A DNA stretch of 64,000 nucleotides from a virus. The stretch lies in the IMG/VR virus record IMGVR_UViG_3300050016_000047, positions 32,443 to 96,442 of that record. One strand, written 5' to 3'. Below are positions 1 through 64,000 of this stretch, in pieces; the first letter of the stretch is position 1; each line of letters begins with the position of its first letter. The notes under the pieces are model-generated. The model ran no database searches, had not been told where the DNA came from, and worked only from the letters and a program-made list of their open reading frames with translations. Both the position numbers and the translations under genes were made by a program.

Positions 1-417
1 ATAGTAGCATATAGTATTGATTCTATTGTGTTTTAAGTCTTTTGTTTTGTTATAGTTGCGATTTGGGTCCCCTTATTTTCTTGAGACACCCGGCGGACCC
101 AACCCTAGGGGGATGAGCCTCATAGCCACTCTCACCTAGCAGAAAAAACGATTTAAAATATAAATTTTACTTGGGTCCCTTTTCAACTAGGTTCCTTTAT
201 TCATGGTAAACAAATATAAAGTACCCATGAGTATAGAAGTACATTATTCCTGCGGCCATGTTAAACTCTTGGTCAGTCCCGGAGTCGCTGACCCAGACGG
301 TCAGTACACCAAGTTTATATATGAGCAACACATACGTCCGAATGAAGCTGGTATATATAAGTTAAACCTAAAGTTCACAAAATGTCTTGAGTGTGGTTTA
401 TAGTTGGTAGGCTAAAC

Positions 418-446
418 TTGACAAATCCTAATATCTGTGGTATACT
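418..446 (+). promoter_or_regulatory. sigma70-type promoter (TTGACA-17-TATACT, extended -10 TG)
   Basis: TTGACA 418-423, 17-nt spacer, TATACT 441-446. The predicted start site falls at about 453, the GTG of the next ORF. Confidence 0.75.
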
Positions 447-452
447 CCTTTA

Positions 453-665
453 GTGAGCTATATATTAGTTAGGACAGACTGCAAGGTTCCCGCGTACTTT
501 GTCCGCAAAACGGACGAAATGGTTGAAGGGACTGGTGTTATAGGCACGTTTGACAAATCCGAAGCTACTTGTTATGCGAATCGTTGTTCCGCCGAATATA
601 TGCTTAATGAAATTACCCACAAGTTCGGTACTGAGATTGGCGATTGGAAAGTAGCAATCCTGTGA
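453..665 (+). CDS. hypothetical protein, probably leaderless
   Basis: 70-aa ORF starting at the predicted transcription start. Confidence 0.5.
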   Translation: MSYILVRTDCKVPAYFVRKTDEMVEGTGVIGTFDKSEATCYANRCSAEYMLNEITHKFGTEIGDWKVAIL

Positions 666-1192
666 GTGATGTAGGCGAATATATCAAGTACAACTTTAAG
701 TATACCATGACTAATCCGCCTAAATACAAGTCATATAAGTTTAATTCAGACTCTATGATTGAGAACAAACTTAAAGACATTCCTATTAGGCAGTTAAGAA
801 GTGGTTTTAAAATGGCTTGTGGAAAAGATTTAACGGGTAAAAAGATTCCAAGTATAAATCTAATATATTTTTATATTCCTACTCCGATGGGTTTTAGTAA
901 AGAACCAGAAGAGGCTACTCCGGCGGTTTGTCAAGTCTCGGCGAACAGAAAAGAAATTCACGACGAGTTGGTTCGCAGACACACAGCTACGTTGCCGCCA
1001 AAAACTCCATCACATCTAACTGTTAAAGATATTCAGGAAATGAAGAAGCAGTTATTGAGTTGTAATTTTAAAGACCCTTATATTTATTATGGTAATTCAA
1101 ACTGGCCGTGGGATTCTACCCCGCCGGTTAAGGTAAAGAAAAATGGAAAACACAAACCAGAACGATCCAGCACCCCCGAATCCGGGGCGTAG
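644..1192 (+). CDS. hypothetical protein
   Basis: 182-aa ORF with no recognisable motif. Confidence 0.4.
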   Translation: MESSNPVSDVGEYIKYNFKYTMTNPPKYKSYKFNSDSMIENKLKDIPIRQLRSGFKMACGKDLTGKKIPSINLIYFYIPTPMGFSKEPEEATPAVCQVSANRKEIHDELVRRHTATLPPKTPSHLTVKDIQEMKKQLLSCNFKDPYIYYGNSNWPWDSTPPVKVKKNGKHKPERSSTPESGA

Positions 1193-1256
1193 CTTAAGAC
1201 AGAGCACTTGGTTTGGAACCAAGGCGGTGCAGGTTTAAGTCCTGCTGCCCCGACCA
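1183..1256 (+). tRNA. tRNA-Pro(TGG)
   Basis: Acceptor CGGGGCG/TGCCCCG, anticodon arm CTTGG-TT TGG AA-CCAAG, T-arm GCAGG-TTTAAGT-CCTGC, encoded CCA. Confidence 0.85.
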
Positions 1257-1325
1257 GTTTTAAACAGTTTTAAACAGTTTTAAACAGTTTTAAACAGTTT
1301 TAAACAGTTTTAAACAGTTTTTAAA
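1255..1325 (+). repeat. 10-bp tandem repeat (CAGTTTTAAA) x7
   Basis: Six perfect copies plus one with an extra T, starting within the tRNA-Pro CCA end. Confidence 0.95.
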
Positions 1326-1394
1326 GAACCCACGTTTGTTCTAGAAGCTTGACGTACAATCCGTCCTGTGTGGCCGGGAGAAAAGATATTATTT

Positions 1395-1535
1395 ATGTTA
1401 CTTATATTACTTTTAGTGTTATTGTTATGCGGTGGTGGTTTTGGATATAGTACTTGGGGTCTTGCAGGTGGTGGTGGAATCGGTGGAGTAGTTCTGCTAG
1501 TTATCGTTATACTCCTTTTGACAGGGAGACTATAA
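1395..1535 (+). CDS. small membrane protein, DUF3309-like
   Basis: Not in the ORF track. Translates as MLLILLLVLLLCGGGFGYSTWGLAGGGGIGGVVLLVIVILLLTGRL and overlaps the next gene by TAATG. Confidence 0.7.
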   Translation: MLLILLLVLLLCGGGFGYSTWGLAGGGGIGGVVLLVIVILLLTGRL

Positions 1536-1759
1536 TGATTGGATTATTATTCTTAGTAGTCGTATGCGGCGTACTAGTGTATCTTGTAAACAACCTTGTA
1601 CCCATGGACGGTAAATTCAAACTAGTTTTTAATTGTATAATCGGACTTATTCTATTATACTATGTTTTGAGTTTCTTTGGATTGGTTTCTCCCGCTCCCG
1701 GTTTTGGAGCGTATCCCGGTTATCCGTATCGCGGCGGTCCCGGTCCATACAGATATTAA
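1535..1759 (+). CDS. small two-TM membrane protein (Thivi_2564-like)
   Basis: MIGLLFLVVVCGVLVYLVNNLVPMDGKFKLVFN...; the start at ATG 1535 is coupled to the upstream stop. Confidence 0.65.
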   Translation: MIGLLFLVVVCGVLVYLVNNLVPMDGKFKLVFNCIIGLILLYYVLSFFGLVSPAPGFGAYPGYPYRGGPGPYRY

Positions 1760-1766
1760 TTTCCAC

Positions 1767-1840
1767 ATAGGAATAAGATAGTGGTAGTCTGGCTGCCTAC
1801 AAATCAGTCAGCGGGTGTTCGATTCACTCTTCCTATGCCA
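1767..1840 (+). tRNA. tRNA with ACA anticodon (nominally Cys; Trp-like body)
   Basis: Acceptor ATAGGAA/TTCCTAT, G73, CCA; loop CT ACA AA; T-arm GGGTG-TTCGATT-CACTC. Confidence 0.7.
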
Positions 1841-1845
1841 TTTAA

Positions 1846-1919
1846 GCGGGCTTGGTGTATTGGCAGCGCCATAGTCTTCCAAACTATAGGAAAGGGTTCG
1901 ATTCCCTTAGTCCGCTCCA
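1846..1919 (+). tRNA. tRNA-Gly(TCC)
   Basis: GCGGGCT/AGTCCGC, ATAGT-CT TCC AA-ACTAT, T73, CCA. Confidence 0.9.
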
Positions 1920-1926
1920 TTTCTAA

Positions 1927-1999
1927 TGGCCTGTCGTATAATTGGCAATACGCCTCCCTGTTAAGGAGTACGATGTAGGTTCAAGTCCTACTGGGCCAG
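1927..1999 (+). tRNA. tRNA-Asn(GTT)
   Basis: TGGCCTG/TGGGCCA, loop CT GTT AA, GTAGG-TTCAAGT-CCTAC; no encoded CCA. Confidence 0.85.
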
Positions 2000-2005
2000 C
2001 CTTTA

Positions 2006-2080
2006 GCTGGACTAGCTCCAATGTAGAGCAGCGCACCTGTAATGCGACGGTTCTCAGTTCAAGTCTGAGGTTCAGCCCCA
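2006..2080 (+). tRNA. tRNA-Thr(TGT)
   Basis: GCTGGAC/GTTCAGC, loop CC TGT AA (C33 atypical), CTCAG-TTCAAGT-CTGAG, CCA. Confidence 0.8.
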
Positions 2081-2185
2081 CATCAAAAAGTTTGTACCGC
2101 AGTCCGGGCATCGCTACCTTGACCGCCTTAGCGGATAAAACCGCCGAGTTTGTATTTGTTTCACAAGTAAAAAATGAAAGAGTAA

Positions 2186-2470
2186 ATGAATAGTTTTAAA
2201 AAAGTAATAGGCTCCACAGTGTTATTTGCAATGTCGTTCGTAGTAGGAATGCCTCTAGTTAACGCATCTCCTGTTCCTCAAGTTGGTATTCAATTTAGGG
2301 TGTTTGATAGAAACCATAAAGACTACCATGACTGGGATGATAGAGAAGACCGCGATTATCGCGGCTATCTAGAATCCAGACACCGGCCATATATTGAATA
2401 CAGAAAACAAAACAACAAAGAACAAAAGAACTACTGGAACTATCGTCATAGCCATCCAGACAAGGACTAA
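2186..2470 (+). CDS. secreted His/Arg/Asp-rich small protein resembling an Acidobacteria family
   Basis: Signal peptide followed by RVFDRNHKDYHDWDDREDRDYR...YWNYRHSHPD; family recognised from memory. Confidence 0.65.
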   Translation: MNSFKKVIGSTVLFAMSFVVGMPLVNASPVPQVGIQFRVFDRNHKDYHDWDDREDRDYRGYLESRHRPYIEYRKQNNKEQKNYWNYRHSHPDKD

Positions 2471-2764
2471 GTAATCTCGGGAGTACGCGATGCTGGAACG
2501 ACGGTTCCTACGAGAGTCGCCTCGACGAGTTAAAAGCTCGTCAAAGTTTATGAAGAAGTTTATGAAGAAAAAGTATATACCCGGAACATACCTATCTAGA
2601 AAAGCTTTTAAACAATATTGGAAGTTGTGGTTAATACCCAATCCGCGTAACGGAAAAATTTAGAACTATAAGATTGAGTTAGACGTGTCCGCAAAACGGA
2701 CCCTCGGTTATCTCAGCTATCAGAAGTAAAACATTAAATCAAAAAAATAAAAATAAGGAATCAA

Positions 2765-3301
2765 ATGGCAAATCCTAGTAATATTAATCGTATTTTTGGA
2801 AACCAGATCGCGGTCCTAACAAACGCTATAACCACTGTAGAAACAGCATTCAGTTTCGCTGCTGGGTATAACCCCGGTTCCGGCGTGGCTGTTTGTGCTA
2901 TGCCTGCGAATGCTCTTTACGACGGAGTTCCCTTTACCGTTCGAGCAACAGGTAAGTATACAACGGGTACCACATCAAACGTAACTCCGTGTCTATATGT
3001 AGGCACATCCCTAACCCTAAGCTCAGATTCAGCTATCTCAGCCATGACTACGTTCTCTGCCGTCACCGCGAGCGGTAACTGGATTATAGAAGCTCACGGC
3101 GTATGGGATTCCGTATCCACCAAGTATAACGGATGGTATAACGGTATTGTCGGCACGACAGTCAAAACCGGCACAACCTTTACTAACGCTCAGACAGGAA
3201 TCGCCGCAATCACGGGTCTAAGCTTCCTAGTCTCGTTCACGTTCTCAAGCGGAAACGCCGCGAATACTGCAACCCTAACCGAACTCTCACTAGAAGCATA
3301 G
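2765..3301 (+). CDS. putative virion structural protein (paralog of 27971-28639)
   Basis: Ser/Thr/Ala-rich, strong A-rich RBS, followed by a hairpin. Confidence 0.65.
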   Translation: MANPSNINRIFGNQIAVLTNAITTVETAFSFAAGYNPGSGVAVCAMPANALYDGVPFTVRATGKYTTGTTSNVTPCLYVGTSLTLSSDSAISAMTTFSAVTASGNWIIEAHGVWDSVSTKYNGWYNGIVGTTVKTGTTFTNAQTGIAAITGLSFLVSFTFSSGNAANTATLTELSLEA

Positions 3302-3313
3302 GTCAACATCCGA

Positions 3314-3345
3314 GGGGAGCACCTTCAGATTTTGAGATGCTCCCT
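3314..3345 (+). terminator. stem-loop after gene, possible terminator
   Basis: GGGGAGCA...TGCTCCCT inverted repeat; weak U-tract. Confidence 0.4.
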
Positions 3346-3480
3346 AACGGTACCTATTATGACTAAAGATAAAGTCAAACCCGAATCAAACCGCCGATTA
3401 GGTAGCCACTATAAAAGTAAGAAGCTAAAGATTCGCCGATTAACCCAAACTGAATGGGATAAGAACAATCCCAAAGACAA

Positions 3481-3942
3481 ATGATACTCCTTCGTTTTAT
3501 ATCCAGCCGTTCTTTTGTATCAAAAGCTATTCAAGTTAGAACAGATGGACAAGTTTCGCACGTAGAATACCTAGATACTTCTACGATGATTACTTTCGGT
3601 GCTCGGTTACAAGGTGGCGTGACGCATCGCCCTTATAACTATATTAAACCTGATTGGGAAGAACTATACACTTTCGAAGGTATCGAAGCTTCATATAAGG
3701 AAGCTTTATTTTTTAACGGTCGCAAGTACGATTGGAAAGATATAGCATCGCTCGCAGTAGGTTGGCATCCCGGTGGATACGACCCGGAAGAAGCCGTGTG
3801 TTCTTGTTTGGCCGGATACAGTAATCGTTTGGCATGGGCTAACGGAACCGCCCCAGCGTTACTTAATCCAAACCTTCCTACGTGGGAAATGACTCCACAA
3901 ATTTTATATGGTGCGGTTACTAAACAAGTTGTTGTATATTAA
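3481..3942 (+). CDS. permuted papain-like (NlpC/P60 YiiX-type) amidase
   Basis: SHVE His precedes YDW and CSCLA Cys, the permuted catalytic order. Confidence 0.6.
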   Translation: MILLRFISSRSFVSKAIQVRTDGQVSHVEYLDTSTMITFGARLQGGVTHRPYNYIKPDWEELYTFEGIEASYKEALFFNGRKYDWKDIASLAVGWHPGGYDPEEAVCSCLAGYSNRLAWANGTAPALLNPNLPTWEMTPQILYGAVTKQVVVY

Positions 3943-3953
3943 AAAGAGGATAC

Positions 3954-4547
3954 ATGAAAATTTTACCTAAAGCACTTCTGGCCTGCGTACTTAGTTTATC
4001 ACTAGTTACGTATGGTTGTTCCACAGCACAATTCTTTACTGTACTGGATCAAGTAGCTCCGGCGGTTCTTAACGTTCTTCAGATTGTAACCATATTTACA
4101 GGCCATCCGGCTAACACCGCTCTTTCTACTAAAGTTTCTGCGGACGTTGCCGCAACGGAAAAACTATATTCTGACTATACGTCTGCTTCCTCGGCGGCTC
4201 AGCCCGGCATTAAGAACGATATTAATGCGGCGTTCGTTGTTCTTAATAGCGACCTAGGAGTTATATTCTCTGCCGCACAGGTTAGCGATCATAACACACA
4301 GCTTAAAATTGCCGCCTTAATTGGACTTATTCAAACAAGCGTGAGTATAGCAGAAGCGATAATTCCTTCTCCCACACCAGCCGCAACTCTGTCAAGTAAG
4401 TTAGACGCAGATACTTTAGTTGCATCCTATAATAAAATCCTAACCGCTCCTACAGGCAACAAAGCGGTGGATAAGTATACTCGTACCCACCAACTTCATA
4501 TCCACAGTAAGCTAGCTCGTGTAGCTACTGCCGGGATTCTTAAATAA
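3954..4547 (+). CDS. lipoprotein
   Basis: MKILPKALLACVLSLSLVTYGC lipobox-like signal. Confidence 0.65.
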   Translation: MKILPKALLACVLSLSLVTYGCSTAQFFTVLDQVAPAVLNVLQIVTIFTGHPANTALSTKVSADVAATEKLYSDYTSASSAAQPGIKNDINAAFVVLNSDLGVIFSAAQVSDHNTQLKIAALIGLIQTSVSIAEAIIPSPTPAATLSSKLDADTLVASYNKILTAPTGNKAVDKYTRTHQLHIHSKLARVATAGILK

Positions 4548-5350
4548 TGCCAGAACTTCCTCTAGTCAATGGGCACAGGTTTGGCTACATACGTAAACCA
4601 GCCGACCACAGAATGTTCGGAATCTCTTCGGTTCCGAACCTAAAACAAGTAACTCTTCCAACCGTATTCGGATTAGACGAGTTCATGCCTCCGGTCAAGG
4701 ACCAAAAAGACCTAGGAGCGTGTACTGCGTTTGCTTCTACTGTAGACCGCGAAGCTATCGCCCGACAGTATGAAAACAAGCAACCGATTCTCTCTCCGTT
4801 GTTTGTATACTACTATTCTCGTCTACTAGACGGCTCTTTAGATGAAGGCGATGCTGGAAGCACTGGCGAAACAACTTGTCAGGTATTCCAGCGATACGGA
4901 GCTTGTCTGGAATCCGAAGACCCTTACATTACTTCTGACTTTCAAAAGATGCCTTTCACGGCACAGATACAAGCTGCGAAAGAGTTTAAGTCTGGAGCAT
5001 ATCACTCTCTGCACACCGTTCAAGATGTGCAGAACTGCATTTTCTCCGGTTATCGCATTCGATTGGGAATGAATGTATACCAAAGTTTTGAAAACATTGG
5101 TTCTAATGGTTTGATGCCAATACCCAGTCACAAAGAAAATGTTTTAGGCGGGCATGAAATCTTAATATACAGGTTTGACAATTCTGTTAAATGTCCAAAC
5201 ACCCATTCAACTGGAGCGTTTCTTGTAAGAAACTCTTGGGGTAGTTCGTGGGGGCAAGCGGGAAGTTTCTGGATGCCCTACGAGGGAATCGTAAGTTCAT
5301 TACTAAACTGTGACTTAAAAATACAACATTTAGGTCCTGCGTGGAAATAG
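4547..5350 (+). CDS. C1 (papain) family cysteine peptidase
   Basis: PVKDQ..LGACTAFA, GGHEI and VRNSWG catalytic motifs. Confidence 0.9.
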   Translation: MPELPLVNGHRFGYIRKPADHRMFGISSVPNLKQVTLPTVFGLDEFMPPVKDQKDLGACTAFASTVDREAIARQYENKQPILSPLFVYYYSRLLDGSLDEGDAGSTGETTCQVFQRYGACLESEDPYITSDFQKMPFTAQIQAAKEFKSGAYHSLHTVQDVQNCIFSGYRIRLGMNVYQSFENIGSNGLMPIPSHKENVLGGHEILIYRFDNSVKCPNTHSTGAFLVRNSWGSSWGQAGSFWMPYEGIVSSLLNCDLKIQHLGPAWK

Positions 5351-5680
5351 ATGAAAATAGTATCAAACGCTAAAACTTATGACTGGCCGACATGGTTCAT
5401 TGGAATCCTGCGGTCATTTCTAAGCGGTGGTGCTGCGGCTCTCACTACGGGAACTGGTGGTGCTGTTCTTGGCATTCCCGGTCCTATGGTCTGGAAGTTA
5501 ATACTTATTAACTTTGTTCTGATGGGCCTATACCGCATGGGAGAGTTCCTGCAACTACATGGAGCACCAGACCCAGTACTCCAAGCCGCTCTCGCGGATG
5601 CAAAAGCTGCGAGCGACATGACTAGTCAGAAAATTGCAGATATACAAGCCATACCTTCACCAACTGATCCAAAAACTTAG
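5351..5680 (+). CDS. holin-like membrane protein
   Basis: Two hydrophobic segments; position after the peptidase. Confidence 0.45.
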   Translation: MKIVSNAKTYDWPTWFIGILRSFLSGGAAALTTGTGGAVLGIPGPMVWKLILINFVLMGLYRMGEFLQLHGAPDPVLQAALADAKAASDMTSQKIADIQAIPSPTDPKT

Positions 5681-5687
5681 GTAGTGC

Positions 5688-5807
5688 GTCTAGTAAGGGA
5701 AGTTTTCCAATACCCGGTAAGGAACAACTTCCTAAAGACAATCTACAGTGTCATAGATGGCACCTTACTAGACTCCGGGTATTGGTACGTCCCCACTCCA
5801 TTAGGAG
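5688..5807 (+). ncRNA. candidate structured cis-regulatory RNA (three-way junction plus pseudoknot)
   Basis: Two perfect 11-bp complementarities and further stems within a 130-nt intergenic gap. Confidence 0.55.
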
Positions 5808-5811
5808 ACCG

Positions 5812-6048
5812 ATGAAAAGACTCACAGTTTTGTTTTTGTTTCTTATGTTTGCAGCCACCTCTGCATCCGCACAAAGTTTTTCTTTTGTTAATAGCTCCTC
5901 GTCCGGTCCAGAAGACCAAAGTTATAACGACAGTTCCGGCACCGGACTTATGGCCGCTCGGCAGGCACTTGGCACAGCACTTCATCAACTTACCTACGGA
6001 GGAGCAACACTTAGTCCTCCCGCTAACTTGCAGGCCATCGTGCAATGA
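5812..6048 (+). CDS. small secreted protein
   Basis: AGGAG RBS; MKRLTVLFLFLMFAATSASAQ signal peptide. Confidence 0.6.
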   Translation: MKRLTVLFLFLMFAATSASAQSFSFVNSSSSGPEDQSYNDSSGTGLMAARQALGTALHQLTYGGATLSPPANLQAIVQ

Positions 6049-6082
6049 AATGAAGTATAAACATTTAGTAAAGGAAAATTAA

Positions 6083-6394
6083 GTGGCGAACAACTATAAT
6101 ACAAAACCAATTTACTTAGATTCAACAATGGCTTCCGGATGGAGGGCATTGCAGACTCTTAACGTTGGAACTCAGTGGGGTTTTAACGTTAGTTACGTAG
6201 AATGGCAAGCTCCCGTATCAGCGGGCGACAAGTTTGTAATAGTTGACCCGGCAAGCTCTGCTGTTCTTTTAGAAGGGTCTTGTGGTCAAGCTAACGCAGA
6301 CGTACCTTTTGATTTAGGCGACACTCTCCCGGCGTGGCGAGATTTTAAAGTTACTACTCTTAATTCTGGTATTCTACTTATTTGGTATCGCTAG
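6083..6394 (+). CDS. putative structural protein
   Basis: 103-aa beta-rich ORF with RBS. Confidence 0.55.
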   Translation: MANNYNTKPIYLDSTMASGWRALQTLNVGTQWGFNVSYVEWQAPVSAGDKFVIVDPASSAVLLEGSCGQANADVPFDLGDTLPAWRDFKVTTLNSGILLIWYR

Positions 6395-8884
6395 ATGAAA
6401 AAACTTCTTACTCTCTTAGGGACGATTATTCTGGGGTTTGTCATAACCGGAACCGCTTCAGCACAGTCCGGTATTCGGGCAAATACTTTTAGTGCAACTG
6501 GCGCTGACATAGCTATCAACAATGCAGGAACAGCAATAGCTTTTCACCAGCTTACGTGGGTTAAAACCGGAACTGTTAGCACTTGTACCGTAGCTCTGGA
6601 TACTTCTGCTGACGGCATAACTTGGAGTGCTGGCGGGGCTATCGCTGGACAAACCTGTACTAGCAACGGTCAGTCTGTAATCACAGGCTCTATTGCTAAC
6701 TATGTACGTATGAACGTAACCACGCTTACTGGTGGTGGAACCATTAACGTAACTTGGACCGGATATACAGCAACTCCGGGCGGAAGCATAACATTCGCTG
6801 GAGCGCCTACCGGAAGTTGTTCTGCTGCACAAACCGCTGTAGATTCAACAACCGGAGATTTCTATTCTTGTAATGGCGGTGTGTGGTTAGCAGTTGGTCC
6901 GGGTGCCGCTGGTTCTGCGGCTTTTAGTACTCTAACTGCTGGTACTAACGGCGGGCAAGCTTTAGTGGTTGGAAACGGCTCAACGCTGTCCGTAACCGGA
7001 ACAGGCACCATTGCTGCTACCTCGGCGGCTAAGTGGACAACTGCTCGCAACCTAGCTGGTAATTCTACAGACGGTTCGGCCAATGTCGCGTTCTCAAACA
7101 AATTTATAGTTCAAGGTACAACGGATTCTGGGTTATCGGGACCGCAATTCTTAGGTGCTTTGGGTACGGGTATAGTAAAGAATACAACTACAACTGGTGT
7201 TCTTAGTATAGCAGTTGCCGGAGACTTCCCAACACTAAACCAAAACACTACTGGTTCTTCTGCAACTCTATCCGGTTCTCTTACACAGTGTACTAGCGGA
7301 CAGTTTGCAACAGGTATTACTTCTACAGGAGCTTCTAATTGCAGTACTCCAGCAGGTTCGGGAAACGTGAGTGGCCCAGTTACAAACACCGATGCTTTTG
7401 TTCCTCAGTGGAACGGAGCTAATAGTCTTCTTCTAAAGGACGGGTTGGCCGTAGCGACCGCTAACACCACTTCGGCTCTAGTTCAAAGAGACGGTTCGGG
7501 TAATTTTTCAGCGGGAACCATTACTGCTACTCTTTCTGGTAACGCTTCTACAGTTACTAACGGTGTGACTGCGGCTTCTAACTTTACAAACGCTCAACTA
7601 GTGATTGCCGGTGGAGCTAATAAAACTCTAGCTACTGGTCCCGCGTATGCGTCAACAAACACAGCATCTAACATTGTACAAAGAGATTCTAGTGGAAACT
7701 TTTCCGCTGGAACTATTACCGCGACCTTAACAGGAAACGCTGATACTGTTACCAATGGCGTCACAGCGGCATCTAACTTTACCAACACTTCTATTCTGGT
7801 AGCCGCCGGAGCTAACAAGACTTCCGCCAGTATGGGATCAGACTTCCTTTTTGCGACTCACACAATTACGGCAGGAGCCAGCGGTGTATTAGATATGTCT
7901 GGCGGTAGTTTGTTTAAAACAACCGTGGGTTCGAGTTTTACTTGCGCGGCAGAAGGATGTTTTGGATTCGATACAGGTCCGGGCAAGATGTACCATGTAT
8001 TTGCTAATGGTGCGGATTCTCTGGTAGCTACTAAACCTGTTTCCGTAACCGTAGCAAATAACGATTGTCCTAAGTGGGTGGTAAGTGGAACCAATATATC
8101 TATTGGAACTACCGGCGCTGCTTGCGCGGCAAGCGGTGTATCGGGAACCACTGGATATATTCCTAAGTTTGCCAGTTCGACTACTGTAGGAAATTCCGCC
8201 GTAGACGACGGAGTAACCACAGCTTCTACTATTACATCTACTGAAGCAATCGTAGCTCCTAGTTTTTCTTCGTCCGCAAGCGGAGCAGGATACTTCCAAT
8301 GTACGCAAGGAACTCTTCCCGGCGTCGGTGGTGCTAACACAGCCACACTAACATGCCCGGCAGCAGTTACGGCGTATGAAGCTGTTCTATGGGGAGCGTC
8401 CGCAACCGGAATAGTTCACGCTTCTAATTCTTCCAACGTAGATACTTTGTCTATCAGTGCCGTTGTCGGCGCAGATATGACCAACAACACCGTAACCGCT
8501 ACACAACTTGCTGCTCAATACTCCAAAGATTCTTGTACGGAACTATGGGGTGGAAGCGGTACATCTTTTGCTCTTACTTCTGGAGACGACGCCATATCTA
8601 ATAACTCCTGTTATAACGACTCTGGTGTAACACGAACCATAACAGCGGTTAAGTGTCGTAGCGATAACGGAACCAATACTACTACGGTGAATCCTACATT
8701 TGGTGCAGCGGGGACAGGAACGACCATATTAAGTGGTGCGCTTACCTGTGGTTCTAGTCTAGCTTATAGTTCTAGTGGAACAGTATCAAATGCAAGTTGG
8801 ACAACGGGTACTGGAATTACTCCAGCCATGAGTGGTACGCTTACTGGAACCAGTATTGCCGTGATTGTAGAGTATACATACTAA
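6395..8884 (+). CDS. tail-fibre-like protein with N-terminal signal peptide
   Basis: Gly/Ser/Thr-rich; duplicated VQRDxSGNFSAGTITA fibre motif; signal-like N-terminus. Confidence 0.7.
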   Translation: MKKLLTLLGTIILGFVITGTASAQSGIRANTFSATGADIAINNAGTAIAFHQLTWVKTGTVSTCTVALDTSADGITWSAGGAIAGQTCTSNGQSVITGSIANYVRMNVTTLTGGGTINVTWTGYTATPGGSITFAGAPTGSCSAAQTAVDSTTGDFYSCNGGVWLAVGPGAAGSAAFSTLTAGTNGGQALVVGNGSTLSVTGTGTIAATSAAKWTTARNLAGNSTDGSANVAFSNKFIVQGTTDSGLSGPQFLGALGTGIVKNTTTTGVLSIAVAGDFPTLNQNTTGSSATLSGSLTQCTSGQFATGITSTGASNCSTPAGSGNVSGPVTNTDAFVPQWNGANSLLLKDGLAVATANTTSALVQRDGSGNFSAGTITATLSGNASTVTNGVTAASNFTNAQLVIAGGANKTLATGPAYASTNTASNIVQRDSSGNFSAGTITATLTGNADTVTNGVTAASNFTNTSILVAAGANKTSASMGSDFLFATHTITAGASGVLDMSGGSLFKTTVGSSFTCAAEGCFGFDTGPGKMYHVFANGADSLVATKPVSVTVANNDCPKWVVSGTNISIGTTGAACAASGVSGTTGYIPKFASSTTVGNSAVDDGVTTASTITSTEAIVAPSFSSSASGAGYFQCTQGTLPGVGGANTATLTCPAAVTAYEAVLWGASATGIVHASNSSNVDTLSISAVVGADMTNNTVTATQLAAQYSKDSCTELWGGSGTSFALTSGDDAISNNSCYNDSGVTRTITAVKCRSDNGTNTTTVNPTFGAAGTGTTILSGALTCGSSLAYSSSGTVSNASWTTGTGITPAMSGTLTGTSIAVIVEYTY

Positions 8885-9606
8885 TGAAACCATTACTAAT
8901 TATTCTTATTAGTATCATTCTAAGTTCGCCAGTGTTTTCACAACACGTTATAATTGCAAGACGTAGAGCATCTGGCGGCGGAGGCGGTAACGACCCTCTT
9001 ACATACACATTCTCACAAAGTCAGAAAACTACGGGAACGGCTAGTGGCGCGACCGTAACTTTAACACTTAACCCAGCTTTGCACGATGTTGTAATAGCAC
9101 TTGGCGGTTGTGCGAACACTGGTACGCCGACCGTTGTGGATAATGCCGGGAACTCCTATAGCGTGAAAACAGCTTCTTTAGGTTCTGCCGTTGGCAGCCA
9201 GACATTTGTTTTTGCATCAGTTTTGCTTGATGCGCCGTCCAATGCAGATAAACAAATAATTTTGACCTGTCCCGGCGGCGGCTCAAATGCTACTGTATTT
9301 TCGGCTGTGGACGTAACACCAAATACGACAGGGGCTACTTACGATATTTCAAACTCCGGCGGAACAGCTAGTAGCGTAACGTCAGTTACCACGCCGTCTC
9401 TTTCAACGACTTATGCACAAGAGTTTTGTACGTTTTATGAACTTCCAGCCGGGAGTACATCCAGTATAAACTCGCCGTGGACAGGCATAGGAGCAGACGG
9501 AGATTTTGGTGAGGCTGCCTACAACTTAAGTAGTGCGAATCCATCAGTTCCAGCAGCAACTATTTCGAGCGGCAAATACGACTCGGTTCACCTATGCGTA
9601 TACTAA
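8884..9606 (+). CDS. secreted beta-sandwich protein
   Basis: Start at ATG 8884 (TAATG overlap); signal peptide MKPLLIILISIILSSPVFSQ. Confidence 0.6.
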   Translation: MKPLLIILISIILSSPVFSQHVIIARRRASGGGGGNDPLTYTFSQSQKTTGTASGATVTLTLNPALHDVVIALGGCANTGTPTVVDNAGNSYSVKTASLGSAVGSQTFVFASVLLDAPSNADKQIILTCPGGGSNATVFSAVDVTPNTTGATYDISNSGGTASSVTSVTTPSLSTTYAQEFCTFYELPAGSTSSINSPWTGIGADGDFGEAAYNLSSANPSVPAATISSGKYDSVHLCVY

Positions 9607-11525
9607 AAAACCTTTTAGTACTTGTAGCGTTCCTGTTCTTGGCACAATCGGCCAGTGCTGCTACCGTGTACGTCTCTCAGTCTGGCGGTTCGACAAGTTG
9701 CGGTGCAGACGGCACGCAAACTACAACCGCCCTCGCCTCCGTGACTTGGACGGCTGGCAATACATACAAACTTTGCGGCACCTTCACATTTAGCGGTGGG
9801 GTTACCGGAATTGAACCGACCGCCTCCGGTACGATGGGTAACGTTCTCACCATCTACGGCGAAAACAACACGGTCATCCAGTCTCCTTATTTTTCTCATG
9901 GTGGCGGCGGAATCAACATTGATGGACTCTCTTATATCCATATAACCAGTGGAACACCTTGTGGTCAAATTCACAACTCGGTTGAAGCGGTAACTGTTTG
10001 CGATCCTACTATTCAAGATACTGCTAATGGTGATTCATTAGCGAATCAGCAAGACACGACACTAATTCACGCGATTGGTTGTACGAACTGCGAAGTGGAT
10101 AACTGGAATCTACTAAACGCCTATGTAAGCGACCTCTCAGGAGCTATTAAAGATAACACGCAGGTTGTAGCATCTCAGTTTAGCGGGGACGGGAATAGTT
10201 TTCATAACAACAGAGTTATAAATGCGGGCGAAGGCGTAGATTTTGCCCACTACACGACCGCGAACACTTTCCATATCAACAACAACTACTTTCAGAAAAT
10301 CGGTTGGTCGCTGGGTTGTGCGGGTGATAGTTCCTTGGTACAGAAGGTGTGGTTTGACGATAACCACGTTACTGACCCCGGTGTTTGGGCGTTGAATGCC
10401 CACATTAACGGCATCCATTGTTTCAACGGTTCTGGCGGCGGTATTCTCACACTCTACGTCTACAACAATCTGATGGATGGCTCATGGAATACGGGCATCA
10501 CGTCCGGCGTTTTCTTAGAAGGAAATATTAGCAATTGGACGACGAGCACAGGCAAGCTAATCGCGTTCAATAACATCTTTCACACGACGGACAACACAAA
10601 TCCCGGAGACGGCTGGATAGGCGACTTTGCGGGCAACGGGCATTTGGTCTTTAACAACACTTTCCTCGGCGTGAATGGGACATCCTATCTATTCGGTGTT
10701 AGCACGAATGGCGTGCAGACCGCGACAGGGCTGACTTTTGAAAATAATATTCTTCAGGGTGGAGGTCAGGTAATCCGAGACATTGATACGCCCGCGACAT
10801 ATACTAAGATTGACTACAACTTCTATGCAAACTCCGCAACTGGTAACCCCATATGGGAGTTTACATCGGGTTGTCGCGTAAGCAGCTTGGCTGATTGGCA
10901 AGCTTGCTCTCCGTCTCCAGATGCTCACGCACAGGCACAACTTGGCTCCCCGTGGGCAAACCTAAACAACACTACTGGTGTTGTATCCACAGGGTTCGCC
11001 GGGAATACGGGAGGATTAAATCTTACGTCGTTGTGCAGCGGCGATCTAGTTCCTTTGTGTTCTGATATTATTGGGGTTTCCCGTCCGGGTGGTTCAACTG
11101 CTTGGACCGTTGGGGCATATCAGTTTTCTGCTGGTGGTAGCCCAACGGCGGATTTATCGCCAACTAGTATTAGTTTTGGTAACGTAACGACAGGTACAAC
11201 CACCGGGACCAGCACGGTGACGTTAACAAACAATGGCTCAGTAACACTAAATATATCTTCAATCGCTAAAGGTGGCTCTGACACAACAAAATTTAGTTTG
11301 ACTAACGGGTGTAGTACAACTCTTGCCGCGAGTGCTTCTTGCACCTTTACTGTCAGTTTCAGTCCAACCGCAGTTACTAGCTATAGTGCAAATATAACCG
11401 TTACAACAGATGCTAGTACAAGTCCCGATCTTGTGACGTTGACGGGTGCTGGTGTTGCAGCAACTCCGGGCGGAGCGGTTTCTGGTGGAAAATTCGTTTT
11501 AGGTGGCACAGCACTTAATCACTAA
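9594..11525 (+). CDS. parallel beta-helix (pectin-lyase-like) protein with C-terminal Ig-like (ASPM-SPD-2-Hydin-type) domain
   Basis: Signal peptide, VYVSQSGG start, Asn ladder repeats, LSPTSISFG..TVTLTNNG..FSPT C-terminus. Confidence 0.75.
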   Translation: MRILKNLLVLVAFLFLAQSASAATVYVSQSGGSTSCGADGTQTTTALASVTWTAGNTYKLCGTFTFSGGVTGIEPTASGTMGNVLTIYGENNTVIQSPYFSHGGGGINIDGLSYIHITSGTPCGQIHNSVEAVTVCDPTIQDTANGDSLANQQDTTLIHAIGCTNCEVDNWNLLNAYVSDLSGAIKDNTQVVASQFSGDGNSFHNNRVINAGEGVDFAHYTTANTFHINNNYFQKIGWSLGCAGDSSLVQKVWFDDNHVTDPGVWALNAHINGIHCFNGSGGGILTLYVYNNLMDGSWNTGITSGVFLEGNISNWTTSTGKLIAFNNIFHTTDNTNPGDGWIGDFAGNGHLVFNNTFLGVNGTSYLFGVSTNGVQTATGLTFENNILQGGGQVIRDIDTPATYTKIDYNFYANSATGNPIWEFTSGCRVSSLADWQACSPSPDAHAQAQLGSPWANLNNTTGVVSTGFAGNTGGLNLTSLCSGDLVPLCSDIIGVSRPGGSTAWTVGAYQFSAGGSPTADLSPTSISFGNVTTGTTTGTSTVTLTNNGSVTLNISSIAKGGSDTTKFSLTNGCSTTLAASASCTFTVSFSPTAVTSYSANITVTTDASTSPDLVTLTGAGVAATPGGAVSGGKFVLGGTALNH

Positions 11526-11536
11526 TAGAGGAATAT

Positions 11537-11824
11537 ATGACTGACTCACACGACGCAAAAGCAGTTCTAGGAACTAAACCAAAACACTCCAGTAAGTCCA
11601 AGGGTAAAAAAGTTCACGAAATGCATATCCGCAAAGCGGACAGCGGCGGGTATATTGCTAAGCACGATATGGAACAACCCGAAGACCCTTCGCAAGAAGG
11701 TAATCCTAGCGAAGAACACGTACTACCCGACGTTCAAAGCCTTGCTCAGCATGTCCAAGACCACATGTCCCCGGAGCCTCCTGAAGCCGCACCATCGCCA
11801 GAAGACGCCGGAGCGGGAGCTTAA
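11537..11824 (+). CDS. hypothetical protein
   Basis: GAGG RBS; 95 aa. Confidence 0.6.
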   Translation: MTDSHDAKAVLGTKPKHSSKSKGKKVHEMHIRKADSGGYIAKHDMEQPEDPSQEGNPSEEHVLPDVQSLAQHVQDHMSPEPPEAAPSPEDAGAGA

Positions 11825-11876
11825 CTTGTTAAAAGGTATGAAACAATGTGTGTATTCTTCAGATGGACGAGAATGA

Positions 11877-12068
11877 GTGGGTGTTAATATGAGCGCAAGT
11901 CACATGTTAGGAAAAGGTAAAAAAGTTCATCCGGGTTTTCGCTCCGTTCAAGGTCGGCTAGCAAAGAAGTATGGTAAGAAAGCCGCCGGAGCCATCCTTG
12001 CGGCTAGCACTCGCAAGGCGTCCAAGTCCGCTAAGAGAAACAATCCACGACTGAAAAGAGTTAAATAA
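11877..12068 (+). CDS. small basic protein
   Basis: Lys/Arg-rich ORF upstream of terminase. Confidence 0.6.
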   Translation: MGVNMSASHMLGKGKKVHPGFRSVQGRLAKKYGKKAAGAILAASTRKASKSAKRNNPRLKRVK

Positions 12069-12225
12069 ATGGAATGCCAACATCTAGATTTAAAGAAAAC
12101 AACCGATAAAGCGGATGACGGCTCTCCAATATATTATTGTGCGGCAAAGTGTGGAGCAGGTCTTTTCGTTGTGACTCCGTTGAAGATTGTAGTTAGTTAT
12201 GGACGGGTTAACGAAAAACCAGTAG

Positions 12226-14064
12226 ATGCTTAATCCTCTAATAAACCTACCCGATGAAGACCTTTATAATCGGATGTGTGAGTTAAGAGAACTTCAAAAG
12301 CATAAACCCTCGTCTCTAGATGACATAGAACAATCTGACTTGGGTATAGAAGTTCGCAGACGAGCTAAAGCCGATCTTTACTTCTTCTTTAAGTATTTCA
12401 TAGGATTCGAAGAGAAGAAAAATGATCTAGTAGTAGACCGTGTACATCGCCCAGTATGTGATTTGTTCGTTAAAAAGGACGACTCCAAACCAATCGGCGA
12501 GCAAGATTGGCGTAAAGACCGTTTGCTTCTTTATCCTCGCGGTAGTTTTAAAAGTATTATAGACGTAGCCGACGCCGCTCAATGGATACTTAACTTTCCT
12601 AACATAACGATTTTATTTATGACGGCTTCCAAGCCTCTTGCTGTAGGGTTCTTGGACGGTCTTAAAACACACTTTGTCATAAAACAAAACAATCCCAGTT
12701 TTATGAATCTTTTTTTCTCTAAGTTTTGCGTTGACGAGAATAAACTAGACAACGCCTATCAGTTCTATTCCCCACAAAGAACGTTCGACCGCAAAGAACC
12801 AACAGTCATGGCGTCTAGTATAGAGTCTACGTTGTCAGGGTTCCACTTTGAAGTAATGAAGGTGGACGACGTAGTTTCAAACATAAACTCAGAAAACGAA
12901 CTACAGCTTAGAAAAACTATAAAACAGTTCCACTTAAACCGTAAGATGCTTATGTTGTTCGGGTATCTGGATATAATCGGTACTCGTTACGACGACATGG
13001 ACTTATACGGAGAAGCAATAGAGAAGAACGTAGGCAACGTAGTATCTACTAAGCTCAGTCCTTGCCAAGAAATAATAGATAATCAAGACAACGGTTTTAG
13101 AATCCTAATAGGTAAAGGTGTAGTCCTTAAACCGGGATTCGAAGAGAAGACCTATGTAGAAGCTGGAGAAGAAGGCTGCGACCTTTTATTTCCAGAATAC
13201 TTAAGTTATCCGCGTCTTATGAAAGAGTGGCGGATAGATGAAGTGTCTTTTGAAGGCCAGATTAATAATACACCGCGTCAAAAGACTTTCACTACTTTTG
13301 ACCGTCCGCTTTTACTACGCCATACGGTACCTTTCACCGCTCTTCCGTTAAGTGGTCCTATTTCTATAACATGGGATTTCGCGTTTAGCAAACAAAAAGG
13401 AAGAGATTATAGTACAGCTTGTGTAGCCATATACAACGATAAAGGTCAGATGTTTATTATAGACCTTATCAGAGACAGATTTAAAGCTAACGACTTGGCA
13501 GAAGCCGTTGTAAAACTAGCCGAGAAATGGCGACCACAAGTAGTAGGTATTGAGGATTGTTCCGGTTCTAGGTTCTTAGAACCCGCGATTATTGACCACG
13601 CAAGAAAGAACGGCTCCCCCGATGTAATGGCGGTATGCGCCGGGATTGACTGGTTTGCTCCAGATGGGCAAAAAGACGCTAAAAGAATACGTATGTCAGC
13701 TTTGCATCCTTGGCTTGTTAACGATCGTTTATTTTTTGTTTCTCATTTACCGTATCTGGAAGTCTTGTACAAAGAGTTCGAGTTGTGCTTAAGCAACCAT
13801 CATCACGACGATATTCCAGATGTAATTTCTCAGCAACCCCGATACGCTCCACGTCTTCAACAAATGATTGAAAAGAATGAAATCCCAACTCTAAGTCGTG
13901 AAGACGCAGCCTATAACATTTTATTTGAAAGCGCGGATTGTTTTGGAAGAATAGGCATGGGTTGGATTCATCAACCGCTAACACCCCCGATGGAAGACGA
14001 CGTGGCTACAGAAAGTCAAATGCCCGGTTTAGAAAACATACTTGGTGCTGGTTTAATAGGATAG
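12226..14064 (+). CDS. terL: terminase large subunit
   Basis: LLLYPRGSFKS Walker A, KVDD Walker B, IGTRY coupling motif, ITWDFAFS...HDDIPD nuclease domain. Confidence 0.92.
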   Translation: MLNPLINLPDEDLYNRMCELRELQKHKPSSLDDIEQSDLGIEVRRRAKADLYFFFKYFIGFEEKKNDLVVDRVHRPVCDLFVKKDDSKPIGEQDWRKDRLLLYPRGSFKSIIDVADAAQWILNFPNITILFMTASKPLAVGFLDGLKTHFVIKQNNPSFMNLFFSKFCVDENKLDNAYQFYSPQRTFDRKEPTVMASSIESTLSGFHFEVMKVDDVVSNINSENELQLRKTIKQFHLNRKMLMLFGYLDIIGTRYDDMDLYGEAIEKNVGNVVSTKLSPCQEIIDNQDNGFRILIGKGVVLKPGFEEKTYVEAGEEGCDLLFPEYLSYPRLMKEWRIDEVSFEGQINNTPRQKTFTTFDRPLLLRHTVPFTALPLSGPISITWDFAFSKQKGRDYSTACVAIYNDKGQMFIIDLIRDRFKANDLAEAVVKLAEKWRPQVVGIEDCSGSRFLEPAIIDHARKNGSPDVMAVCAGIDWFAPDGQKDAKRIRMSALHPWLVNDRLFFVSHLPYLEVLYKEFELCLSNHHHDDIPDVISQQPRYAPRLQQMIEKNEIPTLSREDAAYNILFESADCFGRIGMGWIHQPLTPPMEDDVATESQMPGLENILGAGLIG

Positions 14065-14065
14065 T

Positions 14066-14209
14066 ATGATAACGGTCTATTTGATTGTAAACACCGCCAA
14101 CGATAAAGTGTATGTGGGGCAGACTTCTCAAAATTTGCATCGAAGATGGCTGGCGCACTGTCATCGTTCTGTTTGTTCCAAGCGAACGATACTACCACAG
14201 AGGTTCTAA
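14066..14209 (+). pseudogene. GIY-YIG homing endonuclease remnant
   Basis: MITVYLIVNTANDKVYVGQTSQNLHRRWLAH...; 47 aa; not in the ORF track. Confidence 0.75.
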
Positions 14210-14215
14210 AAAATA

Positions 14216-16333
14216 ATGGCTCTGCTAGAACAACCAATAAAATCTCCACAAACCGACGGCGTGGACCCTGTCGCGGCCCGACGTGTTCTGACAACCGGAG
14301 AATGGGATGATGCCAGCGCTTTAAAAATCGTAGTTCAGGATGCACAAAGAGCAGAGAATTTTGAACTAACAAAGCAATGGGTTATGGCTTGGCCGCAGGC
14401 AGCAGTATTGTATCAGTCTCCATACATGTCTAAGTATTGGGAAGGAACACAGACTGAACAGGCCAACGTGCCGTTCTTCACTGTGGCGACTTCGGTAAAC
14501 TCTCTAGTCCCTCAGATTATGAATGGTTTGTTCTATGACGATCCGCCATTTATGATTCAGAAGCGTCCCGGGACTTCTGACTTGGCCGCAAAAGCTGTTG
14601 AAGAAATCCTAGCCTATCAGATTGGCGATATTGATTTTAAACGAGAACTAAGACTCGGTGCGATTAATGCGGTGTTATTCGGTACTGGTATATGGAAATG
14701 GGGATGGGAAACTTCTACTAGAGAACGCAAAACCTATCGTAGAAAAACAATGACGCCGACCGTAAAAGTCGGGGTTCTACCAGACGTTCAAATACAAGAC
14801 AACGACGAAGAAATAGAAGAAGTCTTAACCGAAGAATATATAGACCGACCTACTTTTGAACACATTGTTAATCTACGGCACCTACTAGTTGACCCCGGAC
14901 TTAACGTTCCCGACATTCGTAAAGCTGGATATGTAGTTCATCGTATGTATTTAACTTGGGATGGTCTGGATAAACTTCGTGACCGTCCCGGTTTTACGAT
15001 ACCTTCTAGGGAAGAACTACTTGAGCTTTTCTTACCACCAGTAGAAATGGCCGAACGCGCGACTGCCGAAGTTACGGTACGGAATCCTCTTTGGGATGCT
15101 CGTGCAGAACCGCGCTACGAGAGTACTACGATTGACCCTTTTGCTCAGCCACTAGAAGTCCTAGAGCGTTGGGATAACAATAAATACATTGTCGTTCTAC
15201 AGAAGAAACTCGTTATATGTAATGACAACAATCCTTATGGAGTTATTCCTTTCTTGTCCGTCGGATGGTGGGATGTTCCTGAGAGTTTCTGGTCTTTGGG
15301 ACTAGCTAAAACTATTGGTTCAGAACAACGCATCCAGCAAGGTGTTACTAACGCTTGGCTGAACAACCTATCTCTAAATCTAAACGGCGTGTACACGCGC
15401 GTGCGAGGTAAGAATGCTCCAACGCAAAGTATCCGAATTGCCCCCGGACGTATTATTGATATTGAGGAGCAGGGAGATTTTACCCCTCTCAAACGGCTTG
15501 ACAGCATTCCCGAAGTAGGTGCTGCAATTCAAATGTCTCAAGCTCGCGCAGAAAGCATATCAGGAGCTAACGAGCTTATTACACAAGGAAGCCTGAGTGG
15601 TGGTGGAAGAAGTTCCATAACTCGAACTGCTTCCGGTGCGAACCTGATGGCTAGCGGTACTGGTTCCAGAATCCAAGACTTCGTTGAGAAAATCGCAGAC
15701 CAAGTTATAATTCCATTCTTGTACGCGGCCACAGATATGAATAGCGCGTTGATGCCGCTGTCCACTCTTAAGTATCTTCTTGACCAAGAACTTCAGTCTG
15801 CTTATAAAGGCGACTTACTAGACATACTTAATGCTAGAGTTAAGTTTAATATTTCTGCGGCTGCCAGACTACAGTCTCGTAGAAACATGGCTCAAGCTCT
15901 GCCAATTCTTATCCAGTACATTACAAGTCCTGCGATTATTCAGAGTCTTGGTACTGAAGGTAAGAAAATCAAGAACGATGAAATCCTTCGTATGCTTTGG
16001 GAAGTTTCGGATTGGAAGAACTTCCGAGATGTAATTGTAGACATGACTCCAGAAGACCAACAGAGATTTATGTCTCAGACTCCGGGTGCGATAGCTGCGA
16101 TGCAAAATCAAGGTAAGCAGAAACTAGAAGACCAGAAGTTTAAGAACAAGCGAGTTCTTAACGAAGACAACAACGTAGCTAGAGCCGGGAACACTTTCTT
16201 GAAACAAGCTGGCGAAAGCAATCTTGAAAGAGCACAAAACGAAGTAGCTAGACAAACTATAGAAAGATCGGCCACTAACTTTGAAACGGAAGGACAGCCC
16301 GGAAATCAAGGTTTCGGCGACGTACAACCTTAA
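14216..16333 (+). CDS. portal protein
   Basis: 705 aa directly after terL; FGTGIWKWGW and NPYGVIPF patterns; Gln-rich tail. Confidence 0.85.
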   Translation: MALLEQPIKSPQTDGVDPVAARRVLTTGEWDDASALKIVVQDAQRAENFELTKQWVMAWPQAAVLYQSPYMSKYWEGTQTEQANVPFFTVATSVNSLVPQIMNGLFYDDPPFMIQKRPGTSDLAAKAVEEILAYQIGDIDFKRELRLGAINAVLFGTGIWKWGWETSTRERKTYRRKTMTPTVKVGVLPDVQIQDNDEEIEEVLTEEYIDRPTFEHIVNLRHLLVDPGLNVPDIRKAGYVVHRMYLTWDGLDKLRDRPGFTIPSREELLELFLPPVEMAERATAEVTVRNPLWDARAEPRYESTTIDPFAQPLEVLERWDNNKYIVVLQKKLVICNDNNPYGVIPFLSVGWWDVPESFWSLGLAKTIGSEQRIQQGVTNAWLNNLSLNLNGVYTRVRGKNAPTQSIRIAPGRIIDIEEQGDFTPLKRLDSIPEVGAAIQMSQARAESISGANELITQGSLSGGGRSSITRTASGANLMASGTGSRIQDFVEKIADQVIIPFLYAATDMNSALMPLSTLKYLLDQELQSAYKGDLLDILNARVKFNISAAARLQSRRNMAQALPILIQYITSPAIIQSLGTEGKKIKNDEILRMLWEVSDWKNFRDVIVDMTPEDQQRFMSQTPGAIAAMQNQGKQKLEDQKFKNKRVLNEDNNVARAGNTFLKQAGESNLERAQNEVARQTIERSATNFETEGQPGNQGFGDVQP

Positions 16334-16544
16334 TGACTCCTCTTACAGCAAGCCATTTTGAAGCTGGCGTGGAAGCTATGCGACTCGTAGCCGTAGACAG
16401 AGTAAACGAGTGGCATAAGGCAAAGTGGAATGACCAAGAAAGTTTATCCATAGCAGAAGTTCATCAACTATTAAACTGTGTTTCTGCCGACATTCAAATC
16501 GCTGCGGTTCAGGGCGAGCAATAAACTAAGCGCGAAAGGCTTAC

Positions 16545-16922
16545 ATGGCTAACATGAGTTCGGAAGATTTCATTAGTAGAATAGAAAGCATACGTCAGGC
16601 TCCGCTTGACAGTAACGAAGTTTTAGAAATACAGATGTGGCAGGACGGAAAAGCGTTGTCACAATTAGTAGCTTTTCCGGGATGGGAAGTTATCATATCA
16701 ATGCTGCAAGGATATGCAGAAGCAGAAGTACAGCGTTGTATGAAAACCGATCCTAAAAATAAAGAAGAAGTCGCCGCGTCTCATGCAGTTGCGTTTGCTT
16801 TAAACGGAGTTTTTCTTAGATTCTTAGAAGACGTAAACAATAGAATCGAAGCTTCTAAAACAACTCCGGATGTTATTAAACAGCAGATTAGAAAACCAGC
16901 AGATGTACCGTTCGAACAGTAA
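16545..16922 (+). CDS. hypothetical protein between portal and scaffold
   Basis: 125 aa; positional. Confidence 0.55.
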   Translation: MANMSSEDFISRIESIRQAPLDSNEVLEIQMWQDGKALSQLVAFPGWEVIISMLQGYAEAEVQRCMKTDPKNKEEVAASHAVAFALNGVFLRFLEDVNNRIEASKTTPDVIKQQIRKPADVPFEQ

Positions 16923-16958
16923 AGTAAACCGTGCTCCCGGATTGGAGCAGGAGAATGT

Positions 16959-18122
16959 ATGACTGAACAGATACCAGTACCAGTAGACCCTTGGATTGAT
17001 GATGATTTTGCACCGCTAGACACTCGAAAAGATAAGTCAGACCTTATGCACGCTTTGGTAGACTTGGCAGACGAAGAACCAGAGTTTGCCCCTACCGCAG
17101 AAGAAGTGGTAGCAGCGGATGGTCCGAAGATTGTAGTTCCACCCGCTCCGGAAATTTTGGTAACCGATAAACCAGAAGTTATTGATTATCCGGATGGTTC
17201 CAGAGTTACAATAGAGAAAACGCCAAAAGGTCTTAAAGCTACACTAGACCCCGGCAACGGCAAGAGTCTAGAAGTTTTTTACGGCAAGACCGAGAGCGAA
17301 CTTCTACGCCAGCTTCTTCCGGCTAAGTTAAACGCGACTAAGATTATAAACAAGCAGAACAAAGAACTAAAGACTGTCCGTATTGCGGACGAGTCGCGAG
17401 CGGTTCCAGCACCGCCGGTTAGTAAAGCTCTTACTGCCGATGAAGTGTTCGAAATTAAAACACAACTGGCAAGCAACCCCGACTTAGCTATGGAGACTTG
17501 GTTCCAAAAGAAAACAGGTCTATCGCTGGCGCAGCTTTCAAGTTTCGTTCAGAACGGCCAAAACGCCGCGAACAAACTAAATGCTGAAACAGAAGCTAAA
17601 GAATTTTTGCTTGATAACCCAACTTATTACAAAACAGACAATAACTTTTATGAGTTGGTTGGATACATCGCCAGAGTTAAGGGCGATAAAGATGCCAAGG
17701 CTTTACTAGTAGATGAAAAGCTAGAAGCTCTTATGGAACATCTTTCCAAGATTGGTGTATTCACCAAAGAGAATTTGTCGGAAGCTTTTGATGAATTATC
17801 AGAAGCGGGAGAACTAGAAACTGCTCCCAGACGACAACGTAGGGAAGTTCCAGCCCCTACAGAAGAAATTGTGGAGCCTCCGGCGATTCCGGCGGCACCC
17901 GCAACGGTACAAGAAGTGCCTGCGACAGATGAACGGATTGTTCGAACTGTTCGTAGATCGAGAGCGGCTTTTGGACTTCGAGGAACGGATACTACGGTAC
18001 CCGCAATCGAACCATCCAGCAAAGCGCCCTCAGACGAAGAGCTTGATAGTTTGAGTGACGCAGAAATTTCTGATTTGATGAATCAGACTAAACGACTGCG
18101 TGCTCAATCCGCTCGGCGCTAG
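16959..18122 (+). CDS. capsid scaffolding-like protein
   Basis: Acidic, Pro-rich and helical; immediately upstream of the capsid gene. Confidence 0.6.
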   Translation: MTEQIPVPVDPWIDDDFAPLDTRKDKSDLMHALVDLADEEPEFAPTAEEVVAADGPKIVVPPAPEILVTDKPEVIDYPDGSRVTIEKTPKGLKATLDPGNGKSLEVFYGKTESELLRQLLPAKLNATKIINKQNKELKTVRIADESRAVPAPPVSKALTADEVFEIKTQLASNPDLAMETWFQKKTGLSLAQLSSFVQNGQNAANKLNAETEAKEFLLDNPTYYKTDNNFYELVGYIARVKGDKDAKALLVDEKLEALMEHLSKIGVFTKENLSEAFDELSEAGELETAPRRQRREVPAPTEEIVEPPAIPAAPATVQEVPATDERIVRTVRRSRAAFGLRGTDTTVPAIEPSSKAPSDEELDSLSDAEISDLMNQTKRLRAQSARR

Positions 18123-18152
18123 ATATAATCTAAACGAACCGAGAATAACCAA

Positions 18153-20721
18153 ATGAGTTACTCCCCGGCTTCGATTTTGACCTCTGGCTCGCTACCGAAC
18201 CTAGTTGCTATTCACTATGAACGGTCAAGCATTCCAAACTTGAAAGCTCAAACTCCTTTCATGTCAATGACGAAGCAAAAACCGTTGCCGCTGCGAAGTG
18301 GTAACCAAATCCAGTTTTATACTTATGCTCTCTTGGCTGCTAATACCAACCAAGCCGCAGAAGGTACCGTAGGAAGTCCTATCTCCGAAAGCACCACAAA
18401 AATCGTGGCGACTATCGGTCAGTACGCGGACTTCATCAACTCTTCAGACCTAGCTATGGACGTAGCGATTGACGATCCGTCGTTGCTCCAGAACCTATCA
18501 GACGAGTTGAACTACCGCCTAGCCCTAACACTAAACTCACTAGTACAGCTAACCGCTGATAGCGCGACAGGTGTTGACGGCAGCGTAAACATCCAACTAG
18601 CAGCGGGTTCATACCTAACTGCAAATAACATCCGTACTGCGGCCCAGCAACTAGCTGGCGTGAACGCCCGTCCTCTAACTAAGGATGGCTACATGGGCGG
18701 AATCATCCATAAAATAGCAGCATAATTAGGGGTGGATGATATAAACGACGACTAATGCCCTACGTCGTTCACGATAAACTTCAAAATGTCGTGAAACTTA
18801 AATTCAGCTATATCGGTGGAACTCTCAACAGAGACAATACCGAGGGAAGATACCATTGGAACATTCATTAACAGATTTGGCGTATGCAGCAGGAATTATA
18901 GACGGTGAAGGTAGTATACTAATACTTCGCGGAGTCGGCTATAATAGAAAAGGCGAACCATATAAAAGATACGGTTGCCGAGTATCTGTTAGCATGACAG
19001 ACAAACTTGTTCCTGAATGGCTTCATAAAAATTTCGGCGGTTCTTTTTATTTTCGCCAAATGAAAGGTGCTTGGAAAGACCAGCACATTTGGATGATAAC
19101 GAATAGAAACGTAAGACTGTTCATCGCGGCTATAAAGCCGTTTCTTAAGACTAAATCTAAACAAGCTGATTTAGTTTTGGAATACCTAGACCATGTTCAA
19201 GAAAATAATCCCGAATATCGGGAATTGATGGTAGGTAGAATGAAAGAATTAAATCGAAAAGGTAAACCCGTAACGACTAATACGCTGAACAATCCGCAAA
19301 ACGGATTGAAGATAGAGTCTGAACTTTTGGGAGACCAAAAGAGCGACCCGATTGTGAAATCGGCGGTAGCAACAGTTTAGCTACAGTGACTTTAAAAAGC
19401 ACTTCCAAAACACCTTGGTTTTGAATGATACCTCCAGCAACGGACTAAGTGATATTCTAAAACGTAACGAGAGCACAGTCGGTAAGCTATTTGCTCCTGT
19501 TTCCAACGAGGATACCATTGAGTTCGCGGGTGTTCGGTTAACAAAAGCTGCTTAAGCCGAATTAAAATCTAACTATATCGGTGAAGACCTTGATTATTTG
19601 CAAAAAGTGCAATCAACCAAAACAACCAAGTGAAATGGATAAAGGCCGAGAAGGTCGGCCAAATCTATCTACTTGTGCAAAGTGTCGCTATAAGAAACAA
19701 GCGGACTGGAAGAGAAATCATCCCAAAGTTCGTCTTGTTAATTTTGCCAAACACCGCGCCAAAGAAAAAGGTTTAGATTGTACAATAACCCACAACGATT
19801 TTGAAATTCCAGAGTTTTGCCCTGCAACCGGCATTAAGTTGGAAATAGGAGTCGGAAAACTACACGATGCTTCTCCAACCCTTGACAGATTTATTCCAGC
19901 GTTAGGTTATGTACCGGGAAATGTAGTTGTTATCTCGTACAAAGCCAATCGAATTAAGAACAACGGAACTGCCAAAGACTTAGAGAATGTAGCAAAGTGG
20001 ATGAAGCAAGTTCAAGAAAATACCGAGGGAAGACTGTCCGCAAAACGGACGGAACCCGTAGAGGCTAATACGTTAGACAGTGCCTTTGAAAAAGATGCAC
20101 TGAAGATAGAGTCCGACCTTACAGGTGACTGTAAGAGAACGTCAGTGGTGACACTGGCGGCAACGGCACATAGATTAGATGTAGTTAACTACTGGCCGTA
20201 ATAACAAAGCTGTTAAGCAGACCACAACCGCTCCAACCGCAACCATCTCCAGCCAGACATACTACAATACGTATATCTTCGCTGACGATGCTATTTTCTC
20301 CGTGTTCTTGGGTAAGAATCCTGAGACTGGCGAGAAGAACTATAAATTAATGATACAAGAAGCGCCAATGTCGGGTTCAGTTTCCGACCCAGCAAGGCAG
20401 ATTGGTGGATGGGTAAGCTATTAATTATAGTAGCTTTGCAGAGTAATCTGCATCGAACACAAGGCTATATCGGTGAAACACTCTTTGAGTCAATACCGAG
20501 GGAAGGCCGCGAAAGCGGAACCCGTAGAGACTACACGCCTTGCTCCTTATTTTAAGGATGATGATATAGTCCGTTCTGCATGGCGACATGCAGAGAGTAG
20601 CAGAAATGACTACTCTCGCTATCAAGCGATAACAATTAAGAATACCCGTTATACGAACACCCTTAGGCCGGGATCAACAATGGTGCTTCGCCGACTGCAA
20701 TCACAAACTTCCAGTTCCTAA
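18153..20721 (+). CDS. major capsid protein (N4-gp56-like), spliced: join(18153..18710,18758..18775,19418..19538,20213..20421,20641..20721)
   Basis: Exons total 987 nt = 328 aa plus stop, in frame, reading ...GGIIH/PYVVHD/VLNDTSS...FAGVR/FKQTTT...GWVSY/NTRY... This restores the IHP..D and GVRF motifs. Every junction follows the U|...G| group I rule. Confidence 0.85.
18711..18757 (+). ncRNA. 47-nt core-less group I-like mini-intron
   Basis: IGS TAGGG|GTGGATGAT (18727-18740) pairs with 5' exon ATCATCCAT (U.G at the splice site) and 3' exon CCCTA; ends in G. Confidence 0.75.
18776..19417 (+). mobile_element. group I intron with LAGLIDADG homing endonuclease
   Basis: IGS TTCAAAAT|GTCGTGAA pairs with both exons; core CTATATCGGTG, AATACCGAGGGAAG, CCCGTAACGACTAATACG, GATAGAGTC; terminal G. 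Confidence 0.9.
18856..19380 (+). CDS. intron-encoded LAGLIDADG endonuclease
   Basis: LAYAAGIIDGEGSI motif; FGG; PFLKTKSKQA. Confidence 0.9.
   Translation: MEHSLTDLAYAAGIIDGEGSILILRGVGYNRKGEPYKRYGCRVSVSMTDKLVPEWLHKNFGGSFYFRQMKGAWKDQHIWMITNRNVRLFIAAIKPFLKTKSKQADLVLEYLDHVQENNPEYRELMVGRMKELNRKGKPVTTNTLNNPQNGLKIESELLGDQKSDPIVKSAVATV
19539..20212 (+). mobile_element. group I intron with HNH-type endonuclease
   Basis: IGS CTGCTTAA|GCCGAA pairs with TTCGGT and TTAAGCAG; same core elements as the preceding intron; terminal G 20212. Confidence 0.9.
19581..20201 (+). CDS. intron-encoded HNH-family endonuclease
   Basis: CxxC zinc finger; CPATG, SPTLDRFIPALGYVPGNV..IS.KAN..K motif. Confidence 0.85.
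   Translation: MKTLIICKKCNQPKQPSEMDKGREGRPNLSTCAKCRYKKQADWKRNHPKVRLVNFAKHRAKEKGLDCTITHNDFEIPEFCPATGIKLEIGVGKLHDASPTLDRFIPALGYVPGNVVVISYKANRIKNNGTAKDLENVAKWMKQVQENTEGRLSAKRTEPVEANTLDSAFEKDALKIESDLTGDCKRTSVVTLAATAHRLDVVNYWP
20422..20640 (+). ncRNA. ORF-less group I intron (219 nt)
   Basis: P1 AAGCTAT/GTAGCTT with U.G; CTATATCGGTGAA, AATACCGAGGGAAG, CCCGTAGAGACTACACG, GATATAGTC; terminal G. Confidence 0.9.
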
Positions 20722-20743
20722 AGAATTGGAATACAAAGGAAAA

Positions 20744-20766
20744 GGGAGTGGCCCGAATCCACTCCC
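20744..20766 (+). terminator. hairpin after capsid gene
   Basis: GGGAGTGG-N7-CCACTCCC; weak U-tract. Confidence 0.4.
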
Positions 20767-20826
20767 GATTCCAACTCGTTCCATTAATGAAAATGATGGG
20801 AGTTGGAGTATAAAAAGGAGTATAAA

Positions 20827-23001
20827 ATGGATTATTATGTTGCACCGAATGGAGTAGCAATAGGCTCTGGAGCAATAGACAGCCCTTGGGATATCACAAC
20901 CGCGTTCAATAGTAAAGGTCATGTTATCCAGCCCGGTGATACGCTATATATTCGCGGCGGAGTTTATCTAAGTCCCGGTAATTATACGTGGTGGCCTGTA
21001 TTGATAGGCGTGCCCGGCAATCCTATCTACGTCCGATCTTACCCCGGCGAACGGGCTTCGCTCGATATGCAAAATGGCGGCGATATTTTAATCTTCGATG
21101 ACGTTAATAGAGTAGGAAACAATCGCGGTAACGTTCAGTATGTGGAGTTTTGGGACCTTGAGATATTCTCCTCCAACGGTAACCGCTCCGGTGGCATTCC
21201 AGAACTACAAGTCGGTGGTCCAGGCGTTGTTTTCATCCATTGTTACGTTCATGACTTAGCGAATTGGATTTTCCAACAAGGTGCTAAGGACTCTGGAGCG
21301 TACGGAAATATTATTCTCGACTTCGGCTGGCTTGAGCCGGATCGTGGTCATGGTCATAACCTATACATTGAGAACGATGGTTCAAATGGTTCAACAAAAA
21401 CATTTGAGAACAATATCATCGGTGTATCCTACGACATTACCGTACAGGAGTTTGGTACGGCAGCGTTGACAGAAAACATCAACTTCTTCAAGAACACCGT
21501 GTTCGATGGTGGAGCCAAGGTCGGTGGGGCCAGCATTCAGTTTATGATTGGTCAGAACCGGCCAAAGGGTATTCGCGTCAATGAAAATACCTTCTTCGTA
21601 TCAGATATATATGGTTCCGGCGCGGTAGATTTTGGCTGGCCGTGGGATGTTGAGAACCACGATGTTGAAGTTCTGGACAACTACATCGTTGGCCCTTCGG
21701 TTGATCTGCGTAACTGGGACTATGCCAACTTCCAGCGCAACCACATCTTCTCACGCAATACCGACAGCCAGTTGAACGTCTGGACTTACACTCCATCGAA
21801 TCCTCCACAGAGCACAAAGAACTGGCTTATGGACAACAACGAGTACGGTGCTGGAACACTTCGCCTCGCCAGTGGCCATATAGACAACAACGGGGCACCA
21901 GCCACCGATACCAATCAGGGATATACCGACATAGTTCCTTGGCGTGCAGCAACCGGAGTAGATGCGAACTCCACATTCAATGCCAAGCCACAACTAGTTG
22001 TCAGGATAAATCCAAGTACAAGAATGCTAGGGCGTATTCACATTACAATATTAAACCCAGACTCCTTACCAACGGTTCCAGTGGACTTTAGCGGAATTAC
22101 CGATCTACATGATGGTGACAAGTACGAACTTAGAGATGCTCAGAACTTCTATGGACCGGCAATACAAACTGGTGTATGGAGCTCTGCTGCTGCTACTCTT
22201 ATCGTACCTGCTACTGGACTTGTACGCAAGGCTTTCACCGGAGCAGCTAACGTTCCGCATACCGCTCCAAAACTTCTCACGTTTGTGTTGCTAGCAGGAA
22301 CCGCTCTAAGTGGTGGTTGGGCTCCAATACCTGGACAGCCTGTACCAACGCCAAGTCCGATTCCGATTCCAGTACCTATTCCACCAAAACCAGTAGGAGG
22401 ACCAATGGTCGTAAACTTATTTACCGCAAATCCAATATCCCTTCCAGCAGGCGGAGGAACCGTTGCGCTGTCATGGGATGTCTCAGGTGTTGTTAGTTTA
22501 AGTCTGACCAGCGACCAAGGCTTGCAAGGAGGCTTGGAGCCGCTCGTAAAGACTACCGGACAACTTTCCGTTAAACAAACGACAGTTTTCACCTTGACCG
22601 GATCAGATAACACTACAGCTACGCTGACCGTCACGGTTGCCGGTGTTCCCGCTCCTACGCCGACACCCACTCCAACTCCTACTCCTACGCCAACTCCGAC
22701 GCATAGCGCCACGTTAAATTGGTCAGTAAGTCCAGATGCTGATGCTGGCTACAACATCTATCGTAACGGCGTAAAGATTGCCACTGTTGCTACACCCTCA
22801 TACATTGATCATGCTGTTGTTGCTGGAACAACATATATTTACGCTGTTAGTACCGCAGCCAGTGCAACAGGGAGCGAAAGTAACATGTCAACTAATGTGT
22901 CCGCTGCAATTCCATCAGATCCGACACCAGATCCCCCGACGCCACCTGCACCGTTGCCACAACACACGGCACCGACAAACTTAACCGTCACCGTACAGTA
23001 G
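20827..23001 (+). CDS. parallel beta-helix protein with Pro/Thr linkers and fibronectin-III-like domain
   Basis: YYVAPNG..G....PW, IQPGDTLYIRGGVY, (PT)n linker, YNIYRNG..YAVS FN3 motif. Confidence 0.8.
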   Translation: MDYYVAPNGVAIGSGAIDSPWDITTAFNSKGHVIQPGDTLYIRGGVYLSPGNYTWWPVLIGVPGNPIYVRSYPGERASLDMQNGGDILIFDDVNRVGNNRGNVQYVEFWDLEIFSSNGNRSGGIPELQVGGPGVVFIHCYVHDLANWIFQQGAKDSGAYGNIILDFGWLEPDRGHGHNLYIENDGSNGSTKTFENNIIGVSYDITVQEFGTAALTENINFFKNTVFDGGAKVGGASIQFMIGQNRPKGIRVNENTFFVSDIYGSGAVDFGWPWDVENHDVEVLDNYIVGPSVDLRNWDYANFQRNHIFSRNTDSQLNVWTYTPSNPPQSTKNWLMDNNEYGAGTLRLASGHIDNNGAPATDTNQGYTDIVPWRAATGVDANSTFNAKPQLVVRINPSTRMLGRIHITILNPDSLPTVPVDFSGITDLHDGDKYELRDAQNFYGPAIQTGVWSSAAATLIVPATGLVRKAFTGAANVPHTAPKLLTFVLLAGTALSGGWAPIPGQPVPTPSPIPIPVPIPPKPVGGPMVVNLFTANPISLPAGGGTVALSWDVSGVVSLSLTSDQGLQGGLEPLVKTTGQLSVKQTTVFTLTGSDNTTATLTVTVAGVPAPTPTPTPTPTPTPTPTHSATLNWSVSPDADAGYNIYRNGVKIATVATPSYIDHAVVAGTTYIYAVSTAASATGSESNMSTNVSAAIPSDPTPDPPTPPAPLPQHTAPTNLTVTVQ

Positions 23002-23011
23002 TTCACACAAC

Positions 23012-23035
23012 AGGGGGAATCGAAAGATTCCCCCT
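23012..23035 (+). terminator. GAAA-loop hairpin, probable terminator
   Basis: AGGGGGAATC-GAAA-GATTCCCCCT perfect 10-bp stem after the stop codon. Confidence 0.6.
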
Positions 23036-23068
23036 AGTAATACAATTAAAGCTGGAGAGAGAGAGAAA

Positions 23069-23350
23069 ATGCTACCACACTTTGACGGTACTGTTACTCT
23101 TGGTAATCTTCTTGAGCTTATAGGACTTTTGGTATTTGGATTACTTGCTTGGAGAGATATGAATTGGCGAATGAAAATTCAAGAAGAATTTAAAGCAGCG
23201 CAACTTGTAATTAATTTAAAGCGTGATGATCAATTAGTTCAACAGGAAAAAGATCTTAGCCTTGTTCGTGAAGCAATTGTTCAACTTACTGCCATGAATC
23301 AAGGACAAGATCGAAGACTTATACTACTTGAAAATCGCCAATATAGATAG
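23069..23350 (+). CDS. small membrane/coiled-coil protein
   Basis: N-terminal TM segment followed by coiled coil. Confidence 0.55.
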   Translation: MLPHFDGTVTLGNLLELIGLLVFGLLAWRDMNWRMKIQEEFKAAQLVINLKRDDQLVQQEKDLSLVREAIVQLTAMNQGQDRRLILLENRQYR

Positions 23351-23516
23351 AATTCTACCAGAACTGGGATACGTAAAAGGCAACGTGGCTGTTATGTCGT
23401 TTAGAGCAAACTCTCTAAAACGAGACGGATATTTAAAAGAATTTAAGTTATTAGTAAGTTGGTTGGAAGAACAAGAACTTCGCAGGATTGGCTCAGCGGC
23501 GACGGCAGCAGTTTAG
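23328..23516 (+). pseudogene. C-terminal fragment of HNH endonuclease
   Basis: IDRILPELGYVKGNVAVMSFRANSLK aligns with the intron HNH at 19581; N-terminus missing. Confidence 0.75.
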
Positions 23517-23723
23517 TCCGCAAAACGGACAGAGAATAAAAATGTCTGACGAAATGTACGCCTTGGTAGGCACTGAAACAAAAGAAATTATCGTGGACAA
23601 GATTCCGTGCGGAAGAAGCATAACAACAGTTTATAGAGATTCTGCGGGCGACGTAGTTCGCCGCGACGTGAATATAGAAGTAGACGAAGGTATTATCATG
23701 GGTATCAAGGACGGTAAACTTTA

Positions 23724-24446
23724 ATGAGTATCACTCAAGCCATTGCGAATTCTTTTAAAACACAACTACTAACCGCGTCTCACAACTTTTCTGTGTTGAC
23801 CGGAACCAACACAGTCTCGTCCGTAGCTGCGGCATCCGGTACGTTGGGTCCAGGTGGCACCGCTACTACTGTGTACACTGGAACCATGACAAACGCCGCG
23901 ACTAACGGATATGTCGGCATGACTATTACGTTTACTGGATTCGCCACGGCAGCAAACAACGGAACGTTTCTTTGTGTCGCATCCACCAGTACCACGCTTA
24001 CTGTGACGAACCCTAACGGAGCTAACTCCGGTGCCATGGGTACTATATACGCCACGCAAGATGTGTTTGCGATAGCTATGTATACGTCTTCGGCGACTCT
24101 TTCAAAATCTACTACAGCGTATACGTCTTCTAACGAAGTCGGTTCGTCCGGCACATACGTTACCGGCGGAATCGGACCACAAGGCAACCTTGTCGGAAAC
24201 GCGATGGCGCTGGTAAGTACCACACCAGTGCTATCCACTGACACGGCGTGTTGCTTATTCGCTACTATCGCTTGGACTTCAGCTACTATCACCGCTCGCG
24301 GAGCACTTATTTATAATGCTTCCCTTGGCGGACAACCAGCGGTTGTAGTCCTTGACTTCGGCGCTGATAAAACCTCTACCGCTGGAACGTTTACAATTAC
24401 CTTTCCGGCGCAAACGGCAAGCAACGCGATTATACAATTAGCATAA
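23724..24446 (+). CDS. conserved phage structural protein
   Basis: ITQAIANSFK...TARGALIYN...VLDFGADKTST..FTI.FP pattern. Confidence 0.7.
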   Translation: MSITQAIANSFKTQLLTASHNFSVLTGTNTVSSVAAASGTLGPGGTATTVYTGTMTNAATNGYVGMTITFTGFATAANNGTFLCVASTSTTLTVTNPNGANSGAMGTIYATQDVFAIAMYTSSATLSKSTTAYTSSNEVGSSGTYVTGGIGPQGNLVGNAMALVSTTPVLSTDTACCLFATIAWTSATITARGALIYNASLGGQPAVVVLDFGADKTSTAGTFTITFPAQTASNAIIQLA

Positions 24447-24455
24447 AGGTTTAGA

Positions 24456-26531
24456 GTGGCCTACGCTTACTCGCAAAAAATAACCATAGACCACACCAAG
24501 GTCCCGAACACCGACCAAACGAATTACCCGCTGACATTCTACGGGACTTACGCGGCGTTAGCTACTGTTGCGAATGGCGGTAACGTTGTCAATACCGCCA
24601 CAGTTAATGGTCTGGTTGTTCCTACAGATTTAATCTTTACATCTGATTCTGCTTTAACAACCATACTTAGTTACGAAGTTGCATTCTATGATGCAACGAC
24701 GGGTAAAATTGAAGCCCACATACTTATAGCAACTCTGTCTCACACGGCAGACACGTTAATTTATTTGGGTGCCGGAAATGCGGCAGTTACCACATTCCAA
24801 GGCGGTTCGGTCGGCTCGGCTTGGAACAGCGGTTTTAAGTTCGTTGCCCATCTTTCTGATGGAACAACACTGTCTGGTAAGGATTCGACTAGTAACGCAA
24901 ACAACCTTTCAGGACAGGACGGATCACCGTCCGCTGTCGCCGGAAAACTTGACGGTGGCATGGCGACCAGCAGCAGCGATTTGCGAGCACCTGACGCAGC
25001 ATCTCTCCAACCAACGAATATTACGGTTGAGCTGTGGGTAAACAGTTCCTCTCCCGGTTCTTACATTTTAAGCAAGTTGTATGCCGTCGGTGGTATCGCC
25101 AGCTATGCGATGTACACTAGTTTCTCTTCCACTTCCATATATTTCTACGTATCGGATGGAAGTTCTCTAACGAAATCTCCTAACGGGGGAAACGTCTGGG
25201 ATGGGAACTGGCACTACGTCGTAGGAACGTGGGACGGTACAACAGCAACTATTTATGCGGATGCAACTTCGGGCGGCGGCACAGCCGGGGCCAGAACAGC
25301 AGCATACACTGCCTCAAACCTTTATCTCGGTTCTTTTGACGGCACGTCTTCCAGCCTTTATTACAACGGCAGCATGGATGAAGTGCGAATTTCAAACGTC
25401 GTCCGTTCCGCCGACTGGATTACTACCACATACAACAACCAGTCCAGTCCATCCACGTTTTATACACTTAGTTCCAATGGCGGAACTAATATAACCGTTT
25501 CTGTAACGGGTTCTAGTATGACTGGTTCTATTGGCACTGTTACTGAAACCGGAACTGCAAACGTATCTCCTTCTGGAAGCAGCCTTACTTTTTCAATCGG
25601 TACACCAACAAAAACTGGAACGGCGAACGTAACGTCAAGCGGTAACAGCCTTACCTTTTCAATCGGCACTACTACAAATACCGGAACAGCTAATGTAACT
25701 CCAATTGGCAACAGTCTTACTTTTTCCATAGGCACTCCTACTAAAACAGGAACCGCGAATGTTTCACCAACTGGAAGTGTTATAACAGGTTCGGTTGGAA
25801 CCACTACTGAAACAGGTTCGGCGAATGTATCTCCTTCCGGCTCCGCGTTAACGCTTTCTGTTGGAAACGTTACAGCTTCCAGTAATGTAAGCATATCAGT
25901 AAGCGGAAACAGCGTTACCGCAAGCATTGGAACACTGTCTATAACCGGAAACTCCTCAGTGAGTCCTTCCGGTGTAGTGATAACTAGTTCTGCCGGAACT
26001 GTAGTTGTTTCTGGTAATGCAACCGCAGTTTTAAGTGGAAACCTAATTACAGGTGCTATAGGAACTGTTACTATTACAGGTAGCGCCACTATATCTGTAA
26101 ACGGGAACGTTATAACTTGTTCTGCCGGAACCGTAACTGTAAGCACTGGCGGAAATATAACCGTTAATGTTACCGGAAGTTCTATGTCTTTTAGCATAGG
26201 AACGCCGTCTATCTCCGGTTCAGCGAACGTGAGTACTACTGGTAGTTCTCTTGCGTTGCAGGCCGGAAACATAACCATATCCGGCAATGCAAATGTGTCC
26301 GTAAGCGGAAACCTATTAACTTCCGCATCCGGAACAGTGTTAATCGTCGGGAATGCAAACGTATCCGTAAACGGAAACTTAATCACTTCTGGTGTTCATA
26401 GCGTATCCATAGGTGGTAACGCGATAGTACTTACCACTGGAAACGTTATCACGGCTGCTGTTGGAAATGTCAACATCATAGTACCCGGAACTCTAGTATA
26501 CATAATTCGCGTAATTAATAAAAGTAACTAA
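24456..26531 (+). CDS. LamG/concanavalin-like (DUF2341-type) protein with C-terminal ~20-aa tandem repeats
   Basis: WHYVVGTWDG, MDEVRISNVVRSADWI..YNNQ; repeated TGTANVSPSGSSLTFSIGT. Confidence 0.8.
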   Translation: MAYAYSQKITIDHTKVPNTDQTNYPLTFYGTYAALATVANGGNVVNTATVNGLVVPTDLIFTSDSALTTILSYEVAFYDATTGKIEAHILIATLSHTADTLIYLGAGNAAVTTFQGGSVGSAWNSGFKFVAHLSDGTTLSGKDSTSNANNLSGQDGSPSAVAGKLDGGMATSSSDLRAPDAASLQPTNITVELWVNSSSPGSYILSKLYAVGGIASYAMYTSFSSTSIYFYVSDGSSLTKSPNGGNVWDGNWHYVVGTWDGTTATIYADATSGGGTAGARTAAYTASNLYLGSFDGTSSSLYYNGSMDEVRISNVVRSADWITTTYNNQSSPSTFYTLSSNGGTNITVSVTGSSMTGSIGTVTETGTANVSPSGSSLTFSIGTPTKTGTANVTSSGNSLTFSIGTTTNTGTANVTPIGNSLTFSIGTPTKTGTANVSPTGSVITGSVGTTTETGSANVSPSGSALTLSVGNVTASSNVSISVSGNSVTASIGTLSITGNSSVSPSGVVITSSAGTVVVSGNATAVLSGNLITGAIGTVTITGSATISVNGNVITCSAGTVTVSTGGNITVNVTGSSMSFSIGTPSISGSANVSTTGSSLALQAGNITISGNANVSVSGNLLTSASGTVLIVGNANVSVNGNLITSGVHSVSIGGNAIVLTTGNVITAAVGNVNIIVPGTLVYIIRVINKSN

Positions 26532-26548
26532 AGTAATTAAGGAGTCTC

Positions 26549-26938
26549 ATGTCTGTAACAGGAACATTTCAAGGTCAAATCTTAGGTAACGACTCTACCG
26601 TTGCTCCCGGTACACCACAAGTTCCCAAAGCCGTAAACGGTCAGTACACAGGAACCGTGACTGAGTTTGCGAATGCTCTGGTGGTAGGGACTTCTCCAGT
26701 CTCTTTGGGACTGTTGGCATCGCCCGCGCAATTTGTATACATAAAAAATATCTCCACCAGCACTCAAACCATAACCGTAACTTGGACTCCTAACGGCGGC
26801 TCTACAGCAACCATATTAGTTCTTCAGCCACTAGGTTTTATATTTTTCGTAGAACCGGATGCGGTAAAAGGTATTTCAGCTTTAACTGTTACATCTTCTG
26901 CTTCAGCAGGTAGTATTGAATACTATATCGTCGGCTAG
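26549..26938 (+). CDS. putative structural protein
   Basis: 129 aa, beta-rich, GGAG RBS. Confidence 0.55.
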   Translation: MSVTGTFQGQILGNDSTVAPGTPQVPKAVNGQYTGTVTEFANALVVGTSPVSLGLLASPAQFVYIKNISTSTQTITVTWTPNGGSTATILVLQPLGFIFFVEPDAVKGISALTVTSSASAGSIEYYIVG

Positions 26939-26956
26939 CTATTTAAAGGATAGAAA

Positions 26957-27265
26957 ATGAGCACACCTCAGATTGACCATTTACCGCCGCAAAATCTTTT
27001 AGACTTAGCTAGAAATGAATCCGCCATGACTGCGGTTCGTATTCGCGCGGCTGAGTTACTTATAGACGGTGGCTACAAACAAGCAAACCATCCAGACATA
27101 GTTGATCTTGTTTGGACAATTAAGAATAATCGCGCACAGGGTAAAGACGAAAAACTCGAACCTTCTCCCGAAAAGTTTGTTCCCGCACCTAGTCCGGAAG
27201 GCGGACTGCGAGCAAGTGTAACTACCGAAAGTCTTCTTCAAGACAGTTTTAAGTTAGAGGAATAA
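26957..27265 (+). CDS. hypothetical protein
   Basis: ORF with RBS, coupled to the next gene. Confidence 0.5.
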   Translation: MSTPQIDHLPPQNLLDLARNESAMTAVRIRAAELLIDGGYKQANHPDIVDLVWTIKNNRAQGKDEKLEPSPEKFVPAPSPEGGLRASVTTESLLQDSFKLEE

Positions 27266-27882
27266 TGAAAACTATTGTCTTGTACGCCGCGCGGCACGGT
27301 ACGACTACTTTAAATCAGCAAAATTGCTTTCGCGGAAAGATAAACGTTCCTCTTGATAAAGACGGCATACGAGACGCACACAAACTCGCCTTCCTGTTTA
27401 AACCAATAGAAATGTCCGGAGTTATAGCTTCAGACAAAGAACGTTCCGCGCATACCGCAAGAATAATATGCTCAGAACAAGACCACACTCCGGTTCTAAC
27501 AGACGCCTTACATCCTCTAGATGTTGGCATGTTTACAGGTAAACCCAAGGACGCTCAAACTCGTGAAGAACTAGACTACTATATTAAACACCCGGACGAG
27601 AGTATTCCAGATGGCGAAAGTCTTAATGAGTTTAGAAATCGTGTTCGCCCAGCACTTCAGGAAGCAATGGAAATAGGTAACGCCAAAGGTTCTCCAATTT
27701 TACTAGTAGTTCATTCCAGTGTCATACACGAAATAGGAACGGCTATAAATGGAGATAATGTTTCGTGTTTAGTAAAACCCGGAGGAGTTATTGCAGTATG
27801 CGTTGAGAACGGCGAGTTTCACGCAGAACCTATTTTTAAACCTAAAGAAGAAACTTCAAACACCGCAGATTCGATTAGTTAA
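27265..27882 (+). CDS. histidine phosphatase family protein
   Basis: ARHGTT..N motif, PDGES, LVVHS. Confidence 0.9.
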   Translation: MKTIVLYAARHGTTTLNQQNCFRGKINVPLDKDGIRDAHKLAFLFKPIEMSGVIASDKERSAHTARIICSEQDHTPVLTDALHPLDVGMFTGKPKDAQTREELDYYIKHPDESIPDGESLNEFRNRVRPALQEAMEIGNAKGSPILLVVHSSVIHEIGTAINGDNVSCLVKPGGVIAVCVENGEFHAEPIFKPKEETSNTADSIS

Positions 27883-27970
27883 AAAATTTTTTAAAGTTTT
27901 AAGAAATCCTCCCGCTTAACGGGGAAAAGCTTACCACGTTTTAATACGAAACAAAAAGGAATAAAAAATC

Positions 27971-28639
27971 ATGGCAAATGCAAATACATTTACTAGTTTG
28001 AGCGGTGGAACCGGAGATAACCAGATTCCATCACAAACTCTAGCGGCTACAACAGAAACAGAATTTCAGAAGACTACTGGTACTACCACAGCGGTAGCTG
28101 TTTTAAGTATTCCTCTAGGAACCGCTATAGCAGGTTCAGCTAGTCCTCAAAATCCGAGCGTTAACGCAGCTTTGATTGGAAGCACTGGCCGTTACTATGG
28201 ACTACCGACGGGAGCTAGTCGCCCTTCTCATACAGCCACGGCTTTTGAAAGTCGCCCTTTCTTGGTTCGCATAACAGGTTTGGCAACGCCCGCGTCTGAT
28301 GCTGGAAACACTCTAGCTGTTATTCTATACTTGGGTACAACTAAATCCGGTACTGCTATTGGTACTACGGCTACGGTTGCTCAAGCTACAACTACAACTG
28401 CTAAACATTTCATTATGGAAGCACAGTTGATGTGGGATAGCACTTCCCAAGCTGTAACAGGTCAGTACTGGTTTAGTCTACCCGGAACATCTGGAACAGT
28501 TTATAGCACTTGGAAGACTTTGGCGAGCGCCGGAAGTACAATCGCTTTAACTGGATTGAACTTCTGTGCTTCAGCTACTTGGGGCAACGCTGTTGGCGGA
28601 GTCGTAGCAGTCAAAGAGTTCTCAATCAGCGAACTATAA
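27971..28639 (+). CDS. putative virion structural protein (paralog of 2765-3301)
   Basis: Shared PFxVRxTG, EAxxxWDS and ExSxxE motifs. Confidence 0.65.
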   Translation: MANANTFTSLSGGTGDNQIPSQTLAATTETEFQKTTGTTTAVAVLSIPLGTAIAGSASPQNPSVNAALIGSTGRYYGLPTGASRPSHTATAFESRPFLVRITGLATPASDAGNTLAVILYLGTTKSGTAIGTTATVAQATTTTAKHFIMEAQLMWDSTSQAVTGQYWFSLPGTSGTVYSTWKTLASAGSTIALTGLNFCASATWGNAVGGVVAVKEFSISEL

Positions 28640-28671
28640 CGAACTGTAAAAAATAGATACAGTGAGGAATC

Positions 28672-29349
28672 ATGTATTCTGAACCAATCCCAGTAGAAGC
28701 AACACCTTACGATCACGATACGCAGGAGTGTTTTAGCTGTCGTAGAATACTCCTGCTTAATCGTTTTCGTAACGACACATCCACAATTAGCGGTAAAAAC
28801 ATCCAGTGCGAAGAATGTTTGGCGGCACCGAGACTATCCACAAGAGAACATGTTAATAGATTAGAAGAACTTAATTATAGTTCTGAAGCTACTAGGGCAC
28901 AACGATGGGGTCGTGACCAACTCGATTTCATGGACTCTCGCCCGCGAGTAGGCAAAGAACTTCACCACAGTAAGTTTCTACAAAAACTATATAACATGGT
29001 CGGGCCTAACGGAACTAAGATTTACATTACCGAAGGAAACATTCTTGGAGACCTAAGTATATTTAAACTGCTTGGCAGAGCACCCAAGGGCGAAAGGGAT
29101 TTCGAATATCTCTGCTATATGCCTACAGGAATGCTCAGTGAGTACTCTATTATTGAGTTTGATAAGCGCGACATACCAATTAAAGAAGAACGTAGAGGAT
29201 ACCGAACAGTTCTTCTAAGACTAATCAAGGCCAGTGTAATCACAGAAGAACAATGCAGACAAGAGTTTGGTGAAGCGGTTGGGCCAGCAAGCATTCCTTT
29301 TAATAGAGACTTGTATCGTTGGAGAAACAGAGAAGCATCCAAGTTTTAA
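28672..29349 (+). CDS. hypothetical protein with N-terminal CxxC zinc finger
   Basis: CFSC...CEEC. Confidence 0.55.
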   Translation: MYSEPIPVEATPYDHDTQECFSCRRILLLNRFRNDTSTISGKNIQCEECLAAPRLSTREHVNRLEELNYSSEATRAQRWGRDQLDFMDSRPRVGKELHHSKFLQKLYNMVGPNGTKIYITEGNILGDLSIFKLLGRAPKGERDFEYLCYMPTGMLSEYSIIEFDKRDIPIKEERRGYRTVLLRLIKASVITEEQCRQEFGEAVGPASIPFNRDLYRWRNREASKF

Positions 29350-29403
29350 AAAGTTTTAAATCATCCGTTAGTGGTTTCGGATTAAACCATATCAGGAGAA
29401 TAT

Positions 29404-29925
29404 ATGACAAAAGAACTACTAGGAAACGAAGAAGAAGTAAAAACAAAGTCTGACAAGTCCGCCAAAGTGGAAATGACTATTGGCGACCTTGAAAAAATAG
29501 TTGGACAAATTAAAGACCAATCCGACGATAAGATGCAGAGTCTTGCCAAGATGATTGCAGACGCTCTTATCGAATCTAAGAAACCGTATGTCAGTCCGCA
29601 GCAACTAGAGAACGAAGAAACAATGCGTAAGAGTATGCGGGAGCAGCGCAAGCGTCTAGAGGAAGACCTAGAAGCTAGCAAAGCTACGTGCCCTCACATG
29701 CAGGGTAGTAACGCTCTAAGCGACGTTTCCGGACCTATGACAGCTATTGTTCAGCATCGTTTGGATACCGGCGAGGTTATTGGAATCTGTACAAACTGTA
29801 TTCGCGTGTTCCGCCAAAACGACCCAGATTACCTAGAATGGATGCGTAAGAAATCAGGAAACAAAATGTCTTCTGCTGGTATTCGTATGTTCATGCGTCC
29901 AGCCGAAGTCATGGCCGCACGGTAA
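29404..29925 (+). CDS. hypothetical coiled-coil/zinc-binding protein
   Basis: CPH...CTNC; GGAG RBS. Confidence 0.55.
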   Translation: MTKELLGNEEEVKTKSDKSAKVEMTIGDLEKIVGQIKDQSDDKMQSLAKMIADALIESKKPYVSPQQLENEETMRKSMREQRKRLEEDLEASKATCPHMQGSNALSDVSGPMTAIVQHRLDTGEVIGICTNCIRVFRQNDPDYLEWMRKKSGNKMSSAGIRMFMRPAEVMAAR

Positions 29926-29955
29926 ACTCGTCCGCAAAACGGACAAGCAGGTTAG

Positions 29956-30678
29956 ATGCCATCTTCTAATAATACTTTAGCAAGAACTATAAACTATGCT
30001 TCCGCCTGTGTCGGCCAAGTTCCGCTGGTCGGCATTGGCGGCAATGCAAACGAACCTGCTTTTTCCATAGCCGACTGGGTTCGTAACTTTATTTTAGCGC
30101 CTCCTTTTTCTTGGAGATGGAACAGACAAGTAAACTATATAACCACTACTATAGGTCAACAAGATTATACACTACAGCAAGCTAACTTAGGCTGGCTGGA
30201 ACAAGCTACTATTTTAGTAAATGGTCAAACACAACAACTAGAAGTTTGGCTAGACCTGTCCGAAGAAACGGTAAATAATCAGCCCGTTCGAATCGCAACT
30301 AGATTAGATGATACTGAGGGCAACATAACTTTTAGAATATCCCCGCCTCCAGACAAAGCTTATAAGATAACGATTACGTTTCAAAGAAGTTCGAGTCTGT
30401 TCCAAGCAACTACAGATACGTGGTCGCCGATCCCGGACTACCTATCCTATCTTTATAATCAAGGTTTCTTAGCTAAGACCTACGAATATAGAAACGACGC
30501 GAGATTCGCACTAAGTATGCAGATGTTTGTACGTCAGGTTATAGCCGCGAATGCCGGACTTACCGATTCGCAAGTTAACATCTTCTTAGGCGACAGGTTG
30601 AATACTCAAAGAGAAGCGCAGAACGCTACAGGTACTTCTAGTTCTGCTCAGGCTGGGAGAGGCTTCTTCAATGGCTAA
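29956..30678 (+). CDS. head-tail adaptor/tail tubular A-like protein, copy 1
   Basis: FSWRWNR, GQQDY, PPPDKAY patterns; position. Confidence 0.6.
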   Translation: MPSSNNTLARTINYASACVGQVPLVGIGGNANEPAFSIADWVRNFILAPPFSWRWNRQVNYITTTIGQQDYTLQQANLGWLEQATILVNGQTQQLEVWLDLSEETVNNQPVRIATRLDDTEGNITFRISPPPDKAYKITITFQRSSSLFQATTDTWSPIPDYLSYLYNQGFLAKTYEYRNDARFALSMQMFVRQVIAANAGLTDSQVNIFLGDRLNTQREAQNATGTSSSAQAGRGFFNG

Positions 30679-30784
30679 AACATGTACTAAATGCGGTATC
30701 GAAAAAACCCCAGATGATATTACAAGACTTCAAGCGGCTACCGAGTTTTTAATAAAACATAGTGAAATTGGAGTGGGAGCATAA
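30671..30784 (+). pseudogene. internally deleted endonuclease VII/HNH remnant (37 aa)
   Basis: MAKTCTKCGIEKTPDDITRLQAATEFLIKHSEIGVGA: N-terminal CxxC fused in frame to the C-terminal helix. Confidence 0.7.
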
Positions 30785-30785
30785 A

Positions 30786-31766
30786 ATGGCGTCCACCTTT
30801 GCTCTTCAAGATATTGTCAACCAAATGCGCGCCTATCCAACTATCACTCCTATTCTCGGAGCCGGAGGATACACCCAGCAGCCCGCCTTGACTATTGCCA
30901 ATGATGTTCTTCAAAAAATAATTGCCCAGAACTTTAATTGGAAGTGGAATCGAGCAAATCTTGCGCCATTCCTAACGGTCGCATTGCAGCAAGACTATGT
31001 TACGAATGTCACTAACTTAGCTTGGATTGAACAAGGATGGCGCATAGATATAAATAATCCAGCTACAGCAACTCCGGGCAATACTAATCCAGTGTTTGCC
31101 ATGGAAGCTGTATCTGACTTAGCTAGAACCTATTTTCAAGGTACGCCTTTTAATTTATCGTGGGTTCCTAACAGCATAGCTATAATGGGAACGTGGCAAG
31201 CGAATACTTTGTATCCGAACGGATTTAACCAAGTACAAACCCCTACTTCTCCTATACAACAATTTATAGATGTTAACGGCAACATACTTTTCGTTACTAC
31301 AAACGGTACAAGTGGCGGTTCGCAACCCGCTGCTGCGGCTAGCGCGGCTGCTGGTACAACAGTAGTGGACAACACGGTTACTTGGACCGTAGCCGACCCT
31401 AACGGCGCTGCGATTCGATTAGCTCCTATGCCCGCGACTTCTGGAATCGTATGGAGTATTTGTCCAGTCTATCAAAAGAAACCACCCATTCTTACAAGTC
31501 TACAAAACCTCTTAACCCCTCTTCCGGACGAATATTTATACTTGTTTCGTCAAGGATTTTTGGCGATGTGTTATGGACACTCTGGTTCGCCACAGTTTAA
31601 AGACGCATACGCGATGTGGGAGGAAAATATATATACTGCTTTACGTTCGGCAGACAGAGAGACTGAAGACAACGTATTCTATCCAAGTCAAAGTATTATG
31701 GGCGATAGTACATGGCGTAACGGGCTACCCGCTGGCCCCGCTTGGCCCTATTTTTCGGGATGGTAG
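30786..31766 (+). CDS. head-tail adaptor/tail tubular A-like protein, copy 2
   Basis: FNWKWNR, QQDY and PLPDEYLYLFRQGFLA align to copy 1. Confidence 0.6.
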   Translation: MASTFALQDIVNQMRAYPTITPILGAGGYTQQPALTIANDVLQKIIAQNFNWKWNRANLAPFLTVALQQDYVTNVTNLAWIEQGWRIDINNPATATPGNTNPVFAMEAVSDLARTYFQGTPFNLSWVPNSIAIMGTWQANTLYPNGFNQVQTPTSPIQQFIDVNGNILFVTTNGTSGGSQPAAAASAAAGTTVVDNTVTWTVADPNGAAIRLAPMPATSGIVWSICPVYQKKPPILTSLQNLLTPLPDEYLYLFRQGFLAMCYGHSGSPQFKDAYAMWEENIYTALRSADRETEDNVFYPSQSIMGDSTWRNGLPAGPAWPYFSGW

Positions 31767-31771
31767 AATTT

Positions 31772-32347
31772 ATGAACTTAAAAAAATGTTCTAGATGTGA
31801 AAAGGAACAAGAAACTTCTAACTTCTGGAGAGACCAAAGAAACTATGATGGTCTTAACGGAACGTGTAAAACATGTGGTAAAGAAGCAAGCAAACAGTGG
31901 CGAATAGATAATAAAGAAAAGAATACGTTAGATAAGAAAAATTGGTATCAAGAGAATAAAACTGAGATTTTGGCTGCTATGCACGACGAGTACAAAAATA
32001 ATCCAGAACCTCACAAACTACGACAACGCGAAGGTCGAAAATGGGACCCCGACAAATATAGAAACTATGATCTAAAGAAAAAATATGGCATAACTTTAGA
32101 AGATAAACTTCGCATGTTCAAGGAACAAGGGGAGAAGTGTAAGGTTTGCGGCTCTACTGAAAGCCGAGCCAAATACCCCGGCATCACTGGTTGGCATGTT
32201 GACCACGACCACATAACTGACGAAGTGCGTGGAATCTTGTGTCATCCTTGCAATCTTACAATTGGTCAATGCGATGAAAGTATTATACGATTAGAAAAGA
32301 TTATAGAATATTTAAAAGCAAACAAACTTAAAGTGGCGGCAGTTTAA
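31772..32347 (+). CDS. endonuclease VII-like HNH homing endonuclease
   Basis: KKYGIT, CKVC, VDHDH..EVRGILCHPCN. Confidence 0.9.
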   Translation: MNLKKCSRCEKEQETSNFWRDQRNYDGLNGTCKTCGKEASKQWRIDNKEKNTLDKKNWYQENKTEILAAMHDEYKNNPEPHKLRQREGRKWDPDKYRNYDLKKKYGITLEDKLRMFKEQGEKCKVCGSTESRAKYPGITGWHVDHDHITDEVRGILCHPCNLTIGQCDESIIRLEKIIEYLKANKLKVAAV

Positions 32348-33523
32348 ATGACTAAAACGATCACTGGAACTTGGAGCTATCCCGACGCGACTCCAGCGGC
32401 AAACGCTATACTTAATCTACAACTTTCTTCCGATGCAGTAGTAACCGGAACTTCGCAAATTGCATCTAGAATTAAAACAATACAACTTAATTCTTACGGA
32501 CAGATTCCAGCAGGGGTGATTATATGGGCAAACGACGAGTTAAGCCCTGATGGAACTGTATACATAACCAGCGTAATAGCTCCCGGCGGCGGACTAGTGT
32601 ACGGTCCTCAAGAACTTTCTTTAACGGGTTCCAGTCCAATAAATATAAACAACGCGGTCCCCACAACTGAGAATGTTGCGTTTGTCGCACCCGTTCTATT
32701 GAATCCTACTGCAACCCAAGAGATAACCGGGTTCGATTTAATAGTAGACAGTAACTTAAGTATTAAAAGCAGCCTCACTCATAAAACCACTTTTGTTTCC
32801 ACGGCTACTGCTGACAGAACAGTTACTTTTCCAGACAACACTGGAACAGTCGCCGAACTTAATTTAGCTCAAAGCTTCTCAGGTCTTCAAACCTTTGGTT
32901 CTGGAATAACTGGAACTGGAGACATTGGAACACTTCAACTAGGAGCTACGGCTTTAGGAAGTACTAATAGCTGGCCGGTTCCACAAACATTTTTGGCTGT
33001 TCTTTCGGCGACTGCTAACCCGGCTACTGTTGGGTTCTTACGACTCGCCAGCGCGGACGGGGTGTTGTGGAGAAATGCCGCAAACGGAGCAAACCTTACT
33101 TTAGCTAAAACAGGTTTAAACACTCCAGAAACTCTTACGTGGAACGGTTTAAATATACCGTGTCCACCGGCAACATTCACTCCCGTTAATCTAACTGGTC
33201 AAACAGCTACTATAGGAAGTACTCTTTTGTATGCTACTCCTTCATCCGGGTCTGGTTTATATAGAATTTCCTACTACGCTTATACAACTACTGCTGGAAC
33301 TGGCGGAACACTTACGCTCACTCTTGTTTGGGATGATGCGTCTTCTAAAACATATACTACTGCCGCTGTTAGTTTAAGTGCGGTAGATATTACAAGCGTA
33401 CTCAGCGGAAGCGCATTAGTGTATTCTAGCAGTTCTCAAAATATAAATTATTTAACAACTGTTTCCGGTAGCACCGGAAGTCCACAGTATGCTCTAAGAA
33501 TAAGGCTGGAATATCTTGGATAA
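32348..33523 (+). CDS. tail fibre/appendage protein
   Basis: Thr/Ser/Gly-rich; TADRTVTFPDNTGTV fibre motif. Confidence 0.65.
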   Translation: MTKTITGTWSYPDATPAANAILNLQLSSDAVVTGTSQIASRIKTIQLNSYGQIPAGVIIWANDELSPDGTVYITSVIAPGGGLVYGPQELSLTGSSPININNAVPTTENVAFVAPVLLNPTATQEITGFDLIVDSNLSIKSSLTHKTTFVSTATADRTVTFPDNTGTVAELNLAQSFSGLQTFGSGITGTGDIGTLQLGATALGSTNSWPVPQTFLAVLSATANPATVGFLRLASADGVLWRNAANGANLTLAKTGLNTPETLTWNGLNIPCPPATFTPVNLTGQTATIGSTLLYATPSSGSGLYRISYYAYTTTAGTGGTLTLTLVWDDASSKTYTTAAVSLSAVDITSVLSGSALVYSSSSQNINYLTTVSGSTGSPQYALRIRLEYLG

Positions 33524-33995
33524 AATATTAATAGGTGGGCGCGAAACGTTTCCATATCACAGAGAACACATGTGGCGAATTGACCACGAAGGAACCCATT
33601 ACTGTAGCCAAACTATTGAAGGATTGGTTTCGGCTCTCGGCGAGTTTCACAGTGTGGTTGTCCGCAAACCGGACGAACCTTTTGTTCCTGTAGACGAGTG
33701 CGAAAAGTGGTGTTCGGTTATTACTAATCCTATGGCTCCGTTAGCAGTACGACAGGAAGCCAATATTAGAGTACGTCAGTTCGCCGCGCAAGGCAGCGCA
33801 CAAGCACAATTTATAGTAGACGCTTTAGATGTAAAAGCATTATATTATTCGCCGGATGCGGTCAAACTTAGTATGAACCTTGACAAAGATTTTGCTTTAA
33901 TCACCAACGAAGAACTTACCGAAAACGTGAAAAACTTGGTTTTGCGGGCGAAACTACTTAACGAAATTGCTGCGATATACAGAGGTTTGAATTAA
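33516..33995 (+). CDS. hypothetical protein
   Basis: 159-aa ORF coupled to its neighbours. Confidence 0.45.
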   Translation: MDKILIGGRETFPYHREHMWRIDHEGTHYCSQTIEGLVSALGEFHSVVVRKPDEPFVPVDECEKWCSVITNPMAPLAVRQEANIRVRQFAAQGSAQAQFIVDALDVKALYYSPDAVKLSMNLDKDFALITNEELTENVKNLVLRAKLLNEIAAIYRGLN

Positions 33996-34651
33996 TGCAA
34001 CTAAATCCCCAGAACGTACTCAGTCCGGCGATAGTCGGTAATGGATTCACTATTACTGTAAGCGGCGGAAGTGTTTATATTAATTCTTCCACACTAGTTT
34101 TAGTTCCAACTACCGTAGTTAATCTTACCGCGAATTCTGTAAACTATGTATACTTTAATATATTATCTGGGTTTATTTCAGTCAATACTACTGGGTTTCC
34201 TTCGGACGTATATCAAATAGCTACAGCAACAACTGACGGTACTGGAATACGATCCCTCGTAGATAGCCGACCCGATCTTTTCTTATCTTCCAGTGGAGGC
34301 GTTAGCGGAAGACTCGTAGTATCTGGAACTCCTCTAGCGACTAATGCAAGTCAGTTTACTTTAGTTGGTTGGGGAGCCGGAGTTACTAAAGCGGTTACTG
34401 GATTTGATGGCGGCCATAGACTTACTATTACTTGTGGAACAACCCCGTCGGTTTCACCAACTTTTGCATTGACGTTTGTGGACGGTCCTTTTACAAACGC
34501 TCCGCTAATCACTGGACAGAAGACTTCTGGTACTGGTAGTTGGTCTGATTTAAAAGTAGTTAGTACTACGACTGGGTATACCGCGACTTTCGAAGACCTT
34601 CCTGTTGCAACCAAGACTTATGAGTTTACAATACTCAATATAGGAATATAA
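33995..34651 (+). CDS. tail-associated structural protein
   Basis: Beta-rich; IATATTD..I..LVDSR pattern. Confidence 0.55.
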   Translation: MQLNPQNVLSPAIVGNGFTITVSGGSVYINSSTLVLVPTTVVNLTANSVNYVYFNILSGFISVNTTGFPSDVYQIATATTDGTGIRSLVDSRPDLFLSSSGGVSGRLVVSGTPLATNASQFTLVGWGAGVTKAVTGFDGGHRLTITCGTTPSVSPTFALTFVDGPFTNAPLITGQKTSGTGSWSDLKVVSTTTGYTATFEDLPVATKTYEFTILNIGI

Positions 34652-37600
34652 TGAAAAAACTTCTATTATACACTTTACTAGTGTTTGGTTTGTCCTCTCC
34701 AATCCTTGCTCAGACTTCTAAGACTGGGCGAATTATGGAGAACACTCTAGCGAATCGCCCCGCGACTTGCGATCCTACAGACGTGTTTGCCCAAACCGAT
34801 TCTCCATATCTTATGTTTAGCTGCGGTCCTGCGAATACATGGGAACCTATGGCGTTAGCGACTCCGACTTTTATAACTACTGGTAGTGAAACCAATCTTC
34901 CTAATTCTCGTCAGTTGGTTGCAGGAACGAACACGACAATCGACACTGGAACACCAGGCCAGATCAAGGTGAATTCGAGTGCCGGAGCGGGCGGTGTCCC
35001 TACTTTTTCGACGGTGAGTTATTCGGCTACGCCGGTGTACCCGTTAACGGGAAATGACGTTCTGTCTATGACGGTAGCGGGGGATGTAAGTTCTTCGACG
35101 ACAAGTGGCTCTCCTGTGGCGGGGTGGCAGGTAACATTCCAAATCAAAGAGGACTCGACGGGTGGCAGGAACCGCGTGTTTGTGTGGCCTACCTCGTTCA
35201 ACCAGCAGCCGCTCCTAATTATTAGTCCGCTCCAGATTTCGACGTTCACGTTCCAGTACAACGGGACGAAGTGGATACTAGTGAGCCACCACACCGATGA
35301 CGCATGGTCGGTGCAATACGCCTCTCCTTTTGGAAATGACGCAAATGACGGCAAGAGTTGGGCGACTGCTAAGTTTGCAATGGAGGCCGCGGCGTGCTCG
35401 CTGTACCTCGGTAATTGCACAACGCGCACGACCGGCTATGGTCATGTTTATTTCGCTGAGGGCACCCACGCGTGGGCTAGCAGCACTGCTTATGGTTTGC
35501 GAATGATGACGAGTGGTGACCCAGCCTTTAATTCCACCAATCCTCCTGCCGGATGGATGAACTCTACGGGGCAGACCTTTGGCTTTAGTGGCGTAGGCTG
35601 CGGAAGTCACAATCAAGGACTGGAACCAGCCTGCTCGATGGTTGGCACCACGGCCGACGGAGTGAGCATCCAGACGAGCAGTATGTCGGAGCCGCAGGAG
35701 TTTCAGGACATCGTTACAGGTGGCCAAGTTCTTGTCGGTATCTGCTCCGACTATACCCGAGCCAATTCTTGCGGTTCCGTTACCGAGACATTCAGGAACG
35801 TACAGGCGAATGGAACGCTTGCACATGGCTCCGCGTTCGCTGTGGGAGCAAATTCGTTCTGGATTCACTTCTTCGAGTGTGGCTGGCAGGCATACAACAT
35901 CCCGGCGACAATAGTATCCACGACCAATATGGGATTATCGAGAGCGTCTGGTATTGTCACGGTTACGACGACCGCTCCGCACGCATTCTCATCCACTTCC
36001 GGTGCGACCACCTATCCGTTCCCGGATAGAGTATTGATCGAAGACGCCGATGATCCGACTTTCGACGGTACGTTTGTCATCACCGGAACGCCAACGAGCA
36101 CATCGTTTACCTACCTACAGACCGGATTACCGAACGCCACAAGCGAACGCGGAGCCGCAATCGTAGACCGCAACTTCGGAGGAGATATTGATGATTTCGG
36201 CGCGATGGGGGATTTTACGCAGGGATACATCTCCGTCGTCGGAGGCGAGGGGCACTATGGCGGATGGCGTTGGTGGAACGATGGCGGCAACGGAGACGGG
36301 ATGGTGTTCCAAGGCTATATCGTAGAAGGAGACTTTGCGGTGACCGCACCGGCATTTGCATACGATTCGCATGGTGGCAGTATATTGATGGCGACGGTGG
36401 ATCAGATAAGGCTGGCCGATAACGCCGGGGTCGGGAACACGGCTGTGATAGACCCTAGCGCCGTTGCGTTCGCTGGTGGTCTGCGTATTGGAAGTGGAAT
36501 TGACGTATTCGGTCCCGGCCAAGTCGGCTATCCAGATACGCTTAACCAAAAGAATCCGCTCACGCAGTCTCAATACGGGATGTTCAGAGGGCATCTGTAC
36601 GGCGTGCCGCCCGACGCCGGGGAATCAACTCCCATATTCGTTCGGTATCCAAACCTCTTTAACACGTCTGTAGCTACCCTAGAAACAAATTGCACCAACG
36701 TCGGGGCAACACCTGCCCTTTATGCGGACCACCAGGGCGGGATGAACGGCGTGTCCTGCACGAGTGCTGGCGGCACGCCTCTGCAATGGAATTTTTCTAG
36801 TGTCGCTTTAACTAGTGTTCACGTCGGAGACTACATAGTAGTGGCCGAGCGGGCTATTAACATAAACCCGCACGCCCTTGGGAACAGAGGGACTAGTCCC
36901 GATGCGATAGCGATAAATGATTTGAGTTGGGGTGGCGATACAGTTACTTATGCCGCCGTGCCTAATCTTAACATCGTCGCCACCGGTCAAGGGGACAGTA
37001 ATTACGAGTGGGTCTTAGCAGTGAGAAAGATTGCCACGACGACAAGCAGCACGCCTACGGCGCTGTGGTACGAGCTAGTTGACAATATTCGCGGGCGGAT
37101 CGTAGACCAAAGCAGCATGATGTTCCTTCATATTCCTTATAACGACCCTCTTGCCACGGACAACGAAGTCGTGAACTTGGCGGCAACGCTGCGTTCTTAT
37201 CCAAGTACAGCAGCGGTAGGGGAAATGTGGGCAGGCCCGCAGCAGATCACGCACAACATCTCGGGACTTACCACGGGCTTTATTCCAAAGGCTGGCAGCG
37301 CCACCACGATCAGCGCCAACTCCGCCTGCGACGATAGCGTTACCACCGCGACCACGATCACCTGCACTGAGCCCCTTGTGGCCACGTCGTTGACAGCAAC
37401 GGGCAGCGGCGCCGGTGTGCTTCAGCTGGGCAACGGCTCAGCGCCGTCGCTGCTCGCCAACGGCTTTTCATTCTTTGCTCCAGTCACCATCACAACGGGA
37501 TTCGGATGGAGTGCTCCTGCAGGTGAAAACGCCAGCGCCGGGCTTTTGCATCTTGCTGCTGCGGCCAGCCACATATCGGCGGCGACTGTAAGCGCCGTCA

Positions 37601-38025
37601 CCAGCGCGGATATGGCCGTGGTGAACACGCGGCAAACCTGCGACATTCCGGTGGGCGACACCAGCGCCAGCGCGCTCGCCAACGCGCAGCTCGGACCACA
37701 GTCGCGCATCTGCTACATTCCCGCCGCCGCCACGATCGTGGAGATGGACGTGAACGCCGACGCCGGCACGCCAAACGTGATCGTGGGCCGAAACCACGCC
37801 GGGACGATCGCTAATGTAGTTTCCGCGGCTCTGGCCACGGCTGCCTCGGGCGGGATCGCCTGCACGAATACGGGCGGCACCACCGGGATCGACGGCGCCA
37901 CCACCTGCACCAACACACTGCAAAACACCAGCCTATCCGCTGGCGACTACCTGGAGCTGGTGAGCGGCACGGCCGGCGGCACCGCTAAGTTTTTCGTTGT
38001 GCACGTGATCTACACGATCAACTGA
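34651..38025 (+). CDS. large mosaic tailspike/fibre-like protein with signal peptide
   Basis: 1124 aa; GNDANDGKSWATAK beta-helix start; GC-rich 3' part; module shared with 6395-8884. Confidence 0.7.
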   Translation: MKKLLLYTLLVFGLSSPILAQTSKTGRIMENTLANRPATCDPTDVFAQTDSPYLMFSCGPANTWEPMALATPTFITTGSETNLPNSRQLVAGTNTTIDTGTPGQIKVNSSAGAGGVPTFSTVSYSATPVYPLTGNDVLSMTVAGDVSSSTTSGSPVAGWQVTFQIKEDSTGGRNRVFVWPTSFNQQPLLIISPLQISTFTFQYNGTKWILVSHHTDDAWSVQYASPFGNDANDGKSWATAKFAMEAAACSLYLGNCTTRTTGYGHVYFAEGTHAWASSTAYGLRMMTSGDPAFNSTNPPAGWMNSTGQTFGFSGVGCGSHNQGLEPACSMVGTTADGVSIQTSSMSEPQEFQDIVTGGQVLVGICSDYTRANSCGSVTETFRNVQANGTLAHGSAFAVGANSFWIHFFECGWQAYNIPATIVSTTNMGLSRASGIVTVTTTAPHAFSSTSGATTYPFPDRVLIEDADDPTFDGTFVITGTPTSTSFTYLQTGLPNATSERGAAIVDRNFGGDIDDFGAMGDFTQGYISVVGGEGHYGGWRWWNDGGNGDGMVFQGYIVEGDFAVTAPAFAYDSHGGSILMATVDQIRLADNAGVGNTAVIDPSAVAFAGGLRIGSGIDVFGPGQVGYPDTLNQKNPLTQSQYGMFRGHLYGVPPDAGESTPIFVRYPNLFNTSVATLETNCTNVGATPALYADHQGGMNGVSCTSAGGTPLQWNFSSVALTSVHVGDYIVVAERAININPHALGNRGTSPDAIAINDLSWGGDTVTYAAVPNLNIVATGQGDSNYEWVLAVRKIATTTSSTPTALWYELVDNIRGRIVDQSSMMFLHIPYNDPLATDNEVVNLAATLRSYPSTAAVGEMWAGPQQITHNISGLTTGFIPKAGSATTISANSACDDSVTTATTITCTEPLVATSLTATGSGAGVLQLGNGSAPSLLANGFSFFAPVTITTGFGWSAPAGENASAGLLHLAAAASHISAATVSAVTSADMAVVNTRQTCDIPVGDTSASALANAQLGPQSRICYIPAAATIVEMDVNADAGTPNVIVGRNHAGTIANVVSAALATAASGGIACTNTGGTTGIDGATTCTNTLQNTSLSAGDYLELVSGTAGGTAKFFVVHVIYTIN

Positions 38026-38261
38026 TGGACACCCTACGAGTCGCGGCCCTTTCCTTGCTCCTGATTCTCGGCACGACCGGAACCTGCACGGTTACGATTA
38101 CACCGGGCACGACTGCGGCGAACGGGTGGACGTGTGACGCGCACGACCTGACGACACCAGCCGACGTGATAAATCAGACGGGAAGCAATACAACGACTTG
38201 CACTATTTCGGGAACGACGGTTAGTGGCGATATAATTACGTGGAAGGCGGCATCATTCTAA
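38025..38261 (+). CDS. short fibre C-terminal domain protein, possibly truncated
   Basis: Hydrophobic leader fused directly to a GTCTVTIT...NGWTC domain. Confidence 0.45.
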   Translation: MDTLRVAALSLLLILGTTGTCTVTITPGTTAANGWTCDAHDLTTPADVINQTGSNTTTCTISGTTVSGDIITWKAASF

Positions 38262-40774
38262 TGCCCGACCCATCTCTATTAGCTCTTGAAGGCAGCCAGC
38301 CAGAATCTACGGTACGATTCGTGCCTTTGAGTTGTCAGAAGTTCTTTAGCGGACTGTTCACTCAGCGCAGTCCGTTTAACGGACCAGATACTCGCTACGA
38401 GACTAAATATCTCGGCGGACGTCCTGATATGCTTATTGACGGCGAAAACATAGAACTAACCAACTACGGTACGCTTATTCGCCGACCGGGGCTAATTCAC
38501 TATACAAACCAAACCCTGTCTACTCCCATCATGGCTTTTTACTCCTTTCATAGTATTACGAACGGAGTGAAAGTAATGGCTGACACGGGTGTGGAAACGT
38601 ACTATATAACTCCTACAGCTAAGACAAGTATTTATACTAAATCTTTCGGAGCCGGGCAGACGTATTTTCAAGGCGTTGGCGATACTTTGTACATGGGTAA
38701 TGGAGTAGACCAACTCGCTTGGATGGGTTCAGGAAGCACTAGAAACTGGGGAATCGCCACACCACTTGTCGCTCCGTCGGTCGCAAACAACACAGCCGCG
38801 CCACTTTATCCTGTTTGGGTAGCAAGTACCTATTACTCGCCATCGCTACTCATTGTTGATACTAATAACAATCTACAGTTACTCACTACTGGCGGACAAG
38901 TGGGGGCCGTACATCCAACATGGAACGTAACGGTTGGCGGAACCACAACTGACAACACGGCAGTTTGGACTAACCAAGGAACTGCTGATTGGCAAGCGGG
39001 ACACACTTATTCTACCGGGGATGTTGTTCGAACTACTTATTCTGTCGAGGTTGATTTTACAAACTATGACGAAGATGGAAACCCTTTTCAAGACTCTTAT
39101 ACTGTGTACTACGATGATTTCTTTATCTGTACAACTCCCGGTATTTCGGGAGGTTCGACCCCAGACTGGCAGGCGGGAATTGGTTTTATTACTGATGATG
39201 GAGCCGTGATTTGGACTAACCAATCTGCTACTCAGCTTTGGGTAAGTATAGGAGCAAACAATCTAGTTACTACCGTTCAAATAATTTCTGACTCTAACGG
39301 AGCTACTGAAATAGTATCGTCTCCCGGCCTATCTGGAGCAACACATCCTACTTGGGCAACTATACTAGGACAATATACGTTAGACGGTGTTGGTTTACTG
39401 TGGAGAAATCAAGGACTTCCTTCTGCATCAACTGCCGGAACCGCGCCATATTTCTATGTATACAGTTATAAAAACTCAGTTTCCGGACACGTAAGTACTG
39501 CATCTCCGGTAAGTACATCTATTATAAAAGCCGCAAACTCTTATATAGCCGTTCAGGGGGCCAGAAGTCCCGACCCTCAAGTAGACACCGTTGAAATATA
39601 TAGAACTGCACAGGGTGGGGCGACTTTTCAGTTTCTAACAGATATTCCCAATCCTTCCACAAGCGCGTGGACTTTTAATGATTCTATTGCCGATTCAGCT
39701 TTAAACGGTCTTATTCTTGCTCCGCAAGCGGACAGCAACGATCCGCCACCCGCCGGAATGATAGAAATGACTTATCATTTAAACAGAATATGGGGCGTAG
39801 TAGATAACAATGTGTATTATTCTGGCGGACCGGACACTCTAGTAGGCAATGGCAACGAGGCTTTCCCGCCAGCTAACGTATTCGTTTTCCCAGAACCAGT
39901 CAAAAGACTTATAGCAATTTCTACGGGACTTCTTGTAATTAGTACTGACAACCTATATCTTATTCCCGGCACTACTACTGCAACTTTCTATTCTCTACCA
40001 TATCAAGAGGGAATAGGAGCGTTAAATTATAACGCGGTTGCTACGCAAGGCAGTAACATATTTATGTATACTTCAGACCGTCAGTTTTTAAACGTTACTG
40101 AAACAGGGATGAATGAATTAGGTTACGCGATAGGGGATATTTTAAGTGATAACTACGACCCCGCGAATACTTATGTAGCCAGTTTGATTGCGGGAACACA
40201 GGATAAAGCTGTGTATATTAGTGATGGTTCCGCAAGTTGGTATCGGTGTAACTGGAACCAACCTCCCGAAGGCGGTCCTGCGTGGAGTCCAAAAGCGGCC
40301 ATAGTTGGCGGACTTACTGCTTTGAATGCTATTGAAATATCTCTAGGAGTACATAAACTTCTTCTAGGGCAAAACGACGGCGAAGTACTAATGCGCGACA
40401 TTAATACTTTTACTGACGACACAGAAACCTACAGTGCTTTTTTTGAAATCGGCAGTTTCATACTCGCTCAACCCGGACAACTTGCTAGAGTAGCAAGTAT
40501 AACTACTGAGTCTAAAGCCGTGGGAACTGTTCCTTCTGTTTCAGTTAGAATAGATGAAATCGCCGGAAATTTTGAAAACCTTCCGATTTCCGTAAACGAC
40601 CCTCCAATGCTTTCTCCCAGTACTTCTGTTCTCGCCAGAAGATTTTATTTAGAACAGGGCCAAAATCCAGTTATTTGCAGACACCTACAAATGAAACTAT
40701 CTTATCCGTCCGAAGACGCAAAAAATGAACTTTTAACTTTAAGTATATTTGGTGCTCTGCATTACGAGGAATAA
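38261..40774 (+). CDS. tail tubular B/nozzle-like protein with inserted W-rich carbohydrate-binding-like repeats
   Basis: ENIELTNYGTLIRRPG start, HLNRIW propeller pattern, repeated PTW...TTD..VW. Confidence 0.7.
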   Translation: MPDPSLLALEGSQPESTVRFVPLSCQKFFSGLFTQRSPFNGPDTRYETKYLGGRPDMLIDGENIELTNYGTLIRRPGLIHYTNQTLSTPIMAFYSFHSITNGVKVMADTGVETYYITPTAKTSIYTKSFGAGQTYFQGVGDTLYMGNGVDQLAWMGSGSTRNWGIATPLVAPSVANNTAAPLYPVWVASTYYSPSLLIVDTNNNLQLLTTGGQVGAVHPTWNVTVGGTTTDNTAVWTNQGTADWQAGHTYSTGDVVRTTYSVEVDFTNYDEDGNPFQDSYTVYYDDFFICTTPGISGGSTPDWQAGIGFITDDGAVIWTNQSATQLWVSIGANNLVTTVQIISDSNGATEIVSSPGLSGATHPTWATILGQYTLDGVGLLWRNQGLPSASTAGTAPYFYVYSYKNSVSGHVSTASPVSTSIIKAANSYIAVQGARSPDPQVDTVEIYRTAQGGATFQFLTDIPNPSTSAWTFNDSIADSALNGLILAPQADSNDPPPAGMIEMTYHLNRIWGVVDNNVYYSGGPDTLVGNGNEAFPPANVFVFPEPVKRLIAISTGLLVISTDNLYLIPGTTTATFYSLPYQEGIGALNYNAVATQGSNIFMYTSDRQFLNVTETGMNELGYAIGDILSDNYDPANTYVASLIAGTQDKAVYISDGSASWYRCNWNQPPEGGPAWSPKAAIVGGLTALNAIEISLGVHKLLLGQNDGEVLMRDINTFTDDTETYSAFFEIGSFILAQPGQLARVASITTESKAVGTVPSVSVRIDEIAGNFENLPISVNDPPMLSPSTSVLARRFYLEQGQNPVICRHLQMKLSYPSEDAKNELLTLSIFGALHYEE

Positions 40775-41090
40775 GGACCTTAAATAATGCCCACTATAGC
40801 AAGTAGAGTTAGCGCATCTGTCGGAGAACGTATTGGAGAACGTGTTGGACAACCTGTTAGTGGGGTAGTGCAACACAACAGCCCCGGAAACAACAGTTTA
40901 AGTACGCTTTCTCCAATAGGAAATATTGCACCCAACAGAGGAATTGTCCCCATACAATATATGTATGATTTTGATATAAACCGCTTATTTCCGGCCAGCC
41001 CTACGTTTGTTCGGGGTTTCCTAGGTATTCGCGCACTTACCCAAAATCTTGCCCTTCAAGCCAACACTAAATAAGGATTTAAGGTGTTTT

Positions 41091-41420
41091 ATGGACGACA
41101 ATCTACTAAACATACTTCAAAAACAAAATGAAGTTGCTACTCGTACAGAACAAAAAGTAGATGATTTGCATAATCGTTTGTTCGGAAACGGACAGCCGGG
41201 TACTATTCAAAACATAGAAAAGTCAATTAAAGAGCACGAAGATAAAGACGACAAGATTCAAAATGCTTTACTACAAAAAGTTAGTGGATTAGAAATATCT
41301 CGTAAACTAGACCGCAGGTGGCTTGCCGGGGTTTGTGCAGTAATATCTCTGGAAGGAGTAGTAATAGGGTTTTACTTCCAGTACATATATAATTCTCTTC
41401 GCGTCATTTTGGTGAAGTAA
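41091..41420 (+). CDS. coiled-coil protein with C-terminal TM
   Basis: RLFGNGQPG motif; hydrophobic C-terminus. Confidence 0.55.
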   Translation: MDDNLLNILQKQNEVATRTEQKVDDLHNRLFGNGQPGTIQNIEKSIKEHEDKDDKIQNALLQKVSGLEISRKLDRRWLAGVCAVISLEGVVIGFYFQYIYNSLRVILVK

Positions 41421-41812
41421 TGCCAAAATCAACCCAAGCTTCCCGTGAAGAATTTTTCGAGTTGCAGATTACTTCGCTCGAAAAACTGACCAACGAACGA
41501 TTCAACAATATGGAGAAGGCGCTAACCCTACAGGCGGCGGCAAGTGAGAAGGCGGTCATCTTACAGACTGCTGAAATCGCACGAAGACTTGAGGGTTTAA
41601 ACCACGAAAACGAAAGACTCGCGATGTTCCAACGAACGACCGTAAACAAAGATGTATATGAAGCTCGTCATAATGCGCTTGCGAAAGAGGTAGCCGACCT
41701 CCGAGACTTTAAGAACAACTCACAAGGTAAATACACCGTAATCGCGGCAGTCGTTTCCGCCGGGATTTCAGTTTTGTTTTTGATAATCCAAGTCTTATTC
41801 TTTAAAAAATAG
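41420..41812 (+). CDS. coiled-coil protein with C-terminal TM
   Basis: TAATG coupling; C-terminal TM segment. Confidence 0.55.
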   Translation: MPKSTQASREEFFELQITSLEKLTNERFNNMEKALTLQAAASEKAVILQTAEIARRLEGLNHENERLAMFQRTTVNKDVYEARHNALAKEVADLRDFKNNSQGKYTVIAAVVSAGISVLFLIIQVLFFKK

Positions 41813-41856
41813 CGGGCGAAAAAGTAGTTAAAGCCGCTAAGGAGATTTTAAACTTT

Positions 41857-42306
41857 ATGAAACTAACATTCGTTAGACCTGTCCGCGAAACTGACGCACC
41901 AAAATTTATAGAGTGGTCTAAAGAGAATCCTGCATTCGATCCAAAAGTCGCGTTGTATCCATCCACCATGAACTACGCGGCGTTTAAAAAGAACAAAATA
42001 GTTCTGTATGCTCCTGTTCAGAAACCGCTATTTATAGAAGCACTAGCAATAAATCCAGAAGCCTCTGAAATGGAGATTGCTTCTGCCATGTGTGAGATTA
42101 CCCAAGAAGCTGTGAGCAAAGCCTATCGGGAAGGTTCCGGAGAGATTTACTTTCTTGGAACGAACGAGGACACCATAGTTTATGCTTCCAAGTGTTTCGA
42201 AGAAGTTCCCTACCGACTTTTCAGACTCCGAATATCTAATATCGAAGGACAAAATGAACAAGTTCAAGACCAGCAAAATTCTTTGGCTGTCGGCGAAACC
42301 TCTTAA
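41857..42306 (+). CDS. GNAT-like fold protein (podovirus tail-assembly position)
   Basis: VRPVRETD start; located before the ejection proteins. Confidence 0.4.
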   Translation: MKLTFVRPVRETDAPKFIEWSKENPAFDPKVALYPSTMNYAAFKKNKIVLYAPVQKPLFIEALAINPEASEMEIASAMCEITQEAVSKAYREGSGEIYFLGTNEDTIVYASKCFEEVPYRLFRLRISNIEGQNEQVQDQQNSLAVGETS

Positions 42307-42916
42307 CAAAGCTACCCAAGAAGAAAAAGACTTGGAGAAAAGTCAGGCCGCGTTCTATACTACTATGCAGCAGGACTATGCCCAACAGTTCGGGGCACAG
42401 TCGGCGATTACCAAGAGTCTGTCCACGGCGTTTGAACCTATTCTACAAGCCGGACAGGGACAATATGGTTACACCCCGGCGGAAGACACGGCTTTGCGAA
42501 CAGGTTCTTCTGACAGTTTTGCTCAAGCCAATAAGAACGCTCAACTTGCTCTTGGCGACCAACTAGCTTCTGAAGGTGGCGGAAACATGTTCCTGCCTTC
42601 CGGCGCAGCGCAGCAACTTAAAGCGCAACTCTTGACTAGTAATTCTGAAGCTGCCGCGACCGATCAGAACAATATTACTACTGCTGGCTACCAACAAGGC
42701 AATGTTAACTTCCAGAACGCCGCTGCCGCGCTTTCCGGCAACGCTCAGATTTTGAATCCGGCAGCATTTTCAAGTAGTGCAAACACCGCTGGAAGCAATG
42801 CTTCTGATTCTGCTCAAGCTATACAAAAGGCAAACGATAGTTGGATGGGTATATTAGGCGGAGCGTTGGGTGGAGTTAGTTCTGTAGCTGGTGCCGCGAT
42901 AGGTAAGAAACTATAA
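42254..42916 (+). CDS. internal virion/DNA ejection protein
   Basis: Ala/Gln/Ser-rich with Gly-rich hydrophobic C-terminus. Confidence 0.6.
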   Translation: MNKFKTSKILWLSAKPLNKATQEEKDLEKSQAAFYTTMQQDYAQQFGAQSAITKSLSTAFEPILQAGQGQYGYTPAEDTALRTGSSDSFAQANKNAQLALGDQLASEGGGNMFLPSGAAQQLKAQLLTSNSEAAATDQNNITTAGYQQGNVNFQNAAAALSGNAQILNPAAFSSSANTAGSNASDSAQAIQKANDSWMGILGGALGGVSSVAGAAIGKKL

Positions 42917-42951
42917 TGAAACTTAATCCTGTAGGAAACTAAGGACATGAA

Positions 42952-43359
42952 ATGAAAAAAATAGAAGCTTTACTAGATGCGATTGGGCGGCTCAACGGAT
43001 GCATGGACCCAGAATCGGATTCGTATAGATTACGGAATCCGTTAATGTTAACTAGCTTTGCTAAAATAGGCAAACATGAGTGTGACGAACAAGGTCGCAG
43101 AATATTCAGTAGCTTTCTTAATGGCTATAAGTCTGCTACGTATGACTTAAACTTAAAGATTACTGGCAAGTCTAGAGCGGGAATAATCCCCACTGATACC
43201 GTAGAAAACTTACTTAGAGTATATGGGTTAAAGTCTACTGTTGCTGCGGATAATGTGGTTTCTTTCGTTAGACGCGCTTTAAGAGACCCCGACTTCTGCA
43301 AACAAACTCCACTGTCTTACTTTATAGAAGACGAGGAAACAAATGAAAAAGTGTACTAG
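42952..43359 (+). CDS. hypothetical protein
   Basis: 135-aa ORF with RBS. Confidence 0.5.
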   Translation: MKKIEALLDAIGRLNGCMDPESDSYRLRNPLMLTSFAKIGKHECDEQGRRIFSSFLNGYKSATYDLNLKITGKSRAGIIPTDTVENLLRVYGLKSTVAADNVVSFVRRALRDPDFCKQTPLSYFIEDEETNEKVY

Positions 43360-43900
43360 ATGTGGTCTTTTAAAAAATAGAGAAGACTTTTATAAGTTTA
43401 AAAAAAGTCTAGACGGTTTAAAGTGGGCGTGTAAGAAATGTGTATTGGAACAGAATCAGGTTCCCAAAGATTTTATTCTAGTATCTGAGAAAATTTGTCG
43501 TAAATGCGGCAAAATTAAACCCTCATCTTTTTTTGCGAAAAGTTCGGTAGAGGCTGATAGACTACAAAAATGGTGCAAACTTTGTAGAAAAGAACATTAT
43601 GATACTAACGCCCGAAAAGTTTTTTTCAACCACGTCGAAAGAATGTATGGATTGACTAAAGAACAGTATATAAAAATGGTTGCTGACCAAAAAGAATGTT
43701 GCGCTATTTGTGGTTTACAAACAAAACTTCATGTTGACCACGACCATAATACGGGTAAAGTTCGTGAACTTCTTTGTAGTGCTTGTAATACCTCCTTGGG
43801 AAGCGTAAAAGACAACTCAGAGATTTTAAAATCTATGATTGAATATTTGAAAAAACATAAGTCTGACACCGCGTTTGTTGCGGGCGTAGGAGAAAACTAA
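43343..43900 (+). CDS. endonuclease VII-like HNH homing endonuclease
   Basis: Two CxxC fingers; CAICG, VDHDHNTGKVRELLCSACN. Confidence 0.9.
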   Translation: MKKCTRCGLLKNREDFYKFKKSLDGLKWACKKCVLEQNQVPKDFILVSEKICRKCGKIKPSSFFAKSSVEADRLQKWCKLCRKEHYDTNARKVFFNHVERMYGLTKEQYIKMVADQKECCAICGLQTKLHVDHDHNTGKVRELLCSACNTSLGSVKDNSEILKSMIEYLKKHKSDTAFVAGVGEN

Positions 43901-45627
43901 TGGCCGAACTAGACCCCGCTGTTCTAAGCACCGCCGATGGCGGTTCGAATATTCAGTCTCCAACTCCAACTGGGGACCAACCAACTACGCCTTCTCCTAA
44001 CGGAAACGTGCAGCAAGACCCTATGCAGGTGACTCCGCAAACCCTGCCTACTAATACTCAGGGGTCTTCAACTCAAGCAATCCCATCGCACATAGCTAGA
44101 GCCGCCGGGATTGGTAAAATCGCGCAGTTCCTATTGGGCAACCAAACAGTAATGGACCCTAAAACTGGAGAAGAATCGACCGTTCCCAATAAGCCGGGAG
44201 ATTTATTCCGACATATCTTAGCTGGAGCAATTCTGGGGGGTGTGTCTGGTGCGGGCACAGAGAATGGATTTAAAGGCGCAAACGCCGGTTCTGCCGCAGT
44301 ACGACAAAACGATCAGCAACAACAAGAACGAATGGACCAGCGTTCGCAGCAAATCCAAGAAAATAACTATAAAAATCAGCAACTTGATTTGCAGAAACGC
44401 CAAGCGACTCGTGAAGACCAAGCCGAATCACAAAGACAGCAAGAATTTAAAGCTACTACCGAACACTGGAATGTAGAAAATATTCGTGCGGACGCTGATT
44501 TTAACATTCGTAGCCAAGACCACGTTGACGCGGTAAACCAGCAAAACCAAGAAATGTCTAAGTGGATCGCCGAAGCTGGCGGGGTTATGGCCCCTGTTAA
44601 AAATAATGACACGATGGGCAATGGTAAAGACCTTTCCAGTGCATATGTTGGCGACCCCGGTTCTTTAAACGCTCCGGCAAATAACGCACGAATGCTTATA
44701 ACTCATGTAGACACTACCGGACTAACTAACGATCCAACTAAGGGTTGGATTGACGAAAAAGGTAATCACGTTAATCTAGAAGACCGTACTACGCACACTT
44801 TATACTACGTTCCACAAACTTCGGCTAAGACTCCAATTCAACTAACTGGCTCACAGCTAATGAAGAACTTTCCAGATGTGTATGGAAATACTTTAGATAA
44901 AGACCATAACTATACAGTTAGTTTTAATGACCTTACTTCTCTCGGCCAAAAACAAGCCGAATCTCGCAGAACTTTTGATACGGAAGTTATGAAAGAAAAA
45001 TCAGACGCCTTGAGAACAGCGTATGAACAAGCTACTCTAGAAAGTACTAACGCTCGGGATCAAATAAAAGACTTAACTACTTCTGGGGTAGAATCTACCG
45101 ACCCCAGAGTTGTAGAACTTCAAGGTAAACTAAAAAACTCTGAAGACGACATGCGTACTATCACTCAGCAAATGAATCCTTATTTGCGTCCTAAAGGTTC
45201 GCCCGCTCCCGCCGGAAGTCCCACTGGTACACAACCTACCGTACCGGGTGCTCCTGAAAAAGACCCCGATTTCGGAGACCTTCCCGAAGCTGGAAGTACA
45301 AAGAAACCAAGCGGAGTTGGAAAATTCATAAAAAACGTATTAGATAAAAGTGATGCGGTTACTTCCGAAACAAACGAACCCGGAAGCGCGATACCAACTG
45401 GTGTAGCTGAAATTCCCGCTAGTGTAGCTCGCCGAAACGCCAAAGTCAGAGGAATGGCCCCACAAGCATATAAAGACGAACTTGCCAAACACGGTATATC
45501 TATAGTTAAAGATTCAGCCGTAGCCAGCATTCCGCCCGGAGCCATAACTGCAACTAATCCGCAAAGCAAAGAGAAATCGTTTTCTACAGACGGTGGAAAA
45601 ACATGGACGGTAGTAGGAGCTAAATAA
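43900..45627 (+). CDS. internal virion/DNA ejection protein
   Basis: Gln-rich coiled coil, Gly-rich hydrophobic segment; position. Confidence 0.55.
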   Translation: MAELDPAVLSTADGGSNIQSPTPTGDQPTTPSPNGNVQQDPMQVTPQTLPTNTQGSSTQAIPSHIARAAGIGKIAQFLLGNQTVMDPKTGEESTVPNKPGDLFRHILAGAILGGVSGAGTENGFKGANAGSAAVRQNDQQQQERMDQRSQQIQENNYKNQQLDLQKRQATREDQAESQRQQEFKATTEHWNVENIRADADFNIRSQDHVDAVNQQNQEMSKWIAEAGGVMAPVKNNDTMGNGKDLSSAYVGDPGSLNAPANNARMLITHVDTTGLTNDPTKGWIDEKGNHVNLEDRTTHTLYYVPQTSAKTPIQLTGSQLMKNFPDVYGNTLDKDHNYTVSFNDLTSLGQKQAESRRTFDTEVMKEKSDALRTAYEQATLESTNARDQIKDLTTSGVESTDPRVVELQGKLKNSEDDMRTITQQMNPYLRPKGSPAPAGSPTGTQPTVPGAPEKDPDFGDLPEAGSTKKPSGVGKFIKNVLDKSDAVTSETNEPGSAIPTGVAEIPASVARRNAKVRGMAPQAYKDELAKHGISIVKDSAVASIPPGAITATNPQSKEKSFSTDGGKTWTVVGAK

Positions 45628-45630
45628 TAA

Positions 45631-48600
45631 ATGGCTGACCAAACCATATCGCCTCCAGCGGGATTTGTGCTTGATTCTCCAACCGCGACGGCTGCTGCGT
45701 CAGCACCTAGTATAACTCCGCCTACAGGGTTTGTTTTAGACAAGCCTACATCTACTATAAAACCGCCTTCTGGATTCACGCTTGACAGTCCGCAAAGCGG
45801 ACAACCAAATGTCGGCGCGCCGACACAACAAACTGACCCAGAAGCCGGTAAAGCGTGGTACGAGAAAGCATGGGATTGGGCCAACGCTCCTACGGTGAAT
45901 TTTAACAGTTCTAACCAAGGTGGGTTTACCGGCGGGGCAGAAGACGTTGCTAGCGGCCTTACAAGCCCTTTAAGCATAGGATTGACTGTAGGCACCCTAG
46001 GCGGCGGTGCGTTGCTTAAAACGCTCGGTATCGCCGCAGAAGAGCTTCCCTTGGCCGTCCGTGGACTTAAGGCACTCACTGATGCCGGGTTTACAGGTCA
46101 GGCCGCCTACCAAGCCATTCGAGAGAGTCCCAGTGTCCTAGACGCCCTTAAAGACGGCGATTACTCTACAGCCGAACGTCTAGCCACACACGTACTCGCC
46201 GGTGCTACTTTTGCCGAACTTGGCAGACACCAGTTGGCCGGGGATAGCGGCACGCTTGGAGAAGTTACCGGAAAAGTACTCGGTAAGGACGCCGGAGACT
46301 ACGTTAAGAACTTTGCCACTAAAATAGGTGCCAAAGTCGCGCCTACTTTTGAAAACATGCTTCTGAGAACGAAGTATGGTAAGTACCAAGGTGACGTGGC
46401 TACCTACCATAAGATTGCGTCTGACTTAGGCGAAGCTTGGCATAAACAATTTAAAACCCTATCTCCACAAGACCGCGAAGCTACCATGTATCATATGGAA
46501 GCCGGTGGAGACGACTCGCCAGAAACTAAAGCTAAACTTACGGACAGATACAACTACATAGCTGATTCTGCCGGTCGGCCAGAAGATAAAATCCCGGTTG
46601 ACGAAACTCCACAAAGAATCCTCGCTCAGCGCGGACTAGATTACAAGGGCGAACTCACTCCGGGTTCTGGCGTACACATGTTTGAAGACCCGCGTTTCCC
46701 CGGCAAGACCGTAGCTTTAAAACAAGAAGACTTTACCCCCGATAACGTCAAGACCGCGATTCAACAAAAACTCCGTGATTTTAAAATTCCTGAAACTCAG
46801 GTTGAGACTTCGGGCGTACTGGACAAAGACATTCAGCATTATAACGACATAACGGCGGAACAACACATCAAAGACGAATATACTCCCAAAGAAATAGACA
46901 ACTTAATGGGAGCGTACAAGAAAGCTATTTTGGCTACGCCGACAGATAATCCGGCGGTTTATGGATTGTCTAAACAGGCCAGAGATGTTTTTAACGAGTG
47001 GGGAGAGAAAGCAAAAGACAACAGCGTAATCACTAAAACAGTCCAAGACTATATTACGCACTTGTGGGGCAAAGACGCCGATAATCCGGCTGCTAATCTA
47101 TTAGCCCACGATGCTTCTGGTTTTCATACTAACGCTACCATGGCGAGAAACCGTATTTTTGACAACGCTTTCGAAGGTCAGATATATGGTAAGAAACTTG
47201 CTGTTACCGACCCCGTACCCATTGCAGCCAACTATATAAGTAAGATAGGCGAAGCTATCGCCGGACGCGATTTTAAAAAGAGTTTGTTTGGTGTTCGCGC
47301 GGCGGATGGGCGGCCTTTGCTTGCTCACTCAGGGGCGGGCGAACTCCTAGAAGATTCCGTAGATAAAGATGGAAAGGTTCTTCCTCCTTCTGTTATGGTT
47401 AATCCGCGAACTCTTAGAAATATCCGCGTTGCGGACGCGACTGTTCAAGGACTTAAAACCGCCGGAACTTTTGACAGCTTACTCGATGAAGGAAAACTAG
47501 TCAAGCTTCCTTTGAAAGAAGGTAAGCCGCAGAGTTATGCTTGGAGTACCCGCGACTACAGACAAAGTACTTCACCGGACCTAAGAGACTGGACACACGT
47601 TGCCACTGATTCTGGCGGCAAACCCGTGTTTGTAAAATCGGATATTATGGTTCATCCCGACGCTCACGATTACTTAGAAAAACTAATCGGTGAACAAAAA
47701 TCTTCTATTAAAAACATTCCTATTGTATCGAGTTTGTTAAAAGCAGGTGGAGAACTAAAACACCTCCAGCTTGCGTTGAGTCCTTTCCACATCGCCCAAG
47801 AAGGGCTTCGAGCAATAATGACGGGCGTGAGTCCGTGGGGAGTTGAAAAATACAGTTTGGACGACGGCAGTCCGCAAGCTAAAAATCTTCTCAATGGAAT
47901 AAGAGAAAGTCTAACAGTAGGAAAAGACCGTGCAAGCGTACAAGACTACCAAGAAGGTAACGTAGCTTCCGGCCAAAGTAAAATCATATCTAAGATTCCT
48001 TTGGTAAGAGATGTTCAGGCGTCTCTACAAAGTTTTCTTTTTGACAAGTATATCCCCGGACTGAAAGTACGAGCGTTCCATCATTTATTTGAAGACTACA
48101 ACAACTCTCTTTCTAATCCAGAAACTTTGGATAAACTTATTAAACAACGCCCAGATATGAAGGGGTATACTCAAGACCGCGCGGCTGCTAGACTGGCTGC
48201 TGAGGACGCGAATGAAAGATTTGGCGGTTTAAACTACAAACAGCTTGGACGTTCGGCTGGACTACAGGATTTCTTTAGACTGGGTGCGTTAGCTCCGGAC
48301 TGGCTAGAATCAGAAGCTCGCCAAGCCGTAAGAGCAATTAAAGGCGGTCCTCAAGGCAATATTGCCCGAATGGATATGGTTAAACTAACCGCCGGGTTGT
48401 GGGCGTCCAGTCGCGTGCTGAATTTACTAACTAGCGGGCAACCGCATCTTGAAGCTCCGTTTGGTGTAGCCCTAAAAGACAAAGACGGTAAAGAAAAAAT
48501 CTACTCAGTAAGAACTTTGCCTACGGATATTTTTCATATGGTTTCTGCTCCGGCGGATTTCTTACGTGGCCGCGTTAGCCCTCTAACTAAGATTGCTAGT

Positions 48601-49242
48601 ACCGTTTATAGCGGAAGAGACTACGCTGGCCGCCGACAGACTCCGTTCCAAACAGCCGTGGATATAGGTGAAGGGAGCCTTCCTATTCCGGTCCAGCAAA
48701 TCGCGCAGGTTGGCGGCGAACAAGGATTTAATACAACGGACCAAATTTACAAGTCTGCTGGCGGAACGGCTTCCGTGTATAAAACACAGGCTCAGCAAAC
48801 AGCCGCTCAGCTAGCTTCAGATCGTTCTGAAACAGGTCCAGTGGACCCCGCTCAGTTAGCAAAGCACCAAGCCAAACTAAATCTAGAAGACGATATACGC
48901 GCGGGACTCGCCACGGATACAACCGTTCACGACCTAGTTGAATCCGGCGACCTGTCTCCCACTGAAGGTGCAGATATTAAAAAGAATGAAGCATTAACAA
49001 AAGGCATGGACCCGGAAATGGCAAAGTTATACATTCGTGCCGACAAACTTCCAATGAAAGATTTCTTCACGGTTTGGGACCAAGCCACAGGAGATGAAAA
49101 AATCGCTTTGGCTAAATTAATGCACAAAAAAGCTCAAAGCTATGTAAAGAAAGCTGCAAAAGATTTTAGTCCTAAAGAAAAACTAAACGACCCGGTTTAC
49201 AGAAGAATTAAACGCGCCATACCGGAAATACAAACGTGGTAA
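45631..49242 (+). CDS. large internal virion/DNA ejection protein
   Basis: 1203 aa; N-terminal PPxGFxLD repeats x3. Confidence 0.65.
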   Translation: MADQTISPPAGFVLDSPTATAAASAPSITPPTGFVLDKPTSTIKPPSGFTLDSPQSGQPNVGAPTQQTDPEAGKAWYEKAWDWANAPTVNFNSSNQGGFTGGAEDVASGLTSPLSIGLTVGTLGGGALLKTLGIAAEELPLAVRGLKALTDAGFTGQAAYQAIRESPSVLDALKDGDYSTAERLATHVLAGATFAELGRHQLAGDSGTLGEVTGKVLGKDAGDYVKNFATKIGAKVAPTFENMLLRTKYGKYQGDVATYHKIASDLGEAWHKQFKTLSPQDREATMYHMEAGGDDSPETKAKLTDRYNYIADSAGRPEDKIPVDETPQRILAQRGLDYKGELTPGSGVHMFEDPRFPGKTVALKQEDFTPDNVKTAIQQKLRDFKIPETQVETSGVLDKDIQHYNDITAEQHIKDEYTPKEIDNLMGAYKKAILATPTDNPAVYGLSKQARDVFNEWGEKAKDNSVITKTVQDYITHLWGKDADNPAANLLAHDASGFHTNATMARNRIFDNAFEGQIYGKKLAVTDPVPIAANYISKIGEAIAGRDFKKSLFGVRAADGRPLLAHSGAGELLEDSVDKDGKVLPPSVMVNPRTLRNIRVADATVQGLKTAGTFDSLLDEGKLVKLPLKEGKPQSYAWSTRDYRQSTSPDLRDWTHVATDSGGKPVFVKSDIMVHPDAHDYLEKLIGEQKSSIKNIPIVSSLLKAGGELKHLQLALSPFHIAQEGLRAIMTGVSPWGVEKYSLDDGSPQAKNLLNGIRESLTVGKDRASVQDYQEGNVASGQSKIISKIPLVRDVQASLQSFLFDKYIPGLKVRAFHHLFEDYNNSLSNPETLDKLIKQRPDMKGYTQDRAAARLAAEDANERFGGLNYKQLGRSAGLQDFFRLGALAPDWLESEARQAVRAIKGGPQGNIARMDMVKLTAGLWASSRVLNLLTSGQPHLEAPFGVALKDKDGKEKIYSVRTLPTDIFHMVSAPADFLRGRVSPLTKIASTVYSGRDYAGRRQTPFQTAVDIGEGSLPIPVQQIAQVGGEQGFNTTDQIYKSAGGTASVYKTQAQQTAAQLASDRSETGPVDPAQLAKHQAKLNLEDDIRAGLATDTTVHDLVESGDLSPTEGADIKKNEALTKGMDPEMAKLYIRADKLPMKDFFTVWDQATGDEKIALAKLMHKKAQSYVKKAAKDFSPKEKLNDPVYRRIKRAIPEIQTW

Positions 49243-49279
49243 GTTAAATGTTAAATCTAGAAGTCGAAGCAGGCTGTAG

Positions 49280-50320
49280 GTGCCCAAACCAACTCCCATA
49301 TATCTCGATGCCAGCATTCGTAGTGTTGAACTTGATGAATTTGAATACAGACTCAAAAATCACATTGTGGGACAAGACGATGCCATAACTGCGCTCGCGG
49401 ATATATACCAGATGTATAAAGCTAAAATGAACTCCCCCGGAAGACCTGTGGGGAGTTTTCTTTTTCTAGGTCCTACCGGCGTGGGTAAGACGGCGTTGTG
49501 CGAAGTCTTAGCTAAAATACTGTTCGGTACTGAGAAAGCCATAATAAAAGTTAATTGCGCGGAATTTCAACACAGCCATGAAATAGCCAAGATTATCGGT
49601 TCGCCGCCCGGATACTTAGGCCACAGAGAAACAGGTTCGTTCTTAAATGAGAAACGCCTAACTGAATACTGCACAAAAGACAATCCACTTAGTATACTTC
49701 TTTTTGACGAAATAGAGAAGTCCTCAGACGCTCTGTGGCAGCTATTACTAGGCATTTTGGACAAAGCTACTCTAACACTAGGCGACAACTCTAGAGTGGA
49801 TTTAAGCAACACAATGATATTTTTGACTTCGAATCTAGGAGGGAGGGATATTACGAAGTTGGCTGCGGATTCTGGACTAGGATTTCATACTTCGGATACT
49901 ACCCATGATGACCTTGAGAACGCCGCGCTGTCCGCAATGCGGATTAAGTTCTCACCAGAGTTTATAAACAGACTTGATAAAATAGTAGTGTTTAATTCTT
50001 TGGGTAAAACTCAGTTGCAACAAATTCTTGACATAGAACTAGAAAACATTCAGGAACGTCTACTAGAAAATGAATATACGAGATTCGCATTCAACCTAAC
50101 CCCAAGCACGAAGGAGTTTTTACTTAAAGAAGGCGTAGACATAAAATACGGAGCTAGACACCTTAAAAGAGCGATTCACCAACACATTGTGTATCCTCTT
50201 TCGAATTTAGTGTCTAGCGGCCAAGTACGAAGCGGCGACTCCGTACTTATAGACAGAATCGAAAACGAAACTAGATTTTGTTTATCTAAGAACGCTTTAA
50301 TTAAGGTTGCCAATCTTTAG
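49280..50320 (+). CDS. standalone Clp-type AAA+ ATPase (second nucleotide-binding domain only)
   Basis: IVGQDDA, FLFLGPTGVGKT, IGSPPGYLG, LFDEIEK, FSPEFINRLD, YGARHLKR. Confidence 0.92.
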   Translation: MPKPTPIYLDASIRSVELDEFEYRLKNHIVGQDDAITALADIYQMYKAKMNSPGRPVGSFLFLGPTGVGKTALCEVLAKILFGTEKAIIKVNCAEFQHSHEIAKIIGSPPGYLGHRETGSFLNEKRLTEYCTKDNPLSILLFDEIEKSSDALWQLLLGILDKATLTLGDNSRVDLSNTMIFLTSNLGGRDITKLAADSGLGFHTSDTTHDDLENAALSAMRIKFSPEFINRLDKIVVFNSLGKTQLQQILDIELENIQERLLENEYTRFAFNLTPSTKEFLLKEGVDIKYGARHLKRAIHQHIVYPLSNLVSSGQVRSGDSVLIDRIENETRFCLSKNALIKVANL

Positions 50321-50724
50321 TTAGCGGCGGCTTTTTCTGTGAAGGGGAAGACAGTTTTTCCACATTTCTGACAACATAACACATACTTAGGAGAAATATT
50401 ACCCGCCGGGATTGGGCCAACAGGTCGGTCAGTTAAATCCAAAGCAAAGAAGTTGTGTTCCGTATCAGTACAAGTTTTCATTTTTATACTCCTCTATTAT
50501 AGTCCATTTTCTATCATCTGCGTATTGTAGCAAGAATTTCCAAATCTCACCGTTTTCATAAACTGGGTTATCGTCATAATTTGCCGTGAGCACAAGTTCA
50601 GCGGGTTTATCCCAACCTACAAAATCCTCATACTTACTTACATACCTCGTCTCTCTTCCGGGCGAGGTATTGTTGTCTCTACACCAGTCTAAGAACTCTT
50701 CATATGTTCCCGCGACTACAAGTT

Positions 50725-51129
50725 TCAAAAACTTGCCTCTACAAATTTGGTTCCCTTTTGCAAAGCCAGTGGGATAAGCCACTTAAGATTTGGTACTGTT
50801 GTTTCCACTCTCAAAGTATCCACAAAATAATAATTTACTTCTTCGTCTGTGGTTGTTTTAACGTTTACAAATTTTGGTGAGAAAGCTCGATAAACAAACA
50901 CATTCGCATCGCTACCTTTAAGTTGTGCAAACCACTCCCACTCTCTGTGGGTTACTCCGGTTTCCTCTTCGAACTCTCGTATCATCGCGTTTAAAGGATA
51001 CTCTTCACCTTCAATATGACCGCCGACTCCGTTTAACTTACCGGCTTGCCACTGAGGTTTGTTCTTGCGAATCAATACTACATGCTGGTCGTTCTCACTA
51101 AACATGAAACCTACCACATACTCGGTCAC
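50725..51129 (-). CDS. NUDIX hydrolase
   Basis: GGHIEGEE....AMIREFEEETG Nudix box. Confidence 0.9.
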   Translation of the reverse strand: MTEYVVGFMFSENDQHVVLIRKNKPQWQAGKLNGVGGHIEGEEYPLNAMIREFEEETGVTHREWEWFAQLKGSDANVFVYRAFSPKFVNVKTTTDEEVNYYFVDTLRVETTVPNLKWLIPLALQKGTKFVEASF

Positions 51130-51470
51130 AGCTTACCCTCCAGTTCGGCCTGCTTAGAATACATTAGAGCGTCTAGAAGTTCTTGATACAAGTCCAGTAT
51201 AACATCTCTGCCGTTATTTGTCAATAGGCGGGTGCCGTATTTCTTTTCGCCGAATTGTGCACGAGTTTCTATATCGTTTGCAATATCTTCATACACACCA
51301 GTAAAACCGGACAATCCTGTTTTAATACGAAGCGACCTAGTTATATCTAATAAATCCCTAAATAAATTAGTGTTATGTGTTTTTCCTAAAACTCCATATC
51401 TAACTTCGGTTGTTACGTCTTGCTGGTTCTGTCCGCTTTGCGGACTCTGCTGCTGTGCTGCCACGTCCAT
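51126..51470 (-). CDS. all-alpha nucleotide pyrophosphohydrolase-like phage protein
   Basis: KKYGT.L..NNGRD..LDLYQELLDALMY. Confidence 0.5.
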   Translation of the reverse strand: MDVAAQQQSPQSGQNQQDVTTEVRYGVLGKTHNTNLFRDLLDITRSLRIKTGLSGFTGVYEDIANDIETRAQFGEKKYGTRLLTNNGRDVILDLYQELLDALMYSKQAELEGKL

Positions 51471-51855
51471 TTTTTCGCTCCTCGTTTGTAATTTTGGGGT
51501 GTGATTCGGAACCAAAATGGTCTACATAATAATCAAAAGCTTTAAAAAATAAATCCTCTCTAGATTCTATAAAACCAACCATAGTATTACATCTTTTACA
51601 AAGTAAAGATCGAACTTCTCCACATTGGTGACAATGATCTAGATTGGCGGATAAAGCTTGTAAACCGTTTCTAAGCAGAGGGCCGGAACCACATATTCTA
51701 CATTTGTATTCTTGTTCTTCTAACATTCTGGTTAAGTCTTCTGGCTCTAATCCAAATCTGCGAAGTCTAGCGTTACTTTTGTGGTATTTGATAGCTTCTG
51801 CATTTCTTACACGATACAATTTATTTTTATCTAAAACGTGTTGTGGAGTTTTCAT
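51400..51855 (-). CDS. endonuclease VII-like HNH endonuclease
   Basis: CRICG, LDHCH..GEVRSLLCKRCN. Confidence 0.85.
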   Translation of the reverse strand: MKTPQHVLDKNKLYRVRNAEAIKYHKSNARLRRFGLEPEDLTRMLEEQEYKCRICGSGPLLRNGLQALSANLDHCHQCGEVRSLLCKRCNTMVGFIESREDLFFKAFDYYVDHFGSESHPKITNEERKNGRGSTAAESAKRTEPARRNNRS

Positions 51856-52217
51856 CTAGAGTCTCGCCCTATTAACAACTCGTGCAATAAGCCACTAGCA
51901 TTAAATATGCACGCACAAAGAGCTTCTTCCAAATCCTGCGTTCTTGCAACTTTTTTATACCCTCTCATTATAAGCCATACGTCCATTAGATGCCGGTACA
52001 AAGATTTCATATATTCTCTTCTTGGAATACCTTTTGTCCAGTTATCACTTGGGCGCAAACTACCATCTTTCATATGACGGTGCTTGTGCATATATTCTGC
52101 GTATCTATGTGTAACTAGCGGAGATATAGCCCCTTCATAATCAAACTTAGTGCTATCTGTATCTCTAGTTGCACCCGTACTAAACTTTCGCAGATTTTCC
52201 CTGTCCCGAGTTGCCAC
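51852..52217 (-). CDS. dATP/dGTP diphosphohydrolase-like (DUF5664) protein
   Basis: [22 protein letters not shown]. Confidence 0.75.
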
Positions 52218-53175
52218 TTCGTACCTCCGTTGTTAGATTGGTTAAAGAGTCTTCGTTTAGTTTAAAGAAAGCTTTAGCTTCATCCTTACCATGGAATCGG
52301 GTTTCTCCCCAAGTTAACCAAGAGCCAGACTTGACTATTATACCACGATTTATAGCTGTGTCAATAAGGTCATTCCCGGCGCTAATACCTTCACCATATA
52401 TTAGGTCTACTTCACACTCGCGGAATGGCCTACCAACTTTGTTCTTAACTATCTTAATTCGTGTTCTAGCACCGACTACTTTATCACCTTCTTTAATAGC
52501 ACTAATACGCCTAACGTCAAGGCGCATACTAGCGTAAAACTTAAGAGCGCGGCCTCCAGTAGTCGTTTCAGGACTTCCAAACATAACTCCTATCTTATCT
52601 CGGATTTGGTTAATGAATATTAAAATCGTATTGCTTTTGGCTACAACTCCAGTTAGTTTGCGTAGAGCCTGAGACATAAGTCTGGCTTGTAACCCCATTT
52701 GAGGGTCGCCCATGTCGCCTTCTAACTCGGCTTTGGGGACCAACGCGGCTACTGAATCAACAACTACTATACTTACGTCGCCGGAACGAATCAGACTTTC
52801 TGCAATTTCTAACGCTTGCTCACCACTATCCGGCTGGCTGACTAATAAATTATCTACATCTACTCCGAGTCTTTTTGCATACTCTACGCTCAAACTGTGC
52901 TCTGCATCTATAAACGCAGCTTGACCGCCTGCTTTTTGAATCTGAGATATTGCCTGCAAAGCCATAGTTGTTTTTCCACCGGACTCAGGACCGTATATTT
53001 CTATGACTCGCCCACGCGGATACCCTCCCACGTCTGTAGCCTCGTCCAGACTAGCGCATCCTGTAGACACAACTTGAACTTCAACTACTCTGTGGTCGCC
53101 AAGCCGAACAATACTTCCGGCTCCGTGTTGCTTCTCAATTTGCGCCATTACGTTATCTAAGTTTGTTTTAGTCAT
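52180..53175 (-). CDS. recA: recombinase RecA
   Basis: [50 protein letters not shown]. Confidence 0.97.
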
Positions 53176-53317
53176 ACTCCCCTTTAAAATGTCACCGAAG
53201 CTGTTAGTACAGAAGCCGCCAGCCAGTATATCATGCGTCGGTAATCACAATTCCACATATACCCGAAAGAAGCCAGTAAAGAAACTACAATTTGTATTAT
53301 TGCAAATGTTTTGCCCA

Positions 53318-54439
53318 TTATAGAAATATCGGCGTAAACATTGACTTTGCGTTATATTTCTTGTTGACTAAGAAAAACGCTTGTTGTGGTTTTTCAAAGT
53401 CTGCTTTGATCGCCACCGCAAAACTGTTGTAGCCAATTAACGCTCCGTTTGCAACAAAATTCCCCGCATCTATAAGTGTATGGTAGTGGCCAAATACGTC
53501 CAAATTTACTGGCGTGGCTTTATTCCACTGTGCAATCGCTTTGTTAGTCGGTATGAAAATTCCTCCTACGCCCCCGCCATACTTAATATCGTGGCCGTGG
53601 TGAAACCGTACCACGTACTTTCCGTCGAATAGCTTTAAGTAGCTGTGGTATCCTTCGGCCACTTGAAACACTATTCTAGATTCGTTGGCGAAATACTCTT
53701 GTATATTATAATACATAAATTGTTCTAGACTGTTTCCTGTTTCTGTCGCGTGGCGCTGCTCCTTAGTCATTCTGCCGTGGTTGCCGCCATGACAAACTAG
53801 AATAAGCTGAGTGTCCGGCGGGGTGTTAGTCAGCATGTATTTCACGCCGCTTATAATTAAGTTCTGCGCGTGGAATATAGCTTCTGATGGAGGCAAGAGA
53901 TTGCTCTCCGCTAGGTCTTCGTGGATGCTGCCGGATATGAAATCTCCTATTAGACCGAGAACGATTGTTTTAATATTGGTATCCCGGCGCATTATATCGA
54001 ATAGCCGAATCCCGCCTTGAAAGAAACTGGTTACTCTCTGCTTACCTATTTCTAGATTAAACTCGTTCTTGTAGCCTACCGCGCCCGGATACACGGGTTC
54101 CTCAATATGCCAGTCAGAAGCAATCATAAAACAAACAGACTCGCTGGTACCCTTGTTTACTTTTGGCTGAATCTCGAATATCTGTGGAGTCCGCGATTTA
54201 AAATCAGTTAGTATATCTAGTTCTTTTTCGAGCAGGATTACTTTTTCTTGCAGATGCGCGGACTTTTGAGATTTTTCTTCTTTCTTTAATTTAAGTTTTT
54301 CTAGTTCAAGTTCGACCTGTTGCTGTGGCGAAATACCGGCTTTAGCAACTGGCGGTTTGCAACCGCACGATTTCTGGTCGCTTCTGAAAGACTTAGTTTT
54401 GCCACAACTCGGGCACTTACGTTTCACTGGTTTAGACAT
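53318..54439 (-). CDS. calcineurin-like metallophosphoesterase
   Basis: SDWH, GDFISG, GNHGR, HHGH, FGHYH. Confidence 0.85.
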   Translation of the reverse strand: MSKPVKRKCPSCGKTKSFRSDQKSCGCKPPVAKAGISPQQQVELELEKLKLKKEEKSQKSAHLQEKVILLEKELDILTDFKSRTPQIFEIQPKVNKGTSESVCFMIASDWHIEEPVYPGAVGYKNEFNLEIGKQRVTSFFQGGIRLFDIMRRDTNIKTIVLGLIGDFISGSIHEDLAESNLLPPSEAIFHAQNLIISGVKYMLTNTPPDTQLILVCHGGNHGRMTKEQRHATETGNSLEQFMYYNIQEYFANESRIVFQVAEGYHSYLKLFDGKYVVRFHHGHDIKYGGGVGGIFIPTNKAIAQWNKATPVNLDVFGHYHTLIDAGNFVANGALIGYNSFAVAIKADFEKPQQAFFLVNKKYNAKSMFTPIFL

Positions 54440-54646
54440 TAGGAAACTTCCTCTAAAACTTCCTCTAACCAAGTATTTGAATCTAATTTTACAAACCCTA
54501 TAGCCGCACCGTTCTCTCCGCGAAGTTTAGTGAAGCCGTCTATAATTTGTAAATCTATTACATTCTTAAAATCGGCTAGCTTTCCGATCGTGCCTTCCAC
54601 GCCGCTGGCGCTATGCGATTCAGTGTATTTTAACAATCTATAATTT

Positions 54647-55324
54647 TTAGTGTTCATTAAAAATCTTCTCCATCCGCTTTGCGGACTCTCTTTGTTTCTT
54701 AAGCAACTTGGCTCTTTTCTTAGTGCCTGTTTTTCCGGGTAAAGTGTATACAGGTTCTCCAAAAGCTTTGCTTGCGGGCGGATTTTCTAAATAATCTGCA
54801 CACGCTCTAAACAACATTATACTGTCATGTAAATGCCCAAGAATATAATTACAAGGAAACTGACAAACCAATCCTCGTATCAAACCTGTTTTATGGTCGT
54901 GGTCTACCGCTGCCCTAGAAACTTTTGGATTTAAACTAAAATCAAATATGGTCTGTATCGGTTTTTTACATATTGCACAAATTCCTCCCTGAGAAGCGTG
55001 TATTAACATCCATTGTTCAGGGGTTATTCCATATTCTTTTACAACTCTATATCTTTTACTAGCCTCTCTAATCTTTTGTTTGTTGGTTTCGTCCGCCCAT
55101 CTTTTTTTATTAGTTTCTGTTTCGCATTGTTTACACCGCCAATGAGTATTATCTGTGGGAGGTGTTATACCTACTTCGGTTAATAAATGACCTTTTCTAC
55201 ACCTAGGTTCCTTTATTAGAGAACGATTTAAAGGAGACTCCGCACACCTATCGCAAAACTTATGCCAAGGGTCTCTATTAAATTTAGAACCACACCCGCT
55301 ACAGGTTTCTTTTCTTTTAGTCAC
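54647..55324 (-). CDS. endonuclease VII-like HNH endonuclease
   Basis: YGIT, CAICK, VDHDHKTGLIRGLVC..CN. Confidence 0.88.
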   Translation of the reverse strand: MTKRKETCSGCGSKFNRDPWHKFCDRCAESPLNRSLIKEPRCRKGHLLTEVGITPPTDNTHWRCKQCETETNKKRWADETNKQKIREASKRYRVVKEYGITPEQWMLIHASQGGICAICKKPIQTIFDFSLNPKVSRAAVDHDHKTGLIRGLVCQFPCNYILGHLHDSIMLFRACADYLENPPASKAFGEPVYTLPGKTGTKKRAKLLKKQRESAKRMEKIFNEH

Positions 55325-55327
55325 GTA

Positions 55328-55651
55328 TTAATTCTTCTCCGGCCAGTGCCATGTTCCCGGTTCTTTGTTTTCGCTCATGGAACGACTGGTAGCCCATAAC
55401 AGAAACTGTGATGAATAAACGGGCGGATGGTTGCATCCTAGAATCTCGGAATACTCAACATCTTCTTCATCATTTGAACCGTCAAGAAAAACTAATAGAT
55501 TTGAATATCCGTCGTCCCTTCCAAGGTCGGGCCAAGAGTTAACCACGATAGCTGGCCGATGCCTTCCCACAGAATATTTATGACGGGCTGATAAATCATG
55601 TTCTGCCAAAACATAATGAACTATTCTTCCTTCGCTTAGTCCCTGTAACAT
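55328..55651 (-). CDS. conserved phage hypothetical protein
   Basis: GRIVHYV...PAIV...LVFLDG...PGTWHWP. Confidence 0.6.
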   Translation of the reverse strand: MLQGLSEGRIVHYVLAEHDLSARHKYSVGRHRPAIVVNSWPDLGRDDGYSNLLVFLDGSNDEEDVEYSEILGCNHPPVYSSQFLLWATSRSMSENKEPGTWHWPEKN

Positions 55652-56268
55652 AAAGTCTCCTAGTTTGTATACTCTTTCTTAAGAACTAGAGTGTTCTGTA
55701 AATACATTCCTATTGCATAAGTTAGTTTGTCCGCCTGCTCGTTAGTCAGTGTGGCGATTACAGGTCTGTTCAGTACGGCGGCAAGAGCCTGCTTACAGTA
55801 TTCTTTTTCTGACTCTGCGGAATGGTACTTATCTATGTATTTATCCCGTTCCGACTTATAAATCTTGTTATCGGCTAGTAGGCTGACTATTTGGTTGTAG
55901 CCGAGTATGGCTACCGCTCCTATTAGCGCGGCGAATAAAATCACGAATAAGTTCAAAATCTTCCTCCTAACAGAATACGTAGACGTTGGTTTAATTCTTC
56001 TTCGGTCGCGCCGAATACTTTTTCTTCCTTGTAGCCTTTGTCAGATTTGCCAAATTTAATATAATACCTGTGGTCAACCACCGCGACTAAACCATTATTT
56101 CTGTATAGAATGTTTACTATTGGTTTTTTCACTTGTTCTCCACCGACTGTCCGCAAAACGGACAAAACTGCGGTTCTTCGGAAAAATCACACTGAAATTC
56201 CTTACCACATGTTTCACACAAATACTCTGATTTATCGTTTGGGTCGCTTCCAACGTAAATAGGGCCAC

Positions 56269-56658
56269 TCACGCCGACTCCACTAAAGGTCTTTTTAAAT
56301 CTTTAACTACAGCTTCGTAATCTGATGGTTTTCTGTAGAACCTGTCTATAACTTGCTGCATTCTAGCTCTACCAGCCGGATTCATGCTGTGTACGGTTAC
56401 TCCGTCTCGCGGCCAGTATTCGGGATGCTGTTCAAGCCAAACCACAACATCGTAGCCGGACGCTTGTCCGTCTTCACGAATTTCGCCAAACATGCCGCCT
56501 TTCATCTGCTCGGCAGTAAGGTCGTGGTCAAGAGAAGCGTAACATACTTCACCAGTCCTAAGAAGAGCAATAGCTTCTTCCGCAGTTTTAGCCCAAGTAT
56601 AGTTTGGAAAGCCGAATTTGGCGGGGTTTCGGCAATCGTCCAACCACAAAGGAAACAT
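56269..56658 (-). CDS. cyclic-phosphate-processing receiver-domain-like protein
   Basis: LWLDDCR, SLDHDL, GYDVV.WL, VHSMNPAG. Confidence 0.8.
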   Translation of the reverse strand: MFPLWLDDCRNPAKFGFPNYTWAKTAEEAIALLRTGEVCYASLDHDLTAEQMKGGMFGEIREDGQASGYDVVVWLEQHPEYWPRDGVTVHSMNPAGRARMQQVIDRFYRKPSDYEAVVKDLKRPLVESA

Positions 56659-56837
56659 TAGAATCCTCTTTGTCCATTTCCGCCCCATTGCATTTTACTT
56701 GGAGTAGAAAGTATCTTTTCAGCGTTGTTTAGTATACCACACTTCCTACACTTTTGCAAGTGGTTTGATTCGTCGTAGTTAACTATCTTTTCGAATACGG
56801 CTCCACAAGTTTTGCATTTAAATTCAAATAGTGGCAC
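56658..56837 (-). CDS. FmdB-like zinc-ribbon protein
   Basis: Not in the ORF track. Reads (V)PLFEFKCKTCGAVFEKIV...CRKCG...KILS. Confidence 0.75.
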   Translation of the reverse strand: MPLFEFKCKTCGAVFEKIVNYDESNHLQKCRKCGILNNAEKILSTPSKMQWGGNGQRGF

Positions 56838-56849
56838 TTTTTACTCCTT

Positions 56850-57281
56850 TTATTTAAAGTAGCTGGTTGTTCCAATCGTTGCGCATCTTGGATGTAAATC
56901 CGGTCGCTGTACAATCGCCCGGTCGAACCAACCGCCTTTTTGAAATCCCGCTGACTGCAAATCGCTGTAGTATATTGCACCATTAGTGAGTATATCTTTC
57001 ATAGTACCGTCGAACACGTTATCCACGAACTGTAATACTTTCTGGAAGTTAGGTTCGCGCGGGTCTGCGTAATACACCGTGCGGTTATCCCCTTTTATAA
57101 CCATACTACTAAATTGGTTCTTTGCGGTTATGTTTTTATATAGGTCGCCGCCGAACCAACCCGCAGCCACTCTTGTCCGCAAAACGAACAACACTCCAAG
57201 ACAACCATTTACTCCGTTTGACTCTTCCTCGCGCACAGCTAGTAGGCACGCCAAGCTTTTAACGTAGTTATCAGAAACCAC
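56850..57281 (-). CDS. cell wall hydrolase (SleB/Hydrolase_2-like)
   Basis: LA....RE, V..VLRTRV, NQFSSM, TNGAIYY, IGT..YFK. Confidence 0.8.
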   Translation of the reverse strand: MVSDNYVKSLACLLAVREEESNGVNGCLGVLFVLRTRVAAGWFGGDLYKNITAKNQFSSMVIKGDNRTVYYADPREPNFQKVLQFVDNVFDGTMKDILTNGAIYYSDLQSAGFQKGGWFDRAIVQRPDLHPRCATIGTTSYFK

Positions 57282-57790
57282 TATTCTATCCTATCTATAA
57301 GTTTAAGTTTTAACGCGGTCTTCGCATCGAATATATTTAACTTCATGGCTGTTTTATAGTTAGCAACTCCTATTCGGTCAGACACAATCTCGGCTACTCT
57401 CGCATCCAAAAACTTAGTTTGAATTAGTTGCTCTTTCTTTGTTTCTAAATCGTCTTTGTCTTCGTGAAGGTATTTTACAGGGTGTACCACGAAATAGCAA
57501 CCGGGACTGGAAATTCTATTCGCGGCGGCTGACAAGATTAAAACCGCCGAACTCGCGCAATGCCCTGTAGTACGAATAGTTAAGTTAGGTATAGTTTTAA
57601 GTAAGTCGTGTATGGCAAACCCATCTGGTACGTTTCCGCCACAGGAGTTAAGTAAAATACATCGGTTCTTTGGCTTCGCAAGAACGTCATAATTCATAAA
57701 TAAATTAAGTGAAACGTCTTCCGTTATCTCGCCGAAGATTGGGTACTCGTCCATAGAACCGGATTTTACTTTATACCGTGGGTATTTCAT
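57281..57790 (-). CDS. ClpP-like serine protease
   Basis: NSCGGNV.DG..I.D, CASSA..I, VVHP, A..ALKLKLID. Confidence 0.75.
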   Translation of the reverse strand: MKYPRYKVKSGSMDEYPIFGEITEDVSLNLFMNYDVLAKPKNRCILLNSCGGNVPDGFAIHDLLKTIPNLTIRTTGHCASSAVLILSAAANRISSPGCYFVVHPVKYLHEDKDDLETKKEQLIQTKFLDARVAEIVSDRIGVANYKTAMKLNIFDAKTALKLKLIDRIE

Positions 57791-58210
57791 CTAGTGTGTA
57801 ATCACTTCCGGGTCGTCTTTAACAGTAGTAAATTTTGGAACAGCGGGTTTTACTACTGGCTTCCTAGTAGCAATATCTATAACTTTGGCTGGGGTTATTG
57901 GTGTGGAATCCCCGGTAGCGTCTGGTATGGATGGCGCGGACTTCGCAAACTCTTCCGCCGCCAATCTTTCTTCTTCTAGAACTTTCGGCGACTTGAGCGG
58001 AACGAAGTCACGTAGCCACGCCAGCAAGCAAGCCTTTGAACAGAACACAGCTTTAGCAGAATTGCTTAGTTCTAGAATAAGAATCCTGAACGCGGCTTCT
58101 GGAACCGTCTTCATGTCGCGTTGGGCCTCTTCCTGATTCCAGCGAATCTCTGTAGTGCAGGCTTTGTTGTCACAATTCACTACTATTTCTGTTTTAATTG
58201 TTGAACTCAT
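57791..58210 (-). CDS. hypothetical zinc-binding protein
   Basis: CDNKAC...FCSKAC. Confidence 0.5.
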   Translation of the reverse strand: MSSTIKTEIVVNCDNKACTTEIRWNQEEAQRDMKTVPEAAFRILILELSNSAKAVFCSKACLLAWLRDFVPLKSPKVLEEERLAAEEFAKSAPSIPDATGDSTPITPAKVIDIATRKPVVKPAVPKFTTVKDDPEVITH

Positions 58211-58779
58211 TTATTCCTCACGTCTATTTTTAAGTAGTTACGAATCTTTTGCTTTGCACTTATTTCTTTCCACCGCACCCACTTTGCTGTTTTCGTGAAC
58301 GCATCGGCGATTTCTTTACGGGTCTTCTTATCGCAGTTTATGCCGAAGACGCTGCGAATTACTGCTTGCTCCGACCAACTTAAGATTTTCAGACTATCTA
58401 AGATTTTCTCTATATCCAAAAACTCTAGTTCGGGAACAACGTATTTTTGTATCTCGGCTGTCCGCATTACGGACGGATCGGCCAAACTAACGTATTCAAC
58501 GGTTGGTTTCTCCTCGGGACTACTCTTACCCGGCCCGCCGACCTTACCCGGATTATACGCTTTAATACCTTGTTTTTTGTCTCCTTGTTCTTTTCGCAGA
58601 ATATTTAGTACGCAATTCTTAGCCGCGATATAGGCAGTTCCTTTGTTATTAATTTTGTCCCCGGCCTCCAGCAAACTTAAATAACACTCCTGCCGCAAAT
58701 CATCCTGAATATCCGAATCCTTATCAAAAGCGTACTTGGCTACGACCTTGTTTATTTCTTCAGTATAGTCTAATACCAT
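58207..58779 (-). CDS. sigma-70 family sigma factor (regions 2 and 4)
   Basis: DDLRQECYLSLLEA; LSWSEQAVI...FG....KTRKEIA. Confidence 0.8.
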   Translation of the reverse strand: MVLDYTEEINKVVAKYAFDKDSDIQDDLRQECYLSLLEAGDKINNKGTAYIAAKNCVLNILRKEQGDKKQGIKAYNPGKVGGPGKSSPEEKPTVEYVSLADPSVMRTAEIQKYVVPELEFLDIEKILDSLKILSWSEQAVIRSVFGINCDKKTRKEIADAFTKTAKWVRWKEISAKQKIRNYLKIDVRNK

Positions 58780-59729
58780 TACGTGTCAAACCCAACCTTG
58801 GCAGATTCTTTTCGCTTAGGAGCTTTCTTTTTGTTATTTGTAAGACGAGCTAGAGTTTCATCGTAATCCAACCCCATGCAGCACACAGCACTAATTAGTT
58901 CGCGCAAGTGAGCCATGCCAAGACCTTCTGTATCGGCAGCCCATTGCTTTATTGTATCGTTGTCAAGTCCAGAGTTAGGTACGCTAGCCAGATACTCCTG
59001 TCTCGCCTGAAGTGACGGCATTTTTACTTCTAAAATCAAGTCAAACCTACCCGGGCGCTGACTGATGCGTTCTTCTAGTTTTTCGGGATAGTTAGTAGTG
59101 GCGAGTTGCAACACGTTGTTAATTTGGTGCTCGCCATCCAACATACTTAGAATACTGGAAGAATCCCACATTTCCATTTGCGCTTCAATGTCTTCTATAA
59201 TATGTACGATTGGTCGCTCCGGTTCAATTTCGCGCAAAGCCTTGAATCCAGCTATACTAGTATCCGGGTCGTTCATAATAATTACTACGCCGTTTCTGGC
59301 AATCACGTCATCGGTCAAGAGTTTAATCAAACTTGTTTTTCCGCCGCCAGCTATACCATAGAAAAGAATCCCACGCTTGTGCAGTAGGCCGGAATCAATA
59401 TAGTTTTGTTTACTCTCCCAAAAACGTTCTATTTGTTTTAAAACAGAAACCGAGTATCCGTCCGTAATACGATACAGCGCGTCGGCGTTAAACTTGGCCG
59501 GACTGAATATAACTCCTTTGTCCGTATTCTTAATTGTATACACCCCGGCGGGAAGTTCTTTTGCGGTTTTCTCGCAAGACTTATACTCGCCAGCCGAAGT
59601 TATCATCCATTGTGTGTACTTGCTTTCTTTCCCCATGGGTTTTTCCCCTAATATAGCTTGTAATAGTTCATCTTCCGGCCAGTCTTCCATCTTCTTTAAA
59701 GCGTATTCTAATCGGGTTTCGGGGTCCAA
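58779..59729 (-). CDS. AAA family ATPase
   Basis: RGILFYGIAGGGKT, IIEDIE, ATTNYPEKLE..I..RPGRFD. Confidence 0.9.
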   Translation of the reverse strand: MDPETRLEYALKKMEDWPEDELLQAILGEKPMGKESKYTQWMITSAGEYKSCEKTAKELPAGVYTIKNTDKGVIFSPAKFNADALYRITDGYSVSVLKQIERFWESKQNYIDSGLLHKRGILFYGIAGGGKTSLIKLLTDDVIARNGVVIIMNDPDTSIAGFKALREIEPERPIVHIIEDIEAQMEMWDSSSILSMLDGEHQINNVLQLATTNYPEKLEERISQRPGRFDLILEVKMPSLQARQEYLASVPNSGLDNDTIKQWAADTEGLGMAHLRELISAVCCMGLDYDETLARLTNNKKKAPKRKESAKVGFDT

Positions 59730-60115
59730 TTTATCCGCCTATTCGCATGTGCCGCGTTCGGACTTCCTAAATGGCATGAGTAGCAAATGAAAACACAGTT
59801 ATACAAACTTACGTCTCCGCCCTTACCTTTGGGCACAACCTCGTGCATATGCCCAGTTTGGTAAGTCACTATTTTACCACAATACTCGCACTCGCCGCCG
59901 GACCTCTCGAAAACTTGTTTACGAATCTCGCCTACTGCGTCTTTGCGCGAAGTCTCGGCGACTCTACCTTCGTCGGCGGCTTTAGAAATAGCCGCAGCAC
60001 CTTGGTTACGAAAAAGCTTAACTATCTTGCCGTCTATTTTCTCTACCCACACTCTGCCGCGCGGCACTAGCCGGTTCCTACTTGGCTTGCATACGTTCCA
60101 TAAAATTCTCGACAA
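59708..60115 (-). CDS. HNH endonuclease
   Basis: FERSGGECEYCG...HMHEVVPKGKGG....NCVFICYSCH; start uncertain. Confidence 0.8.
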   Translation of the reverse strand: MSRILWNVCKPSRNRLVPRGRVWVEKIDGKIVKLFRNQGAAAISKAADEGRVAETSRKDAVGEIRKQVFERSGGECEYCGKIVTYQTGHMHEVVPKGKGGDVSLYNCVFICYSCHLGSPNAAHANRRINWTPKPD

Positions 60116-60729
60116 ATTCTAAGCATTATTTCTTTGGTCTGAATAATTGCTGGTAGAGTGTTTTGAATCGGCGGGTCCAGATGCCGGGCTACATAAAATG
60201 CCGACTCTACTTCGTCTTTTTCCGATTCACTTAAATAACACGCTCCGAAGCTAAAATAGTTACCACCGTCAGAAGGATGCTTGTCGCCGAACGCGGCTTT
60301 TTTAAACTCGTCAATAGTAACTTCTGGGTCAATTGCTTTAGCTACCAGTTCCTTGCTTACCGTTCCGTCTTGGCTTACCAGTTTCTTTAGTTCTATCGCT
60401 TTGCCGATTCCCATGCCAATAAGGTCTTTTTGGCTGACGATTGGAAGCAAATACTCGGCTACTGAAATATACTGGTAAAGCTGGGTGCGGCCTTTACCGT
60501 ATTTTGTCCGCAGGCTTTCAATATACGTGCTAAACTTGTCGAATCCCCACAGAATCCAGTACTGTTCGTTTTGTACTTTACTGAGCAATACGCCGATTTC
60601 TACTAGGTTGCCGGACAAGAGTTCTTCTTTGTTTTTAATGCTGTCAAGAACAGCGTTTATTTTGATGTTTAAACTTCCTGCTTTATCGCGGTCTTCGTCA
60701 GACCACTTCATTATTTTAGTTTCAGTCAT
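60067..60729 (-). CDS. putative DNA-binding protein (DUF3102-like)
   Basis: EIG..L..V...W...F..Y helical pattern, GIGKA. Confidence 0.45.
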   Translation of the reverse strand: MTETKIMKWSDEDRDKAGSLNIKINAVLDSIKNKEELLSGNLVEIGVLLSKVQNEQYWILWGFDKFSTYIESLRTKYGKGRTQLYQYISVAEYLLPIVSQKDLIGMGIGKAIELKKLVSQDGTVSKELVAKAIDPEVTIDEFKKAAFGDKHPSDGGNYFSFGACYLSESEKDEVESAFYVARHLDPPIQNTLPAIIQTKEIMLRICREFYGTYASQVGTG

Positions 60730-61845
60730 TCCGGAAACACCTTTTCAATAATACGTTTAAGTAATTTTTTACCGTCTTGATATTGGTCACCGTTGTAGGT
60801 ATTATTATAAAGAGCATCCAAATCTTTTAGAAGTTTTTCTCGTTCGGTTGGGGATTTTTCTACACTTACTATGGTACCAATAAAATTACAAACGCCCCCA
60901 TTTGGTTTGACTATAACTTCCCCAATTCCTCCACTAAAATTTGGCACTTCTACAGTGATTTTCACCTATGTCTCCTTCCAGATTCGGCATCTAACCTAAT
61001 CATACACTCCAAGCACCAACACCTGCTACCATCCCAACTAACCCCCTTTTGGCACCATTGACGAGGTTTTGGCGCATCTAAGTTAATTCCTTTTACTTCT
61101 GCGTACTTTTTTAGACGCCGCCACTCGCCGTTAGGTTGCACACGATACTGGCGGTCGCTCGCCTGAATAACGGTTCCCGGCGGATGGAACGGGGTCCACT
61201 GTACTGCTGGTGTTTCTTCCATAATTTAGTATACCACACTTTCGTCCGTTTTGCGGATTATACATTTGTCTTCAAATTCCTTTATTCTCTGTTGAGCTTC
61301 ACAGAGTAAGCTCGCTAGTTCAATTTGCCCTTGTCCCAAACTATCGAGAGTACATTCAGGAGAACAAGAGCAAGCTGATTCCGGGAACAATTCAATTTGT
61401 TTTGTGTTTTCGCAATAATGAACACTGGACCCAGACCAATCTTGGACATGCGTTCTAGTCGGGTAAGCGGAGTCTTGTCTTTGCGGACACGATTCTTTAT
61501 GGCAGGGATGGTCCCGCCAATCGTTGCAAAATGGTTCGTGGCAATAGTGGATTTTCATTGTTTATCTCCTCGTTCTACGTTGAATTGGATTAGCTCGACC
61601 GCGCCTTCTTTAATCGCGTCACGGGACTGCAAATGACACGTTCCAATTTGAATCCAATCACCAGTAGCTTTCAGTTTGGCCTTAACTTTGAAGCATGAAT
61701 TGTCGGCGTCAAGCTGGAATCTAAATTTCATGTGTGTCGTCTCCATGCCCATATAGTAGATTACTCCCTCACGGATGTCAAGAGTTATTTTCGGGAGTTA
61801 AGTATATAGTTCCCATAAATAAACACCCCACTAGAATAAACCATT

Positions 61846-63720
61846 TCATACTTCTGCTGCCTTTCCGTAAGGCTCTTGTATATTCGTTTCTTCCACGAAA
61901 CTCGCGTACTCACCTATGAATTTTAAAACTGTAAATGTATTTCCTTCACCTTTAAACCGCGCACCGTGTAAATGAATTTCAGTTTTGGTATCGTAGTCGT
62001 CTTTCGGCGGATTCAATGGGTCCAAACACCTCACGTTGTCTCGGTGAATACTATAAATCGCCGAGGCGTCAGAGCCGCCAGTCTCAGAACCTTTCCAATC
62101 CGATACGTGAACAGCTTTGCCTTTGTTCTGCTGGTTTGTTTTTCTCGGCTGGCCGACTACAATAAATTTAAGTCCGTACTTTACAGACATGTTTTTAATT
62201 CGTTGGAACGCGTCTTCTTGCGCCTTCACCGTGTCTTTCTCGTTTCGGATGATAAAGTGGATGTGGTCTAATACTACCACGGTTGCCCCTAGGCGTTGAA
62301 CCGCCGCTTCGATTAAATCAAGTACCGGAGTCACGGTTGTAAGTGTCGGGTCGTAGCCGATATAGTATTTAATCCCGCCTAGTTGTTTCGCAGCTAGAAC
62401 ATGGTCTGCTTTGACTAAGTGATTTCGGTCTTTACGCAAAACGTGACTGGTTACAATCGTAGAAAATTCATCTGTACTTAGTTCGCACGAATAATTCAAT
62501 ACAACTTCGTTGTGGTTTCTGGCTCCAAATAAAGTCGCATTCATTACCCATGCAGTTTTGCCCTGTTTGGTTTGCGTTGCGAAAATACTCGCCACAGAGC
62601 CGGGTAGCAGAATCGCCATCTTGTCCACACTCGGCCAAGGGAAGCGAAAGCGTTTTGGATGGTCTGCTAGATTGGTTTGACTGGCCGACTGCATACTTTC
62701 AGTCAAACTATAAATATTTGGCATTGGCGCGGACTTAGCAATACTGGTTAAGTCGGCGACTAGGGTTTTAAACGTCTCTAAGTCTTTCCCGCAGTCTGTT
62801 ACGAAGACTTCGTTGGCGTCTTTAAATCCAATCGGCCAATTCAAAAGATAAGTCCGGTCTAATTGTGCCCACAGTTTACGCATGGCTTCCGTACCGGGAG
62901 AATCGGAATCCCCGGCGAGAATCACACACTCAGCTTCCATTAGTTTGTCTTTCATTTCCGGCGTGACTTCAATATTCGCGGAGGGTAAACTTACGGCGTT
63001 GTATCCAGCTTGCGTTAATACAGCGGCGTCAAATTCACCCTCGCACAAATAAACTGGAGAGAAAGGGTCTATGCTGTCCGTGTTGAACAAAGAGGTTTGC
63101 ATTCCGGGCTGACGTATAAAAACTTTGTCAACAATTGATCTATATTTAAGACAAACAACTCTTCCATCGGCAATGCAAGGTAACGCGAGCCATCCTTTGT
63201 CCGCAAGGTGATTGTTTTTCTCTCCGGCCAAATTTCCAAGATTACTAACGAACCCAAACTTGAGATTTCTTGCGGTGTCAAGATTTATTCCTCTTTTCGT
63301 TAAATATGTTAAAGCTTCTTTCGAGTTAGCGAGATTCTGTTCTAACGGGTAGTACTGTTCCATTGTAAAAGTTTTGTAATGGTCTGATTCTTTGTTTACA
63401 GGACTAAAAGTTTTTTCTACTAGAGCTTTCTTACTTTCCCACGAACCGCCAATATATTCTTTCACTCGGCGGACGGCTTCGCCGAACGGAACTTTGTCCA
63501 CAGCTTCTACAAACTGAAAAATATTTCCAGAACGATTGCATCCGAAGCATTTAAAAAGCCAAACTCCTTCATGCTGATAAACTCTTAAACTGGGAGTTTT
63601 CTCGTTATGAATTGGACACAACCCAAGATATTCTTTACCTTCTTTCGAAAGTTTGATGTGATCTTGGTATATCCGCAAAACGGACGGAGATTGTTTTATG
63701 GCTTCAAGATTTTCAGTCAT
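61846..63720 (-). CDS. bifunctional primase-helicase
   Basis: CPIHNEKTPS/CFGC CHC2 finger, CEGEFDA/DSDSPG Toprim, GKT/VLDHIH SF4 helicase. Confidence 0.92.
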   Translation of the reverse strand: MTENLEAIKQSPSVLRIYQDHIKLSKEGKEYLGLCPIHNEKTPSLRVYQHEGVWLFKCFGCNRSGNIFQFVEAVDKVPFGEAVRRVKEYIGGSWESKKALVEKTFSPVNKESDHYKTFTMEQYYPLEQNLANSKEALTYLTKRGINLDTARNLKFGFVSNLGNLAGEKNNHLADKGWLALPCIADGRVVCLKYRSIVDKVFIRQPGMQTSLFNTDSIDPFSPVYLCEGEFDAAVLTQAGYNAVSLPSANIEVTPEMKDKLMEAECVILAGDSDSPGTEAMRKLWAQLDRTYLLNWPIGFKDANEVFVTDCGKDLETFKTLVADLTSIAKSAPMPNIYSLTESMQSASQTNLADHPKRFRFPWPSVDKMAILLPGSVASIFATQTKQGKTAWVMNATLFGARNHNEVVLNYSCELSTDEFSTIVTSHVLRKDRNHLVKADHVLAAKQLGGIKYYIGYDPTLTTVTPVLDLIEAAVQRLGATVVVLDHIHFIIRNEKDTVKAQEDAFQRIKNMSVKYGLKFIVVGQPRKTNQQNKGKAVHVSDWKGSETGGSDASAIYSIHRDNVRCLDPLNPPKDDYDTKTEIHLHGARFKGEGNTFTVLKFIGEYASFVEETNIQEPYGKAAEV

Positions 63721-64000
63721 TCCGGCAAATTATCCTCTTCAGGTAGTATACCATCTTCTTCAGAAAAGTCAATACCGTCTGATCTTAAATCGTCGTACTC
63801 GTCATCTGAAATAAGACCTTCGTCTAAAGCACACTCAAGACAATAGTAATAATCCACATCGCCGACTGAGAAGCATTCCCCCGTTCCGTCACATCCTATC
63901 GTAGAACATATATAAGCCATTTTAAACCCTCCTGAATTAGTTAAAGCTTTACTTGAGATAATATCTCACTTGAGAATCCGTTCTAAGCGATTTTACCTTC

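Follow-up and report, generated by a model that had tools for sequence, protein, structure and literature searches.

Known Systems with Dispersed Sites

Dispersed palindromes within the genes of phages have been known since the genomes of the Cluster O mycobacteriophages were described in 2015, without a binding protein or a function having been assigned to them. The Cluster O repeat is a 17-bp dyad (TGTTCGG-NNN-CCGAACA; 34 copies in phage Corndog), from which its discoverers inferred a dimeric binding protein, while a transcriptional role was judged unlikely (PMC4351075). KorB of plasmid RK2 loads at OB operators and exerts its effect over distances of up to about 1.5 kb (PMC11790492). The stoperators of Cluster A mycobacteriophages are asymmetric and are bound by a monomeric immunity repressor (PMC9283540, PMC6550527). 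We describe here a dispersed palindrome in a 96-kb soil phage (G000; record length 96,442 bp); the window that was analysed is a stretch of 64,000 nucleotides of this record (G000:32443-96442).

A Dyad-Symmetric Element Repeated along the Phage Genome

The palindrome RTCCG-N5-CGGAY is present in 20 copies in the window, against 0.13 expected (mean of 100 dinucleotide-preserving shuffles; maximum 2), which bears out a sequence-only reading of this DNA that had expected well under one chance match and had listed the same 20 exact matches at the same positions. Over the whole record, 42 exact copies are found, and the reversed-pattern control yields none. The variant GTCCGCAAAACGGAC occurs at positions 501-515, 2687-2701 (intergenic), 20036-20050 (within an intron-borne HNH ORF), 23516-23530, 29930-29944 (intergenic, with the next start codon 12 nt further on) and 56149-56163. 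Other exact matches are ATCCGCAAAGCGGAC (11627-11641), GTCCGTATTGCGGAC (17376-17390), ATCCGCAAAACGGAT (19292-19306, within an intron-borne LAGLIDADG ORF), GTCCGGAAGGCGGAC (27192-27206), GTCCGCAAACCGGAC (33660-33674), GTCCGTTTAACGGAC (38370-38384), ATCCGCGTTGCGGAC (47422-47436), GTCCGCAATGCGGAT (49930-49944), GTCCGCTTTGCGGAC (51431-51445) and ATCCGCTTTGCGGAC (54672-54686); the remaining ones are given below together with the genes that carry them, and no strand is assigned to any site. Near matches had also been noted at four positions: GTCCGGTATTCGGGC (6466-6480), GTCCGCGAAACTGAC (41881-41895) and GTCCGCAAAACGAAC (57175-57189) each depart from GTCCG-N5-CGGAC at a single fixed base, and ATCCGCGTAACGGAA at 2641, near the intergenic 2687 site, is a degenerate copy.

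The fuller form of the element is a 6-3-6 dyad, GTCCGY-WWW-RCGGAC, with a fixed stem sequence and a variable, A/T-rich centre of 3 bp. Its symmetry covers 15 bp with a weak extension to 17-19 bp, a size within the range of ParB/KorB-type sites (13-16 bp), and the information content fades within 2 bp of the dyad. A looser core, TCCG-N5-CGGA, is found at 47 sites.

Most copies are genic (36 of the 42 lie within called genes of G000) and all three reading frames are represented (19/7/10); only about 1.7 of the 36 genic sites are retained when synonymous codons are shuffled, a control that the sequence-only reading had proposed. Distances from a site to the next gene start do not differ from random (P 0.13). 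The use of all frames, the loss upon codon shuffling and the lack of enrichment at gene starts uphold the earlier rejection of a protein motif and of a set of promoter-proximal operators as explanations.

GTCCG half-sites occur 268 times, where 203 would be expected; the surplus equals the palindromic copies. Pairs of the type GTCCG...CGGAC are almost always separated by five nucleotides (28 of 32); half-sites are enriched at this N5 spacing only, and neither direct nor everted arrangements were detected in the half-site spacing analysis. At the outer R/Y and inner Y/R positions, the two halves vary independently of each other: the inner pair is most often C..A, and end variants comprise 13 sites of the A/C type and one A/T site. 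This independent variation, the fixed stem with its variable centre, the enrichment at a single spacing and the lack of a half-site excess together fit a dimeric protein that would read double-stranded DNA rather than a hairpin; a dimeric DNA-binding protein had been suggested at the outset from the fixed half-sites and spacer.

Spacing, Orientation and Density of the Sites

An earlier description of the genome as tiled about every 3 kb holds loosely for the mean spacing in the window (3.3 kb) but not as a periodicity, and the mean falls to 2.3 kb over the whole of G000. The spacing is over-dispersed rather than periodic (CV 0.77; P 0.04), and the closest two full sites are at least 451 bp apart (P ~2e-4). 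Among the 47 looser-core sites, three degenerate ones lie 46-119 bp from a full site, and close pairs are still depleted (3 versus 8.2 expected; P 0.02). Depletion of close pairs is seen in G000 and likewise in its relatives G011, G017, G010 and G020. Site density is about twofold higher in the early/replication arm of G000, while its late arm contains 14 sites.

With respect to transcription, the A-rich strand of the element is the sense strand in a ratio of 26:11, as the A-richness of sense strands predicts (about 60:40), and the orientation is close to 50:50 in several relatives; the sites have no functional orientation beyond this base-composition bias. Site positions turn over between relatives. 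That a density of well-separated sites is kept, about twofold higher in the early/replication arm, while the individual positions are not, suggests a distributed function, whereby every site would serve its own stretch of DNA.

Conservation among Related Phages

The trait spans a family of soil phages of about 60-110 kb, whose hosts are probably Acidobacteriota. Most relatives of G000 possess GTCCR-N5-YGGAC or a 14-bp form of it, in about 6 to 60 copies. GTCC-N7-GGAC is present in 46 copies in G010, 60 in G011, 19 in G008, about 40 in G017, 27 in G020 and 25 in G021 (about 1 expected; controls 0-4). G014 contains 22 copies of DTCCG-N5-CGGAH, and G013 and G009 have 6-7 full sites each (about 0.1 expected). 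G012, at one point considered a motif-free phage, uses the 14-bp form GTCC-N6-GGAC (23 copies versus 1.4 expected). The core is maintained in phages of 39-60% GC, and the inner bases and even the spacing differ by lineage. An apparent excess of GATC-N8-GATC in G009 lacks coherent flanks and was attributed to a coding periodicity of 12 nt.

Orthologous genes of distant relatives carry sites in the same place despite divergence of the surrounding protein sequence. The exact match GTCCGCAAAGCGGAC at 45788-45802, located in a gene for a 1203-aa structural protein, has its place occupied in two distant relatives (peptide P..GQ). Within the sigma-factor-like gene (58207-58779, minus strand), the closest relative, G008, has a site at the codons that carry the exact match GTCCGCATTACGGAC (58460-58474), and G010 has its own site nearby in another reading frame. 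Such co-location while the protein diverges, and the frame change in G010, suggest that selection acts at the DNA level.

A 6.1-Mb Sulfotelmatobacter MAG, a putative host genome that carries a related phage contig (the true host may differ), contains 42 matches versus 45 for the control, and seven of these 42 lie on its one 50-kb phage contig. The putative host chromosome shows no enrichment, and the motif appears to be a specific trait of the phage lineage. A scan of IMG/VR with the exact consensus returned scattered single matches only, megablast with 20 kb of the phage against INPHARED returned no match, and neither did a locus search with the single TerL protein; the relatives were reached only by an alignment-based search. 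Among isolates, an Acidobacteriota podophage comes closest, with a TerL identity of 30%.

A Candidate DNA-Binding Protein

The product of the gene at 60067-60729 (minus strand), P0124, had been named as an example for binding assays by the sequence-only reading, and gene content, co-variation and structure prediction make it the best candidate binder of the palindromes. It comprises 220 amino acids with a putative helix-turn-helix at residues 66-94 (recognition helix RTQLY), and its family has 644 representatives. All 14 relatives larger than 60 kb have P0124, and the motif-free Tunturi 3 lacks it. Its gene is part of a replisome gene block headed by a primase-helicase gene (61846-63720, minus strand); the 5' end of the latter carries the exact match ATCCGCAAAACGGAC (63671-63685), and another, GTCCGTTTTGCGGAT (61244-61258), lies about 0.5 kb upstream of the P0124 gene. 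In relatives, this gene abuts or overlaps the end of a gene for a DnaN-like clamp on the same strand. The location among replisome genes means that P0124 could alternatively be a replisome accessory protein without sequence specificity.

P0124 belongs to no Pfam family: a Pfam search with 78 family members gave no match, its family profile found only spurious TPR-like matches among PDB sequences, and locus searches with P0124 alignments returned only contigs already known. The AF2 model (pLDDT 94.6) aligns through residues 37-153 with the DNA-binding domains of ParB, KorB, Spo0J, SopB, VirB and StbA. These domains account for eight of the top 14 rows of the fold comparison (Z 4.7-5.8), with an rmsd of 3.3-4.5 Å over 90-106 residues for KorB, Spo0J, SopB and VirB; the match is weak, with Z below 6 and thus under the caution line of the tool for helical proteins, and with Foldseek E values of 0.5-2. 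P0124 is predicted to form a homodimer (score 0.75, versus 0.00 for the best control). This mark was attained by 20 out of 30 proteins with solved structures as pairs of one chain, versus 1 out of 23 with solved structures as single chains. At least 92% of the contacts agree between runs, the partner pLDDT is at least 83, and the predicted interface is built from the N- and C-terminal helices (residues 7-61 and 155-217), leaving the helix-turn-helix free.

The recognition helix shifts in step with the site. Genomes with the R-T-Q-L-Y helix use GTCCG, the seven with R-S have either GTCCA or a mixture of sites, and in G014 a histidine replaces the arginine of the helix and the outer G of the motif is lost. 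The T/S-G/A co-variation follows two clades and may therefore represent one or two events only. G018 possesses P0124 with an intact RTQLY helix, and the motif is absent from the 70 kb available (a 66% fragment).

A presence/absence screen for genes limited to motif-rich genomes returned four, all of which were rejected as binders: an intron-borne LAGLIDADG endonuclease, an SprT-like protease, an acetyltransferase-like gene of the structural arm and an antisense artefact. The sigma-factor-like gene belongs to the same conserved neighbourhood as P0124 and tracks the motif (5/7 versus 0/4), but sigma factors read asymmetric promoters, and it was set aside.

Proposed Function of the Palindrome Array

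We suggest, with a probability of roughly 55%, that the palindromes are an array of docking sites on double-stranded DNA for a phage-encoded homodimeric helix-turn-helix protein, most likely of the P0124 family. Each subunit would read one GTCCGY half-site, and the A/T-rich 3-bp centre would probably be uncontacted. Selection would hold a density of well-separated sites rather than particular positions. P0124, made along with the replisome, would nucleate on the sites and, once bound, might mark, organise or silence the phage DNA during infection; protection, packaging, condensation, segregation and silencing, the roles named by the sequence-only reading, are all candidates. Binding, the identity of the binder and the effect of binding are what we infer; enrichment, symmetry, family conservation, phage specificity and spacing of the element are observations.

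A more far-reaching and rather doubtful proposal is that sites and P0124 dimer form an undescribed chromosome-marking system tied to replication, a ParB/KorB-like module lacking the CTPase that would nucleate every 1-3 kb on phage DNA only. P0124, made from a replisome operon beside the sliding clamp, the clamp loader and the sigma-like factor, might then direct the loading of the replisome or the clamp, late transcription that depends on the clamp, or the shut-off of early genes. If this is true, the dispersed palindromes known from other phages, Cluster O included, may follow the same logic. The phage family offers a clean test case, with a sharply defined site, natural variants of it (G/A at position 5, absence of the outer G, 14-bp versus 15-bp spacing) and one conserved candidate protein whose recognition helix shifts with the site. 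Identification of the binder would raise the question of why large lytic-type phages maintain a lattice of sites along their chromosome.

Alternative Explanations

Stoperator-like silencing was among the roles listed by the sequence-only reading; a lysogeny repressor (P0124 or another protein) would bind across the prophage and block transcription. A tyrosine integrase is encoded, the dozens of mostly genic sites are densest in the early arm, and the drift of the motif among relatives has a counterpart in the stoperators of different Cluster A subclusters (PMC6550527). Known stoperators, however, are asymmetric sites at which a monomer binds and elongation is affected (PMC9283540), while the present site is a dyad whose orientation tracks sense-strand A-richness only. 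With 14 sites in the late arm, and with the candidate gene probably co-transcribed with replisome genes and placed end-to-start with the clamp gene in relatives, which is a lytic-phase context, we consider this explanation unlikely.

Slightly less probable is that the palindrome is the target of a phage methylase, a hypermodification enzyme or a T5-like nickase, providing a chemical self-mark or defined nicks. Short palindromes are typical for type II-like enzymes, and G000 has genes for an N6/N4 methylase, for a PAPS-reductase-like protein and for several HNH/EndoVII nucleases. The methyltransferases are sporadic, which counts against a methylation mark: the N6_N4 methylase (PF01555) is found in 4 of 14 relatives and the C5 methylase (PF00145) in 2 of 14, the motif-rich G008, G010 and G012 have neither (G012 and G008 being complete), and the PAPS-reductase gene has no homologue in the relatives. 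Moreover, a 100-fold enrichment and spacing-out are not normal for enzyme sites, and nicking at a dyad would cut both strands.

To the same low degree, the sites that the phage has accumulated might be meant for a DNA-binding protein of the host, one that the phage would exploit or titrate. The phage binder is a candidate only, and G018 has P0124 yet no motif in its fragment; against this stand the one putative host genome in which the motif is not enriched, and a core that is constant over a wide range of GC content while inner bases and spacing shift with the phage protein. Finally, an RNA or single-stranded DNA hairpin serving as a processing, stability or priming signal is highly improbable: a G+C-rich stem of 5 bp that closes a loop of 5 nt is possible and the sense strand is more often A-rich, but an invariant stem with a variable loop is the opposite of structured-RNA evolution, the C..A inner pairs and A/C-type ends show no covariation, sites occur in both orientations relative to transcription, and U-tracts, conserved flanks and Rfam family matches are absent at the sites.

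Comparison with Known Systems

For a docking array read by P0124, Cluster A stoperators provide a parallel in that dozens of sites, many of them in genes, serve one phage protein across the genome and that site and protein co-evolve; they differ in that the present site is an orientation-free dyad and the candidate a predicted dimer from a replisome operon. The KorB-OB, ParB-parS and Noc-NBS systems share a palindrome of similar size scattered over the replicon, with some copies far from promoters, and the KorB/ParB DNA-binding domain shows a weak fold match to P0124 residues 37-153; KorB-like action over up to about 1.5 kb would explain well-separated sites. In contrast to these systems, the ParB N-terminal CTPase domain (PF02195) is found in none of the 14 phage genomes (in a control, the search gave matches in 10 of 14 reference genomes), a ParA or KorA partner was not seen in the phages, and P0124 is predicted to dimerise via its N- and C-terminal helices.

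The closest precedent is the Cluster O repeat, as an analogue and not a homologue. Both are single short inverted repeats with a 3-bp A/T-rich centre (mostly AAA/TTT in Cluster O), both exceed 30 copies genome-wide, between and inside genes (42 in 96 kb here), and both lack a meaningful orientation; the host genome of the Cluster O phages lacks their repeat, and the present motif is not enriched in the Sulfotelmatobacter MAG of the putative host. The two have no relationship in sequence, phage lineage or host phylum. In the phages studied here, moreover, the majority of copies is genic, the motif can be traced through a deep family in which its inner bases and spacing drift, and a specific candidate protein is proposed.

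The dispersed palindrome and its codon-level signature

The dispersed palindrome RTCCG-N5-CGGAY is real, strongly selected, and maintained across a family of related phages. All 20 coordinates that the sequence-only reading had given for it proved exact in a pattern search of the window, while 100 dinucleotide-preserving shuffles of the same DNA yielded a mean of 0.13 and a maximum of 2 copies. Of its four near matches, those at 6466, 41881 and 57175 are one-mismatch copies, and that at 2641 is a degenerate copy situated 46 bp from a full site. The entire 96,442-bp virus record (IMGVR_UViG_3300050016_000047; G000) contains 42 sites and not a single match to the reversed-pattern control. Most of these sites (36 of 42) are found within called genes, where all three reading frames are used (19, 7 and 10 sites). 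When synonymous codons were shuffled gene by gene, with protein sequences and codon usage unchanged, about 1.7 of the 36 genic sites survived. Hence, it is the choice of codons that creates the motif, which does not arise as a side effect of the encoded proteins; the sequence-only reading, too, had taken it not to be a protein motif.

Variation of the palindrome among related phages

A set of 78 TerL-related IMG/VR loci was collected, and versions of the motif were counted in the relatives named below; about one copy is expected, and control patterns, reversed or re-spaced, gave almost none. The form GTCC-N7-GGAC is present in G011 (60 copies) and G017 (about 40), in both as the GTCCA type, and in G020 (27) and G021 (25); G010 carries 46 copies, mostly of the asymmetric GTCCGGAAAATGGAC. 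GTCCGG-WWW-CCGGAC occurs 19 times in G008, the 14-bp GTCCGG-NN-CCGGAC 23 times in the complete genome G012 (1.4 expected), and DTCCG-N5-CGGAH 22 times in G014, while G013 and G009 possess 6-7 full sites against about 0.1 expected. The motif is absent from G018 and from the isolate Tunturi 3.

Conservation of site positions, a further point raised by the sequence-only reading, holds for a few positions in orthologous genes of distant relatives; most positions turn over. The kept positions lie in the 5' part of a 1203-aa structural gene (G000, G010, G011), in the polymerase gene (G000, G011), and, with identical codons, in the sigma-like gene (G000, G008), and the protein sequence around them has diverged. 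In the sigma-like gene, G010 carries a site of its own at a distance of about 15 codons and in another frame, apparently of independent origin. This turnover, together with the retention of sites amid diverged protein sequence, shows selection on the DNA word and its density. As a rival reading, the sites might be targets of methylation or of another enzyme, but methylases are sporadic in the relatives and are missing from the complete motif-rich genomes.

P0124, a candidate binding protein

Among the non-structural genes common to the motif-bearing genomes, the sole non-enzyme is P0124 (220 aa; window 60067-60729, minus strand), the very gene to which the sequence-only reading had pointed; it is still a candidate binder. 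All 14 relatives longer than 60 kb encode P0124; Tunturi 3 lacks it. Its family comprises 644 representatives at E values up to 1e-3 (170 of these at up to 1e-30) and matches no Pfam family. In the relatives, its gene is positioned directly 3' of a DnaN-like sliding-clamp gene, often overlapping it, and downstream of the primase-helicase gene, with a sigma-like gene nearby.

Residues 37-153 of the confident AF2 model of P0124 (pLDDT 94.6) can be aligned with DNA-binding domains from ParB, KorB, Spo0J, SopB, VirB and StbA. These domains account for eight of the top 14 matches, yet their Z scores (4.7-5.8) are under the caution level of the tool and their Foldseek E values range from 0.5 to 2; the modelled resemblance is therefore only suggestive. 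A canonical ParB/KorB system is a rival reading, but the ParB N-terminal domain was found in none of the 14 genomes searched. P0124 is predicted to form a homodimer (score 0.75; best control 0.00); of 30 proteins known from structures to be pairs of one chain, 20 attained this mark, as did one of 23 solved as single chains. Contact agreement between the runs was at least 92% and the partner pLDDT at least 83. In this predicted dimer the helix-turn-helix remains exposed, and contacts are made by the long helix at the N terminus and by the C-terminal helices.

The first residues of the putative recognition helix co-vary with the site: an R-T-Q-L-Y helix accompanies GTCCG sites (G000, G008, G012), an R-S helix GTCCA or mixed sites (seven genomes), and an H-T helix the loss of the outer G (G014). 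The T/S split corresponds to two clades, and G018 is an exception, as its RTQLY helix is intact and the motif is absent.

Close to the P0124 gene, the minus strand of the window encodes a 190-aa sigma-factor-like protein (58207-58779; weak Sigma70 r2/r4 match, PHROG sigma factor) and a clamp-loader-like AAA ATPase (58779-59729), and a DnaN-like sliding clamp is found nearby in relatives (L170:5262-6374). Together they bring to mind T4, whose late transcription is clamp-dependent.

Distribution of the sites and anatomy of the element

The palindromes are not a promoter-proximal operator set, again as the sequence-only reading had it, since sites are not enriched close to gene starts. Nine genomes revealed no site orientation beyond that predicted from sense-strand A-richness. 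Full sites mutually avoid each other in G000 (smallest distance 451 bp; P about 2e-4), and close pairs are also depleted in G011, G017, G010 and G020. When the core is relaxed to TCCG-N5-CGGA, three degenerate sites fall 46-119 bp from a full one, and close pairs are still depleted. Site density in the early/replication arm is about twice that of the structural arm in six of seven genomes. Silencing of the stoperator type would likewise employ dispersed sites, but those studied here are symmetric and unoriented, and the candidate gene sits in a replisome operon.

The spacer of the G000 sites reads Y-WWW-R, so that the element becomes a 6-3-6 dyad, GTCCGY-WWW-RCGGAC, with an invariant stem sequence and a variable centre; its flanks exhibit a weak preference 1-2 bp outward, and information is absent farther out. 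GTCCG half-sites (268 observed, 203 expected) are not enriched alone, the surplus equalling the palindromic copies. N5 spacing is found in 28 of 32 GTCCG...CGGAC pairs, and a count of half-site arrangements detected neither direct nor everted ones. Half-sites vary independently, the commonest inner pair is C..A, and end variants are nearly always one-sided. A palindrome could also serve as a hairpin element, but there is neither covariation nor a flanking signal; this anatomy is what marks a site where a protein with two-fold symmetry reads double-stranded DNA, and not what marks a hairpin.

Against the reading that the sites serve a host factor speak their change alongside a phage protein and the lack of motif enrichment in the putative host, a 6.1-Mb Sulfotelmatobacter MAG (42 matches, control 45), candidate host chromosomes being a place where the sequence-only reading had proposed to look; seven of the 42 matches are on its single 50-kb phage contig. 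In G007, a 4.1-Mb Acidobacteria MAG reached via L160, GTCCR-N5-YGGAC occurs 11 times and its reversed control 98 times; the motif may be under-represented in this bacterial genome, or the numbers may simply mirror its composition.

The phage genome and its lineage

The G000 phage is a member of a large soil family that is uncultured. Among isolates, Tunturiibacter phage Tunturi 3 comes closest (TerL identity 30%); it is a podophage of Acidobacteriota with a genome of 97.6 kb. The only genome matches of the TerL family of G000 are contigs within Acidobacteriota MAGs. The structural arm encodes TerL, the portal, tail proteins and the major capsid protein, whose gene is interrupted by group I introns. 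Genes for replication (primase-helicase, family A polymerase, SSB, clamp-loader-like ATPase), recombination (RecA, ERF) and nucleotide metabolism (RNR, ThyX, dCMP deaminase) lie in the early arm, as do those for RtcB, a tyrosine integrase, an N6/N4 methylase, several HNH/EndoVII nucleases and the sigma-like protein. Five tRNA genes cluster at the start of the plus-strand arm (window 1183-2077; Rfam).

The split major capsid gene (window 18153-20721) begins with exon 1 (18153-18725), which is 82-89% identical to that of relatives whose TerL identity is only 36-59%; it is followed by a LAGLIDADG ORF (18856-19380), an HNH ORF (19581-20201) and a group I intron matched in Rfam (20412-20593). The two intron ORFs hold two palindrome sites. 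At least four free-standing Endonuclease VII/HNH genes exist besides the intron-borne ones (window 51400-51855, 54647-55324 and 59708-60115, minus strand; G000:22199-22864, plus strand), one HNH gene lying between the candidate binder and ATPase genes. The TerL homologues P0003 (970 aa) and P0067 (993 aa) carry a LAGLIDADG_3 (PF14528) insertion that is probably an intein, and mobile endonucleases seem common in essential genes of this phage family.

A bacterial-type RecA (window 52180-53175, minus strand; Pfam RecA E 9e-131) has counterparts in G008 and G012 that are 65-67% identical to it, and the ERF recombinase is encoded elsewhere in the genome. Upstream of the window, on the minus strand, an early 917-aa protein without Pfam or PHROG match (G000:25575-28328 = L006:10576-13329) precedes a dual-specificity phosphatase that has a double zinc ribbon (G000:24060-25574 = L006:9061-10575), both common to G000, G008 and G010. 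Just ahead of the window, a DUF7192 protein is paired with an AAA_5 ATPase of MoxR-like type (G000:29378-31536, minus strand); neither has a counterpart in the five relatives compared.

Comparison with known systems

In mechanism, the best analogue is KorB with its OB sites: after loading at a palindromic site, KorB can exert its effect over distances of up to about 1.5 kb (PMC11790492). The CTPase domain that defines KorB is missing in the phage. As a precedent, the 17-bp dyad TGTTCGG-NNN-CCGAACA found in Cluster O mycobacteriophages comes closest; it has an AAA/TTT centre, occurs in 34 copies in Corndog, both inside and between genes, and is lacking in the host; the authors who described it proposed an unnamed dimeric protein as binder and doubted a transcriptional role (PMC4351075). 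We found no later functional study of it in the literature. The G000 palindromes, whose function we infer, are a further case of a known, unexplained class of dispersed phage dyad repeats, to which this family contributes a candidate protein that can be tested, along with specificity variants that occur naturally.

What the first reader, a model, noticed from the sequence alone, without database searches (positions are those of the whole stretch)
18702..18795. 47-nt core-less 'guide-only' group I mini-intron in the major capsid gene: candidate non-autonomous intron spliced by a neighbouring ribozyme
Seen in the sequence: the capsid ORF hits a stop at 18725, but removing 18711-18757 joins ...GGIIH to PYVVHD in frame. 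The 47-nt insert contains TAGGG|GTGGATGAT (18727-18740), the exact complement of the ligated junction ATCATCCAT|CCCTA except for a G opposite the last exon U. It ends in G (18757) and has no room for P3-P9. AACGACG (18744-50) pairs with CGTCGTT in the 18-nt exon 2, placing the terminal G and CCCTA in a loop and overlapping the P1 of the next intron. Established: a U.G pair in P1, P10 pairing and omega-G are the substrate determinants of group I splicing, and catalytic cores can act on P1 supplied in trans. Inference: the element kept only the substrate/guide parts and borrows the core of the full intron 18 nt downstream (or another of the three), possibly in an enforced order. Because the capsid gene is essential, the insert must be removed or tolerated.
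Basis: partly seen in the sequence, partly recalled or inferred. Interest (0 to 1): 0.93.

Follow-up and report, generated by a model that had tools for sequence, protein, structure and literature searches.

The report
Core-less mini-intron in phage capsid gene
[quoted passage not shown] It must be removed for the phage to live, and most likely borrows the ribozyme of the complete intron 18 bases downstream.

Summary
The 47 nt at 18711-18757 split the single N4-gp56-type capsid gene. Removing them, plus three ordinary group I introns, gives an intact 328-aa capsid. The insert holds only a P1 helix (9 bp, U.G at the cut), an adjacent 5-bp P10 guide, a 7-bp helix with the 18-nt micro-exon, and a terminal G. 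It has no core.

Relatives show what it is. Of 68 related genes, 62 are uninterrupted at this site and five carry a full endonuclease-bearing intron there with a homologous guide. One (L024) has a 39-nt mini with a compensatory change. I found 10 distinct minis (32-59 nt) at four codon sites in 16 contigs. All have P1+P10+terminal G, and all lie 15-150 nt upstream of a full intron. None occurs in the 29 intron-free genes.

The window and L024 genes are saturated at synonymous sites yet conserved in protein (pN/pS 0.17), also downstream of the mini. The mini is therefore tolerated and under selection.

Borrowing a neighbour's core is inferred; no RNA data were available. This scan had already noted the same kind of element in other phage genomes. 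The closest published analogues are the 56-81-nt degenerate group I introns of fungal rDNA.

The parts
18153..18710 (+). Capsid exon 1 (186 aa, ends ..GGIIH). Its last 9 nt, 18702-18710 ATCATCCAT, are the 5' strand of P1.
   Evidence: ORF list; PHROG major head protein; 44% identity to the Tunturi_3 major head protein; 79 relatives.
18711..18757 (+). 47-nt core-less mini-intron.
   Evidence: No RF00028 match covers it.
18727..18731 (+). P10 guide TAGGG, in the P1 loop; pairs with CCCTA 18758-18762.
   Evidence: 5 bp. The analogous guide covaries with exon 2 in the other minis.
18732..18740 (+). Internal guide sequence GTGGATGAT; 9 bp with the end of exon 1; G18732 forms a wobble pair with U18710 at the 5' splice site.
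18741..18750 (+). A-rich joiner ATA, then the 5' strand AACGACG of the helix with exon 2 (the 'PM'-type helix).
   Evidence: Compensatory change in L024: ACAACG with CGTTGT.
18751..18757 (+). 3' tail ACTAATG with the terminal (omega) G at 18757.
   Evidence: All 10 minis end in G.
18758..18775 (+). 18-nt micro-exon PYVVHD. It holds the P10 target (18758-18762), the 3' strand of PM (18763-18769) and the 5' strand of P1 of intron 2 (18768-18775).
18776..19417 (+). Full group I intron 2, the candidate helper. P10 guide CAAAAT at 18782-18787, IGS GTCGTGAA at 18788-18795, homing-endonuclease ORF at 18856-19380, core 3' half at 19207-19341.
   Evidence: Rfam RF00028, 35.3 bits; PHROG endonuclease; boundaries.
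19418..19538 (+). Capsid exon 3.
19539..20212 (+). Full group I intron 3 with an HNH-type endonuclease ORF at 19581-20201.
   Evidence: Rfam 31.6 bits; PHROG; boundaries.
20213..20421 (+). Capsid exon 4.
20422..20640 (+). ORF-less group I intron 4 (219 nt).
   Evidence: Rfam 61.3 bits, above the gathering score; boundaries.
20641..20721 (+). Capsid exon 5 (NTRYTNTL..SSS, then stop).

Best explanation
The 47 nt are a group I intron that has lost its whole catalytic core (P3-P9) by internal deletion. It keeps only the parts a group I ribozyme needs in its substrate. These are the P1 hairpin presenting the 5' splice site with a U.G wobble, a P10 guide in the P1 loop, and a second hairpin formed with exon 2. 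The loop of that second hairpin presents the terminal G and the first exon-2 bases, so that P10 is a loop-loop contact. The folded module acts as a splint that holds both exon ends together. It is inferred to dock into the empty active site of a complete group I intron on the same pre-mRNA, most likely intron 2, which starts 18 nt downstream. That intron's guanosine-binding site would then carry out both transesterifications: external G attacks at U18710|A18711, then the exon-1 3'-OH attacks after G18757. Intron 2 afterwards splices itself using its own P1 (TTCACGAT with GTCGTGAA). Shown: the anatomy, the homology to full introns, the recurrence, the selection, and the need for removal. Inferred: the chemistry, the identity of the helper, and the order of events.
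For: (1) Anatomy: P1 of 9 bp with U.G, adjacent P10 of 5 bp and a terminal G; 0 of 20,000 shuffles match. The two-hairpin fold is the predicted minimum-energy structure for the window, L024, L043 and L059.
(2) Origin: L044/45/46, L070 and L076 carry a 748-819-nt endonuclease-bearing intron at exactly IIH|P. Its guide is TAGG+GTGGAT(A/G), followed by TAAAAT. The tail of the L024 mini (GATAACAAATTG) matches the tail of the L076 intron (GATTAACAAAATT.).
(3) Recurrence: there are 10 distinct minis of 32-59 nt at capsid codons 32|33, 40|41, 186|187 and 298|299 in 16 contigs. Each has P1 of 7-9 pairs with U.G, P10 of 3-9 bp and a terminal G. Shuffles reach the observed P1 and P10 in 0-142 of 20,000 trials. 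The guides covary with the exons: ACCCA+GCCTCCGA for GGTGGT|TGGGT, against AACCC+GCCCTCC for GGAGGGT|GGGTT.
(4) Selection: with the minis and introns removed, the window and L024 genes are both 987 nt and open. They have pS 0.86 (saturated) and pN 0.14. Downstream of the mini pN/pS is 0.21. Even so, the mini motif GGGTGGATGA(T)ATAAAC(G/A)ACGA is kept, and its one G/A difference is compensated in exon 2.
(5) Essentiality: there is one capsid gene in the 96-kb record.
(6) Helper: the only three group I cores in the record lie in this gene. Every mini has its nearest full intron downstream, at 15-150 nt (Fisher combined p about 0.004-0.008). None of the 29 intron-free genes has a mini. Full introns occur without minis (P0076; L023 and L069).
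(7) Feasibility, from papers: group I ribozymes excise an internal segment of another RNA (trans-excision-splicing, PMC2532722). They work in three pieces (PMC2588497). Tandem group I introns cross-react (PMC10136302).
Against: No RNA evidence of any kind was available for this element. Nothing computed here shows that a P1 whose guide is not covalently joined to the core can dock well enough in vivo. The helper is 150 nt away for the L059-L062 minis, so adjacency is not strict. In the window and L024 the downstream helpers belong to different intron subfamilies (642 nt with an endonuclease gene, against 204 nt without an ORF). This argues against a co-adapted pair, although the core's contacts with P1 do not depend on sequence. 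The helix with exon 2 is not statistically distinct for the minis at site 298|299. Earlier notes of this scan (unchecked by me) say that RNA assemblies still carried a related 42-nt mini. L043, one of the mini-bearing contigs, also has an unexplained 10-nt frame-breaking insert, so not every such gene need be functional.
Confidence: 0.6

Rival explanations
1. The same core-less intron and the same chemistry, but the catalyst is not specifically the downstream neighbour. Any folded group I core would serve: intron 3 or 4 of the same transcript, or free excised intron RNA accumulating in the infected cell, acting as a true enzyme in trans.
For: The core's contacts with P1 are sequence-independent (established knowledge). 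The helpers downstream of the window and L024 minis are of different subfamilies. The L059-L062 minis lie 150 nt from the next intron. Ribozyme reactions in trans are documented.
Against: The nearest full intron is downstream in all 10 minis, and closer than random positions would give. Trans action should not care about side or distance.
Confidence: 0.15
2. The mini is an autonomous minimal ribozyme, as claimed for the 67-nt PaSSU intron of Phialophora. It would splice itself, perhaps helped by flanking exon structure, without any full intron.
For: [quoted passage not shown] That is the same layout as here, and in vitro splicing was reported for them (PMC3160393).
Against: There is no P7-like helix or other conserved element beyond P1, P10 and the exon-2 helix in the 10 minis. 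The 32-nt L043 mini has no bases left over to build a guanosine site. Minis never occur in intron-free genes.
Confidence: 0.07
3. The insert is not removed from the RNA. Ribosomes bypass it (as in T4 gene 60 or mitochondrial byp elements), or translation stops at TAA 18723 and restarts at ATG 18755, giving a two-piece capsid.
For: There is a stop codon soon after the break (five codons after His186 in the window, directly after it in L024). A hairpin sits at the take-off site. ATG 18755 abuts exon 2.
Against: No matched take-off and landing codons in any of the 10 minis: CAT/ATG, CAT/TTG, GCT/AAG, ACT/TTG, GGT/CCG and so on. The ATG is not conserved (L024 TTG, L043 AAG) and has no Shine-Dalgarno spacing. 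Bypassing does not explain U.G at the break, the terminal G, or a guide that covaries with both exon ends. A split at four different places in an HK97-fold capsid is implausible.
Confidence: 0.05
4. The insert is a dead remnant. The capsid gene of this contig is broken (a defective genome or a passenger in a mixed population), or the insert is an assembly artefact.
For: The record is a metagenome assembly, not an isolate. L043 carries an additional unexplained 10-nt frame-breaking insert.
Against: Two assemblies agree. Minis are present in 16 contigs from many samples, several of 60-109 kb. Exons downstream of the mini stay open and under purifying selection, while synonymous sites between two mini-bearing genes are saturated. 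P1, P10 and the terminal G are kept in all.
Confidence: 0.05
5. The two hairpins are recognised by a protein endonuclease and ligase pair (an RtcB- or T4 Rnl-type repair pathway), not by a ribozyme.
For: Both splice sites are presented at defined places in hairpin structures.
Against: The conserved features are exactly the group I determinants (U.G, terminal G, P10). The element descends from a group I intron. No such pathway for mRNA is known in phages (my knowledge).
Confidence: 0.03

Closest known systems
Small 'degenerate' group I introns of fungal nuclear SSU rDNA (Phialophora PaSSU 63-75 nt; Arthonia, Porpidia; 56-81 nt) - PMC3160393
   Same: [quoted passage not shown] Derived from full introns at the same site by deletion. 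Must be spliced because the host gene is essential. The authors suspected help from other RNA: in vitro splicing needed about 300 nt of extra exon and ITS1.
   Different: The fungal introns are in rRNA of eukaryotes, at one main site with a single origin. A P7 is proposed for them and self-splicing is claimed; PaSSU ends in U. The phage minis are smaller (32-59 nt), have no P7 candidate and sit in a protein-coding phage gene. They arose at four or more sites, always end in G, and always lie just upstream of a complete group I intron that offers an obvious catalyst.
Canonical self-splicing phage group I introns (Rfam RF00028; T4 td, nrdB and nrdD; the three introns of Staphylococcus phage Twort orf142)
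   Same: P1 with U.G at the 5' splice site, P10, a terminal G, insertion in a conserved essential gene, and descent from endonuclease-bearing mobile introns. The three neighbours in this gene are such introns.
   Different: There is no P3-P9 core and no guanosine-binding site, so the mini cannot be a ribozyme by the known architecture. There is no Rfam match.
Engineered trans reactions of group I ribozymes: trans-excision-splicing (PMC2532722), three-piece systems (PMC2588497), tandem-intron exon skipping (PMC10136302)
   Same: A group I core removes a segment that is not its own, or uses splice sites supplied on other pieces or by a neighbouring intron.
   Different: These are laboratory constructs, and the guide sits on the ribozyme. 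Here the guide sits on the excised segment and the arrangement is natural and recurrent.
Non-autonomous organellar introns: Euglena plastid group III introns and degenerate group II introns that need trans-acting RNA or protein (my knowledge)
   Same: The logic is the same: an intron stripped of catalytic domains survives because catalysis is supplied from elsewhere.
   Different: A different intron class and chemistry (branching or spliceosome-like). No such case is established for group I.
Programmed translational bypassing (T4 gene 60, 50-nt gap)
   Same: A short non-coding gap containing a stop codon in an essential phage gene, with a hairpin at its start.
   Different: No matched take-off and landing codons. 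The features that are conserved are splice-site determinants, not bypass signals.

Membership tests
Group I intron (RF00028) | P1 helix between the 5' exon end and an internal guide, with U.G at the 5' splice site | tested here: met
   9 bp ATCATCCAT with GTGGATGAT; U18710 pairs with G18732.
Group I intron (RF00028) | Terminal (omega) G at the 3' splice site, and P10 between the guide and the 3' exon | tested here: met
   G18757; TAGGG with CCCTA, 5 bp, directly 5' of the IGS.
Group I intron (RF00028) | Catalytic core P3-P9 with a guanosine-binding site in P7 | tested here: not met
   Only 17 nt remain after the IGS, and they form the exon-2 helix and the tail. There is no cmscan hit over 18711-18757 even at E <= 1.
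Group I intron (RF00028) | Self-splicing with guanosine and Mg2+ | not testable with these tools
   Needs in vitro transcription and splicing.
Group I intron (RF00028) | Descent from a full group I intron (homology) | tested here: met
   The guide and joiner, and the tail of the L024 mini, match the full introns at the same site in L044, L070 and L076.
Degenerate mini group I introns (PaSSU type) | [quoted passage not shown] | tested here: met
   definition from PMC3160393.
Degenerate mini group I introns (PaSSU type) | A retained P7-like helix | tested here: not met
   No further helix is predicted or conserved in the window, L024 or L043 minis.
Degenerate mini group I introns (PaSSU type) | Monophyletic clade in fungal SSU rDNA | tested here: not met
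   This is a phage capsid mRNA, with minis at four codon sites.
Translational bypass element (gene 60 type) | Matched take-off and landing codons flanking the gap | tested here: not met
   CAT against ATG in the window; no match in any of the 10 minis.
Translational bypass element (gene 60 type) | Stop codon immediately after the take-off codon | tested here: not met
   In the window the stop is the fifth codon after CAT. It follows CAT directly only in L024.

The most novel reading that the evidence does not exclude
Phage genomes harbour a class of non-autonomous group I introns. These are 32-59-nt 'substrate-only' modules (P1, P10 guide, exon-2 helix, terminal G) that arose repeatedly by core deletion. 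They persist because they parasitise the ribozyme of a complete intron transcribed just after them on the same pre-mRNA. One core would thus splice two introns in succession. This would be the first natural case of a group I ribozyme acting on an intron other than itself, a group I counterpart of the path from group II introns to trans-acting splicing machinery.
Probability: 0.55. Interest if true: 0.9.

Novelty: new variant of a known kind. Interest (0 to 1): 0.8.

Why it matters
Group I introns are the textbook case of an intron that carries its own catalyst. A natural, recurrent and selected form that has given up the catalyst and relies on a neighbour would show three things. First, division of labour between 'substrate' introns and 'enzyme' introns can evolve in group I, as is thought to have happened from group II introns to the spliceosome. 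Second, a ribozyme core can serve several substrates in vivo. Third, gene callers and intron finders, which depend on core models, miss such interruptions: the capsid here is annotated as a 190-aa fragment. The system is small enough (about 700 nt) for a direct in vitro test. It may also have a selfish or defensive side. The mini destroys the target site of the endonuclease-bearing intron that occupies the same position in relatives; that idea is speculation and was not tested.

Tried and rejected
- Exact-pattern scans for more copies. TAGGGGTGGATGAT and GGTGGATGA-N0-1-ATAAAC in IMG/VR, and a 21-nt pattern in JGI metagenomes, gave only the window, L024 and chance hits.
- RNA evidence. The look-up of sequencing runs listed one DNA run (peat metagenome, probably the source) and no RNA holder. 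Read laying therefore showed only that a Logan DNA contig reproduces the sequence.
The DNA behind the truncated proteins P0056 (ends GGIIHRAKA), P0081 (ends GGIMH) and P0076 could not be fetched. A viral-contig search with P0056 returned only contigs already held.
- Pfam gave no family for the capsid exon or the intron ORFs; PHROGs did.
- A search of L043 for a guide matching its 10-nt insert found none.
- I looked by eye for a match between the two bases before the terminal G in minis and in their helpers (a P9.0-type signal). It was inconsistent, so I dropped it.
- Literature searches found no description of core-less group I introns in phages, only the fungal rDNA minis and engineered trans systems.
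- Rejected readings: assembly collapse, in-frame insertion (all minis whose length is a multiple of 3 contain stops), bypassing, and restart.
Full report
WHAT IS THERE

The window is the last 64 kb of a 96,442-nt IMG/VR virus record, estimated 93% complete. A public peat-metagenome run holds it.

Positions 18153-20721 hold the record's only major capsid gene. Its relatives are labelled 'N4-gp56 family major capsid protein' and are 327-328 aa long. PHROGs calls exon 1 a major head protein. The nearest isolate is Tunturiibacter phage Tunturi_3, at 44% identity.

The gene is in five exons: 18153-18710, 18758-18775, 19418-19538, 20213-20421 and 20641-20721. Joined, they give a 987-nt open frame of 328 aa.

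Three of the four interruptions are ordinary group I introns:
- 18776-19417, with a LAGLIDADG-like endonuclease ORF.
- 19539-20212, with an HNH-type ORF.
- 20422-20640, without an ORF.

Rfam RF00028 scores them 35.3, 31.6 and 61.3 bits; PHROG names are. Each obeys U|...G and has P1 and P10. They are the only group I cores in the whole record.

THE FINDING

The fourth interruption is 47 nt long, at 18711-18757.
- The ORF stops at TAA 18723-18725.
- TAGGG+GTGGATGAT (18727-18740) is the complement of the ligated junction, with G18732 opposite U18710.
- The insert ends in G18757.
- AACGACG (18744-18750) pairs with CGTCGTT (18763-18769) in the 18-nt micro-exon.

The micro-exon is real. Tunturi_3 reads ..GVIHPFALGDVLSD.., and 62 of the 68 related genes in which this junction could be read run straight through ..IIHP(F/N)VV(H/R)D...

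The pairing is not chance: 0 of 20,000 shuffles reach it. RNAfold's minimum-energy structure is the two hairpins. Seventeen bases remain after the guide, and no covariance-model hit covers the insert. There is no core.

A second assembly of the same run gives the identical sequence. Because similar inserts occur in many other samples (below), an assembly collapse is excluded.

WHERE IT CAME FROM

At exactly this position (after CAT of IIH), L044/45/46, L070 and L076 carry a 748-819-nt endonuclease-bearing group I intron. Its 5' end reads loop, then TAGG+GTGGAT(A/G), then TAAAAT, then P3.

L024 has a second mini of 39 nt. It shares the motif GGGTGGATGA(T)ATAAAC(G/A)ACGA with the window. Its tail GATAACAAATTG matches the tail of the L076 intron.

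The minis are therefore full introns from which everything between the joiner after the guide and the last 15-20 nt has been deleted.

IT IS A RECURRENT KIND OF ELEMENT

I mapped an uninterrupted capsid protein onto 79 related loci and refined the splice sites. The gene family is an intron hot-spot, with 0-7 introns per gene at more than a dozen sites.

There are 10 distinct minis in 16 contigs, the window included:

| Capsid site | Contigs | Length |
|---|---|---|
| KA\|QT (32\|33) | L043 | 32 nt |
| MT\|KQ (40\|41) | L059/60 | 51 nt |
| MT\|KQ (40\|41) | L061/62 | 42 nt |
| IIH\|P (186\|187) | window | 47 nt |
| IIH\|P (186\|187) | L024 | 39 nt |
| GG\|W (298\|299, two phases) | L052/53/54/78 | 46 nt |
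| GG\|W (298\|299, two phases) | L066/67 | 59 nt |
| GG\|W (298\|299, two phases) | L072 | 56 nt |
| GG\|W (298\|299, two phases) | L079 | 53 nt |
| GG\|W (298\|299, two phases) | L065 | 40 nt |

Every one follows an exon U paired to G. Every one has a P10 guide directly 5' of the P1 guide, and every one ends in G.

The guides covary with the exons. ACCCA+GCCTCCGA goes with ..GGTGGT|TGGGT.. and AACCC+GCCCTCC goes with ..GGAGGGT|GGGTT.. In the same way CTGCTT+GGTCATTG goes with ..CAATGACT|AAGCAG...

Most minis also pair a middle segment with exon 2: 7-9 bp at sites 32, 40 and 186. The window and L024 differ there by a compensated G/A and C/T change. For the minis at site 298|299 this helix is not distinguishable from chance.

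L043's full intron at MT|KQ has the same 5' end as the L059 and L061 minis at that site. L050 has a full intron at KA|QT, where L043 has its mini.

IT IS TOLERATED AND UNDER SELECTION

The window and L024 genes differ at essentially every synonymous site (pS 0.86) but have pN 0.14. The part downstream of the mini has pN/pS 0.21, and the codons flanking the mini are equally saturated.

Two conclusions follow. Both lineages have kept a working capsid gene while carrying the mini. And the conserved mini motif is not the trace of a recent transfer. With one capsid gene per genome, the mini must be removed or skipped.

HOW

The retained features (U.G, terminal G, P10) are the determinants of group I chemistry and nothing else, so removal by a group I active site is the economical reading. 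The mini cannot supply that site.

The candidates are the three cores on the same transcript. The positional data point to the next one downstream.
- In all 10 minis the nearest full intron is downstream, at 15-150 nt (18 nt here). This is closer than random positions in the same genes would give (combined p 0.004; 0.008 with one mini per putative origin).
- No mini occurs in the 29 intron-free genes.
- Full introns occur without minis (P0076, L023, L069).

A downstream helper makes sense if splicing is co-transcriptional: the mini is already folded when the core appears, whereas an upstream core would have left. That point is inference.

I picture the mini as a splint. P1, P10 and the exon-2 helix hold exon 1, the start of exon 2 and the terminal G together, and the stack docks where the helper's own P1 would sit.

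The 'enforced order' idea is weak here, because the exon-2 helix and the helper's P1 share only 2 nt. They share 4 nt in L065 and none in L024.

Published work shows the chemistry is feasible: trans-excision-splicing, three-piece ribozymes and cross-reaction of tandem introns.

RIVALS

- Autonomous mini-ribozyme. This is the claim for the fungal PaSSU intron, which has the same P1, P10 and intron-to-3'-exon helix layout plus a P7. It is unlikely here because nothing is left to build a G site (32 nt in L043) and minis never stand alone.
- Bypassing or restart. These fail on codon matching and on conservation of the ATG.
- Dead gene or artefact. These fail on selection and recurrence.
- Any core acting in trans. 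This remains a serious variant of the main explanation.

CAVEATS

No RNA data could be had. Earlier notes of this scan (AI notes that I did not check) describe the same kind of mini-intron in capsid genes of at least 22 other genomes and reach the same reading. Two of them say that RNA assemblies still carried a 42-nt mini. One says all introns of its gene were cut out of the RNA. None of this is evidence here.

NOVELTY

I found no paper describing core-less group I introns in phages. The closest published relatives are the fungal rDNA minis. I therefore class this as a new variant of a known kind. The borrowed-ribozyme mechanism is the part that would be categorically new if it were shown.

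Noticed in passing
L044 4454-5272; L070 4274-5021; L076 6815-7611; L043 about 3016-4003; L068 (capsid site 76): Several full-length, endonuclease-bearing introns of this family have textbook P1 and P10 but end in A, not G. Examples are ..CACAATTA|CCTAATG and ..AACATCA|AAACAA. No G within reach gives an in-frame junction. About 100 other introns of the family obey U|...G. A natural non-G terminal base is very unusual for group I; PaSSU, which ends in U, is a claimed precedent.
   Followed up: partly
L043 4970-4979: A 10-nt frame-breaking insert, TTATAATTTG, lies between capsid codons R294 and Q295, 30 nt upstream of a full intron. It follows an exon T and ends in G. No guide sequence for it was found anywhere in the locus.
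   Followed up: partly
L003-L081 (capsid genes of 79 related IMG/VR contigs): This N4-gp56-type capsid gene family is an extreme intron hot-spot. There are 0-7 group I introns per 984-nt gene at more than a dozen sites. Two intron subfamilies occur: about 200-nt ORF-less introns with the tail GTAACA..G, and 600-1300-nt endonuclease-bearing introns with the tail CCTAAACAC..G.
   Followed up: partly
window 18776-19417 versus L024 4616-4819: The same insertion site (HD|V) holds a 642-nt endonuclease-bearing intron in the window but a 204-nt ORF-less intron of the other subfamily in L024. The upstream mini and the P1 guide GTCGTG are shared. This suggests that cores can be swapped behind a conserved 5' module.
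   Followed up: no
window 19288-19304 and 20034-20048: The palindrome GTCCGCAAAACGGAC was noted genome-wide by first-stage readers. It also forms a hairpin inside intron 3, and a near copy (ATCCGCAAAACGGAT) lies inside intron 2, in the region just 5' of the GATAGAGTC core motif.
   Followed up: no
window 23328-23516: A short ORF (62 aa) resembles the C-terminal part of the intron-3 HNH-type endonuclease (..LGYVKGNVAVMSFRAN..). It may be a free-standing or decayed homing-endonuclease fragment downstream of the large 732-aa gene.
   Followed up: no
proteins P0056, P0081, P0076: Public protein sets contain capsid fragments that end right after GGIIH (P0056, with a 4-codon read-on like the window's; P0081) or after ..HD (P0076, which shows an intron at HD| without an upstream mini).
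   Followed up: partly
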